A stretch of 64,000 nt of DNA. It comes from Octopus sinensis (taxonomy: Eukaryota). The stretch lies in the NCBI RefSeq assembly GCF_006345805.1, contig NC_043023.1, forward strand, positions 15,562,001 to 15,626,000. Reading direction: 5' to 3'. The notes beneath the pieces were generated by a model that worked only from the letters and a program-made list of their open reading frames with translations, had not been told where the DNA came from and ran no database searches. The number at the start of each line of letters is the position of its first letter. The stretch's first letter is position 1. Positions 1 through 64,000 of this stretch are shown here, piece after piece. The position numbers and the translations under genes are program-made.

Positions 1-1
1 A

Positions 2-485
<484 letters not shown>

Positions 486-875
486 CACTGTGATATCTGC
501 AGTAAATAATTGTGTGTTCAGTATTATTTAACAGATCACAATTCCACTCATGCTAGATATGTCATTGTGATATCTGTGTTAAATCTTTCACTCAGGAATG
601 TGCTAGGGGTCCAAACATGTCACTTGTCTAACTCATGAAACGGATGATACAGCATTCTTCTTTTATTCTAAATTCCTAAAATCTCATCAGATTTTGTGAA
701 TTAATTTAATAAACAGAAAGAAAATTAAAGTTGTCTTACTCTTTTTTCTCCTCTCATTTTATACGCAGAACATTCTTCCAAATGTTGTAATGGTGAGACA
801 CACGTAAATTATAGAATTCACAGTGGATCAGTGTATGATAAAAGTCACACACGTCTCCAAACTAACCTACTATCA

Positions 876-1218
876 GCGTTTATTTTCTCTCTATCCGCTC
901 AGTCGAAGTCGACTCTTGGTCACTCGTTGGATCAGTGTCCTCCAGTCAGTTCTATCCTGGGCCGCTTCTTTCAGATTGGCCATGTCCATTCCGGTATCAC
1001 TCTTGATGGTGTCAACCTAGCGGGTTCTTGGTCGGCCTCTTCCTCTTTTGCCACTGACCATTCCGAGCATGATGTCCTTCTCCAGGAATTTTCTCCGCAT
1101 AATATGACCGAAATATGCCAATCTATCCTTGGTGATCCCATCTTCTAGCGACATTTTCGGCCTTTTCTGCTTAAGAACTTCTCTATTGGTGAGCCTCGCT
1201 GTTCATGGAATCTGTTGA
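876..1218 (-). mobile_element. RTE-clade LINE 3' fragment (C-terminus of ORF2)
   Basis: Minus strand translates to RIPWTARLTNREVL..RLAYFGHIMRRKFLEKDIMLGMVSGKRGRGRPRTR..LKEAAQDRTDWRTLIQRVTKSRLRLSG*, a typical RTE/BovB-like C-terminus. Confidence 0.85.
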
Positions 1219-1554
1219 TATTATTTAATTAAATATCAAGATACAGTGAATGGGAGACTTTTACATTTAAACCGCCCGAAATTTCATCTAGTTGTAACTT
1301 CTCCCCGTTAATTAAGCCTTCAAATTAGTGCTGAAAGAAGAAATAACGTTTGATTTCATGGTAGGGGTGAAACATCAGTGATATTAAAATGGCTCAGAGT
1401 TACTTCCCTTAGCATTAAACAGAAAGAAATGCCTTCAAACTTTATATTTCGTCTTTATTCCTCTTCGACCAGATCCAGCTGGAATAGCTCTCTGCTGTCT
1501 CTGATATTGCCTCTAGAGCATTGCTCATGTTCTTCCCAGAGACTGAGGGTTGTT

Positions 1555-1895
1555 GGATCTTTTCCTTCTGAACGGCAGTTTTCTACACAATTTCTAGTAA
1601 CTAAACACTTTTAAACTTTGTATACTGGTAGAATGTGTTTATAAAACATTATTTTCTCTTGGCTTTATTGAGAAAATTTTATAGTTTGTAACATATTTCG
1701 TCTTTAATTTCGAGCATTTCGGCAATTTTAACCAATCGCTGACCTCCATTGACGTAAACAACATTCCGTGCTGTATGAATATGTCCCTCGTTTAAGAAAC
1801 AGATTGGATGTTTTATAAACACATTCTACCAGTATACGAAGTTTAAAAGTGTTTAGTTAACCAGAAATTGTCTGCCGTTCAAAAGGAAAAGATCC
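1555..1895. mobile_element. MITE family A (GGATCTTTTCC...GGAAAAGATCC), Merlin-like, with perfect 8-bp TSD
   Basis: Long terminal inverted repeats (TIRs); TSD gggttgtt at 1547-1554 and 1896-1903; GG..CC termini. Confidence 0.85.
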
Positions 1896-2080
1896 GGGTT
1901 GTTTCTTTAAATCGTAAGGTGATTTGCCCACAAGATCTCTCGATCGAACCTCCATGGCTAGAAACTTCACTCGGAAATTCTGTTCCTCCAACATGGCGTA
2001 TTTTTCAATCTTCCACAGGAGCGCTTCACTTGTCTTCCTTTCAAACGGCATTCTTTGTATCAATATATAGGACAGGTACC

Positions 2081-2300
2081 ACTTTTAGACGCAGAAAATG
2101 ATTTTAGCTCAATAGAGGGCATAGGATTGGTTAAAATTCGAAAAATTAAACTACGTTAAAATTACAAATTACAATTTTCTCAAGAAAGCCAAAAGAAAAA
2201 GATGTTTTATTTTGACACATTCTACCAGTATACGAAGTTTAAAACTTTTTAGTTACCTAGAAATTATGTTAAAAAACTGTCGTTCAAAAGGAAAAGATCC
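2081..2300. mobile_element. Right half of a family A MITE
   Basis: Matches the right arm of 6263-6931 and ends in ggaaaagatcc (2296-2300). Confidence 0.75.
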
Positions 2301-3213
2301 GTGGTTTCTCTTTCGTACGCTCGTGTTGTTGTTGTTATAGTTGTCTGAGTGAGGAATGTTGTTGTTGCCATCAACACCGCTATTGTTTACATTAATTTGA
2401 AATTTGCCAGCAAAATCAAATAAAATGGCAATGTTCTATAAGTTGTACGAGCTTATATCCTTTGTATGAAAATAAAGAAGTTAAGTATGTTATGTGACTC
2501 CGGCGTAACCGTAACCGCCAAAAACGGGTGGTGTGGCTATTCGTTACCTTGGCCCAATTCACATTTTCAAATATTTATTATAGTTATAAACAAACATTAA
2601 CAGTTTACAACCTTAAATTCAGACAAAAATGAGTAAATACGAAGCGCACAACAACCGGATTGTTAGTTCGTTTCGTTGACTTTCCGTGTCGGCTTTTCTA
2701 TGTGTCTTCCAGTAATATTTCCCGCTCGTTCGAGTGTGTAATTAAAAATATTTCTTATAAAACAGCGACTAAATTATCATCAGAGGTATGTTGTAATACA
2801 TATTTTCTCTTTAGTAAAAACCTATGTATCTGGCTAATTGGAAAATCCAGACAGTATTGATAGTTTTAAATAATACTAGTCTGAAATCGATATTAATTCT
2901 ATTGTCCAGTAAAGCACCTGGTTTTTAATTTCAATTATTTTGGTAGATAATCCATTTGCTGGTTGTGTCCATTCAAAGCTGTTTGTTGTTTTATCACAGA
3001 TGTATCATTTGCTAAACATCTGTATTTGCTGTTTATTCTGTCAAAATGATACACGTTAATAATTTTGTCCATTTCAGCTTCTCAGAATAAATAATCTGCA
3101 ACATCATAAAACATCAATAGCTAACTGAAACATGTGGCCAGTGATAGCACTATGATAAAAAGCAGATACAGCCTTTTGTAGACAGAATCGGCAAGGGTCA
3201 TAAACTGGCGATG

Positions 3214-3556
3214 GGTACTACTCTAGAAGAGTGGTCCCGGTGTGCGCACTCGCGCTTGTTAGTCGTGACTAGTCGATCCTTACTTTGTGTTTTTGTTTTA
3301 TTTACTCAGTTTAAAAAAAAAAGGAAATTATTTACTAAAGAATATGAAAACTAAAAGAATATATCACACACATTTTATTTGATTTGTGTAAAAAAATCAT
3401 ATACATTGTTCTAAGAAATAATTTATTTACTTTCTTTAAAAAATTCTTTTATTTTATTCTGTAAAATCAACTCATTTGCATACGCGCAAGTCTTTGTAGG
3501 ATCGACTAATTACGACTAGCTAGCGCGTACCGGGTCCAGTCTTCGCTAGTAGTACC
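3214..3556. mobile_element. MITE with GGTAC..GTACC termini (~60-bp imperfect TIRs); copies at 44562-44903 and 47076-47419
   Basis: Left ggtactactctagaagagtggtcccggt vs reverse complement of right end ggtactactagcgaagactggacccggt; no TSD visible. Confidence 0.6.
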
Positions 3557-3585
3557 TGTTTTATTTACTTTATTTTAAAAAGAAA

Positions 3586-3743
3586 GGCGATCTTACGGTA
3601 TAAGTACCGGTGTACTTCCATAAGTACCGGATACATTTCAAAAAAGTGTTTTTTTATATGTGGGGGGGGGGGGGAGAAAAGTGTTTCTGTTATCTTCAGA
3701 AATGTAAACAAAGTCACGTGTGTACCTATACCGAAGGATCGCC
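3586..3743. mobile_element. Small MITE with GGCGATC..GATCGCC termini; related copies near 44390-44525, 47459-47943 and 62378-62690
   Basis: 17-bp TIR ggcgatcttacggtata / tataccgaaggatcgcc. Confidence 0.55.
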
Positions 3744-4660
3744 ATTCTGTCCTGGCTCTACTCTTCATACGTCAATTCACAGAAAACTTTCTCTAAATTA
3801 GTGACCACACCTTCAACATATGTGAGTGCAGTTTGTTGATCTGTTACAGAAGTTGTAACAATCATGAACATTACCTAATTTCATTAATAATAGATCTGCT
3901 CAGTCAAGGATAACCTAGGGTTAAACAGTAGTCACTTATCATATTATTGTCCAATATCCTATAGTTGAACCCTTTATTGTTTAAACCAGCCATATCAGGC
4001 CCAGATATTCTGCATGTTTTATATTCAAACTGGCGGTATCTGGCCTCTCACACCTAACCTACATTGACATTCTAGAAATAAACAATCACATCATTGAAAC
4101 CTCAAAGCCATAAGATAATGAATGATTAATTCAAAACAATTTGAGTGAAAAAGAATTACATTTAACAGAATAATCTGAACACTAAAGGGATAATGTTTTC
4201 CATAATATCTGAAGGAAGAGGAACTGAAGTCCGTGTATATGTAGACATTACACAAGGTTGTATCATATAATTTTAATAACAAAATAAATTTCAAAGACCA
4301 CACCCTTTTGTTACTAACCCGGCCAAAACCGGCTCTGGCTCTGTGGTAAAGTGTCTTGTTTTCATAAGTTTTGAATTAAAGTCCTCCACCAAACCTTAGT
4401 TACAATTTATGTTCCTAACACTAGTTGAATGATAACTAAGTTAGTTTACTAAGTTCTTTATTATATTTAAAATAATTGAAAGAAACACACTGAATCTCAA
4501 AAGAAATATGGTAACAAAAGGGTTACCATATTATAAATTACCATAAATAAATTTCAGAGACAAATTAAAGGATTATATCCACAGTTTATCATTATGAAGA
4601 TGTAGTTATATTTTTTTTATAGTTGAATCTCTGCTTTTTGAGTCTTTCCTATATCTTCTT

Positions 4661-4680
4661 CTGTTTCTGTGTCATTTCAG
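4661..4680 (+). promoter_or_regulatory. Putative 3' splice acceptor opening the ZNF coding exon (ctgtttctgtgtcatttcag)
   Basis: Pyrimidine tract plus TTTCAG; conserved ~330-370 nt upstream of the ATG in paralogues (27418, 48948; minus strand 15026, 37508, 43375, 61672). Confidence 0.55.
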
Positions 4681-5007
4681 GAGGTGAAATGTTAGTGATA
4701 CTTCATGAATATTGATCATCTAATGGAAGATGTTATAAATATTTGACATAACTCTTTTTATACGATTTGTCTATGGTGGAAAACTGTGAAATATTTCTTC
4801 TGAATTGATGGCAACATTTGTTTCCATCATTGCCTGTAATATTTGCTAAAGTCTTTCACATTCTGTTTGGAGCGGGAGATATCTGCAAAGGTGTTTGTAT
4901 CATCTTCAGATATTGATGAAGATCAGAACTTCTGGAAATATAAGCAATAGAAATATATAAAAAAGGAAGCAAAATTATATTTTGTGTTTGTATACTATAG
5001 AACAATA

Positions 5008-6229
5008 ATGAATCCTCAAGAGATGACAAAAGAAAGAGAAAAATTATCACATCAATGTGATATCTGTAAAATGACTTTTTCTAATCAGGGAAATCTCACT
5101 GTTCACAAATTCATTCATGCAGGAGGGAAACAATATCATTGTGATATTTGTGGTAAATCATTCTCTCATATCAGTAGCCTTACCTCTCACAAATACAGTC
5201 ATACAGGTGAGAAACCATATCAGTGTGATATTTGTGGTAAATCATTCACTCATAAGCATAGACTTACTTCTCACAAATCCATTCATACAGGAGAGAAACC
5301 ATATAAATGTGATATTTGTGGTAAATCATTCTCAGATAAAAGTAACCTTTCTTCTCACAAATACATTCATACAGGAGAGAAACCATATCAGTGTGATATT
5401 TGTGGTAAATCATTCACTCATAAGCATAGACTTACTTCTCACAAATCCATTCATACAGGAGAGAAACCATATGAATGTGATATTTGTGGTAAATCATTCT
5501 CTGATAAAAGTCACCTTTCTTCTCACAAATACATTCATACAGGAGAAAAACCTTATCAGTGTGATATTTGTGGTAAATCATTCTCTCAAAAGAGTGGCCT
5601 TATTTCTCACAAATCCATTCATACAGAAGAGAAACCATATGAATGTGATATTTGTGGTAAATCATTCTCCCATAAGCACAGCCTTACTTCTCACAAATCC
5701 ATTCATACAGGAGAGAAACCATATCAGTGTGATATTTGTGGTAAATCATTCTGCCATAAGCACAGCCTTACTTCTCACATATCCATTCATACAGGAGAAA
5801 AACTTTATCACTGTGATATTTGTGGTAAATCATTCTCTCAGAGAAGTAACCTTACTAGACACAAATCCACTCATACAGGAGAGAAACCTTATCACTGTGA
5901 TGTCTATGGAAAATCATTCTCTCAAAAAAATTCAACTTTCTTCCCACAAATCCATTCATACAGGAGAGAAACCTCATTAATGTGATGTCTGCGGAATGTC
6001 ATTCTCTCAAAGACGTTACCTTGATTCTCACAAATACATTCATACAGGAGAGAAACCATATCAATGTCGTATTTGTGGTAAATCATTCTCCCGTAAGCAT
6101 AGCCTTACTTATCACAAATCCAATCATACTGGAGAGAAACTGCATTTGTGTGATATTTGTGGTAAATCATTGTCTTGCTTGCGCTCTTTAACCTCTCATA
6201 AAAACATTCATACAGGAGAGAAACCATAG
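5008..6229 (+). pseudogene. C2H2 ZNF-1: 10 intact fingers, then a broken finger (Cys to Tyr), +1 frameshift (A7 5924-5930) and TAA (5978-5980); 3 further fingers to the shared TAG
   Basis: ORF MNPQEMTKEREKLSHQCDICK... with TGEKPY linkers. It could still encode a truncated 10-finger protein. Confidence 0.85.
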
Positions 6230-6262
6230 CACTGTAACATCTGCAGTAAATCATTCTAAGTC

Positions 6263-6931
6263 GGATCTTTTCCTCTTGAACGGCACTTTTCAACACAATT
6301 TCTAGTTAATTAAACACTTTTAAACTTTGTATACTGGTAGAATGTGTGAAAAGAAAACGTTTCTTTCTCTTGGCTTTCTTGAGACAATTGTAATTTGTAA
6401 GTTTAATGTAGTTTAATTTTTCGAATTTTAACCAATCCTATGCCCTCTATTGAGCTAAAATCATTTGCTGCGTCTAAAACTAAGACAGCATCCTGTCACT
6501 AACCCTAACCCTAAATTTTAGCCTTTCAGTTTGTTTGTTTTTTATTGTTACATGTGTGTCTAAAATTATTCGTTTTGTTTTTTAGTTGAGTTTTTTTCTT
6601 TTGTTTTAGCCTTTCATTTTTTTTTCTTAATTATTATCCTTAAATTAATTTAACAATTAAGAAAAAAAACCGAAAGGCTAAAATTTAGGGTTAGGGTTAG
6701 GGTGATGTTGTCTCAGTTTTAGACGCAGCAAATGATTTAGCTCAATAGAGGCCATTGATTGGTTAAAATTCGAAAAATTCAACTACGTTAAACTTACAAA
6801 TTGCAATTTTCTAAAGAAAGCCAAGAGAAAAAAATGTTTTATTTTGACACATTCTACCAGTATACGAAGTTTAAAAGTGTTTAATTAACTAGAAATTGTG
6901 TTGAAAACCGCCGTTCAAAAGAAAAAGATCA
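6263..6931. mobile_element. Family A fold-back MITE (~270-bp arms) starting 33 nt after the ZNF-1 stop; contains (TAACCC)n/(TTAGGG)n
   Basis: ggatcttttcctcttgaacggc...gccgttcaaaagaaaaagatca; arms complementary; flanks do not form a TSD. Confidence 0.85.
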
Positions 6932-7124
6932 GGTATTTCTCCTGCATCTGTCTTACCAGAAATATATAGCATCAGTGGTGCTTTTCCCTGGCATGAACCC
7001 AAACTGCATCTCATCTAAACTGACTCTCTCTCTAATTAGTTGATAATTATTTACTTTGTGTGAAAAAATTATTTACCTCGTTTAAAAAAAAAAAATTATT
7101 TGATATACAGCCTTTAAATACATA

Positions 7125-7637
7125 CCATAAATCCTCGAGTATAGTCCGCCCTTGAGCATAATACTCAGGGGAATTTTTAGGGGGCTGTACCTCTGAAAAA
7201 CTTAAACCTTGTGTATAATATGCACCCCTTCTCTAACATGAGTCAAGGAGGTCTATATAACATCCTTGGTTAGTAAAAATGTATACGGTAACGTCCTTTA
7301 TTATTATTGTATATATAACATAATGCAAACGTGTAGCTTTTTTGTGTATTTTGTTTGCAGAAAATAAAGAAATAACAGTAATAACGTTTAATAAATGTTG
7401 CTTACTGCAAGTTATGGATGATTCTTTTATGACTTCATTGCTTTCAGGCTTAGCTTAAGGTATTTTCACGCCCGACATCACAAATTGCGTCTGAATAAAC
7501 ATTGCCGGACAGCAAAGAGAGACTCGGACATTGCTTACAGAATATTTTTCATTTTTTACCTCGTCTATAATCCGCACCTGGGATTTTGACCTTTAAATTT
7601 GGGGGGAAAAATGCGGATTATACTCGAGGATGTACAG
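7125..7637. mobile_element. pogo/Tc1-mariner-type MITE with TA TSD; copies 34329-34838 and 51913-52574 (latter has an internal duplication)
   Basis: TA|ccataaatcctcgagtata ... tatactcgaggatgtacag|TA; termini resemble the CCGTA ends of the Passer element at 25 kb. Confidence 0.65.
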
Positions 7638-7950
7638 TACATGTTTTGCGCATGCGTGCATCTATTAATTTGCATACATGCACTCGCGCTAGGTAGTCGT
7701 AGGATCGACTAGTCACAACTAGCTAGCGCGCAGTGGGATCACTTTTCTTAAATAGTACCCGGCGTCGATAACCAGTCAAGTCGTGAATCACTCTGGTAAT
7801 TAATATATATATAACAATTATAGGTGGTTTTACATTTTCCACAATGATATTTACTACCAGGGTGCCACCAAGCTTATTGAATATGAGAGAAGGCTGTTTT
7901 TCCTAAGACATATTAACATGCAGCCATCTGTACTTTGTACAAGTTTGCGC

Positions 7951-8897
7951 TGATCTTTTCCTTTTGAATGGCATATGTCAACACAATTTCTAGTTAACTA
8001 AACACTTTTAAACATCGTATACTGGTAGAATGTGTTTATAAAACATCATTTTTTCTTGGCTTTATTGAGAAAGTTCTATAGTTTGTAACATATTTCCACT
8101 TTAAAATCAAGGATTTCGACAATTTTAACCAATGAAATATGCCTATTTGGAGTCAAAACATACCGTGCTGTATGAATATGTCCCTTGTTTAAGAAACAGA
8201 TTGGGTTTATTTACATTTGCAAAGAAAAAAAAATACCCTTCCCCCACCCCTAACCCTAAAATAGATTGAAATGCAAAGATCGATATTAGGGTTATAATTA
8301 TGGGTGACAATTTCATACAACACCACTACAGAAAATGGGATTTTTTTCTAGTGGTGTCAAATGAAAATGTCACCCATAATTATAACCCTAGTATCGATCT
8401 TTGCATTTCAATCTATTTTAGGGTTAGGGGTGGGGGAAGGGTATCTTTATCGTACCACTACTGCATAAATCTCTATGAGATATTTAGAAATGTACTGGAT
8501 CTTCTCGGTTTGAACAGCAGTTTTTCTAGCGGTGTCATATGAAATTGTCACCCATTATTATGACCCTAGTATCGATCCATTGCATTTCAATCTCTTTTAG
8601 ATTTAGGGGTGGGGGGAAGGGTATCTTTTTTTCTTCATAAATGTAAATAAACCCAATCTGTTTCTTAAACAAGGGACATATTCATATGGCACAGAATGAT
8701 TTCACCTCAATAGACGTCAATGATTGGTTGAAATTGCAGAAAAAAAACAACAAATATCTTACAAACCGTAGAATTTTCTCAATAAAGCCAAGAGAAGAAG
8801 ATGCTTTATAAACACATTCTACCAGTATACGAAGTTTAAAAGTGTTTAGTTACGTGCAAATTTTTTTTAAAAACTACTGTTCAAACTGAAAAGACCT
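7951..8897. mobile_element. Composite/nested family A and B MITEs; related at 33470-34007 and 52896-53410
   Basis: tgatcttttccttttgaa at 7951, a second terminus ggatcttctcggtttgaacagc at 8497, shared subterminal motif acacattctaccagtatacgaagtttaaaagtg. Confidence 0.7.
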
Positions 8898-9044
8898 ACA
8901 TACTCTATTTTTGATGGTGAAATTCCAATGAAGGATCCTTGGATTTAGGTTAGAAATTGGCTCTTTCTGTATTGGCAAGTAATTTTGAAATAAAACTGAA
9001 CAATGGTATACATATATACATACGTACGTACATACATGCAGTCT

Positions 9045-9058
9045 GTTGCTATAGCAAC
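9045..9058. promoter_or_regulatory. Perfect palindrome GTTGCTATAGCAAC matching an RFX X-box
   Basis: 14-bp palindrome, unchanged in the duplicated copies at 33308-33321 and 53484-53497. Confidence 0.35.
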
Positions 9059-9330
9059 GGAGCTAAGATACACAGAGTGAAGCCACTCGGGAAAGATTGA
9101 CTCTAAACTCTGCTGTGCATTCACACTAAGTGTTAAGATTCTAGCTCTCTTCTGCTGTTTGCAGCAATGCTTGGAAGGAAGGTGTGTAGCGTGTGATTGT
9201 CACATTGAGCATAATAGAAAGTTTAGCGGAGAATCTGCATCAGATTTTGCAAAACTCAGGGCAATACCTGCTCAGAGGCCCACACAAATTTTCATCATTC
9301 TCGACACAATCAAGGGAATCTTGTATAACT

Positions 9331-9530
9331 TATTTCTTTATTACCCACAAGGGGCTAAACACAGAGAGGACAAACAAGGACAGACGGCACGGGTTAAGTC
9401 CGTTATATCGACCCCGAAACGATGAAAGGCAAAGTCGACCTCGGTGGAATTTGAACTCAGAAGATCATGGCAGATGAAATACGGCTACGCATTTCGCCCA
9501 GCGTGCTAACGCTTCTGCCAGCTCACCGCC
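9331..9530 (-). mobile_element. SINE family 2 (ggcggtgagctggcag...gccccttgtgggtaataaagaaata) with TSD; orthologous copy ~53771-53959
   Basis: B-box-like gagttcaaattcc; TSD ttgtataact at 9321-9330 and 9531-9540. Confidence 0.85.
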
Positions 9531-10591
9531 TTGTATAACTAAAACCTGAGTGACCCCTGGCGGTCAGACAGGAAAGCAAAATGAAAATGGGATTTAAAGA
9601 GAGTAATCTCCCTCGACCTTCTTGAATATATTAGAAGCTTCCTATAAACTTCCAGGTGACATAGCAGTCAGGGACTTCTGGTTTATCCCTAATATAAAGC
9701 AGAACATTCTAATTTTGTGCCACCCTTGCGTTGACTCCTGACTCCTAGACATGCATTGACTCAGGTCATACACATACACACCCGCAAGTGCATGTGTTTG
9801 CCTTATTCTGCTTTGAGACGTGGTTGCAAAATATGTTCATCTGATGTTACAAGCTTTTCCTTCAATTAACCTTATATGTCAACGCATTACCTCTGGATCT
9901 TGCCTGAGTAGGGTTTCCTCTCCGAAGACCTTCCGCTGTGCAGCTCTCTTGAGAATTTCCTACCATTGTCTTATTTTAACATTTCATCAGTGACTGGGAA
10001 ATATATTTCCTTCACACTCCTTCTCTCACATGGTTACCATCTACTCAATGGCTCCATCGCATATTCACTAGATAACCACCATCGTTAGCATTTAATGAAC
10101 AAACTTATCCCTTCGTTTATCTCTCATCACTGTATCTTAGCATCTAACACCAAGTATTTTGTATATTAAATAATATCAACAAATTATATAACTTCAAAAC
10201 AAACATTTATTATAGATCAGTTTGGAGAAATGTGTAACTTTTATCATACATTGATCAAGTGTGAATTCTATGCTGCATCATCAATTGTATAGGCTCATAA
10301 GGGACACGTTTGGATAGGGTTGCCAGATTAGAAAATCATATATACGGGACACTTTTAAAATCTCTCTCTATATATATATTTATACATGCCTGCACACCCA
10401 ACATAATATATAAAAGCAGAGAGATAAGTTAAAAAGATAATGCAATTATTTTAATGAGTTATGAGGTCAAAATTATTTAATACAAGCTAAAGAAATAATA
10501 AATTCTATTAAAGTGAAATAATTTGAAAATATTTCTTTAATACAGACAACAGAGAAATAAGCAAACAATATCTTGTGTAATGTGTACATAT

Positions 10592-10966
10592 AGGCATAGT
10601 AGTGGCTGTGTGGAAAGTAGCTTGCTTACCAACCACATGGTCCCAGGTTCTGTCTCACCGTGTGGCACTTTGGACAAGTGTCTTCTACTATAGCCTCGGG
10701 CCGACCAAAGCCTTGTGAGTGGATTTGATAGACAGAAACTGAAAGAAGTCCATCGTATATATGTGTGTGTGTGTATATGTTTGTCCCCCAAACATCGCTT
10801 GACAATCGATGCTGGTGTGTTTACGTCCACCATAACTTAGCAGTTCAGCAAAAGTGACTGATAGAATAAGTACTTGGCTTACAAAGAATAAGTCCTGGGT
10901 CGATTTGCTCAACTAAAGGTGGTGCTCCAGCATGGCCACTGTCAAATGCCTGAAACATGTAAAATA
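10592..10966 (+). mobile_element. SINE family 1 (tRNA-derived head, central (TA/TG)n); orthologous copies 30901-31276 (-) and 55020-55396 (+)
   Basis: A-box-like tggctgtgtgg, B-box-like ggttctgtctc/ggttcagtccc, conserved body ...ggtgctccagcatggcc..gtcaaatg..gaaaca. Confidence 0.85.
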
Positions 10967-12023
10967 GATAGGTTCCCCTATTTTCTTTCATGTATCCATA
11001 TTTATTATTGAAATATCACTTCCAGTATCGAACTGAAGTTTAATATTTATTCCAATCATTTTTACGTGTACAAATTTTCTTATTTGGGAGTCGAATTTTG
11101 TTTCTGTTGAGAGCCCTCTAGGATCTTTAATGGTTGATCTTCAGAATTTAGTTCTGCAGTGTGAATTTCTGTATATTCAGTTGTTGTAAGGCCTTGTACC
11201 AAAAGAAGACACCTGAACATCTCAGGTGTAAATTCTCTGAGTTTAAAAATATGCACACATCCTGTCAATTGTTCCTGCGTATGTGATAAAATCACCATCC
11301 TCTTTTTTCATTATATTCCAAAACACCATCCAAGTGTTAGAGAAGTTTTATCACCGAATATGTTAGACAGTAATTCTATTGTTTCTTTAAAACAAATTTC
11401 ATTGAGTTTTTTTGGGTAATATGAAATTAAAGTAATGTTCATACTCAGATGGGGCTCATTTATGTCATAATAACCATACTTTTTCTGTGTCTGACCATGT
11501 CTTACAATCATCCTTAAAAATTACCTGCTGTAGTATAATGCAAGTTATACCGTCCTCTGGGTTATAACTGAATTCATCGAGTCCAAAACGTCGTCTGGCG
11601 AGAATGTACTTCCCTTATTTTTGGACTTCTTTGAATAAAGCTCCAATAATTGTTGTTGTTGCTGCCTTTGTCGTTGATTTTGCAACAGTTTTAAAGAAGC
11701 TAATTAGTCTTCCATGATTTAACAATTTTGTATCACAAAAATTTGTTAACTGACCTGCAAGAGCTTCGAAACTCTCATCGCCAGATGTTGTAACATAATT
11801 GTTCCGTACAACAAATAAGATAACCAGAAAATTATAACAACAATCTAATGAACTAACAAATCTTTTACGAACCAACATTCAATATTCCTTAGGAAGTAAA
11901 CCAAGCGACACCTTCCGACTTCACTTGACTCTGAACCGTAAACCCACTCAGATTGTAACTATTTATACTTTACTCGGACCAGTCTATCTCTCACAAGGGG
12001 ACATGGTAACTCTCATCACAACA
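10967..12023 (-). mobile_element. Ty3/Gypsy LTR retrotransposon 5' remnant (LTR 11786-12023, PBS, decayed gag, protease)
   Basis: LTR bounded by TGTTGT..ACAACA; decayed gag (..FTPEMFRCLLLVQGLT..) and protease KLQFDTGSD; inverted copy of 29844-30900. Confidence 0.8.
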
Positions 12024-12539
12024 GGTGCCATTCTAACCAGATGCCCATCATAAATCCCTGCTTGGTGTCTGGTAAGAACAAGACCCTGAAAACCTGCTCT
12101 ACAGAATGATTTAGCAAAAAATAAGTATGATGATAATCCCTTGCATGGGTTGAGCGGGGATGTGCTTGAACCATAGGTAGAGTGGGGCATTAGGCTCTTG
12201 AAAAATATTTCCCTCTCTACACCCAGAACTGTAACAAACAGCAATAAGCCTCCAGCTAGTGCCAGAATATGTGGGCAGTAGCACAAAGGGTGCAGATCCT
12301 GGGATCCCTGAGTGTGTCCAGCAGAGGATAACTGATCATGGCTGGGAAACTGGAGTGTAATACATTTGTGTCAAAATAATATATCCTCAAGAAACAGACC
12401 AAATTAATATAATCAATATTGTTTGAATAAAAACACAAATCGTAATTAGTGAGTTGATGCAAATGAGGAAAATGTGAAAAATGAATTTATTTTGTAAAAA
12501 GTAATACATTTGCTGTATTTTATTCAGCAGGACATCTGT

Positions 12540-12885
12540 TTTATCATTGATATTGTTATTGATCAATATGAATAAGTATATGTTTAGTTAAGGTAGATTA
12601 TTGAGAGAATGATTTAGCACAGATTACACAGTGATACGATTTCTCTCCTGTATGAATGGATTTGTGATGAGTTCAATATTGTTCCACAGAGAATGATTTA
12701 CCTCAGGTATCACAGCAATAGAGTTTCTCTCCTGTATGAATACGTTTATAAGTATATACAGCATATTCCTGAGAGAATGATTTGCTGCAGACATCACAGT
12801 CACATAGTTTCTCTCCAGTATGAGCAGACTTGTAATTAATTAAATAATTTCTTAAACGGAATAATTTACTGCAGATACTACAGTG
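12540..12885 (-). repeat. Fossil zinc-finger tail downstream of the ZNF-2 stop
   Basis: 84-nt periodic degenerate finger/linker sequence beyond the shared TAG. Confidence 0.7.
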
Positions 12886-14314
12886 CTATGGTTTGTCCCC
12901 TGTATTAATGCATTTGTGTCTATTTAAGTACCTTTTTTGAGAGAATGATTCATCACAGATATCACACTGATATGGTTTCTCACCTGTATGAACTGATTTG
13001 TGATATGTAAGGTGACCTTTTTGAGAGAATGATTTACCACAAATATCACATTTATATGGTTTCTCTCCTGTATGAGTGTATTTGTGATAAGTAAGGCCTC
13101 TCCTTCGAATGAACGATTTACCACAAATATCACACTGATATCGTCTCTCATGAGCATGAGTGACTTCGTGAGTAGTTAAATAACTTTTTGATGAAAAGGA
13201 TTTATCACAGATATCACACTGATATGGTTTCTCACCTGTATGAACTGATTTGTGAGTAGTAAGGTTACATTTTTGAGAGAATGATTTACCACAAATATCG
13301 CAGTGATGTGGCTTCTCACGTGTATGTCTACGTTTGTGAGTAGTTAAATGACTTTTTAATGAAAAAGATTTATCACAGATATCACACTGATATTGTTTCT
13401 CACCTGTATGAACTGATTTGTGATAAGTAAGGTGACCTTTTTGAGAGAATGATTTACCACAAATATCACAGTGATATGGTTTCTCTCCTGTATGAGTGTA
13501 TTTGTGATAAGTAAGGCCTCTCGTTGAGTGAATGATTTACCACAAATATCACAGGGATATGGCCTTCATGAGTATGAATGAGTTTCGTGATATTTAAATG
13601 CCTTTTTGATGAAAAAGATTTCTTACAGTGATATGGTTTTCTCTCCTGTATGAATGGTTATGAGAATTTACAGTGCTCATGTAGAGAATGATTTATCACA
13701 GATATCACAGTGATATGGTTTTCTCTCCTGTATGATGTATTTGTGTCTATAAGGGTATATTTTTTTAGGAATGATTTACCACAAATATCACACTGATATG
13801 GTTTCTCTCCACTTCTTTGAGAGAATGATTTACCACAAATATCACACCGATATGGTTTCTCACCTGTATGAATGTATTTGTGAGAATAAAGGCTACTTTT
13901 TTGAGAGAATGATTTACCACAAACATCACACTGATGTGGTTTCTCTCCTGTATGAATGTGTTTGTGAGAATCAAGGGAACTTCTATGAGAGAATGATTTA
14001 CCGCAAATACAACATTGATATGGTTTCTCTCCTGTATGAATGGATTTGTGTTTAGTAAGGTTATATTTTTTAGAGAATGAGTTACCACAGATATCACAGT
14101 GATGTGGTTTCTCTCCAGTATGAGTGTATTTGTGATGAGTAAGGTGCCTTTTTCGAGAGAATGATTTACCACAAATATCACAGTAATATTTCTTTCCACC
14201 TGGATCAATACATTTGTGAACAGTGAGATTTCCTTTATTAGAAAAAGTCTTTTTACAGATATCACATTGGTCTGATAACTTTTCTCTTTCTTTTAACATC
14301 TCCAGACTATTCAT
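12886..14314 (-). pseudogene. C2H2 ZNF-2, multiple internal deletions and frameshifts
   Basis: [22 protein letters not shown]...; a finger is deleted at QRS|GEKP and the frame is lost after ~13740; shared TAG at 12886-12888. Confidence 0.85.
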
Positions 14315-14372
14315 ATTGTTCTATAGTATACAGACAGAAAATATATTTTCCCCTTCTTCTTTATATATATCT

Positions 14373-14693
14373 CATTGATATGGTTTCTCTCCTGTATGAT
14401 GGCTTTGTGTTATATGATTTATATTGGGGTATTTGTAGAGAACTTAGTTTACCACCATCGATATCACAGTGATTGGTTTTTTCCTCACATTATGAGTGGA
14501 TTTGTGATGAGTAAAGGTACTTTTTTGAGAGAATGATTTATCACAAATATCACAGTAATATTTCATATTTCTTTCCACCTGGATCAATACATTGTGAACA
14601 GTGAGATTTCCCTTATTATAAAAAGTCTTTTTACAGATATCACATTGGGTCTGATAACTTTTCTCTTTCTTTTAACATTTCCAGACTATTCAT
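14373..14693 (-). pseudogene. Tandem duplicate of the ZNF-2 leader and first ~3 fingers (frameshifted)
   Basis: Second ATG AAT AGT CTG GAA ATG TTA AAA at 14693 with an extra C before the first Cys; indel-rich fingers follow. Confidence 0.7.
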
Positions 14694-15799
14694 TATTGTT
14701 CTGTAGTATACAGACAGAACTATATTTCCCCCTTCTTCTTTATATATTCTTCTACTGCAAATCTGATCTTGAATATCTGAAAATGATACAAACACCTTTC
14801 CAGATTTTCTCACATTCAAACACAATGTGAAATACTTTTGTAAATTTCCTGGCAATGAGGAAAACAATTGTTGCTATTAATTCAGAAGAAATATTTCACC
14901 GTTATTCACCAGAGATATATATATAAAGAGTTATTATCTATTAATTTAACGGCTGACATCTTTTTCAAAACTGATCAATATTCTGATGTATCTCAATCTC
15001 ACGTAAAACTCCTTTATACGAGTATCTGAAATGACACAGAAACAGTAGAAGATATAGGAAAGACTTAAAAAGCAAAGGTTTAACAATAAAAATTATAACT
15101 ACATTTTCATAATGATAAACTGTGGATATAACTTTTGCCCGAATAAATTACACTTTAAAATGATACTCATGACACAAGACATTACTTTCTGTCTATATGA
15201 CCTGAGTCATAAATCTAATACTTTCTCTAGTTTAGTTTCAATGCACCCAAACAAACAAAAGGAAAAGCAGTGTAAATAACGGATAGAGTCAAAACTATTG
15301 AAAAGGTTGCAAGACGCAATGAAAATTTTAGGAAAAAAGGAAATAAGTAAGAAATAACTGCAAAATTTTACCGATGAGTGTGCTAAATTATAAGGCATCA
15401 ACCACAGTGAAAATTTTGTTGATCCAACAAATGCGTCGGTGCACATACAACGATAGAGAGATTGTGGGGGTCAGTTAAGAGATCAGTTGTTCGCCAGGCA
15501 TTCGTGCCTGTTACTTAAAGCAATACCTCTCCAGTTCCTATTTATGGAAAGCATCAAACCTGCTGCCAAGAGAATACACGTATTCTTATTGGCAGCAGCA
15601 AGTCTTTATCCTGAAGAATTTTTCCTCCAACCCATCTCATTTCTTTATCATCACTGTCGATGGACCACTCAAAGAGGTATGTATACATTATTTTTCGTAA
15701 CATAATTCTGTAGTATTTCAAGATGTTTCTGACACGTATTTTGATTCATATGGCGAAGATCTGACATTCTTCACTTTTTCCACTTTTCTTTTTTTTTTT

Positions 15800-16195
15800 T
15801 TTTTGCGAAATATGTACAAAAATACGGAGTTTATGATTCATGTGTGAGTGTGTGTTCTTGATACTCGTTTAGAACAAGTAGTTTTTACACCATTACACTA
15901 TTTTTTCTTAGTTTAAAGGCCGTGGACTGAAGATGTGAAATTTCCGAAGCCTCTCTCCCCCCCCACCCACCTTTCACTATGAGCGCGCATTTTTTTTTTT
16001 GTTCGTTTAGGCAATTTGTTTTCCCCTCATTACGCTATTTTGTTTTTGTGCCCGGGTCAGACGTTTCGGAAATTCCCGATGTAAATTCCGAGGCCTCTCC
16101 CCTACTCCCCTTTCGCGAGTGCGCATTTTTTTTGTCATATTCGTTCATATTTTTTTTTGTTTCTTTGAATGGTGTAACGCTTTATTTTAACCGTT
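15800..16195. repeat. Unclassified repeat with ~130-155 bp CpG/poly-C tandem subunits; longer copy 36480-37056, shorter 61725-62017
   Basis: Begins gcgaaatacggagtttatgattcatgtgtgag; units contain ccgaggcctctcccccaccccc...cgcg; ends ..ttaaccg in all three copies. Confidence 0.6.
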
Positions 16196-17672
16196 AATTC
16201 TATTCGCCAATAAATGTCTTTAATTAAGCCAAGAAACTTTGGATTTTACTTGGCATGGCCATGAAAAAGCACCGAATTTTTACCTTTTTTTTTTTATTAC
16301 AGTAGATATTCCATTTGCTGACTGTGTCGATTCAAAGCCGTCTATTGATTTATCATAGAGGTATTATTTGCTAACATCTATATTTGCTGTTCCTGTCGAA
16401 ATAGTCCACGTTAATTATGTCTGATTTTTGCTCATGTGAATAATCTGCAATCTAATAAAACAGAAATAGCTGACTGCAACATGAGGCCAGTGGTACCGCG
16501 ATGAAAATAAAATACACAAACGTATTCAACACATGTGAATGCAGATTTCTTTAAAAGATTTACATTATTAATAAGGTTACAAAGGAAAAGTCGTGGTGGG
16601 TTGGTGTTTTAAATTATACTTGTGTTTATGTTTGATGTATTCTAAAAGTCAGGACAGTCGGGAACACAAGCGAATTTCATTAAGAGGTCTGCTCAATCAG
16701 GGATGACCTTGGGCTAAAAAACAGTGACTTGCCACGTTTCTGAAGATAATAGAATATTATTGTCCACCGTTTTGTAGTTTAACATTTTCATAATATCTGA
16801 AGGTGGAGGGGTTAAACTAAAGCGTTACACCAGGGTTTAAACTAACAGCGTTACACCATTCAAAGAACAACAAAAAAAATGTGTGTAATAGGTGTAAAAA
16901 ACAACCCAATGTGGTTAGCCATGGATGGCTTCTAAACTTCCTTTAGTTTAACCGAATTAACATCGATGTCAAACTAGCAACTTTTAAACTTTTTACTTTT
17001 CTTTGTTGTTCGAATTAGCCAGGTAATCGGCTTCTGCTAAAAAATAAAATTTTATATATTACATCTTACCTGTTTTGATAAGTAGATCATATGTTACGAT
17101 AATTAGATTAATGTGAATTAATGTTAATTACACAAAAGAGCAATTAACGGGAATGTAGTTTAAAGGACACTAAAAGTCGGCATGGAAAGTCAACGAAACG
17201 AACTAAAATCCTGATGTTGTATACCTCGTATACTACACATTTGTCGGATGCTAAAACTGAGTTGGTAAAGTTTATGTTTTATTATTGCTATAATTACTAT
17301 TTAAAATTTGAATTGTAAGAAAAAAGATCCCAAATGATGGATAAAGATACAAAAACTAAAGCTTATTTTCCAGTCGATTGCTACTTTTACGCTGTTCTGT
17401 CGTCGAACCCGTAAGTTACAGGGACGGAAAGAAACGAATACAGCTTATCAGAGTGATGTTGGATGAGGATAGGGGGAAAGATGCAGGCATCAGTGTTCGA
17501 AAACCATTGTTGGTTTGTTTATATTCCAGTAACTTAGTTGTGCAATGGAAGAGGGCGGGGGTAAAGAATACGCACACCACCCGTTTACGGTGTAAGCCTA
17601 GCCCATGCGTCGCAGGAGGCGGAAGAGGTCAAGCAGGACGCACGTGTGGTCATCGACGAAGCGACAGGACGT

Positions 17673-19375
17673 CGGTTGTGTTTTTTTTACGCTCGTGAAA
17701 TTTGGTAAAAAAGAACAAAAAGTGAGTGGGAAAATTGTTGTTGTTGTGGAATTTTGTACGTTTGTTGATGCGGTTTCGCGTTACACTGGTTCTACGCGTT
17801 GCACTGTTTCTGTTCGGGCGGCCGTTTCGGTCTGTCAGACGGAGGAGATGGACGACCACTCCTAGTGGAGGAGTCGGAGGAAGAATGGATATTTGAGAAC
17901 TTGTCGGAGACATCGACCTCTGAAGACGAGCAAATCGGTGATGTAAATAATGTGGAGATAAAAAACAGGAAAACGTACGCAGGAGTTGCAAAAAAGAAGA
18001 CGGCACAGGAAAAGGAAATAAACCTAGAAAAATTGCCAGGTTTCCAGAGGTATATGAGGAAGGACAGCGGTGAGGTGGAACTAACGCCACCACCAAAGAG
18101 AAAAGAATGGTTGGAGAAAAGGATCATCATATACAGGGTATTCGCAAGCGGAACGAAAAAGATAGAAGTGGTGAATATGGAGTGGATAAATGAGGCGCTA
18201 AGAAGAACGGAAGAGGAAATCGATTTCTGTCGAGAGGTTCAAAACATGGTACTGTAGTAGTACAGTTCAAAAGTGAGAAGGCAGCAAGGAAGATGGCGGC
18301 GAAGGCGGTGGGTGAAATCCGAGAGAGGTAATACTTTTGCCTACGTATTTAAATAGAAAAATCAAAGAGTAAGGGTCGAGGGAATAGCCCCAAACGTTGA
18401 AGCCGAGTGGATTGTGGCGGCTATAATTAGCGGCCACGAGGATGAAGTGGACATCCTCCATGCCTCGGTTAAGACCGAGGGCTGGAGAGGCGTGACAGTG
18501 GAACTAAATGTGCAGGCAGAGAACGATGTACTTGGTGGACCTAACAGGAACATCAGATTGGGAGACGTGATCATGAGAGTGTGGGTGGAGGGCAGGGCGC
18601 CCAGGTGCTATAAGTGTGGCCTGAGGGGTCACATAAGAGCCTACTGCCCTCCCCACAAAAAAGAAAACAGTGATCCAGGAAGCGGAGGAGGAAACGGAGC
18701 GGAAAAGTTGAAGCGGAAGAACCTGAGGAGGAGAAGGAAATCCAAACTGAGTGGGAAGACGTACGGAAAAAAAGAAAAAGAAAGAAAGTGAACTTTATTG
18801 AATCCAATCCACCCCAACACCACCCGCACCCTCTGAGCCCCATCCTTCCCTGCAAAAAAGAGCCCACCCATTCCCCACCTACAAGAAAACCTAAAAACAC
18901 AGACACACAGATGATACAAGAGCCCATACTTATGTTTATTAAAAAAGGAAGACAATGTGAAGCCGACAAGTATCTTTGGTGAAAAATCATGGTATGAGGG
19001 AGAAGATGGAAGACATGGCGATGATGAAATGAAAGGTGAATGAAATAATGGACGCAAGGAAGATTTTGTCGGAAAAAAAGGGTGTAGAAGCGATTGAGGT
19101 GGAATTTCGGATGAGAAGATAAAAGAGTGTGAAGAGATATTTGAGATAGTATTAGGAAAGGAGGGGCTTTTGATTGGAGATGATAGGTGACGAAGGGTTG
19201 TGAAGGACAGGTAAGTGATGCTGGCGGATGGGGCCGTTAGCATCGCTTTCATATTACCATTTTTTCATTTAAAATTCATTTTTCATATTATTAATTATAA
19301 TGTTCTATGTCCCCAATGTTTTGTAATGTCCCCTCTGCATCGCCCCTTGTGGGTAATAAAAAAATCAGAGACGAG
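17673..19375 (+). mobile_element. gag/ORF1-only retro-element (decayed RNA-binding ORF with one CCHC knuckle, no endonuclease or RT)
   Basis: Frameshifted ORF from ~17848: TYAGVAKK..GTVVVQFKSE..LLPTYLNRK..RVEGIAPN..VEGRAPR-CYKCGLRGHIRAYC (18606-18647). 15-bp direct repeats gaagcgacaggacgt at 17658-17672 and 19376-19390. A-rich 3' end. Confidence 0.65.
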
Positions 19376-19574
19376 GAAGCGACAGGACGTGTCAAATTCG
19401 TAAGAGACCTCGGATCTTCGCCGAGGTAAGGCCTTTTGTATTTCTTCCTCTCTTTGCTTCTCCATCTGTTTTCCTCTTCATTCATCACACTACACATACG
19501 CATATACGTACATACATTCACACATACGCACATTCATTCATACGCACATACATACATTCATACATACACACATC

Positions 19575-19803
19575 CATGCATGCATACATACAGAACGTTG
19601 TTTACCTCAATGGACATCATTGATTGGTTAAAATTGCAGAAATTGAAGAAAAAAACCAACAAACATCTTAGAAACTAGAATTTTCTCAATAAAGCCAAGA
19701 GAAAAAGATGTTTTATAAACACATTCTACCAGTATACGAAATTTAAAATTTTTTAGTTACGTGGAAATTATGTTAAAAACTGCCGGTCAAACCGAAAAGA
19801 TCC
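19575..19803. mobile_element. Right half of a family B MITE (..tcaaaccgaaaagatcc)
   Basis: Shared subterminal motif and GATCC end. Confidence 0.65.
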
Positions 19804-20919
19804 TAAATTCTTTCTAGAGTAGTTCGAAGAATTAGTTAGAAAATTCAATACTTGTCCTTCTTTTCAAGTAAACTCTTAGCAGAAAAAGAATCAGAAAAAT
19901 GCCTTTTATCACACGCCTTCTTAAAAAGAATGGCGGTGCCCCAGCATGGCCACAGCTCGTGAGCTGAAACTAGTTGAAAATACATAAATAAAACTAAGGG
20001 AGGTCTCTCCCGTTTTTATTTCTAATACTCTTTAAACGATTGAATTTGGATTTAATGAAAATAATACTGAATAAGACTTTGCGAGTCAGCTTTACATAAT
20101 TTCTTGGGTATTGGTTAGAAAACAACCCACGGGTTTCTCACCTTAACCTTAAAAAGAAATAAACGAAGAACAACACTACAGGTTTAAAGAGGAGATCGTA
20201 AGAGTAGCAAAAAACCTGAAAATAAGTAGTCAGCATATACTTTTGTATTTTTTGCCATTATTCGGGGTTTTTTCATTATAATTTACATTTCGTAAACGTA
20301 ATTATAGCAATAAAAACCATTAAAAATTTACCACTTCAGTTTTAGCATCCGACAAATGCGTAGTAATAGGACGGATACAATATTCAGATTTTAGTTCGTT
20401 TCGTTGACGTTCCGTGTTGATTTTTCTAAAGTGCCTTTAAATTATATTTCCCGCCAGATCGATGCTTTCTGTAATTAAAGTTAATTCATATTATGGGGAA
20501 TATTCATAATGGGGAATAAAATACAGCAATTGTATTACTTTTTGAGACTAATAAATTTTTTACATTTTCCTCAACTCATTAATTATGATGTGTGTGGTTT
20601 TCATTCAAACAATTTAATTACATTAATTTGCTGTTTTCTTGTGGATATATTATTCCGACACCATTGTATCACATTCCAGTTCCCAACGATGATCAGTTGT
20701 TCTCTGCTGGACATGCTTAGGCTATCCCACAATCCGCAGCCTATAATCTAACGAACAATATGTGTCCATAGCTTGTACTGGGTACACTACATGGAGTTTC
20801 TCCTGACATCTTTTCTTATGCCGAGCAGGGTCATCTCTCTGATAAGATCTGTCTTTGGTCTTTGCTAAATTTACTGTATAGTTTTTCAATCCAGATCTTG
20901 CTTCCATACCTGAAATTTG

Positions 20920-21694
20920 GGATCTTTTCCTTTTGAACGGCAGTTTTCAACACAATTTCTAGTTAACTAAACACTTTTAAACTTCGTATACTATTAGAAT
21001 GTGTTTATAAAACATCATTTTTTCTTGGCTTTAATTGAGAAAATTCTGTAGGTTGTAAGATATTTCAAGTATTTTGGCAATTTTAACTAATCACTGCTCT
21101 CCATTTAGGTAAATAACATTCTGTGCATAATGAATATGTCCCTCCTTTAAGAAACAGATTGGGTTTATTTACATTTGTGAAGAAAAAAAAGATACCATTC
21201 CCCCACCCCGACCCTAAATCTAAATGAGATTGAAATGCAATAGATCGATACTAGGGCCATAATTATGGATGACAATTTCATACGACACCGCTACAGAAAG
21301 TGGGATTTTTTTCTAGCGGGTCAAATGAAAATGTCACCCATATTTATGGCCCTAGTATCGATCTATTGCATTTCAATCTATTTTAGAGTTAGGGTTAGGG
21401 GTGTGGGAAGGGTATCTTTTTTTCTTCACAAATGTAAATAAACCCAATCTGTTTCTTAAAGGAGGGACATATTCATACAGCACGGAATGTTTACCTAAAT
21501 AGACTCCAGCGATTGGTTAAAATTGCCAAAATACTCGAATTTTCTGACGAAATATCTTACAAACAATAGGATTTTCTCAATAAAGCCTAGAAAAATTGAT
21601 GTTTTATAAACACATTCTACCAGTATATGAAGTTTAAAAGTGTTTAGTTAACTAGAAATTATGTTACAAAGTGCCGTTCAAAAGCAAAAGATCC
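20920..21694. mobile_element. Family A MITE inserted in RTE with 8-bp TSD gaaatttg; inverted copy 58438-59204
   Basis: TSD at 20912-20919 and 21695-21702; the homologous RTE sequence without the MITE (single gaaatttg) is at 57364-57371. Confidence 0.9.
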
Positions 21695-21959
21695 GAAATT
21701 TGTTCTCTAATTTTGATAGGGATTCAGCAATAATAACTAGGTCATCAGCTTGGAAGAGATCCCAAGGGCAGCCAATCTTAAATTCCTCTGTTATTGCTTG
21801 CAGGACTATGATAAACAAGAGTGGGGTGAAAAACGATCCTTGGTGGACTCCTATTTTGACACTAAAATTCATGCTATACTCATTGGTGACATTTACCTTA
21901 CTGACAGCATCCCCATACATGGCTTTTGCATGTCTCACCAACCACTCATCTCTCCCTAA

Positions 21960-22316
21960 ACGACGATGCTGTGGTGATCTCATTCTTGCTCACAACATCA
22001 TAAGCAGAAAGTGTAACCTCTCGAAAGAGCTGTTCTTCACTCCTGCTCCAGAACGTCCACTGCGGGGTCACTACAAAAAGCTCTATCTACGACAATTTCA
22101 TCTCAATCGAAGGAGAGGGGCTTTCTCAGTCTGGGTTGCGGATCCGTGGAATAAGCTGCCGGATGAGATAGTGAAGATGCCGACGACCACTCGGTTCAAA
22201 GACCCTCTTGACCACAAATGGCTGAACTCTGTATGACCACTCTCCCTGTACATAACTCCATGTCCCCCTACATGGCCTTGCTTTTTGCTTTTTGAGCCAA
22301 AAAATTAACTTAACTT
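21960..22316 (+). mobile_element. CR1-clade LINE 3' fragment nested in the RTE; inverted copy ~57826-58175
   Basis: GDLILAHNI..LRGHYKKL..RRGAFS.RV..PWNKLP..FKDPLDHKW; short (AACTT)n tail; splits the RTE motif KL|GRDEW. Confidence 0.8.
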
Positions 22317-23337
22317 AGCTTCTCTATTGCTCACCAAATAATAGAGTAGGGGACTTTCTCCATGTCAACAAAATCCAAATGCAAAGATATATCTTTGAAC
22401 AAGTACTTCTGCTTTTGCCTCACCAGGAAGATAGCATCGCTGGTGCTTCTACTTGATACAATTCTACACCTTGATCCATGTAACTTATATTGATATTTGA
22501 GGAGACCTATTGAGTCAAGTACATTAACATCAAAAAATCAATTGAAATTGTAGTTGTGATATCTGTGCCAGTGGCAAGTAAAAAGCACCATCCGAACATG
22601 GCTGATGCCAGCACCACCTTGACTGGCTTCCATGCCGGTAAAAAGCACAACTGATCGTGGCCGGCATTATGTAGGAATTTAAGATTGGCTGCCCTTGGGA
22701 TCTCTTCCAAGCGGATGACCTTGTTATTATTGCTGAATCCCTACCACAATTAGAGAACAAATTTCAGGCATGGAAGCAAGATCTGGATTGAAAAACCATA
22801 CAGTAAATTTAGCAAAGACCAAAGACAGATCCTGTCAGGGAGATGGCCCTGCTCGGCAAAGAGAAAAAGGCATCCAGCCGTAGAAACACTGCCAGATCAG
22901 ACTGGAGCCTTGTGCAGCCATCTGGCTTCCCAGACCCCGATCAAACAGTCCAACCCATGCCATCAAGGTAAGCAGACATTAAACGATGATGATGATGCAG
23001 AAACGTTAGCAGGCCGGGCGAAATGCTTAGCGGTATTTCGTCTATATATATATGTAGCTATATCAAACTCCATTCTTCACGAAGTGCCACATATTGGAGG
23101 AGGTTCTTCGTAATAACAGTGTAGCACAAAACGGCAGTGCATCAGCATGGCCACAGCTCTGAGCTGAAACAAGAAGAAAAAAAAGTTGGTACCAAACAGA
23201 TAATCAACATTTTTAATGATGAAGACATTCTCCTTGCATGCTTTCAATTGAAATGTGACATATCCCTACATTTTGCCTATGAAATTTAATTTGTCACCCG
23301 TCATGCTACGAAGAAATTTTGCTGTTTTTCTCAACAT

Positions 23338-23615
23338 AGGCGTAGGAGTGGCTGTATGGTAAGTAGCTTACTTATGAACCATAAGGTTCCAGGTTCAGTC
23401 CCACTACGTGGCACATTGGTCAAATGTCTTCTACTATAGCCTCGGGCCGACCAAAGCCTTGTGAGTGGATTTGGTAGACGGAAACTGAAAGAAGCCCATC
23501 ATATATATGTGTGTGTATAAGTTTGTGTCTGTGTTTCTCCCCCCAACATCGCTTGACGACCAATACTGGTGTGTTTACGTCCCCATAACATAGCGCTTCA
23601 GCATAAGTGACCGAT
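23338..23615 (+). mobile_element. SINE family 1, 3'-truncated
   Basis: aggcgtaggagtggctgtatggtaag...gaccgat; cut by the fold-back at 23616. Confidence 0.8.
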
Positions 23616-24320
23616 AAATATGTTCTGGTGTTGCTTTGTTAAATGAAACCTACGAGCTGATACTTCAGCCTGGTCGCAGTATAATTATACAGAATTTAAA
23701 TGAAACACACATATACGCACACGTTTCTGTGTACTTAAACATGTGCTTGTGTATTTACGTATGTACGTACTTATCTGAATACGTACATAAGGAAAGGGAA
23801 AAGTTCTTCAGTTCTATATTTAAGAGATGAGGAATTATGTACGTTATTTACATTTGACGGATAAGTGTTCGATTCCAGGCAGTGACCTGGATAATAATAA
23901 TAAGAAGAATGTAAATAATTCCTCACCTCTTAAATATAGAACTGAAGAACTTTTCCCTTTCCATATTTCTTCATGTCCTACAGTTATTCGGCGCCCCCCT
24001 CTGATGTTGGTAGTAAGAGACAAACACCTTATACACACTGCAACGTTGTTAGCGCTAGGGAGGGCATCGAGCTATGGAGACCATACCAAAGTTGACCAGG
24101 AATATGAGGGAAGGGAGAAAGTAGGAAGGAAAGATGGATGGATAGACGTGTACGTGTCTAGAGAAGTACGTACATACATAAATACACAAGCACATGTTTA
24201 AGTACACAGAAACGTGTGCGTATATGTGTGTTTCATTTAAATTCTGTATAATTATACTGCGACCAGGCTGAAGTATCAGCTCGTAGGATTCATTTAACAA
24301 AGCAACACCAGAACATATTT
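23616..24320. repeat. Local fold-back (~155-bp arms plus a nested ~40-60 bp inverted copy); duplicate at ~55468-56155
   Basis: 23616-23770 is the reverse complement of 24165-24320; 23791-23826 is the reverse complement of ~23925-23960. Confidence 0.8.
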
Positions 24321-24971
24321 TTAATTTGGTAGTTATACTGTTGCACAACGAAGTTACAGGAATGTAAACAAAGCAACAATGGTTTTCGAATACTGGTAGA
24401 AATAACACACACGAGTCTTCCTGTTTTCCCTCCGTCCCTCTTTGATAAGTCCTGTTGGTTTCTTTCCGTCCCTGTAATTTAAGGGTTCGGTAACAGGATA
24501 GTGGAAAAGTACCAATAGATATGAAAATAAGCAGTCAGTTTTGTATGTTTTGTCATCATTTGGATTTTTCCTCATAACTCACATTTTGGAAAAGTAATTA
24601 TACCAATAAAAAACATTGAGAATTTACCAACTTAGTTTTAGCATCCGATATCCGGATATACAGTTCGTTTCGTCGACATTCCATGTCTATTTTTCCAGCT
24701 TTCTTTAAATTACGTTTCCCGTTGAATGGCTTTTTTGGTGTGGTTTGCGTTAATTGACTTTTAGCACTGATTTATTTATCATAACAGGTAAGATATCGTA
24801 GATATTTTGTTTTTAGTGAAAGCAGAAGAACCTGGAAAATTCGAAACTCCAGACAATAATGAAAGTATTCAATGTTGCTAGTCTGACATCGATATTAATT
24901 TCGTCCGCCGTTACGTTCTGGGTTCAAATTCCGCCGAGGTCGACTTTGCCTTTCATCTTTTCGGGAAATTA

Positions 24972-26847
24972 CCGTATTTGACGGCATATAGGACGCACTT
25001 TTTTCCAAAATATTTGGCTCAAAAAATCGCCCTGCGTCTAATATGCGAAGTCAAGACCCTCCCGTTGGCTAATCTTCTCCCAGACGCTCACTAACCTAGC
25101 TTACGCTAAGTATTTCTACCTACGTTAACGCCTTAATGATATTTTCCGTACTCATGCATCATTATTTTATTGCTAGTATTATTATTATTACAAGTATTAT
25201 TACTTTAAAATACGAATTATCGTAAAAATCAAAGCAGTCTACCGTAAATTGTTAGGCTGCGATCCATGACACACGTTTACTAATATCAGCTGATCGGAAC
25301 CCTAACTCGATGCCATATACGGGGGTAGGTTGGATATCTTGGTACAACAAAGTTTATGATCATAACATAACACACTACAACAGTACAAGCACCCACACGG
25401 TTATGGCAGCAAAAAGATCAAGCTACAAAATCTCCTACAAACTACGAGTGGTAGATTATGCCAAGGAGCATGGAAATAGAGCAGCAGCAAGGGTTTTTGG
25501 GCCACCACCTACAGAAAAAAATGATACGTGTCTGGCGACAGCAAGAAGAGCAGCTGATGAGAGCACAGAAAGGTAAACATAACCTTCGTTGCCCAGCCCC
25601 ACATTGGCCAGAACTTGAGGATGATATAAAAACGTGGGTGCTTGATGAGAGAAACTCAGGGAGAAGTGTATCTACCAAAATGATAATTCATGAGGCCATG
25701 ATAGTAGCAGAACAACGAGGGATACAGAACTTTGCAGGAACAGAAGGTTGGTGTTACAGGTTTATGAAACGGAAGGGTTTATCAATGCGTACAAAAACAT
25801 CCATTGCACAAAAAATGCCTGCTGATTATGAAGAAAAAATATTAGATTTTCATAGATTTGTTATAAATGCAAGAAAGAAAACTTGTTTTGAACTGGGCCA
25901 AATAGGGAATACGGACGAAGTTCCACTCACATTTGATGTACCATCCAACAGGACAGTGTCAAAGGGTCTAAAATGGTTTCGATAAAAACCACTGGCCACG
26001 AAAAGACCCACTATACAGTAGCTCTGGCCTGTTGTGCTGACGGCATAAAACTGCCACCTCTTTTGATATTTAAGAGAAAAACTCAACCTAAGGATAAAAT
26101 TCCAAGAGGTGTACTAGTTCATGTTCACGAAAAAGGCTGGATGAACGAAAATGGAATGAAACTGTGGTTACAAAGTATATGGTCATGGCGTCCTGGTGGA
26201 CTATTAAGAAAACCTTCTCTTCTGGTTTGGGATCAGTTTAGAGCACATAGAACTGAAGCCATTAAAAAAAGGGTGGCAGAATTGAAAACGCAGTTAGCTG
26301 TCATTCCTGGTGGACTGACGAGCCAATTGCAGCCTTTAGATGTGTCTGTGAATAAGCCATTTAAGCAGAACATGCGTGAACATTGGAACAAGTGGATGGC
26401 AGAGCCACATCATGCCCTCACACCCACAGGAAGAATGAAGCGGCCCACCATTGCTGAAGTGTGTGAGTGGGTGAAGAAATCTTGGGATGGTGTTAGGCCT
26501 GAAATCATTGTGAAGGCTTTTAAGAAGCGTGGCATTAGCAATGCCCTTGATGGCACAGAAGATGATGCATTATTTGAAGACAGTGACTTCAGCAGTAGTG
26601 ATGAAGATGTTTCTTGTTTTGAAGATGATGAAGACTTTTCTGGTGTAGAAGATGATGAAGAGTTTTCTGGTTAAAAAGATGATTACTATTGTAATTTGTA
26701 TGCTTGCTTTTATACAGCAATGTTTTCTGCTTTTGTAATGTGCTGCTAGACTGCTTTCAACAATATATGCTTAAATACGCTTAAAACTTTTTTTCCTGAA
26801 TTTGACCTGCTGAAATTAGGGTGCGTCTAATATGCCGTCAAATACGG
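24972..26847 (+). mobile_element. Full-length pogo-superfamily DNA transposon (Passer/POGK-like, DD35D) with TIRs and TA TSD
   Basis: TIR ccgtatttgacggcatataggacgcac / gtgcgtctaatatgccgtcaaatacgg; TA at 24970-24971 and 26848-26849. Confidence 0.9.
25403..26674 (+). pseudogene. Passer/POGK-like transposase (Brinker-type DBD, CENP-B HTH, DDE_1), two frameshifts
   Basis: MAAKRSSYKISYKLRVVDYAKEHGNRAAAR..; GWCYRFMKR; catalytic NTDEVP, VWDQF, QPLD with 35 residues between D2 and D3; +1 in A7 (25515-25521) and net -1 near 25960-25972. Confidence 0.9.
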
Positions 26848-27755
26848 TAAGTACCAGTTACGCACTGGGGTCAATGTAATCAACTTAATCCGTTTGTCCT
26901 TGTTTGTCCCGTCCGTGTTTCGCCCCTTGTGGGTAATAAAGAAACAGATATTAATTCTATTTTGTTTGCAAGATTCTTTATATGAATTCGTGTGTTGAAG
27001 CATATTCTGTTGTGTCTGGGGAGAGTCATTTTCTTCTTGTGCGTATAATTTAACACACTCATCGGTAAAATTTTGCTGTTATTTCTTATTTCTTACTTAT
27101 TTCCTTTTTTCCTAAAATTTTCTTTGCGTCTTGCAACCTTTTCAATAGTTTTGACTCTGTCCGTTATTTACACTGCTTTTCCTTTTGTTTGTTTGGGTGC
27201 ATTGAAACTAAACTAGAGAAAGTATTAGATTTATGACTCAGGTCATTATAGACGAAAGTAATGTCTTGTGTCATGAGTATCATTTTAAAGTGTAATTTCT
27301 TCGGGCAACAGTTTATATCCACAGTTTATCATTATGAAAATGTAGTTATAATTTTTATTGTTAAACCTTTGCTTTTTAAGTCTTTCCTATATCTTCTACT
27401 GTTTCTGTGTCATTTCAGATACTCGTATAAAGGAGTTTTACGTGAGATACATCATGAATATTGATCATGTTTTAAAAACGAATGTCAGCCGTTATAAATA
27501 ATAGATAATAACTCTGTTTATATAATATATCTATGGTGAATAACGGTGAAATATTTCTTCTGAATTGATAGCAACATTTGTTTTCCTCATTGCCAGGAAT
27601 ATTTACGAAAGTATTTCACATTCAGTTTGAAAATCTGTGAGAAAATCTGGAAAGGTGTTTGTATCATTTTCAGATATTCAAGATCAGATTTGCTGTAGAA
27701 GATATATATAAAGAAGGGGGAAATATATTTTCTGTCTGTATACTACAGAACAATA

Positions 27756-28893
27756 ATGAATAGTCTGGAGATGTTAAAAGAAAGAGAAAAGTTATCAAGC
27801 CAATGTGATATCTGTAAAAAGACATTTTCTAATAAGGGAAATCTCACTGTTCACAAATTCATTCATGCAGGGGGGGAAACAATATCATTGTGATATCTGT
27901 GGTAAATCATTCACTCAGAAATGTAGTCTCACTCATCACAAATACACTCATACTGGAGAGAAACCATATCAGTGTGATATCTGTGGTAAATCATTCTCTC
28001 AAAGGACTGCCCTTTCTTATCACAAATTCGTTCATACTGGAGAGAAACCATATCACTGTGATATCTGTGGTAAATCATTCTCTACAAAATATAACCCTAC
28101 TAAACACAAATCCATTCATACAGGAGAGAAACCAAATCAATGTCGTATTTGCAGTAAATCATTCTCTCATAGAAGTTCCCTTGATTTTCACAAACACATT
28201 CATACAGGAGAGAAACCACATCAGTGTGATGTTTGTGGTAAATTATTCTCTCAAAAAAGTAGCCTTAATTCTCACAAATACATTCATACAGGTGAGAAAC
28301 CATATCAGTGTGATATCTGTGATAAATCCTTTTCATTAAAAAGTTATTTAACTACTCACAAATCCATTCACACAGGGGAGAAACCATATAAATGTGATAT
28401 TTGTGGTAAATCATTCACTCAGACATGTAGCCTCACTCATCACAAATACACTCATACTGGAGAGAAACCATATCAATGTGATATTTGTGGTAAATCATTC
28501 TCTCAAAAGACTCCCCTTTCTTATCATAAAGTCGTTCATACTGGAGAGAAACCATATCACTGTGATATCTGTGGTAAATCATTCTCTAAAAAATATAACC
28601 TTACTAAACACAAATCCATTCATACAGGAGAGAAACCATATCACTGTGATATTTGCGGTAAATCATTCTGTCATACGAGTAGCCTTGATTCTCACAAACA
28701 TATTCATACAGGAGAGAAACCACATCACTGTGATATTTGTGGTAAATCATTCTCTCAAAAAAGTCACCTTTCTTCTCACAAATCAGTTCATACAGGTGAG
28801 AAACCATATCGATGCGATATCTGTGGTAAATCATTCTCTCAGAAAAGGTCCTTAAATAGACACAAATGCATTAATACAGGGGACAAACCATAG
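27756..28893 (+). CDS. C2H2 ZNF-3, 13 fingers (378 aa if one extra G in the G7 run 27870-27876 is removed)
   Basis: ATG AAT AGT CTG GAG ATG..; the only lesion is G7 instead of G6; otherwise open to the shared TAG 28891-28893. Intact gene with a sequencing error, or a young frameshift allele. Confidence 0.75.
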
Positions 28894-29300
28894 CACTGTA
28901 GTATCTGCAGTAAATTATTCCGTTTAAGAAAATATTTAATTAATTACAAGTCTGCTCATACTGGAGAGAAACTATGTGACTGTGATGTCTGCAGCAAATC
29001 ATTCTCTCAGGAATATGCTGTATATACTTATAAACGTATTCATACAGGAGAGAAACTCTACTGCTGTGATACCTGAGGTAAATCATTCTCTGTGGAACAA
29101 TATTGAACTCATCACAAATACATTCATACAGGAGAGAAATCATATCACTGTGACATCTGGGACAAGTCATTCTTTCATAGAGAGAAATAATAAACTAAAC
29201 ACAAACATATTCATACAGGAGAAGATTCTTATGACTGTGTAATCTGTGCTAAATCATTCTCTCAATAATCTACCTTAACTAAACATATACTTATTCATAT
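28894..29300 (+). repeat. Fossil zinc-finger tail (~5 degenerate fingers) in the presumptive 3' UTR of ZNF-3
   Basis: In-phase HCSICSKLF..TGEKLCDCDVCSKSFSQ..TGEKLYCCDT* and further decayed 84-nt units. Confidence 0.8.
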
Positions 29301-29843
29301 TGATCAATAACAATATCAATGATAAAACAGATGTCCTGCTGAATAAAATACAGCAAATGTATTACTTTTTACAAAATAAATTCATTTTTCACATTTTCCT
29401 CATTTGCATCAACTCACTAATTACGATTTGTGTTTTTTATTCAAACAATATTGATTATATTAATTTGCTCTGTTTTCTTGTGGATATATTATTTTGATAC
29501 AAATGTATTACACTCCAGTTCCCAGCCATGATCAGTTATCCTCTGCTGGACACACTCAGGGATCCCAGGATCTGCACCCTTTGTGCTACTGCCCACATAT
29601 TCTGGCACTAGCTGGAGGCTTATTGCTGTTTGTCACAGTTTTGGGTGTAGAGTGGGAAATATTTTTCAAAAGCCTAATGCCCCACTCTACCTATGGTTCA
29701 AGCACATCCCCGCTCAACCCATGCAAGGGATTATCATCATACTTATTTTTTGCTAAATCATTCTGTAGAGCAGGTTTTCATGGTCTTGTTCTTACCAGAC
29801 ACCAAGTAGGGATTTATGATGGGCATCTGGTTAGAATGGCACC

Positions 29844-30900
29844 TGTTGTGATGAGAGTTACCATGTCCCCTTGTGAGAGATAGACTGGTCCGAGTAAAGT
29901 ATAAATAGTAACGATCTGAGTGAGTTTGCGGTTCAGAGTCAAGTGAAGTCGGAAGGTGTCCCTTGGTTTACTTCCTAAGGAATATTGAATATTGGTTCTT
30001 AAAAGATTTGTTAGTTCATTAGATTGTTGTTACAATTTTCTGGTTATCTTATTTATTGTACGGAACAATTATGTTACAACATCTGGCGATGAGGGTTTCG
30101 AATCTCTTGCAGGTCAGTTAACAAATTTTTGTGATACAAAATTGTTAAATCATGGAAGACTAATTAGCTTCTTTAAAACTGTTGCAAAATCAGCGACAAA
30201 GGCAGCAACAACAACAATTATTGGGGCTTTATTCAAAGAAGTCCAGAAATGAGGGAAGTACATTTTTGCCAGACGCCGTTTTGGACTCAATGAATCCAGT
30301 TATAACCCAGAAGATGGTATAACTGTTGCATTGTACTACAGCAGGTAATTTTTAAGGAAGATTGTAAGACATGGTCAGACACAGAAAAAGTAAGGTTATT
30401 ATGACGTAAATGAGCCCCATCTGAGTATGAACATTACTTTAATTTCATATTACCCCAAAAAACTCAATGAAATTTGTTTTAAAGAAACAATGGAATTACT
30501 GTCTAACATATTCGGTGATAAAACTTCTCTAACACTTGGATGGTGTTTTGGAATATAATGAAAAAAGAGGATGGTGATTTTATCACATACGCAGGAACAA
30601 TTGACAGGAGGTGTGAATATTTTAAACTCAAGAATTTACACCTGAGATGTTCAGGTGTCTTATTTTGGTACAAGGCCTTACAACAACTGAATATACAGAA
30701 ATTCACACTGCAGAACTAAATTCTGAAGATCAACCATTAAAGATCCTAGAGGGCTCTCAACAGAAACAAAATTCGACTCCCAAATGAGGAAATTTGTACA
30801 CGTAAAAATGATTGGAATACATATTAAACTTCAGTTCGATACTGGAAGTGATATTTTAATAATAAAGATGGATACATGGAAGAAAATAGGGGAACCTATC
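29844..30900 (+). mobile_element. Ty3/Gypsy remnant: 238-bp LTR (29844-30081), PBS tggcgatgagg (30084-30094), decayed gag and protease
   Basis: TGTTGT..ACAACA LTR ends, internal TATAAATA; IFKEDCKTWSDTEKVRLL, NIFGDKTSL, RKFVH..KLQFDTGSD; no RT, integrase or 3' LTR. Confidence 0.8.
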
Positions 30901-31526
30901 TATTTTACATGTTTCAGGCATTTGACAGTGGCCATGCTGGAGCACCACCTTTAGTTGAGCAAATAGACCCAGGACTTATTCTTTGTAAGCCTTGTACTTA
31001 TTCTATTGGTCTCTTTTGTCGAACCGCTAAGTGACGGGGATATAAGCACACCAGCATCGGTTGTCAAGCAATGCGAGGGGGACAAACACAGACACACAAA
31101 CATACATATATACGATGGGCTTCTTTCAGTTTCCGTCTACCAAATCCACTCACAAGTCTTTGGTCGGCCCGAGGCTATAGTAGAAGACACTTGTCCAAAG
31201 TGCCACACGGTGAGACAGAACCTGGGACCATGTGGTTGGTAAGCAAGCTACTTTCCACACAGCCACTCCTACGCCTATATGTACACATTACACAAGATAT
31301 TGTTTGCTTATTTCTCTGTTGTCTGTATTAAAGAAATATTTTCAAATTATTTCACTTTAATATAATTTATTATTTCTTTAGCTTGTATTAAATAATTTTG
31401 ACCTCATAACTCATTAAAATAATTGCATTATCTTTTTAACTTATCTCTCTGCTTTTATATATTATGTTGGGTGTGTAGGCATGTATAAATATATATATAG
31501 AGAGAGATTTTAAAAGTGTCCCGAAT

Positions 31527-31870
31527 ACAGGAGTGGCTGAGTGGTAAGTAGCTTGCTAACCAACCACACGGTTGCGGGTTCAGTCCCACTGCGTGGCATC
31601 TTGGGCAAGTGTCTTCTGCTATAGCCCCGGGCCGACCAATGCCTTGTGAGTGGATTTGGTAGACGGAAACTGAAAGAAGCCTGTCGTATATATGTATATG
31701 TGTGTGTGTTTGTGTGTCTGTGTTTGTCCCCCTAGCATTGCTTGACAACCGATGCTGGTGTGTTTAGGTCCCCGTCACTTAGCGGTTTGGCAAAAAGAGA
31801 CCGATAGAATAAGTACTAAAAGGTGGTGCTCCAGCATGGCCGCAGTCAAATGACTGAAACAAGTAAAAGA
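31527..31870 (+). mobile_element. SINE family 1, specific to this duplicate copy
   Basis: Full SINE body; absent at the homologous positions near 10345 and 54775. Confidence 0.85.
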
Positions 31871-32683
31871 GTATATGCTTTTCTAATTTGGCAACCCTAT
31901 CCAAACGTGTCCCTTATGAGCCTATACAATTGATGATACAGCATAGAATTCACACTTGATCAATGTATGATAAAAGTTACACATTTCTCCAAACTGATCT
32001 ACAATAAATGTTTGTTTTGAAGTTATATAATTTGTTGATATTATTTAATATACAAAATACTTGGTGTTAGATGCTAAGATACAGTGATGAGAGATAAACG
32101 AAGGGATAAGTTTGTTCATTAAATGCTAATGATGGTGGTTATCTAGTGAATATGCGATGGAGCCATTGAGTAGATGGTAACCATGTGAGAGGAGGAGTGT
32201 GAAGGAAATATATTTCCCAGTCACTGATGAAATGTTAAAATAAGACAATGGTAGGAAATTCTCAAGAGAGCTGAACAGCGGAAGGTCTTTGGAGAGGAAA
32301 CCCTACTCAGGCAAGATCCAGAGGTCATGCGTTGACATATAAGGTTAATTGAAGGAAAAGCTTGTAACATCAGATGAACATATTTTGCAACCACGTCTCA
32401 AAGCAGAATAAGGCGAACACATGCACTTGCGGGTGTGTATGTGCGTGACCTGAGTCAATGCATGTCTAGGAGTCAGGAGTCAACGCAAGGGTGGCACAAA
32501 ATTAGAATGTTCCGCTTTATATTAGGGATAAACCAGAAGTCCCTGACTGCTATGTCATCTGGAAGTTTATAGGAAGCTTCTAAAATATTCAAGAAGGTCG
32601 AGGGAGATTACTCTAGTTAAATCCCATTTTCATTTTGCTTTCCTGTCTGACCGCCAGGGGTCACTCAGGTTTTAGTTATACAA

Positions 32684-33035
32684 GGCGGTGAGCTGGCAGA
32701 AACGTTAGCATGCTGGGCGAAACACGTGGCCGTATTTCATCTGAGGTCGAATTTGCCTTTCATCCTTTCAGGGTCGATTAATCAAGTACCAGTTACACAC
32801 TGGGATTGATGTAATCGACTTACTCTGTTTGTCTGTCCTTGTTCGTCCCCTCTGTTTAGCCCCTTGTGGGTAGTAAAGAAATACGTATTGTGTCTGCCAT
32901 CACGTTCTGAGTTCCAATTCCGCTGAGGTCGACTTTGCCTTTCATCGTTTCGGGGTCGATATAACGGACTTAACCCGTGCGTCTGTCCTTGTTTGTCCTC
33001 TCTGTGTTTAGCCCCTTGTGGGTAATAAAGAAATA
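32684..33035 (+). mobile_element. SINE family 2 containing a second, 5'-truncated SINE2 (inner TSD cgtatt)
   Basis: Outer TSD agttatacaa (32674-32683 / 33036-33045); two gccccttgtggg tails; homologues at 9331 and 53771 are monomers. Confidence 0.75.
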
Positions 33036-35018
33036 AGTTATACAAGATTCCCTTGATTAGGTCGAGAATTATAAAAATTTGTGTGGGCCTCTGAGCAGGT
33101 ATTGCCCTGATTTTCGCAAAATCTGATGCAGATTCTCTGCTCAACTTTCTATCATGCTCATTGTGACAATCACACGCTACACACCTTCCTTCGAAGCATT
33201 GCTACAAACAGCAGAAGAGAGTTAGAATGTTAACAATTAGTGTGAATGCACAGCAGAGTTTAGAGTCAATCTTTCCCAAATGGCTTCACTCTGTGTATCT
33301 TAGCTTCGTTGCTATAGCAACAGTCTGCATGTATGTACGTACGTATGTATATATGTATACCATTCTTCAGTTTTATATCAAAATTACTTGCCAATAGAGA
33401 AAGAGCCAATTTCTAACCTAAATCCAAGGATCCTTCATTGGAATTTCACCATCAACAACAGAGTATGTACGTCTTTTCGGTTTCAACGGCAATTTTTAAC
33501 ATAATTTCTAGGTAACTATAAGATACCCTTCCCCCCACCCCTAACCCTAAAAGAGATAGAAATGCAATAGATCGATACTAGGGTCATAATTATGGGTGAC
33601 AATTTCATATGACACCGCTAGAAAAAAATCCCATTTTCTGTAGTGGTGTCGTATGAAATTGTCACCCATAATTATAACCCTAGTATTGATCTTTGCATTT
33701 CAATCTATTTTAGGGTTAAGGGTATCTATTTTTCTTTGCAAATGTAAATAAACCCACTCTGTTTCTTAAACAAGGGACATATTCATACAGCACGGTATGT
33801 TTTGACTCCAAATGGACGTATTTGATTGGTTAAAATTGCCGAAATGCTCGATTTTAAAGTGGAAATATGTTACAAACTATAGAATTTTCTCAATAAATCC
33901 AAGAAAAAATGATGTTTTATAAACACATTCTACCAGTATACGAAGTTTAAAAGTGTTTAGTTAACTAGAAATTGTGTTGACATATGCTGTTCAAAAGGAA
34001 AAGATCCGCGCAAACTTGTACGAAGTACAGACATCTGCGTGTTAATATACATCTCAGGAAAAACAGCCTTCTCATAATCAATAAGCTTGGTGGCACCCTG
34101 GTAGTACATATCATTGTGGAAAACGTAAAACCACCTATAATTGTTATATATATATTAATTACCAGAGTGACCCACGACTTGACTGGTTACAGACGCTGAG
34201 TACTATTTACAAAAAGTGGTCACACTGCGCGCCATCCCGCTAGCTAGTTGTGACTAGTCAATCCTACGACTACCAAGCGCGATTGCACGTATGCAAATTA
34301 ATAGATGCGTGCATGCGCAAAGCACGTACTATAAATCCTCGAGTATAATTCTCATTTTACCCCCCAAATTTAAAGGTCAAAATCCCAGGTGCGGATTATA
34401 TACAAGGTTAAAAATGAAAATATTTTCTAAGCAATGTCCGAGTCTCTCTTTGCTGTCTGGCAATGTTTATTCAGACGCATTTTGTGATGTCGGGCGTGAA
34501 AATACCTCAAGCTAAGCCTGAAAGCAATGAAGTCATAAAAGAATCATCCATAACTTGCAGTAAGCAACATTTATTAAACATTATTACTGTTATTTCTTTA
34601 TTTTCTGCAAACAAAATGCACAAAAAAGCTACAATTTGCATTATATTATATATACAATAATAAGAAAGGAGGTTACCATATACATTTTTACAAACAAGGA
34701 TGTTATATAGACCTCCTTGACTCAGGTTAGAGAAGGGGTGCATATTACATACATGGTTTAGGTTTTTCAGAGGTACAGCCCCCTAAAAACTCCCCTGAGT
34801 ATTAAACTCAAGAGCGGACTACACTCAAAGATTTATTATATGTATTTAAAGGCTGTATATCAAATAATTTTTTTTTTAAAACAAGGTAAATAATTTTTTC
34901 AAACAAATAAATAATTATCAACTAATTAGGGAGAGAGTCAGTTTAGATGAGATGCAGTTTGGCTTCATGCACCACTGATGCTATATATTTCTGGTAAGAC
35001 AGATGCAGGAGAAATACC

Positions 35019-35703
35019 TGATCTTTTTCTTTTGAACGGCAGTTTTCAACACAATTTCTAGTTAACTAAACACTTTTAAACTTCGTATACTGGTAGAATG
35101 TGTCAAAATAAAACATTTTTTTCTCTTGGCTTTCTTTAGAAAATTGCAATTTGTAAGTTTCACGTAGTTTAATTTTTTCGAATTTTAACCAATCAATGGC
35201 CTCTAATGAGCTAAATCATTTGCTGCGTCTAAATCTGAGACAACATCACCCTAACCCTAACCCTAAATTTTAGCCTTTCGGTTTTTTTTTCTCAAATGTT
35301 AAATTAATTTATGGATAATAATTAAGAAAAAAGAAATGAAAGGCTAAAACAAAAGAAAAAACTCAACAAAAACAAAATGAATAATTTTAGACACACGCGA
35401 AACGATTAAATTAATTTAACAATTAAGAAAAAAAAAATGAAAGGCACAAATTTAGGGTTAGGGTTAGTGACAGGATGTTGCCTCAGTTTTAGACGCAACA
35501 AATGATTTTAGCTCAATAGAGGGCATAGGATTGGTTAAAATTCGAAAAATTAAACTACATTAAACAAACAAATTACAATTTTCTCAAGAAAGCCAAAAGA
35601 AAAAAATGTTTTATTTTGATACATTCTACCAGTATACGAAGTTTTAAAGTGTTTAGTTAACTAGGAATTTTGTTAAAAACTGCCATTCAAAAGGAAAAGA
35701 TCC
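35019..35703. mobile_element. Family A fold-back MITE (inverted homologue of 6263-6931) followed by 37 nt of ZNF post-stop sequence
   Basis: Same flanks as 6263-6931 in reverse; 35704-35740 gacttagaatgaattactgcagatattacagtgctat. Confidence 0.85.
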
Positions 35704-36479
35704 GACTTAGAATGAATTACTGCAGATATTACAGTGCTATAGATCTCCGCCATGTGAATCAAAATACGTGTCAGAAACATCTTGAAATACTACAGAAATT
35801 ATGTTACGAAAATGATAATGTATACATACATCTTTGAGTGGTCCATCGATAATGATGATAAAGAAATGAGTTGGATTTGAACTCAGAATATTGACTAACA
35901 CAACTACATACTACAAGACTCAAAATATTCAGCCAAGTCACCACCCTTTAACTAGCAATAATAATAACATCAATAACATAACAGCCAAAAGATTTATTTG
36001 TTCTGAAAATAACAATCATAGTAAATAAATATGTTCTTTAATATTCACATTCATGTGCACAGTTAAACACACTTACATACAAACAGTCACGCATGCATAA
36101 TACAGAACGGAACACATAAATGAAGGATGCATTACTTAGTATATATTACATGTAGAGAATTTTGATTAATAAGTCAAATATGCAAATTATAAAGATAATT
36201 AATTGCTTTACTAAACAGTGTTGTAAAGGTGAAAAAATAAATTTGGGAAAAAAATACACGCCAAAACTAATTAATAAAGGATAATTAGGGAAGGATTGAC
36301 ACAAAATAATAATTTTTTCTGTCTCTTTTTTTCTGATAAATGCATCTTAATAAGTGAGAAGAATTGCATATATCTGAACTATTTCAAAGAAAAGCATAAA
36401 TTTAATGTTTAAAATAGCTTTAACCAAGGAATGAGATCCAACATTTCTTCACTTTTTCCAGAATTTCTTCTCTTTATTT

Positions 36480-37056
36480 TTTTTTTTTGCGAAATACGGA
36501 GTTTATGATTCATGTGTGAGTGTGTGTTCTTGATACTCGTTTAGAACAAGTAGTTTTACACCAATTACACTATTTTTTCTTAGTTTAAAGGCCGTGGACT
36601 GAAGATGTGAAATTTCCGAAGCCTCTCCCCCACCCCCCTTTCGCGAGCGCGCATTTTTTTCATGATAGTCGTTTAGAGCAAGTTGTTTTACACCTATTAC
36701 GCTGTTTTTGTTTTTGTTTTTGTGCCCAGTTCAGACGCTTTCGGAAATTCCCGAATTAAATATTCCGAGGCCTCTCCCCCACCCCTCTTTCTCGAGAGCG
36801 CATTTTTTTTTTGTCATATTCGCTTAGAGCAAGTTGTTTTACACATATTACACTATTTTTTTTTGTTTTGGTGCCCGGGTCAGCCCCTCAGACGCTTTCG
36901 GAACTTCCCGATGTGAATTTTCCGAGGCCTCTCCCCCACCCCCCTTTCGCGTGCGCGAATTTTTTTTTTCATATTCGTTCATAGGAAGTTGTTTTACACC
37001 TATTACACACATTTTTTTTTTGATTTTCTGATATTTGTTACGCCCTATATTAACCG
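36480..37056. repeat. Unclassified tandem-subunit repeat (3.5 units; spacings ~132, 151, 155 bp)
   Basis: Unit starts at ~36538, 36670, 36821, 36976. Confidence 0.7.
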
Positions 37057-37129
37057 AAAAAGTCTTTATACAGATATCACATTAATGTGATAATTTTTCT
37101 CTTTCTTTTGTCATCTCTTGAGGATTCAT
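37057..37129 (-). pseudogene. ZNF-4 5' remnant (leader and part of finger 1, with TAA); upstream cassette intact to ~37730
   Basis: ATG AAT CCT CAA GAG ATG ACA AAA GAA AGA GAA AAA TTA TCA CAT TAA TGT GAT ATC; cut at 37057. Confidence 0.75.
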
Positions 37130-37739
37130 TATTGTTCTATAGTATACAAACACAAAATATATTTTCCTGTTCTTCTTATATATTCCTTTGTTGATTCAAA
37201 TACTTCTCTAGTTATATTTTCCACAAGTCTGGTCTTTGTCAATAGCTAAAGGTAATAGAAACACCTTTGCAGATTTTTCCAAGTTCAGACTGAATGGGAA
37301 ATACTTTAGCAAATATTCCAGGCAATGATGGAAACAAATGTTGCTATTAATTCAGATGGAATTTTTCACAGTTCTTCACCAAAGATAAATTATATAAACG
37401 TGGTTCTATATATTATTTATAACATCTTCCATTAGTCTTCAGGTGATGATCAATATTCCTGATGTATCTGATGTAAAAACTCCTTTATACCACTAACATC
37501 TCATATTCTGAAATGGCACAGAAACAGTAGAAGATATAGGAAAGACTTAAAAAGCAGAGATTCAACAATAGAAAATATAATTACATTTTCATAATCATAA
37601 ACTGTGGATATAATCCTTTAAGTTGTCTTTGAAATATATTCTGTTATTAAAATCATGATACAACCTTGTGTAATGTCTACATATACACAGACTTCAGCTC
37701 CTCTACCTTCGGATATTATGTAAAACATTAAATTACATA

Positions 37740-38959
37740 TCATTGGACAATATTTCCATCTTGCTTCTTAAGACAGAAGCAAGATGGGACTTTCTCAAGA
37801 TGAGCAAAGGCAAGCCGCAGCACGTCAGATGGAGTCTCAATACAGAAGGGAGATGAGACTTTTGCAAGATCAGCAAACACATGCTGCAGCATTTAATGCT
37901 TAGCCATTAAAACATTTTAATGATTAGACAGTGGTCCAATAGAATAGCTCTCACAAACAGACTATGTATAAATGCGTTCTTCACAAATCCTGGAGCTATA
38001 TTCAGATATAATCCATCCCATTTTTATGAAAATGATAATTTTGGCCAAATTAGTGTGCTAAACTCAAATCGTTGTTTCTGTAAAGCTTTAAAATTTCCAA
38101 ATGAAACTAATGGCATGCAATGCCCAGGCAGAAAGGTAATATTGCCAGCACTACCAGCTCCTTCTCAACCTCTTCTGGAAGGTACTTCCATCCAGTCAAA
38201 GGATTTCCTGAACAATATCAGACAATCCTGCATCACAAATGACATTAATTGGTGCATATAAGGAGATAGTTGAACATGGATTTACACTGACATTTACAGT
38301 CGAAGGGCAAGTCTGTCACCTCAATGGTTCCCTGTTACCCACAAATGAACAACCAACCACATCTTCATCATCGTTTAACGTCTGTTTTCCATGCTAGCAT
38401 TGGTTGGACGGTTTGACCGGGATCTGGGAAACCACGAGGCTGCACCAGGCTCCAGTCTGATCTGGCAGTGTTTCTACAGCTGGATGCCCTTCCTAATGCC
38501 AACCACTCCATGAGTATAGTGGGTGCTTTTTATGTGCCACCGGCCAGAGGAGGCTGGCAAATGGCCACAGTCGGTTGGTGCTTTTATGTGTCACAGGTAC
38601 TCAAAATTTACTTCATGAGTGATGTAGGACAATAAACCCACAGGAGGTGTCAAAACTTCAGACAATGGGTCATGTTAGATGCAGGACCAACTTCCACAAA
38701 GGTAAACATATCCACTGACAGCTTTTTGGTGCATTCAAAAACCACAAACACTCCACCCCCAATTTTCCACGACTGGTTAGGGCAAGGAATACTCGGACAA
38801 ATGACAAGTCGCTTAGTTCAATTAGCCCATCTTTTACTCCACAAATGTTTTGTCATCAATGCTGCACTTTCCTATATCACCTGTTTCAACATAACTGTAA
38901 TATATATATACACAAACTATGACATTTTAATACTGAGCAACGCCGGGTATCTCTGCTAG
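37740..38959 (+). mobile_element. Helitron remnant (Rep/helicase N-terminal fragment and CTAG 3' end)
   Basis: C-x-C-KALKFPNE.NGMQC..KVILPAL..LLEG...SKDFLNNIRQ..GF..TFTVEGQVCHLNGSLLP (~37960-38345); 3' end caacgccgggtatctctgCTAG|T at 38956-38960; 5' boundary uncertain. Confidence 0.7.
38360..38598 (+). mobile_element. Short RTE-3'-end-related retroposon (catcatcgtttaacg..gctggatgcccttcctaa.gccaacc); related copy ~59850-60110 (-)
   Basis: Same sequence abuts the RTE fragments at 22870-23000 and 57160-57290. Confidence 0.65.
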
Positions 38960-39010
38960 TCATTCCATGAAATATAATAGGAGAAAAATATTTTTAAAAA
39001 AACATCAACA

Positions 39011-39392
39011 CGCAGGAGTGGCTGTATGGTAAGTAGCTTGTTTACCAACCACATGGTTCCGGGTTCAGTCCCATTGCGTGGCACCTTGGGCAAGTGTCTT
39101 CTGCTATATCCTCGGGCCGACCAATGCCTTTTGAGTGAATTTGGTAGACGGAAACTGAAAGAAGCCTGTCCTATATATGTATGTGTGTGTATATGTTTGT
39201 GTGTCTGTGTTTGTCCCCCCAACATCGCTTGACAACCGAAGCTGGTGTGTTTATGTTCCCGTCACTTAGCAGTTCAGCAAAAGAGACCGATACAATAGGA
39301 ACTGGGCTTACAAAGAGTAAGTCCTGGGATAGAGTTGCTCGATTAAAGGCAGTGCTCCAGCATGGCCGCAGTCAAAATGACTGAAACAAGTA
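39011..39392 (+). mobile_element. SINE family 1
   Basis: gcaggagtggctgtatggtaag...ggccgcagtcaaaatgactgaaacaag. Confidence 0.85.
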
Positions 39393-39799
39393 GAAAAAAG
39401 AAAATACATGTGAGAGTGAAAAGGGAGGGTGGTTTGGGTTCTGCTAGAAACACCAGCAAAACATCCCTTGAATTGTTCACCTTTTCCTCTGAAAATATTT
39501 ACTTGTTTTATTTTAACCGAAAAGGACCCTCCCGTGGTTTTTAAGTTAAAAGAAAACGGCCAAAATCGGTTTGGATAGGTATTATTCTAAAGGTTATAGC
39601 AATCCAGATAACCATAACAAAATCACTTCTTAATTTTATTTTTTACTAAAATTATACCAGTTTATTAATAGAATGAACTGTCAGTTTTCCAAATTAAAAC
39701 TTGAAATGAAAACACTGAAATATCTACTAAAATAAGGAAGTATTTATTAAAATAATTGTAATTAAAAATCTGGTGCTTTTTCATGGCCACAAGTAAAAT

Positions 39800-40708
39800 C
39801 CAGATTTTCTAGGCATAATTTACGAAGTTTACTGGACAATAGAATTAATATCGATTTCAGACAAGCAGTATTTAAAACTTTCAAAACTGCCTGCTGTTTC
39901 CAATTAGCCAGATACATAGGCTTTTACTAAAAAGAAAATATGTGTTACATCTTACCTCTTATAATATATTAGTCGGTGTTTTATAATATTTTTAATTACA
40001 CAAATAAGCGATCTAGCGAAAAAGACACATCGAAAAGCCTACACGGAACGTCAAATAAACGAATCAGGAATCCGGTTGTTGTGCTTCCCGTATTAATAAC
40101 ACTTTTGTCTGATGCTAAAAGTAAAGTGGTAAATTTTTGAAAATGTGAATTGTAAGAAAAAATCCAAATAATAACAAATGATACAAAGCTAGAAGCTGAC
40201 ATTTTTATTGCTACTTTTACATCCTCCGCGTACCGAACCACAATGTCAAAGAAAGCAACACGACTTGTCAGATAGTGGTGGGTGTGGGGAACAGGCACGT
40301 GTGTCTTACTCCCATCGAATGTTTTCCGTTTGAACGGCAGTTTTTTCTAGCGGTATCATATGAAATTGTCACCCATAGTTATGGCCCTAGTATCAATCTA
40401 TTGCATTTCAATCTGTTTTAGGGTTAGGGGTATCTTTTTTTTTTCACAAATGTAAATAAACCCAATCTGTTTCTTAAACGAGGGACATATTCATACGGCA
40501 CAGAATGTTTTCACCTCAATAGACGTCATTGATTGGTTGAAATTGCAGAAATAAAAAACAACAAATATATTACAAACTATAGAATTTTCTCAATAAAGCC
40601 AAGAGAAAAAGATGTTTTATAAAGACATTCTACCAGTATACGAAGTTTAAAAGTGTTTAGTTACATGGAAATTATTTTAAAAGACTGCCGGTCAAACAGA
40701 AAAGATCC
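39800..40708. repeat. Dispersed repeat plus MITE block; inverted copy at ~63300-64000
   Basis: ORF-track near-duplicates 39996..40298(-) and 63628..63930(+); MITE variant with ttttccgtttgaacggcag end. Confidence 0.7.
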
Positions 40709-41139
40709 TTGTTCTGCAGCAAAAGAGTCGGATGATATAGCTACTAGATTTAAAATGTTTTGGTATAGTCTTTCTCATTTGCAAAATGATCCCTCCCCAT
40801 CATTAATTTTGCTTAGATCGTTTTCAATTTTGGTTTATCGATGCAACATTGAATTCTGATTACGGTCAACCCATTTCCACTTTAAAATCGAGCATCTCGG
40901 CAATTTTTACCAATCAAATACGTCCATTTGGAGTCAAATCATACCGTGCTGTATGAATATGTTTATTGGGTTCATTTACATTTGCGAAGAAAAGAAGATA
41001 CCCTTCCCGCAACCCTAACCCTAACCGTTTTGTATTGGTTGAGTTTTTGCTTTCATTTTAGCGTTTCGTTTTTTTTTCTTAATTGTTATCCTTAAATTAA
41101 TTTAAGGATAACAATAAAAGAAAAAAACAAAAGGCTAAA

Positions 41140-44100
41140 ATTTAGGGTTAGGGTTAGGGTGATGTTGTCTCAGTTTTAGACGCAGCAAATAATTTTAGCT
41201 CAATAGAGGGCATAGGATTGTTTAAAATTCAAAAAATAAACTACGTTAAACTTACAAATTACAATTTACTCAGGAAAGCCAAGAGAAAAAAATGTTTTAT
41301 TTTGATACATTCTACCAGTATACGAAGATTTAAAGTGTTTGGTTAACTAGAAATATTGTTAAAAACTGCCGTTCAAAAGGAAAAGATCTGACTTAGTGTA
41401 ATTTACTGCAGATATTACAGTGCTATGGTTTCTCTCCTGTATGAATGTTTTTATGAGAGGTTAAAGAGCGCAAGCAAGACAATGATTTACCACAAATATC
41501 ACACTCATACAGTTTCTCTCCAGTATGAATGGATTTGTGATAAGTAAGGCTATGCTTATGGGAGAATGATTTACCACACACACGACATTGATATGGTTTC
41601 TCTCCTGTATGAATGTGTTTGTGAGAATCAAGGTTACATTTATGAGAGAATGACATTCCACAGACATCACATTGATGAGGTTTCTCTCCTGTATGAATGT
41701 ATTTATGAGAATCAAGGTTACATTTTCGAGGGAATGATTTACCACAAATATCACAGTGATATGGTTTCTCACCTGTATGAACGAATTCGTGAGAAGTAAG
41801 ACTATGCTTACGGGAGAATGATTTACCACAAATATGACATTGATATGGTTTCTCTCCTGTATGAATGTATTTGTGTCTAGTTAAGTCACCTAACTGGGAG
41901 AATGATATACCACATATATCACAGGGATGTGGTTTCTCCCCTGTATGACTGAATTTGTGGTAAGTAAGACTATTTCTTTGAGAGAATGATTTACCACAAA
42001 TATCACATCGATATGGTTTCTCTCCTGTATGAATGAATTTGTGAGAAATAAGGCCACTCTTTTGAGAGAATGATTTACCACAAATATCACAGCAATATAG
42101 TCTTTCTCCTGTATGAATGTATTTGTGAGAAGTCAGGTGAATTTTCTGAGAGAATGATTTTCCACAGATATCACAGTGATATGGTTTCTCCCCTGTATGA
42201 ATGGATATGTGAGTAGTAAGGCTGTGCTTCTGGGAGAATGATTTACCACAAATATAACACTGATATGGTTTCTCTCCTGTATGAATGTATTTGTGAGAAG
42301 TAAGGTGACTTTTTCGGGAGAATGATTTTCCACAGACATCACAGTGATATGGTTTCTCACCTGTATGAATGTATTTGTGTTTAGTAAGGCCTATCTTCTG
42401 AGATATATCACAGTCATGTGGGTTCTCTCCTGTATGAATGGATTTGTGATAAGTAAGGTGACTTTTTTGAGAGAATGATTTACCACAAATATCACAGTGA
42501 TATGGTTTCTCACCTGTATGAATGAATTTGTGAGTAGTTAAATTATATTTTACTGAAAAAGATTTACCACAAATATCACAATGATATGGTTTCTCTCCTG
42601 TATGAATGTATTTGTGAGTGGTAAGGCTACTTTTCTGAGAGAATGATTTACCACAGATATCACACTGATTTGGTTTCTCTCCAGTATGAACAGATTTGTG
42701 ATAAGAAAGGCCACTCCTTTGAGAGAATGATTTACCACAGATATCACACTGATTTGGTTTCTCTCCAGTATGAACAGATTTGTGATAAGAAAGGCCACTC
42801 CTTTGAGAGAATGATTTACCACAGATATCACACTGATATGGTTTCTCTCCTGTATGAATGGATTTGTGAGAGGTAAGGTTACTTTTCTGAGAGAATGATT
42901 TACCACAGACATCACAGTGATATGGTTTCCTACCTGCATGAATGAATTTGTGAACAGTGAGATTTCCCTTATTAGAAAAAGTTTTTTACACATATCACAT
43001 TGGTGTGATAATTTTTCTCTTTCTTTTGCCATCTCTTGAGGATTCATTATTGTTCTATAGTATACAAGCACAACATATAATTTTGCTTCCTTTTTTATAT
43101 ATTTCTATTGCTTATATTTCCAGCAGTTCTGATCTTCATTAATATCTGAAGATGATACAAACACCTTTGCAGATATCTCCCGCTCCAAACAGAATGTGAA
43201 ATACTTTAGCAAATATTCCAGGCAATGATGGAAACAAATGTTGCCATTAATTCAGAAGAAATATCTCACAGTTTTCCACCATAGACAAATCGTATAAACA
43301 GAGTTATGTCAAATATTTATAACATCTTCCATTAGATGATCAATATTCATGAAGTATCACTAACATTTCACCTCCTGAAATGACACAGAAACAGAAGAAG
43401 ATATAGAAAAGTCTCAAAAAGCAGAGATTCAACTATAAAAAAAATATAACTACATCTTCATAATGATAAACTGTGGATATAATCCTTTAATTTGTCTTTG
43501 AAATTTATTTATGGTAATTTATAATATGGTAACACTTTTGTTACCATATTTCTTTTGAGATTCAGTGTGTTTCTTTCAATTATTTTAAATATAATAAACA
43601 ATTTAGTAAACTAACTTAATTATCATTCACCTAGTGTTAGGAACATAAATTGTAACTAAGGTTTGGTGGAAGATTTTAATTCAAAACTTATGAAGACAAG
43701 ACATTTTACCATAGAGCCAGAGCCGGTTTTGGCCGGGTTAGTAACAAAAGGGTGTGGTCTTTGAAATTTATTTTGTTATTAAAATTATATGATACAACCT
43801 TGTGTAATGTCTACATATACACGGACTTCAGTTCCTCTTCCTTCAGATATTATGTAAAACATTATCCCTTTAGTGTTCAGATTATTCTGTTAAATGTAAT
43901 TCTTTTTCACTCAAATTGCTTTGAATTAATCATGCATTATCTTATAGCTTTGAGGTTTCAATGATGTGATTGTTTATTTCTAGAATGTCAATGTAGGTTA
44001 GGTGTGAGAGGCCAGATACCGCCAGTTTGAATATAAAACATGCAGAATATCTGGGCCTGATATGGCCGGTTTAAACAATAAAGGGTTCAACTATAGGATA

Positions 44101-45445
44101 TTGGACAATAATATGATAAGTGACTACTGTTTAACCCTAGGTTATCCCTGACTGAGCAGATCTATTATTAATGAAATTAGGTAATGTTCATGATTGTTAC
44201 AACTTCTGTAACAGATCAAACATAAACATAAACTACAATTTAGTGAACCAACCCATCATGACTTTTCCTCTCCTAACTTTATTAATAATAAAAACAAACT
44301 GCACTCACATATGTTGAAGGTGTGGTCACTAATTTAGAGAAAGTGTTCTGTGAATTGACGTATGAAGATTAGAGCCAGGACAGAATGGCGATCCTTTGGA
44401 ATAGGTACACACGTGACTTTGTTTACATTTCTGAAGATAACAGAAACCCTTTTCTCCCCCCCCCTCACATATAAAAAAACACTTTTTTGAAATGTATCCA
44501 GTACTTATACCGTAAGATCGCCTTTCTTTTTAAAACAAAGTAAATTAAACACAAAAACACATGTACTACTAGCGAAGAGTGGACCCGGTACGCGCTAGCT
44601 AGTCGTAAGTAGTCGATCCTACAACGACTTGCGCGTATGCAAATGAGTTGATTTTACAGAATAAAATAAAAGAATTTTTTAAAGAAAGTAAATAAATTAT
44701 TTCTTAGAACAATGTATATGATTTTTTTACACAAATCAAATAAAATGTGTGTGATATATTCTTTTAGTTTTCATATTCTTTAGTAAATAATTTCCTTTTT
44801 TTTTAAACTAAGTAAACAAAACAAAAACACAAAGTAAGGATCTACTAGTCACGACTAACAAGCGCGAGTGCGCACACCGGGACCACTCTTCTAGAGTAGT
44901 ACCCATCGCCAGTTTATGACATTTGCCGATTCTGTCTACAAAAGGCTGTATCTGCTTTTTATCATAGTGCTATCACTGGCCACATGTTTCAGTTAGCTAT
45001 TGATGTTTTATGATGTTGCAGATTATTTATTCTGAGAAGCTGAAATGGACAGAATTATTAACGTGTATCATTTTGACAGAATAAACAGCAAATACAGATG
45101 TTTAGCAAATCTGTGATAAAACAACAAACAGCTTTGAATGGACACAACCAGCAAATGGATTATCTACCAAAATAATTGAAATTAAAAACCAGGTGCTTCA
45201 CTGGACAATAGAATTAATATCGATTTCAGACTAGTATTATTTAAAACTATCAATACTGTCTGGATTTTCCAATTAGCCAGATACATAGGCTTTTACTAAA
45301 AAGAAAATATGTATTACAACTTACCTCTGATGATAATTTAGTCGCTGTTTTATAAGAAATATTTTTAATTACACACTCGGACGAGAGGGAAATATTACTG
45401 GAAGACACATAGAAAAGCTGACACGGTATGTCAACGAAACGAAAA
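41140..45445 (-). repeat. Left arm of a tight palindrome; right arm ~46515-51300; spacer ~1.07 kb
   Basis: Reverse-complement colinearity from the MITE arm through the ZNF and leader to ..gtcaacgaaacg (45440) / cgtttcgttgac (46531). Confidence 0.9.
41423..43047 (-). pseudogene. C2H2 ZNF-5, ~19 fingers, -1 frameshift in finger 1 (~42985) and ~15-nt deletion near 42400
   Basis: MNPQEMAKEREKLSHQCDMCKK|; exact 84-bp finger duplication at ~42650-42820; last finger CLRSLTS as in ZNF-1 and ZNF-6; TAG 41423-41425. Confidence 0.85.
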
Positions 45446-45915
45446 ACCCTAAATGTCTATTGTTAAAATGGATCGGCTTGATTATCTGTGTAATTTCTTT
45501 ATCATATAAAATAATATAAGATTAAATTTTTCTTATTTGTGTAATTCCTTGCAAACATAAGGACACAGGAAATGTATCAAGGCCGACAGGAAGCGTTGCT
45601 GCTTCCTAGGGCTAAATAGCAGTAGTATGATTCCCTTCATGGGACTGTCACATTAAGTTGACAGTATACAACTACTTTATCGTACCACTACTGCATAAAT
45701 CTCTGTGAGATATTTAGAAATGTATTATTTCTGTTTTTGTAATTCCTTTATAACGTACAAAGTGTTTCATCTCTGAAATATATGAAAGATAAGGTATATA
45801 ACCCTGGCTATACTATTTAACACTGGTAGACCACATATCTATACCAGTACGGAAGTTTTTCTCTAATAAGTGAAATCTCGCTGTTCACAAATATATTCAT
45901 TCAAGTTTAAAGTAA

Positions 45916-46015
45916 TATCACTGTGATATCTGTGGTAAATCATTCTCCTAGATAGCTACCTTAACTAGACACAAATACATTCATACAGGAGAGAGACCAT
46001 ATGACTGTGATATCT
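45916..46015 (+). pseudogene. Isolated single-finger fragment in the palindrome spacer
   Basis: tatcactgtgatatctgtggtaaatcattc..cacaaatacattcatacaggagagagaccata. Confidence 0.65.
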
Positions 46016-46046
46016 AGTAAATAATTTTCTTTGAGAGGCAATTTAG

Positions 46047-46209
46047 GGATCTTTTCCTTTTGACCGGTAAATTTTTAAAATAATTTCCATGTAAGTAAAA
46101 AATGAGAAAAAGATGTTTTATAAACACATTCTACCAGTATACGAAGTTTTAAATTTTTTAGTTACATAGAAATTATGTAAAAAAACTGCCGTTCAAAAGG
46201 AAAAGATCC
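46047..46209. mobile_element. Internally deleted family A MITE at the start of the direct duplicate
   Basis: ggatcttttccttttgac .. ggaaaagatcc; right end joined ~55 bp further into the flank than the copy at 2300. Confidence 0.7.
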
Positions 46210-47558
46210 GAATGTCGTTGTTGCCACCAACACCGCTATTGTTTACATTAATTTCAAATTTGCCAGCAAAATCTCATAAAATGGCAATGTTCTATAAGTT
46301 GTACGAGTTTATATCCTTTGTATGAAAATAAAGAAGTTAAGTATGTTATGTGACTCCGCCGTAACCGTAACCGCCAAAAACGGGTGGTGTGGCTATTCGT
46401 TACCTTGGCCCAATTCACATTTTCAAAAACTTATTATAGTTATAAACAAACATTAACAGTTTACCACCTTAATTTCAGCATCAGACAAAAGTGAGTAAAT
46501 ACGAAGCGCACAACAACCGGAGTGTTAGTTCGTTTCGTTGACTTTCCGTGTCGGCTTTTCTATGTAACTTCCAGTAATTATTTCCCGCTCGTTCGAGTGT
46601 GTAATTAAAAATATTTCTTATAAAACAGCGACTAAATTATCATCAGAGGTAAGTTGTAATACATATTTTCTTTTTAGTAAAAGCCTATGTATCTGGCTAA
46701 TTGGAAAATCCAGACAGTATTGATAGTTTTAAATAATACTAGTCTGAAATCGATATTAATTCTATTGTCCAGTAAGCACCTGGTTTTTAATTTCAATTAT
46801 TTTGGTAGATAATCCATTTGCTGGTTGTGTCCATTCAAAGCTGTTTGTTGTTTTATCACAGATGTATCATTTGCTAAACATCTGTATTTGCAGTTTATTC
46901 TCTCAAAATGATACACGTTAATAATTCTGTCCATTTCAGCTTCTCAGAATAAATAATCTGCAACATCATAAAACATCAATAGCTAACTGAAACATGTGGC
47001 CAGTGATAGCACTATGATAAAAAGCAGATACAGCCTTTTGTAGACAGAATCGGCAAATGTCATAAACTGGCGATGGGTACTACTCTAGAAGAGTGGTCCC
47101 GGTGTGCGCACTCGCGCTTGTTAGTCGTGACTAGTAGATCCTTACTTTGTGTTTTTGTTTTATTTAATTAGTTTTAAAAAAAAAAAGAAATTATTTACTA
47201 AAGAATCTGAAAACTAAAAGAATATATCACACACATTTTATTTGATTTGTGTAAAAAAATCATATACATTGTTCTAAGAAATAATTTGTTTACTTTCTTT
47301 AAAAAATTCTTTTATTTTATTCTGTAAAATCAACTCATTTGCATACGCGCAAGTCGTTGTAGGATCGACTACTTACGACTAGCTAGCGCGTACCGGGTCC
47401 AGTCTTCGCTAGTAGTACATGTGTGTTTGTGTTTTATTTACTTTGTTTTAAAAAGAAAGGCGATCTTACGGTATAAGTACCGGTGTACTTCCGGAAGTAC
47501 TGGATACATTTCAAAAAAGTTTTTTTTTATAGTGGGGGGGGGGGGTTAGGGTTTCTGT

Positions 47559-47850
47559 AAATGCAAATATATGGGAAACTACCACCTGTGTCATCTCTTG
47601 TGAAAGGTAGGAGAGTCCAGTGTGCTGGACATTGTTGTAGAGCTGAAAAAGAGGTAATTTCTACTCTCCTCCTCTGGAAGCCATCTACTCGCAATACCAG
47701 AGGGCGCACACTCTCCTACCCTGATGTAATCTCCAGGGATACAGGCATCCAGCAACAGGACCTACGTCATGCCATGATGGACTGTGAAGTCTGGCGTAGC
47801 ATGGTAAATTCCATTGTCTCGACCACGGACGAACAATGATGGTGATGAGT
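47559..47850 (+). mobile_element. 5'-truncated LINE (RTE-like 3' end), copy-specific, 8-bp TSD
   Basis: ..RGRTLSYPDVISRDTGIQQQDLRHAMMDCEVWRSMVNSIVSTTDEQ*, tgatggtgatga tail; TSD gtttctgt 47551-47558 / 47851-47858; absent at 3670 and 44450. Confidence 0.75.
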
Positions 47851-49293
47851 GTTTCTGTTAGGGTTAGGGGTGGGAGAAAAGGGTTTCTGTTAGGGTTCAG
47901 AAATGTAAACAAAGTCACGTGTGTACCTATACCGAAGGATCGCCATTCTGTCCTGGCTCTACTCTTCATACGTCAATTCACAGAACACTTTCTCTAAATT
48001 AGTGACCACACCTTCAACATATGTGAGTGCAGTTTGTTTTTATTATTAATAAAGTTACGAGAAGAAAAGTCATGATGGGTTGGTTCACTAAATTCTAGTT
48101 TATGTTTGATCTGTTACAGAAGTTGTTACAATCATGAACATTACCTAATTTCATTAATAATAGATCTGCTCAGTCAGGGATAACCTAGGGTTAAACAGTA
48201 GTCACTTATCATATTATTGTCCAATATCCTATAGTTGAACCCTTTATTGTTTAAACCAGCCATATCAGGCCCAGATATTCTGCATGTTTTATATTCAAAC
48301 TGGCGGTATCTGGCCTCTCACACCTAACCTACATTGACATTCTAGAAATAAACAATCACATCATTGAAACCTCAAAGCTATAAGATAATGCATGATTAAT
48401 TCAAAACAATTTGAGTGAAAAAGAATTACATTTAACAGAATAATCTGAACACTAAAGGGATAATGTTTTACATAATATCTGAAGGAAGAGGAACTGAAGT
48501 CCGTGTATATGTAGACATTACACAAGGTAGTATCATATAATTTTAATAACAAAATAAATTTCAAAGACAACCCCATTTTGTTACTAACCCGGCCAAAACT
48601 GGCTCTAGCTCTGTGGTAAAATGTCTTGTTTTCATAAGTTTTGAATTAAAATCTTCCACCAAACCTTAGTTCCAATTTATGTTCCTAACACTAGTTGAAT
48701 GATAACTGAGTTAGTTTACTAAATTCTTTATTATATTTAAAATAATTGAAAGAAACACACTGAATCTCAAAAGAAATATGGTAACAAAAGGGTTACCATA
48801 TTATAAATTACCATAAATAAATTTCAAAGACAAATTAAAGGATAATATCCACAGTTTAACATTATGAAGATGTAGTTATATTCTTTTTAATAGTTGAATC
48901 TCTGCTTTTTAAGTCTTTCCTATATGTTCTGTTTCTGTGTCATTTCAGGAGGTGAAATGTTAGTGATACTTCATGAATATTGATCATCTAATGGAAGATG
49001 TTACAAATATTTGACATAACTCTGTTTATACGATTTGTCTATGGTGGAAAACTGTGAGATATTTCTTCTGAATTAATGGCAACATTTGTTTCCATCATTG
49101 CCTGGAATATTTGCTAAAGTATTTCACATTCTGTTTGGAGCGGGAGATATCTGCTGCAAAGGTGTTTGTATCATCTTCAGATATTGATGAAGATCGGAAC
49201 TGCTGGAAATATAAGCAATAGAAATATATAAAAAAGGAAGCAAAATTATATGTTGTGCTTGTATACTTTAGAACAATATTGAATCCTCACGAG

Positions 49294-51003
49294 ATGACAA
49301 AAGAAAGAGAAAAATTATCATACCAATGTGATATCTGTAAAAAGACTTTTTCTAGTAAGGGAAATCTCACTGTTCACAAATTCATTCATGCAGGTAGGAA
49401 GCCATATCACTGTGATGTCTGTGGTAAATCATTCTCTCAGAAAAGTAACCTTACCTCTCACAAATACAGTCATACAGGTGAGAAACCATATCACTGTGAT
49501 ATTTGTGGTAAATCATTCTCTGATAAAAGTCACCTTACTAGACACAAATCCACTCATACAGGAGAGAAACCATATCACTGTGACATCTGTGGTAAATCTT
49601 TTGCATTAAAATATAATTTAACTACTCACAAATTCATTCATACAGGTGAGAAACCATATCAGTGTGATATTTGTGGTAAAACATTCTCTCAAAAAATTCA
49701 CCTTACTAATCACAAATTCATTCATACAGGTGAGAAACCATATCACTGTGATATTTGTGGTAAATCATTCCCCTATAAGCATAGCCTTACTTATCACAAA
49801 GTCAGTCATACAGGGGAGAAACCACATCCCTGTTATATATGTGGTATATCATTCTCCCAGTTAGGTGACCTAACTAGACACAAATACAGTCATACAGGTG
49901 AGAAACCATATCAGTGTGATATTTGTGGTAAATCATTCTCTCATATCAGTAGCCTTACCTCTCACAAATCCATTCATACAGGAGAGAAACCTTATCACTG
50001 TGACATCTGTGGTAAATATTTTGCATTAAAATATAATTTAACTACTCACAAATTCATTCATACAGGTGAGAAACCATATGAATGTCGTATTTGTGGTAAA
50101 TCATTCTCCCATAAGCAGAGCCTTACCTATCACAAATACATTCATACAGGGGAGAAACCACATCAGTGTGAGATTTGTGGTATATCATTCTCCCAGTTAG
50201 GTGACTTAACTAAACACAAATACAGTCATACAGGAGAGAAACCATATCACTGTGATATTTGTGGTAAATCATTCTCCCATAAGAGTAGCCTTACTTATCA
50301 CAAATACATTCACACAGGTGAGAAACCATATCAGTGTCATATTTGTGGTAAATCATTCCCTCAAAAAAGTAACCTTAATTCTCACAAATCCATTCATACA
50401 GGTGAGAAACTATATCAGTGTGATATTTGTGGTAAATCATTCTCTCAAAAAATTCACCTTACTAATCACAAATTCATCCATACAGGTGAGAAACCATATC
50501 ACTGTGATATTTGTGGTAAATCATTCTCCTATAAGCATAGCCTTACTTATCACAAAGTCAGTCATACAGGGGAGAAACCACATCCCTGTGATATTTGTGG
50601 TATATCATTCTCCCAGTTAGGTGACTTAACTAGACACAAATTCATTCATACAGGAGAGAAACCATATCAATGTCGTATTTGTGGTAAATCATTCTCTCAA
50701 AAAAGTCACCTTGATTTTCACAAACACATTCATACAGGAGAGAAACCATATCAATGTCGTATTTGTGGTAAATCATTCTCTCAAAAAAGTCACCTTGATT
50801 TTCACAAACACATTCATACAGGAGAGAAACCATATCAATGTCGTATTTGTGGTAAATCATTCTCCCGGAAGCATAGCCTTACTTATCACAAATCCATTCA
50901 TACTGGAGAGAAACTATATGAGTGTGATATTTGTGGTAAATCATTGTCTTGCTTGCGCTCTTTAACCTCTCATAAAAACATTCATACAGGAGAGAAACCA
51001 TAG
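49294..51003 (+). CDS. C2H2 ZNF-6, intact 20-finger protein without effector domain (569 aa from ATG 49294)
   Basis: Uninterrupted ORF, 20 x 28-aa C-x2-C-x12-H-x3-H units with TGEKP linkers; the family's first ATG is mutated to TTG, so the second Met (MTKEREKL) is used. Confidence 0.9.
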   Translation: MTKEREKLSYQCDICKKTFSSKGNLTVHKFIHAGRKPYHCDVCGKSFSQKSNLTSHKYSHTGEKPYHCDICGKSFSDKSHLTRHKSTHTGEKPYHCDICGKSFALKYNLTTHKFIHTGEKPYQCDICGKTFSQKIHLTNHKFIHTGEKPYHCDICGKSFPYKHSLTYHKVSHTGEKPHPCYICGISFSQLGDLTRHKYSHTGEKPYQCDICGKSFSHISSLTSHKSIHTGEKPYHCDICGKYFALKYNLTTHKFIHTGEKPYECRICGKSFSHKQSLTYHKYIHTGEKPHQCEICGISFSQLGDLTKHKYSHTGEKPYHCDICGKSFSHKSSLTYHKYIHTGEKPYQCHICGKSFPQKSNLNSHKSIHTGEKLYQCDICGKSFSQKIHLTNHKFIHTGEKPYHCDICGKSFSYKHSLTYHKVSHTGEKPHPCDICGISFSQLGDLTRHKFIHTGEKPYQCRICGKSFSQKSHLDFHKHIHTGEKPYQCRICGKSFSQKSHLDFHKHIHTGEKPYQCRICGKSFSRKHSLTYHKSIHTGEKLYECDICGKSLSCLRSLTSHKNIHTGEKP

Positions 51004-51036
51004 CACTGTAATATCTGCAGTAAATTACACTAAGTC

Positions 51037-51717
51037 AGATCTTTTCCTTTTGAACGGCAGTTTTTAACAATATTTCTAGTTAACCAAACACTTTTAAACT
51101 TCGTATACTGGTAGAATGTATCAAAATAAACATTTTTTTCTTTTGGCTTTCTTGAGAAAATTGTAATTTGTAAGTTTAATGTAGTTTAATTTTTCGAATT
51201 TTAACCAATGCTATGCCTTCTATTGAGGTAAAATTATTTGCTGCGTCTAAAACTGAGGCAACATCCTGTCACTAACCCTAACCCTAAATTTGTGCCTTTC
51301 ATTTTTTTTTTTCTTAATTCTTAAATTAATTTAATCGTTTCGCGTTTGTCTAAAATTATTTATTTTGTTTTTGTTGGGTTTTTGCTTTCGTTTTAGCCTT
51401 TTGTTTTTTTTTTCGTAATTGTTATCCTTAAATTAATTTAACATTTGAGAAAAAAAAAAAAGGAAAGGCTAGAATTTAGGGTTAGGGTGATGTTGTCTCA
51501 GTTTTAGACGCAGCAAATGATTTTAGCTCATTAGAGGCCATTGATTGGTTAAAATTCTAAAAATTAAACTGCATTAAACTTACAAATTACAATTTTCTCA
51601 AGAAAGCCAAGAGAAAAAAATGTTTTATTTTGACACATTCTACCAGTAAACGAAGTTTTAAAGTGTTTAGTTAACTAGAAATTGTGTTGAAAACCGCCGT
51701 TCAAAAGAAAAAGATCA
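51037..51717. mobile_element. Family A fold-back MITE 33 nt after the ZNF-6 stop
   Basis: Homologue of 6263-6931. Confidence 0.85.
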
Positions 51718-54700
51718 GGTATTTCTCCTGCGTCTGTCTTACCAGAAATATATAGCATCAGTGGTGCTTTTCCCTGGCATGAACCCAAACTGCATCTCAT
51801 CTAAACTGACTCTCTCCCTAATTAGTTAATAATTATTTACTTTGTGTGAAAAAATTATTTACCTTGTTTTAAAATAAAAAAAATTATTTGATATACAGCC
51901 TTTAAATACATACCAAAATTCTTTGAGTGTAGTCCGCCCTTGAGTCTAATACTCAGGGTAATTTTTAGGGGGCTGTACCTCTGAAAAACCTAAACCTTGT
52001 GTATAATATGCACCCTTTCTCTAACCTGAGTCAAGGAGGTCTACATAACATCCTTGGTTTGTAAAAATGTATATGGTAACATCCTTTCTTATTATTGTAT
52101 ATATAACAATGCAAACGTGTAGCCTTTTTGTGTATTTTGTTTGCAGAAAATAAAGAAATAACAGTAAAACCTAAACCTTGTGTATAATACGCACCCCTTC
52201 TCTACCCTGAGTGAAGGAGGTCTGTATAACATCCTTTATTATTATTGTATATATAATATAATGCAAACGTGTAGCTTTTTTGTGCATTTTGTTTGCAGAA
52301 AATAAAGAAATAACAGCAATAATGTTTAATAAATGTTACTTACTGCAAGTCATGGTTGATTCTTTTATGACTTCATTACTTTCAGGCTTAGCTTAAGGTA
52401 TTTTCACACCCGACATCACAAAATGCGTCTGAATAAACATTGCCGGAGAGCAAAGAGAGACTTGGACATTGCTTAGAAAATATTTTCATTTTTAACCTCG
52501 TGTATAATCCGTACCTGGGATTTGACCTTTAAATGTTTGGGGAAAAAATGTGGATTATACTCAAGGATTTACAGTACGTGCTTTGCACATGTACGCATCT
52601 ATTAATTTGCATACGTGCACTCGCGCTAGGTAGTCGAAGGATTGACTAGTCACAACTACCTAGCGCGATGGTGTGCAGCGGGACCACTTTTCGTAAATAG
52701 TACTCAGCGCCTGTAACCAGTCAAGTCGTGGGTCACTCTGGTAATTAATATATATATAACAATTATAGGTGGTTTTACGTTTTCCACAATGATATGTACT
52801 ACCAGGGTGCCACCAATCTTATTGAATATGAGAAGGCTGTTTTTCCTGAGATGTATATTAACACGCAGATGTCTGTACTTCGTACAAGTTTGCGCTGATC
52901 TTTTCCTTTTGAATGGCAGATGTCAACACAATTTCTAGTTAACTAAACACTTTTAAACTTCGTATACTGGTAGAATGTGTTTATAAAACATCATTTTTAC
53001 AGAAAATGGGATTTTTTTCTAATGGTGTCAAATGAAAATGTCACCAATAATTATAACCCTAGTATCGATCTTTGCATTTCAATCTATTTTAGGGTTAGGT
53101 TTGGTTAGGGTTAGGGGTGGGGGAAGGGTATCTTTATTGTACCACTACTGCATAAATCTCTCAGATATTTAGAAATGTATTGGATCTTTTCGGTTTGAAC
53201 GGCAGTTTTTCTAGCGGTGTCATATGAAATGGTCACCCATTATTATGACCCTAGTATCAATCTATTGCATTTCAATCTCTTTTAGGGTTAGGGGTGGGAG
53301 AAGGGTATTTTTTTTCTTCACAAATGTAAATAAACCCAATCTGTTTCTTAAAAGAGGGACATGTTCATACGCCACAGAATGTTTTCACCTCAATAAATGT
53401 CATTGATTGCTTGAAATTGAAGAAATAAAACTGAACAATGGCATACATATATACATACGTACATACATACATACATGCGGACTGTTGCTATAGCAACGAA
53501 GCTAAGATACAGAGTGAAGCCACTTGGGAAAGATTGACTCTAAACTCTGCTGTGCTTTCACACTAAGTGTTAACATTTTAGCTCTCTTCTGCTGTTTGCA
53601 GCAAAGCTTGGAAGGAAGGTGTGTAGTGTGTGATTGTCAAATTGAGCATCATAGAGAAAGTTTAGCAGAGAATCTGCATCAGATTTTGCCAAAATCAGGG
53701 CAATACCTGCTCAGAGGCCCACACAAATTTTCATCATTCTTGACACAATCAAGGGAATCTTGCATAACTTATTTCTTTATAACCCACAAGGGGCTAAACA
53801 CCCAAAGGACCGACGCACGGATTAAGTCCGTTATATCGACCCCGAAAAGATGAAGAGCAAAGTCGACCTCGGCGGAATTTGAACTCAGAAGATTACGGCA
53901 GATGAAATACAGCTACGCATTTCGCCCAGCGTGCTAACATTTCTGCCAGCTCACCGCCTTGTATAACTAAAACCTGAGTGTCCCCTGGCGGTCAGACAGG
54001 AAACCAAAATGAAAATGAGATTTAAAGAGAGTAATCTCCCTCGACCTTCATAAATATTTTAGAAGCTTCCTATAAACTTCCAGATGACATAGCAGTCAGG
54101 GACTTCTGGCTTATCCCTAATATAAAGCGGAACATTCTAATTTTGTGCCACCCTTGCGTTGACTCCTGACTTCTAGACATGCATTGACTCAGGTCACACA
54201 CATACACACCCGCAAGTGCATGTGTTTGCCTTATTTTGCTTTGAGACGTGGTTGCAAAATATGTTCATCTGATGTTACAAGCTTTTCCTTCAATTAACCT
54301 TATATGTCAACGCATTACCTCTGGATCTTGCCTGAGTAGGGTTTCCTCTCCAAAGACCTTCCGCTGTTCAGCTCTCTTGAGAATTTCCTACCATTGTCTT
54401 ATTTTAACATTTCATCAGTGACTGGGAAATATATTTCCTTCACACTCCTTTTCTCACATGGTTACCATCTACTCAATGGCTCCATCGCATATTCACTAGA
54501 TAACCACAATCGTTAGCATTTAATGAACAAACTTATCCCTTCGTTTATCTCTCATCACTGTATCTTAGCATCTAACACCAAGTATTTTCTATATTAAATA
54601 ATATCAACAAATTATATAACTTCAAAACAAACATTTATTGTAGATCAGTTTGGAGAAATGTGTAACTTTTATCATACATTGATCAAGTGTGAATTCTATG

Positions 54701-56155
54701 CTGTATCATCAATTGTATAAGCTCATAAGGGACACGTTTGGATAGGGTTGCCAAATTAGAAAATCATATATATGGGACACTTTTAAAATCTCTCTCTATA
54801 TATATATTTATACATGCCTACACACCCAACATAATACATAAAAGCAGAGAGATAAGTTAAAAAGATAATGCAATTATTTTAATGGGTTATGAAGTCAAAA
54901 TTATTTAATACAAGCTAAAGAAATAATAAATTCTATTAAAGTGAAATAATTTGAAAATATTTCTTTAATACAGACAACAGAGAAATAAGCAAACAATATC
55001 TTGTGTAATGTGTACATATAGGCGTAGGAGTGGCTGTGTGGTAAGTAGCTTGCTTACGAACCACATGGTCCCAGGTTCAGTCTCAGTGTGTGGCACTTTG
55101 GACAAGTGTCTTCTACTATAGCCTCGGGCCGACCAAAGCCTTGTGAGTGGATTTGGTAGACAGAAACTGAAAGAAGTCCCTTGTATATATGTGTGTGTGT
55201 GTGTGTATATGTTTATCCCCCAAACATCGCTTGGCAATTGATGCTGGTGTGTTTACGTCCACCATAACTTAGCGGTTCAGCAAAAGTGACCGATAGAATA
55301 AGTACTAGGCTTACAAACAATAAGTCCTGGGTCTATTTCTCAAATAAAGGCGGTGCTCCAGCATGGCCACTGTCAAATGCCTGAAACATGTAAAATAGAT
55401 AGGTTTCCCTATTTTCTTCCATGTATCCATATTTATTATATGTGCAACAGTATAACTACCAAATTAAAAATATGTTCTGGTGTTGCTTTGTTAAATGAAT
55501 CCTTCGAGCTGATACTTCAGCCTGGTCGCAGTATAATTATACAGAATTTAAATGAAACACACATATACGCACACGTTTCTGTGTACTGAAACATGTGTTT
55601 GTGTATTTACGTATGTAGGTACTTCTCTAGACACGTACACGTCCATCCATCCATCTTTCCTTCCTACTTTCTCCCTTCCCTCATATTCCTGGTCAACTTT
55701 GGTATGGTCTCCCTAGCGCTAACAACGTTGCAGTGTGTATAAGGTGTTTGTCTCTTACTACCAACATCAGAGGGGGGCGCCGAATAACTGTAGGACAGGA
55801 AGAAATATGGAAAGGGAAAAGTTCTTCAGTTCTATATTTAAGAGGTGAGGAATTATTTACATTCTTCTTCTTATTATTATCCAGGTCACTGTCTGGAATC
55901 GAACACTTATCCGTCAAATGTAAATAATGTACATAATTCCTCATCTCTTAAATATAGAACTGAAGAACTTTTCCCTTTCCTTATGTACGTATTCAGATAA
56001 GTACGTACGTACATAAATACACAAGCACATGTTTCAGTACACAGAAACGTGTGCGTATATGTGTGTTTCATTTAAATTCTGTATAATTATACTGCGACCA
56101 GGCTGAAGTATCAGCTCGTAGGTTTCATTTAACGAAGCAACACCAGAACATATTT

Positions 56156-56812
56156 ATCGGTCACTTATGCTGAAGCGCTATGTTATGGGGACGTAAACAC
56201 ACCAGTATTGGTCGTCAAGCGATGTTGGGGGGAGAAACACAGACACAAACTTATACACACACATATATATGATGGACTTCTTTCAGTTTCCGTCTACCAA
56301 ATCCACTCACAAGGCTTTGGTCGGCCCGGTGCTATAGTAGAAGACACTTGACCAATGTGCCACGTAGTGGGACTGAACCCGGAACCTTATGGTTCATAAG
56401 CAAGCTACATACCACACAGCCACTCCTGCGCCTATACTCTTTACTCGTTTCAGTCATCTGACCACGGCCATGCTGGAGCACCGCCTTTAATCGAGCAACT
56501 TGACCCCAGGACTTATTCTTTTGTAAACCCAGTACTTATTCTATTGGTCTCTTTTGCCGAACTGCTAAGTAACAGGGACATAAACACACCAGCATCGGTT
56601 GTCATGCAATGGTAGGGGGACAAACACACGCATATATATATATACACGACGGGCTTCTTTCAGTTTCCGTCTACCAAATCCACTCACAAGGCTTTGGTCG
56701 GCCCGAGGCTATAGTAGAAGACACTTGACCAATGTGCCACGTAGTGGGACTGAACCTGGAACCTTATGGTTCATAAGTAAGCTACTTACCATACAGCCAC
56801 TCCTACGCCTAT
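56156..56812 (-). mobile_element. Two adjacent SINE family 1 copies (truncated ~56156-56435; full ~56445-56812)
   Basis: Two cagccactcct.cgcct heads on the minus strand. Confidence 0.8.
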
Positions 56813-59639
56813 GTTGATAAAAACAGCAAAATTTCTTTGTAGCATGATGGGTGACAAATTAATTTCATAGGCGAAATGTGGGGATACGTCACATTTCAAG
56901 TGAAAGCACGCAAGGAGAATGTCTTCATTAAAAATGTTGATTATCTGTTTGGTACTATTTTTTTTTTCTTCTTGTTTCAGCTCAGAGCTGTGGCCATGCT
57001 GATGCACTGCCGTTTTGTGCTACACTGTTATTACGAAGAACCTCCTCCAATATGTGGCACTTCGTGAAGAATGGAGTTTGATATAGCTACATATATACAT
57101 ATATATATAGACGAAATACCGCTAAGCATTTCGCCCGGCCTGCTAACGTTTCTGCATCATCATCATCGTTTAATGTCTGCTTACCTTGATGGCATGGGTT
57201 GGACTGTTTGACCGGGGTCTGGGAAGCCAGATGGCTGCACCAGGCTCCAGTCTGATCTGGCAGTGTTTCTACAGCTGGATGCCTTTTTCTCCATGCCGAG
57301 CAGGGCCATCTCCCTGACAGGATCTGTCTATGGTCTTTCAATCCAGATCTTGCTTCCATACCTGAAATTTGTTCCCTAATTGTGGTAGGGATTCAGCAAT
57401 AATAACAAGGTCATCCGCTTGGAAGAGATCCCAAGGGCAGCCAATCTTAAATTCCTACATAATGCCGGCCACGATCAGTTGTGCTTTTTACCGGCATGGA
57501 AGCCAGTCAAGGTGGTGCTGGCATCAGCCATGTTCGGATGGTGCTTTTTACTTGCCACTGGCACAGATATCACAACTACAATTTCAATTGATTTTTTGAT
57601 GTTAATGTACTTGACTCAATAGGTCTCCTCAAATATCAATATAAGTTCCATGGATCAAGGTGTAGAATTGTATCAAGTAGAAGCACCAGCGATGCTATCT
57701 TCCTGGTGAGGCAAAAGCAGAAGTACTTGGTCAAAGATATATCTTTGCATTTGGATTTTGTTGACATGGAGAAAGCTTTTGACAGAGTCCCCTACTCTAT
57801 TATTTGGTGAGCAATAGAGAAGCTAAGTTTTTTGGCTCAAAAAGCAAAAAGCAAGGCCATGTAGGGGGACATGGAGTTATGTACAGGGAGAGTGGTCATA
57901 CAGAGTTCAGCCTTTTGTGGTCAAGAGGGTCTTTGAACCGAGTGGTCGTCGGCATCTTCACTATCTCATCCAGCAGCTTACTCCACGGATCCGCAACCCG
58001 GACTGAGAAAGCCCCTCTCCTTTGATTGAGATGAAATTGTCGTAAATAGAGCTTTTTGTAGTGACCCCGCAGTGGACGTTCTGGAGCAGGAGTGAAGAAC
58101 AGCTCTTTCGAGAGGTTACACTTTCTGCTTATGATGTTGTGAGCAAGAATGAGATCACCACAGCATCGTCGTTTAGGGAGAGATGAGTGGTTGGTGAGAC
58201 ATGCAAAAGCTATGTATAGGGATGCTGTCAGTAAGGTAAATGTCACCAATGAGTATAGCATGAATTTTAGTGTCAAAATAGGAGTCCACCAAGGATCGTT
58301 TTTCACCCCACTCTTGTTTATCATAGTCCTGCAAGCAATAACAGAGGAATTTAAGATTGGCTGCCCTTGGGATCTCTTCCAAGCTGATGACCTTGTTATT
58401 ATTGCTGAATCCCTACCAAAATTAGAGAACAAATTTCGGATCTTTTCCTTTTGAACGGCACTTTGTAACATAATTTCTAGTTAACTAAACACTTTTAAAC
58501 TTCGTATACTGGTAGAATGTGTTTATAAAACATCAATTTTTCTTGACTTTATTGAGAAAATCCTATTGTTTGTAAGATATTTCGTCAGAAAATTCGAGTA
58601 TTTTGGCAATTTTAACCAATCACTGGAGTCTATTTAGGTAAACATTCCGTGCTGTATGAATATGTCCCTCCTTTAAGAAACAGATTGGGTTTATTTACAT
58701 TTGTGAAGAAAAAAAGATACCCTTCCCACACCCCTAACCCTAACTCTAAAATAGATTGAAATGCAATAGATCGATACTAGGGCCAAAATAATGGGTGATA
58801 TTTTCATTTGTCACCGCTAGAAAAAAATCCCACTTTCTGTAGCGGTGTCGTATGAAATTGTCATCCATAATTATGGCCCTAGTATCGATCTATTGCATTT
58901 CAATCTCTTTTAGATTTAGGGTCGGGGTGGGGCAATGGTATCTTTTTTTTCTTCAAAAATGTAAATAAACCCAATCTGTTTCTTAAAGGAGGGACATATT
59001 CATTATGCACAGAATGTTATTTACCTAAATGGAGAGCAGTGATTGGTTAAAATTGCCAAAATATCTTACAACCTACAGAATTTTCTCAATTAAAGCCAAG
59101 AAAAAATGATGTTTTATAAACAAATTCTAATAGTATACGAAGTTTAAAAGTGTTTAGTTAACTAGAAATTGTGTTGAAAAGCGCCGTTCAAAAGGAAAAG
59201 ATCCCAAATATCAGGTATGGAAGCAAGATCTGGATTGAAAAACTATACAGTAAATTTAGCAAAGACCAAAGACAGATCTTGTCAGAGAGATGGCCCTGCT
59301 CGGCATGTAGAAAAGATGTCAGGAGAAACTCCATGTAGTGTACCCAGTACAAGCTATGGACACATATTGTTCATTTGATTATAGGCTGGAGATTGTGGGA
59401 TAGCCTAAGCATGTCCAGCAGAGAACAACTGATCATCGTTGGGAACTGGAATGTGATACAATGGTGTCGGAATAACATATCCACAAGAAAACAGCAAATT
59501 AATGTAATTAAAATTGTTTGAATGAAAACCACACACATCATAATTAATGAGTTGATGCAAATGAGGAAAATGTAAAAAATTTATTTGTCTCAAAAAAAGT
59601 AATACAATTGCTGTATTTTATTCCCCATTTTATCACTGG

Positions 59640-60422
<783 letters not shown>

Positions 60423-61307
60423 CTATGATTTCTCTCCTGTATGAATGTATTTGTGTCTATTAAAATTACTTTTACGAGAGAATGATTTACCACAGATATC
60501 ACAGTGATATCGTTTCTCTCCTGTATGAATGTATTTGTGTCTATTAAGGTTACTTTTTCCAGAGAATGATATACCACAGATATCACACTGATATGGCCTT
60601 TCATTAGTGTGAGTAAGTTCATGAACAGTTAAATTACTTCTCACTACAAAGGATTTACCACAGATATTGCAGTGATATGGTTTCTCTCCTGTATGAATTG
60701 ATTTGTGATAAGTAAGGCTAATCTTATGAGGGAATGATTTACCACAAATATTGCAGTGATATGGCTTCTCACCTGTATGTGTAAGTTTGTGAGTAATTAA
60801 ATGACTTTTAAATGAAAAGGATTTATCACAGATATCACAGTGATATGGTTCCTCTCCTGTGTGAATGTATTTGTGAGAAGTCAGGCTACCTTTTTGAGAG
60901 AATGATTTACCACAAATATCACATTTATATGGTTTCTCTCCTGTATGAGTGTATTTGTGAGAATCAAGGTGATTTCTTTGAGAGAATGATTTACCACAGA
61001 TGTCACAGTGATACGGTTTCTCTCCTGTATGAATGTATTTGTGATGAGTAAGGCTACTCCTATTAGAGAATGATTTACCACAAATACCACATTGTTATGG
61101 TTTCTCTCCTGTATGAATGTATTTGTGATGAGTAAGATGATCTTTTTTAGAGAATGATTTACCACAGATATCACAGCGATATTGCTTTCCACTTGGATCA
61201 ATACACTTGTGAACAGTGAGATTTGCTGTATTAGAAAAAGTCTTTTTACAGATATCACATTGGTCTGATAATTTTTCTCTTTCTCTTGTCATCTCCGGTG
61301 GATTCAT
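60423..61307 (-). pseudogene. C2H2 ZNF-7, 10-finger frame broken by a single in-frame TAA (61095-61097)
   Basis: 885 nt = leader + 10 x 84 nt + TAG with no indel; TAA replaces the linker Tyr after finger 2; finger 1 ends HKCID. Confidence 0.85.
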
Positions 61308-62017
61308 TATTCTTCTGCAGTATACGACCCCAAAATATATTTTTCTTTTCTTCTTTATAAATGTCTTTGTTGATTCAAATACTTCTACTGCTATATTTAC
61401 AGCAAATCTGATCTTCTCGAATATCTGAAGATAATACAAAGACCTTCACAGATTTTTCCAAATTCAAACAGAATGTAAAATACTGGCAATGAAGAAAACA
61501 AACGTTCGTATTAATTCCAAAGAAATATTTCACAGTTATTCACCATAGATTTGTAATAGAAACAGGGTTATATATATTATTTATAATATCTTCCATTAGT
61601 CTTCAAAGGATGATCAATATTCATGATGTATCTGATGTAAAAACTCCTTTATAGCACTAACATCTCATATTCTGAAATGACACAGAAACAGTAGAAGATA
61701 TATTTTATCTCTTTATTTTTTTTTTTTTTGCGAAATACGGAGTTTATGATTCATGTGTGAGTGTGTGTTCTTGATACTCGTTTAGAACAAGTAGTTTTAC
61801 ACATATTACACTATTTTTTTTTTTGTTTTGGTGCCCGGGTCAGCCCCTCAGACGCTTTCGGAACTTCCCGATGTGAATTTTCCGAGGCCTCTTCCCCACC
61901 CCCCTTTCGCGTGCGCGAATTTTTTTTTTCATATTCGTTCATAGGAAGTTGTTTTACACCTATTACACACATTTTTTTTTTGATTTTCTGATATTTGTTA
62001 CGCCCTATATTAACCGG

Positions 62018-62232
62018 AAAGAAGCCCGTCGTACATATGTGTATATGTATGTTTATGTGTCTGTGTTTGTCACCCTAGCATCGCTGGACAACCGATGCTG
62101 GTGTGTTTACGTTCCCGTAACTTAGCGGTTCGGCTAAAGAAACCCAATAGAATAAATCCTGGGGTCGATTTGCTCGACTGAAAGGTGGTGCTCTAGCATG
62201 GCCACAGTCAAATGATTGAAACAAGTAAACGA
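62018..62232 (+). mobile_element. SINE family 1, 5'-truncated
   Basis: gaaagaagcccgtcgta...ggccacagtcaaatgattgaaacaag. Confidence 0.75.
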
Positions 62233-64000
62233 GAGAATAGAGATAACTATTAAAGCCAATCATTTTGACAAAATAAACAGCAAATAGTGATACGTAAGTT
62301 ATACCTCTATAATAAAGCGATAGACAGCTTCGAACGGACACAAGTAACAAATGGAATGTCTACTGTAATAAAAGAAGGCGATCTTCCGGAAGTACCAGAT
62401 ACATTTCAAAAAAGTGTTTTTTTTTATATATGGGGCGTTAGGGTAAGGTTTAAAGTTAGGGTGTGTGGCGATCCTTCGGTATATGTACACACGTGATTTT
62501 GTTTACATTTCTGAAAATATGAGTTCCAGCGATGGTGCCCCAGCATGGCCGCGGCCTTCGGGCTAAAACATTTTTAATGATTTATAACAGAAACCCTGAC
62601 CCCCCCCCCATATATAAAAAAACCCCACTTTTTTTTAATGTATCCGGTACTTATATCGTAACATCACCTAAAAGACATTAACAATTTGGTGCTTTTTCAT
62701 CGACATACCAAGTAAAAATTAAGATTAGATTTTCTTGGCATTATTCAAGAAGTTTAACGGAGAATGGAATTAATATCGAAATCAGATTAGCAACATTCAA
62801 AACTTTCACAATTGTCTGGAGTTTCCAATTAACCAGGGTCATCGGCTTTTACCACAAACAAAACATGTATTGTATCTTACCTGTGATGATAAATAAATTA
62901 GTGTTTAATATGAATTAACGTTAATTACGGAAAGGATCGATCTGGCGGGAAATATAATTTAAAGGCACTTTAGAAAAACCGACACGGAACGTCAACGAAA
63001 CGAACTAAAATCTGAATATTGTATCCGTCCTATTACTACGTATTTGTCGGATGCTAAAACGGAAGTGGTAAATTTTTAATGGTTTTTATTGCTATAATTA
63101 CGTTTTCGAAATGTGATTTATAATGAAAAAACCCCGAATAATGGCAAAAAATACAAAAGTATATGCTGACTACTTATTTTCAGGTTTTTTGCTACTCTTA
63201 CGATCTCCTCTTTAAACCTATAGTGTCGTTCTTCGTTTATTTCTTTTTAAGGTTAAGGTGAGAAACCCGTGGGTTGTTTTCTAACCAATACCCAAGAAAT
63301 TATTTTTCTCTTAGCTTTATTGAGAAAATCCTACATTTTGTAAGATATTTGTTGTTTTTTATTTCTTCAATTTCAACTAATAAATGACGTCTATTGAGGT
63401 GAAAACATTCTGTGCCGTATGAATATGTCCCTCGTTTAAGAAACAGATTGGGTTTATTTACATTTCTGAAGAAAAAAAAGATAACCTTTCCTCAACTCCT
63501 AACCCTAAAACAGATTGAAATGCAATAGATCGATACTATGGTCATAATTATGGGTGACAATTTCATATGATGCCGCTAGAAAAAACTGCCGTTCAAACGG
63601 AAAACGTCCGATGGGAGTAAGACACACGTGTCTGTTCCCCACACCCACCACTATCTAACAAGTCGTGTTGCTTTCTTTGACATTGTGGTTCGGTACGCGG
63701 AGGACGTAAAAGTAGCAATACAAATCTCAGCTTCTAGCTTTGTATCATTTGTTATTATTTGGATTTTTTCTTACAATTCACATTTTCAAAAATTTACCAC
63801 TTTACTTTTAGCATCAGACAAAAGTGTTATTAATACGGGAAGCACAACAACCGGATTCTTAATTCGTTTCGTTGACGTTCCGTGTCGGCTTTTCGATGTG
63901 TCTTTTTCGCTAGATCGCTTATTTGTGTAATTAAAAATATTATAAAACACCGACTAATATATTATAAGAGGTAAGATGTAACACATATTTTCTTTTTAGT

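Follow-up and report, generated by a model that had tools for sequence, protein, structure and literature searches.

The window analysed here, a stretch of 64,000 nucleotides from the genome of Octopus sinensis, contains polydactyl C2H2 zinc-finger genes in a cluster of the birth-and-death type, where one unit (U) occurs three times, in direct (copy A), inverted (copy B) and again direct (copy C) orientation. This triplication is nested in an inverted duplication of greater extent, in which 20.1-45.4 kb pairs with 46.5-64.0 kb or more. The rearrangements of the locus fit a burst of template-switch or end-joining events. The positions of the features are collected in Table 1.

Table 1. Features of the zinc-finger locus, with positions in the 64-kb window.
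Feature	Position	Strand	Content and remarks
g0	1..560 (array 68-551)	+	last five fingers, gene starts left of window; frameshift and stop
Copy A (full unit U)	2194..15392	+	g1A, 6.4-kb intergenic stretch, convergent g2A and part of g2A intron; right edge (15392) sharp, left edge inside a TE X copy
g1A	exon-1 unit 2555-2913; finger-exon open frame 4951-5985, fingers to 6235	+	in copy A
g2A	fingers 14644-12568; exon-1 unit 16954-17545	-	finger exon in copy A, exon 1 in spacer S
Spacer S	15393..27043		between A and B
GC-rich block in S	17.4-19.3 kb
S-mid	20096..24347	+	inverted partner of 63303-55441, 97-98% substitution identity
Exon-1 unit in S	24341-24900	+
Pogo-like transposon in S	24964-26855
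Copy B, distal part	27044..35740	-	reverse complement of U 6226-15392; holds g2B
g2B	fingers 27804-29298	+	in distal part of copy B
B-only mosaic block	35741..41092		stitched pieces inside copy B
Block piece	35741-35880		reverse complement of 15626-15762, 92% identity
Block piece	36434-37060		intron-like repeats; 36816-37060 versus 61774-62020 96.8%
Block piece	37056-40138	-	5' half of a zinc-finger gene, cut in finger 1
Block piece	39011-39395		SINE-like element
Block piece	39926-40610		reverse complement of 63303-64000, 94%
TE X pieces at block	40319-41388
Copy B, proximal part	41093..45443	-	reverse complement of U 2667-6550; holds g1B and its exon-1 unit
g1B	42985-41423	-	520-codon open frame, 17 fingers; start and first finger destroyed
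g1B exon-1 unit	45197-45443	-	upstream 112 nt missing
B-C centre	45444..46103	+	385 nt unique sequence, remnant and TE X terminus
Zinc-finger remnant in centre	45828-46045	+	two fingers, contains stops
Inverted TE X terminus in centre	46047-46101		short
Copy C	46104..55439	+	U 2194-11008; holds g1C
g1C	49294-51003	+	569 aa, 20 C2H2 fingers, sole intact gene, no other domain
S'	55441..63303	-	holds g3 and its 3' flank; joined to end of C
g3	fingers 61259-60279; exon-1 unit 62753-63119	-	in-frame stop after finger 2
Window right end	63303..64000	-	inverted partner of 39926-40610 (94%); truncated TE X and g4 exon-1 unit
g4	exon-1 unit 63814-64000	+	further gene, leaves window

The copies were traced by self-BLAST and by a three-way MAFFT alignment of the window, and both agree with an earlier note on this sequence, according to which a unit at 2.3-11.0 kb recurs inverted at 31.0-35.7 plus 41.1-45.4 kb and direct at 46.2-55.4 kb; the direct-inverted-direct geometry is real. 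The homology between A and B is longer than first noted and reaches 15392/27044: the distal part of B is 95-97% identical to A up to 27044, with an abrupt fall beyond. In each repeat the span carrying zinc-finger genes measures about 9-13 kb. The end points of the copies differ (A, U 2194-15392; B, U 2667-15392; C, U 2194-11008), and U 2667-11008 occurs in three copies, the middle one inverted, while U 11008-15392 (in A and B) and U 2194-2667 (in A and C) occur in two. Copy B, which extends in total from 45443 to 27044, is split by a 5.35-kb block that is absent from A and C and is bordered by two copies of U 6226-6550. The arms of A and B lie 11.65 kb apart around a non-palindromic spacer, those of B and C 0.66-1.09 kb apart.

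The similarity of A, B and C is far above chance level and the three are equally divergent, with substitution identities outside the finger arrays of 0.959 (AB), 0.953 (AC) and 0.956 (BC) over 6,052 three-way columns. Private substitutions (A 129, B 110, C 150) form a star-like pattern, pair-shared indels favour no pairing (7/7/4), and the alignment of the three contains no transposon insertion or indel class common to just one pair. This comparison, confined to the three copies, is compatible with the equal divergence expected from a joint or quick-succession origin; gene conversion among the copies, or separate events near in time, could also yield it, and runs of private changes belonging to one copy suggest some mosaicism. 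A divergence of 4-5% indicates that the rearrangement events are old and overwritten. The earlier note had also listed insertions private to single copies. Its SINE at 31527 in B was found as a 346-bp SINE-like element (31528-31873), whose empty site is clean in A and C; for its SINE-in-SINE at 32.7 kb, B carries a private 153-bp SINE fragment (32744-32896); and at its LINE at 47559 there is indeed an unclassified 327-bp insert private to C (47545-47871), for which LINE identity could not be demonstrated.

The genes consist of a short non-coding exon 1, an intron of about 1-3 kb and a single large exon of fingers only, and their tandem 28-residue C2H2 fingers with TGEKP-type linkers mark them as polydactyl. 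An intact reading frame is present in one of the seven finger arrays: only g1C (Pfam zf-C2H2, 5.7e-93; zf-H2C2_2, 1.9e-157) keeps it from the conserved start, while frameshifts, stops or loss of the start have disrupted the rest. A domain search with g1C gave no match to KRAB, SCAN or BTB, and its frame opens about 10 residues before finger 1; membership in the vertebrate KRAB-ZNF family was rejected, as an N-terminal KRAB domain is missing. Finger arrays have diverged at several times the pace of their flanks, are reshuffled and differ in finger number between unit copies (13, 17, 20), a gain and loss which, judged from the sequences, looks like unequal exchange, but inside the arrays.

As to orientation, the six arrays singled out in the earlier note (at 5056, 12568, 27804, 41441, 49327 and 60357) do read + - + - + -, but the strict alternation that it claimed does not extend over the window, where three exceptions occur. 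The seventh array (68-551, +) directly precedes the + gene at 5056, so that g0 and g1A are head-to-tail neighbours and the alternation is broken; the two-finger remnant at 45828-46045 (+) likewise stands head-to-tail with g1C, and the truncated 5' half of a gene at 37056-40138 is on the - strand. The three tail-to-tail pairs exist among the alternating six, but the third does not repeat the unit: C ends at U 11008, and g3 (60.1-61.4 kb) shares only 69-74% identity with the second gene of the unit, whereas true copies reach about 95%. Nor is the pattern independent evidence; it is a geometric by-product of reverse-copying a convergent gene pair.

In the larger inverted duplication, when 40610 is joined to 20096 in silico, a single continuous match of 1,096 bp to the right arm results (95.2%) and the entire right arm becomes colinear with the left region; S-mid lacks 3.3 kb, the stretch that carries intron and finger exon of g3 in its partner S'. 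The B-only block is assembled from short pieces of nearby sequence in both orientations, and one finger exon occurs in two complementary halves which have the same breakpoint (shared TTTTTC) and lie 8.8 kb apart in opposite orientations. Similarly young duplicate pairs (S-mid/S', 97-98%; 39926-40610/64000-63303, 94%; 36816-37060/61774-62020, 96.8%) are accompanied by at least 10 further breakpoints in sequence of similar age, which makes one clean triplication too simple a description. Older patches of 70-83% identity, again in both orientations, indicate that rearrangement at the locus is recurrent.

All readable junctions are non-homologous, with 0-2 nt of homology. That between C and S' (55439/55441, joining U 11008 to inverted S 24347) is blunt with 1 nt inserted and microhomology of at most 2 nt, although its place in the primary event is not certain and it could reflect a later deletion; S' and TE X meet at 63303 with a 1-nt overlap, and the deletion in S-mid (20493/20508) contains a 14-nt filler templated from both flanks. 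Blunt ends, 1-2-nt insertions, microhomology and templated insertions have been described for the junctions of inverted triplications (PMC11293582), and comparison at the sequence level supports a match between the readable junctions here and types known from template-switch rearrangements; breakage followed by end joining explains them equally. Their non-homologous nature argues against unequal crossover between homologous genes. Tandem duplication by NAHR between paralogous genes was rejected on account of the inverted middle copy and the 0-2 nt of homology. The hairpin-forming TE X, which makes up about 12% of the window, lies at or near several boundaries (left ends of A and C at 2194/46104; B-only block edges at 35406-35702 and 41026-41388; end of S' at 63299). 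Its arms (6264-6553/6648-6930) and the inverted exon-1 units (70% identity) are candidate inverted repeats, but no copy boundary falls suitably inside either, and within the window we found no pre-existing pair of inverted repeats to which a junction could be attributed.

What the sequence shows directly is the arrangement of the copies, their equal divergence, the sequences at the junctions, the decay of the genes and the additional duplicated pieces; the short time span, the replicative nature and the order of the events are inferred. A 13-kb unit with a convergent (tail-to-tail) gene pair would have been copied within a short span to give A in forward and B in reversed orientation and C forward again, though truncated, and the same burst would have produced the larger inverted duplication and the 10 or more additional breakpoints, in one or a few complex events of template switching at microhomologies, in the course of replication or of break repair (FoSTeS/MMBIR/ODIRA class). 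Erosion would have followed, through deletions, transposon insertions and the relocation of an inverted fragment; the + - + - + - order would be the automatic outcome of reversing a convergent pair, and most gene copies would afterwards have decayed, leaving one intact, while finger arrays were reshuffled much faster than flanks. We regard this burst of template-switch copying with later erosion as the most economical account and give it an even chance of being right. Against it speak the differing copy end points, the wide non-palindromic spacer between A and B and the unrelated finger remnant between B and C; junctions of the blunt or filler kind are, moreover, just as typical of double-strand-break end joining. 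The narrower reading that one germline multi-template-switch replication accident (chromoanasynthesis- or ODIRA-like), since fixed, yielded A, B and C together with S-mid/S', the relocated 5' half of a gene and the short stitched fragments, with TE X and T-rich CTTTTTC as switch points, appears doubtful.

Several independent breakage and end-joining rearrangements (NHEJ or theta-mediated) within a short period offer a possible, if tentative, alternative: an inverted duplication for A/B, a second for the 20-45 versus 46-64 kb pair, and later a 6.5-kb deletion in C, the 3.3-kb deletion in S-mid and the excision and inverted reinsertion of the gene 5' half. Such a stepwise history would suit the colinearity of C plus S' with the reverse complement of S-mid to B, which is complete except for a 6.5-kb gap whose blunt 1-nt junction resembles a simple deletion, as well as the differing end points, the templated filler typical of alternative end joining and the recurrent rearrangement recorded in the older patches. 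Copying of C from B after A/B, however, predicts a BC identity clearly above that of AB, where 0.956 versus 0.959 was found, and neither an insertion nor an indel class sets one pair apart. Direct tandem duplication, by unequal crossover or dispersed-repeat recombination, with subsequent inversion of the middle or an outer copy via inverted TE X, seems improbable, although TE X copies mark or adjoin several boundaries, the split gene halves point to one or more inversion-type events, and g0 and g1A are head-to-tail. The TE X pieces at the left end of C (1-104) and before g4 (94-384) are moreover complementary with an 8-nt overlap, the expected leftover of inverting 46104-63303. This complementarity may be coincidence, because the TE X terminal repeat naturally ends at position ~100 and several other copies too are cut short there; the half at 46104-46209 shares only 89.6% identity with the block's complete TE X, compared with about 94-95% for the other half, and 3-4 of about 12 boundaries near an element that fills about 12% of the window is a weak enrichment. 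The readable junctions also lack extended homology, and un-inverting B yields neither a regular tandem period nor matching flanks. That a single locus was assembled two or three times, once flipped, we consider scarcely credible. False duplications in inverted orientation are known from long-read assemblies, and some array frameshifts could be consensus errors; yet each copy carries its own clean transposon insertions, the substitution divergence is 4-5% over 6 kb of aligned non-coding sequence, finger numbers and array order differ, and so do flanks and end points. The earlier note had rightly held that the copies are not mere duplicated reads.

Among known systems, ODIRA inverted triplications, described for yeast SUL1 and proposed for human inverted CNVs (PMC4689423, PMC10766186), share the direct-inverted-direct order and the seemingly equal copy ages. 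Their junctions, however, consist of 5-6-nt inverted repeats 40-80 nt apart, with adjacent copies forming near-perfect palindromes with common end points (PMC10766186); with arms 11.65 and 0.66-1.09 kb apart and unequal ends, both features are missing at this locus. The unequal arms and kb-sized spacers rather resemble the 'secondary rearrangement' products of 5-10% of yeast events, and since secondary erosion can push inverted arms 1-35 kb apart (PMC10766186), original ODIRA junctions could be hidden. DUP-TRP/INV-DUP rearrangements (human MECP2, PLP1 and others; PMC11293582) likewise have a triplicated segment with inverted middle and duplicated flanks, and their junction 2 shows microhomology, is blunt or has a small or templated insertion, comparable to the 1-nt insertion and templated filler here. 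They differ in having a mediating inverted low-copy-repeat pair, which is not demonstrable here, and only two breakpoints in a de novo variant, in contrast to the many at this old (4-5% diverged) locus, fixed in the assembly, with unrelated sequence including a finger remnant between B and C. The earlier note's appeal to both systems is borne out in copy order and segment counts, but not in ODIRA junctions and common ends. The palindromes of ampliconic gene families on mammalian sex chromosomes likewise have inverted arms, measuring kb to tens of kb, on which gene copies face each other across a spacer in head-to-head or tail-to-tail order, whereas the arms here are 4-5% diverged, bear no sign of arm-to-arm homogenisation and hold mostly decaying genes. 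ODIRA also calls for a replication origin within the amplified segment, and metazoan origins are, to our knowledge, not recognisable from sequence.

The growth of large C2H2 zinc-finger families is usually put down to tandem duplication. With vertebrate KRAB-ZNF and cephalopod C2H2 clusters (PMC12513265, PMC9795677) the locus has in common dense polydactyl genes, TGEKP linkers, reshuffled arrays, many pseudogenes and interspersed transposons; unlike KRAB-ZNF clusters it lacks KRAB, SCAN or other effector domains, and unlike clusters grown by in-situ tandem duplication its young copies are related by inversion and non-homologous junctions. Cephalopod C2H2 expansions have been ascribed to tandem duplication, their orientation not being analysed there (PMC12513265, PMC9795677). 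The interpretation in the earlier note, replication-based inverted amplification instead of unequal crossover, is partly supported: the junctions disfavour crossover, but hallmarks specific to ODIRA and DUP-TRP/INV-DUP were not found. Its extension to a rule for the family gains no support from one 64-kb window, which itself has head-to-tail neighbours and cannot show how a whole gene family expands.

What is described here is a single locus from a single assembly, and in fast-evolving gene clusters inverted segmental duplications come as no surprise. The locus nevertheless provides a concrete case of one intact copy among decaying ones, with arrays diverging several-fold faster than flanks. 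If it is true that a single accident created it, it would be a natural, evolutionarily retained inverted triplication creating zinc-finger genes in an invertebrate. Should young cluster paralogues often prove to be related by non-homologous inversion, complex replication or repair rearrangements would be an important source of transcription-factor genes, and gene orientation in zinc-finger clusters would record mechanism, not function.

The direct-inverted-direct repeat announced in the earlier note is borne out by self-BLAST and a three-way alignment, from which the copies of the repeated ZNF-bearing unit (U, expressed in the coordinates of copy A) were defined. The two halves of the inverted copy B are colinear and enclose a 5.35-kb block found in B only (35741-41092), and A and B are 95-97% identical as far as 15392/27044, where identity collapses within a few bases. 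BLAST identities between the copies (87-97%) lie below their true similarity because indels are counted; by substitutions, identity is 0.959 for A-B, 0.953 for A-C and 0.956 for B-C (6,052 three-way columns, arrays left out). Private changes number 129 in A, 110 in B and 150 in C, indels shared between pairs split 7/7/4, and no transposon insertion is common to a pair. These figures indicate that the copies are related as a star, and the other duplicated pieces are of similar age. Among the private insertions listed previously, a clean SINE-like one of 346 nt (31528-31873) and a SINE fragment of 153 nt (32744-32896), both in B, are real, whereas the 327-nt insert in C (47545-47871), which had been read as a LINE, is not classifiable as such. 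The view that the copies are not duplicates created by the assembly likewise stands: a divergence of 4-5%, unlike finger numbers and unlike flanks, besides the private insertions, leave an assembly or haplotype artefact with a negligible probability, and we therefore exclude it.

Features of the window (g0 to g3, finger-array genes; TE X, a MITE-like element)
Feature	Position	Orientation	Remarks
Copy A of U	2194-15392	direct	self-BLAST, three-way alignment
Copy B of U, part 1	45443->41093	inverted	U 2667-6550
Copy B of U, part 2	35740->27044	inverted	U 6226-15392
Copy C of U	46104-55439	direct	U 2194-11008
g0 array	68-551	+	six-frame scan
g1A array	5056-6211	+	six-frame scan
g2A array	12568-14554	-	six-frame scan
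g2B array	27804-29298	+	six-frame scan
g1B array	41441-42916	-	six-frame scan
g1C array	49327-50985	+	six-frame scan
g3 array	60357-61175	-	six-frame scan
Exon-1 units	2555-2913, 16954-17545, 20280-20491, 24341-24900, 39761-40138, 45197-45443, 46411-46775, 62753-63119, 63814-64000		
TE X	7952-8448; ~18 other sites, e.g. 1555-1896, 6264-6930, 20913-21699, 40319-41388, 46047-46210, 63299-63593		MITE-like, hairpin-forming; ~18 copies in window
SINE-like element			~290-346 nt; ~10 copies in window
Second SINE-like family			interspersed repeat in window
Reverse-transcriptase fragments			interspersed in window
Pogo/Tigger-like DNA transposon	24964-26855		35-nt terminal inverted repeats

A six-frame scan of the whole window (64 kb, G+C 36%, without gaps) detected seven C2H2 finger arrays. 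Their orientations do not keep to the strict + - + - + - order claimed for them: g0 (+) stands head-to-tail before g1A (+), and the order is further broken by a two-finger remnant with stops between B and C (45828-46045, +) and by the 5' half of a further ZNF gene within the B-only block (- strand, 37056-40138), in which an exon-1 unit (39761-40138) and an intron are followed by the beginning of an exon, reading ...MTKEREKLSH*CDICIKTFS and cut within finger 1 at 37056. Nor is the supposed third tail-to-tail pair a copy of the unit, as C stops at U 11008, 1.5 kb before g2, and g3 shares no more than 69-74% identity with g2A and g2B. Since C falls short of g2, g3 is unlike g2 and extra pieces are present, the alternation is one reversal of a convergent pair plus an unrelated neighbour gene, i.e. 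about two events and not six independent observations.

An intact frame from the conserved MTKEREKLS start is found in g1C only; its translation has 20 canonical fingers with TGEKP linkers, and a Pfam search of it returned zinc-finger families only, with KRAB, SCAN and BTB domains absent. g1A is frameshifted after finger 10, g1B retains a 520-codon open frame without the start and first finger, and in g3 finger 2 is followed by a stop. Both g2A and g2B are frameshifted and share the same in-frame stops in the last two fingers (12630-12714, 29065-29236), which are therefore older than the duplication. Some of the array frameshifts could be due to consensus errors. The 5' end of the g2A finger exon is duplicated internally, with first-finger motifs at 14644 and 14266. 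g1A, g1B and g1C possess 13, 17 and 20 fingers (4951-6235, 41423-42985 and 49294-51003), of which the last is identical (100%) in all three, while the inner ones are 85-95% identical without one-to-one order, and multi-finger duplications have occurred inside the arrays (of 5 and 9 fingers in g1C). Compared with flanks of 95-96% identity, the arrays have diverged far faster, which is the expected signature of rapid remodelling after duplication.

Located 1.5-2.9 kb 5' of each array, and in the orientation of the gene, is a conserved exon-1 unit of ~360 nt without an open frame. It occurs nine times in the window, its 3' end is CAGAGGTAAGT with a GT donor, and it probably represents the promoter and a non-coding first exon (5'UTR). 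These units form head-to-head pairs, spaced 0.7-1.2 kb apart, at g1B/g1C and g3/g4 (g4 being a further + gene that leaves the window on the right), which suggests candidate bidirectional promoter regions. Among the interspersed repeats, TE X has terminal inverted repeats of ~100 nt and a near-perfect palindromic module of ~220 nt (8229-8448). The pogo/Tigger-like transposon, situated within a SINE-like copy in the g2B intron, looks young; its two ORFs encode HTH_Tnp_Tc5 (25458-25985) and DDE_1 (25973-26674), separated by one frameshift. Rfam yielded 0 RNA families and ARAGORN 0 tRNAs in the window, and a tRNA origin of the SINE is therefore only putative. The two SINE sequences, together with the polydactyl genes devoid of effector domains, look octopus-like, and protein homology searches with the ZNF, the pogo transposase and a reverse-transcriptase fragment yielded only distant or unnamed relatives. 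The A/B spacer includes a GC-rich block (17400-19300, 0.42) with an ORF (18414-18791) that carries a CCHC zinc-knuckle-like motif, CYKCGLRGHIRAYC, has no Pfam match and is possibly a degraded retroelement gag.

The triplication is part of a larger rearranged structure. A portion of the A/B spacer (S-mid, 20096-24347) has an inverted partner, S' (63303-55441), of 97-98% identity; the pair is segmental and not a single transposon because it is composed of several different repeats and unique sequence. S-mid is devoid of 3.3 kb present in S' (g3 intron and finger exon), and S' adjoins C directly at 55439/55441. The terminal stretch, 63303-64000, is an inverted copy of 39926-40610 in the B-only block (94%). 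Joining 40610 to 20096 in silico produces a single unbroken match of 1,096 nt (95.2%) across the join and renders the right part of the window (46.5-64.0 kb) colinear in reverse with the left (20.1-45.4 kb). C, S' and the start of g4 therefore mirror the stretch from S-mid to B with the block fragment. They differ in a gap of 6.5 kb, from U 11008 to S 24347, to which the whole g2 copy is lost, in the g3 body (3.3 kb) and in the fragment that was relocated. Short pieces copied from the vicinity, some direct and some inverted, are also found in the B-only block: 35741-35880 corresponds to 15626-15762 in reverse complement (92%), and 36816-37060 matches 61774-62020 (96.8%). The g2A intron harbours, at 16194-16730 and in opposite orientation, the exon-1 end and intron start of another ZNF gene with 72-82% identity to other copies, an older rearrangement patch, which shows that inverted fragments accumulated here repeatedly.

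Extended homology is absent from every readable junction. From C to S' (U 11008 to inverted S 24347) the sequence runs ...TTTATTAT + A + TGTGCAACAG..., with 1 base inserted and a possible microhomology of <=2 nt, and at 63303, between S' and TE X, the overlap is 1 nt. The 3.3-kb deletion in S-mid (20493-20508, versus 62906-59629) contains a 14-nt filler, TGGGGAATATTCAT, from copies of both flanks, as is characteristic of template switching or of alternative end joining. A and B end sharply at 15392/27044, and so does B at 45443. In the split finger exon, the 5' half inside copy B ends ...GACTTTTTC (37056) and the remnant between B and C starts TTTTTCTCTAATAAG (45828). The breaks fall at one and the same place in finger 1, with 6 nt (TTTTTC) shared, and the two halves lie 8.8 kb from each other and point in opposite directions. 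If a 2-kb exon were broken at random, such a coincidence would have a chance of ~0.6%, so that a rearrangement of the inversion or three-break type is implied. Undoing a single inversion of 37056-45827 rejoins the gene at the cost of splitting copy B, and a three-break event or two inversions would therefore be needed. Simple insertion of B into an intron of a resident gene, with its first fingers surviving at 45828, was rejected: in the remnant the conserved 5' portion of the finger exon is missing, and none of the family introns matches 45444-45827. The TE X halves at the left end of C and before g4 are also complementary (8-nt overlap), which is weaker evidence for inversion because the break is the natural end of the terminal repeat and the halves differ in identity to the complete copy (89.6% versus ~94-95%); an inversion of 46104-63303 that restores a complete TE X was accordingly downgraded.

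As the readable junctions are without extended homology, unequal crossover between paralogous genes or repeats was not the main process for the young copies. In this respect the earlier note was right, but the replicative inverted amplification of the family that it proposed instead is not established. We give roughly even chances to a burst of complex non-homologous rearrangement, probably replicative, in which one or a few complex template-switching events would have led to A, B, C and the other pieces. The star-like relationship of the U copies and the similar age of the other duplicated pieces fit such events, and template-switching junctions are reported to be blunt or to show microhomology of 1-9 nt, insertions of 1-2 nt or templated insertions (PMC11293582). 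The same junction and divergence data also fit a rapid stepwise series of break-and-join (end joining) events, which we regard as possible though rather unlikely. Tandem duplication combined with repeat-mediated inversion is improbable. TE X lies at or near 3-4 of ~12 boundaries versus a window coverage of 12%, a weak enrichment that makes it a candidate only; neither the periods nor the flanks agree with three direct tandem copies of which only B was inverted afterwards. Finally, a simple palindrome, in which C derives from B, would make B and C the most similar pair, which they are not (0.956 versus 0.959 for A-B).

The locus works like DUP-TRP/INV-DUP or like an eroded inverted triplication, the products of which can be worn down until the arms are unequal and the spacers kb-sized (PMC10766186). 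It agrees with DUP-TRP/INV-DUP only in copy number, orientation and junction 2, and none of the junctions could be linked to an inverted repeat pair of the kind that DUP-TRP/INV-DUP calls for. The common end points that define ODIRA, and its junctions at short inverted repeats spaced 40-80 nt from each other, are absent here. One window does not sustain an extension of the proposal to the entire family; it contains genes that follow each other head-to-tail, and its older patches run in either orientation. Studies of cephalopod C2H2 genes describe tandem duplication and do not treat orientation (PMC12513265, PMC9795677); that young paralogues arise in inverted and non-homologous fashion would, should the octopus attribution hold, be a new detail for the cephalopod C2H2 family.
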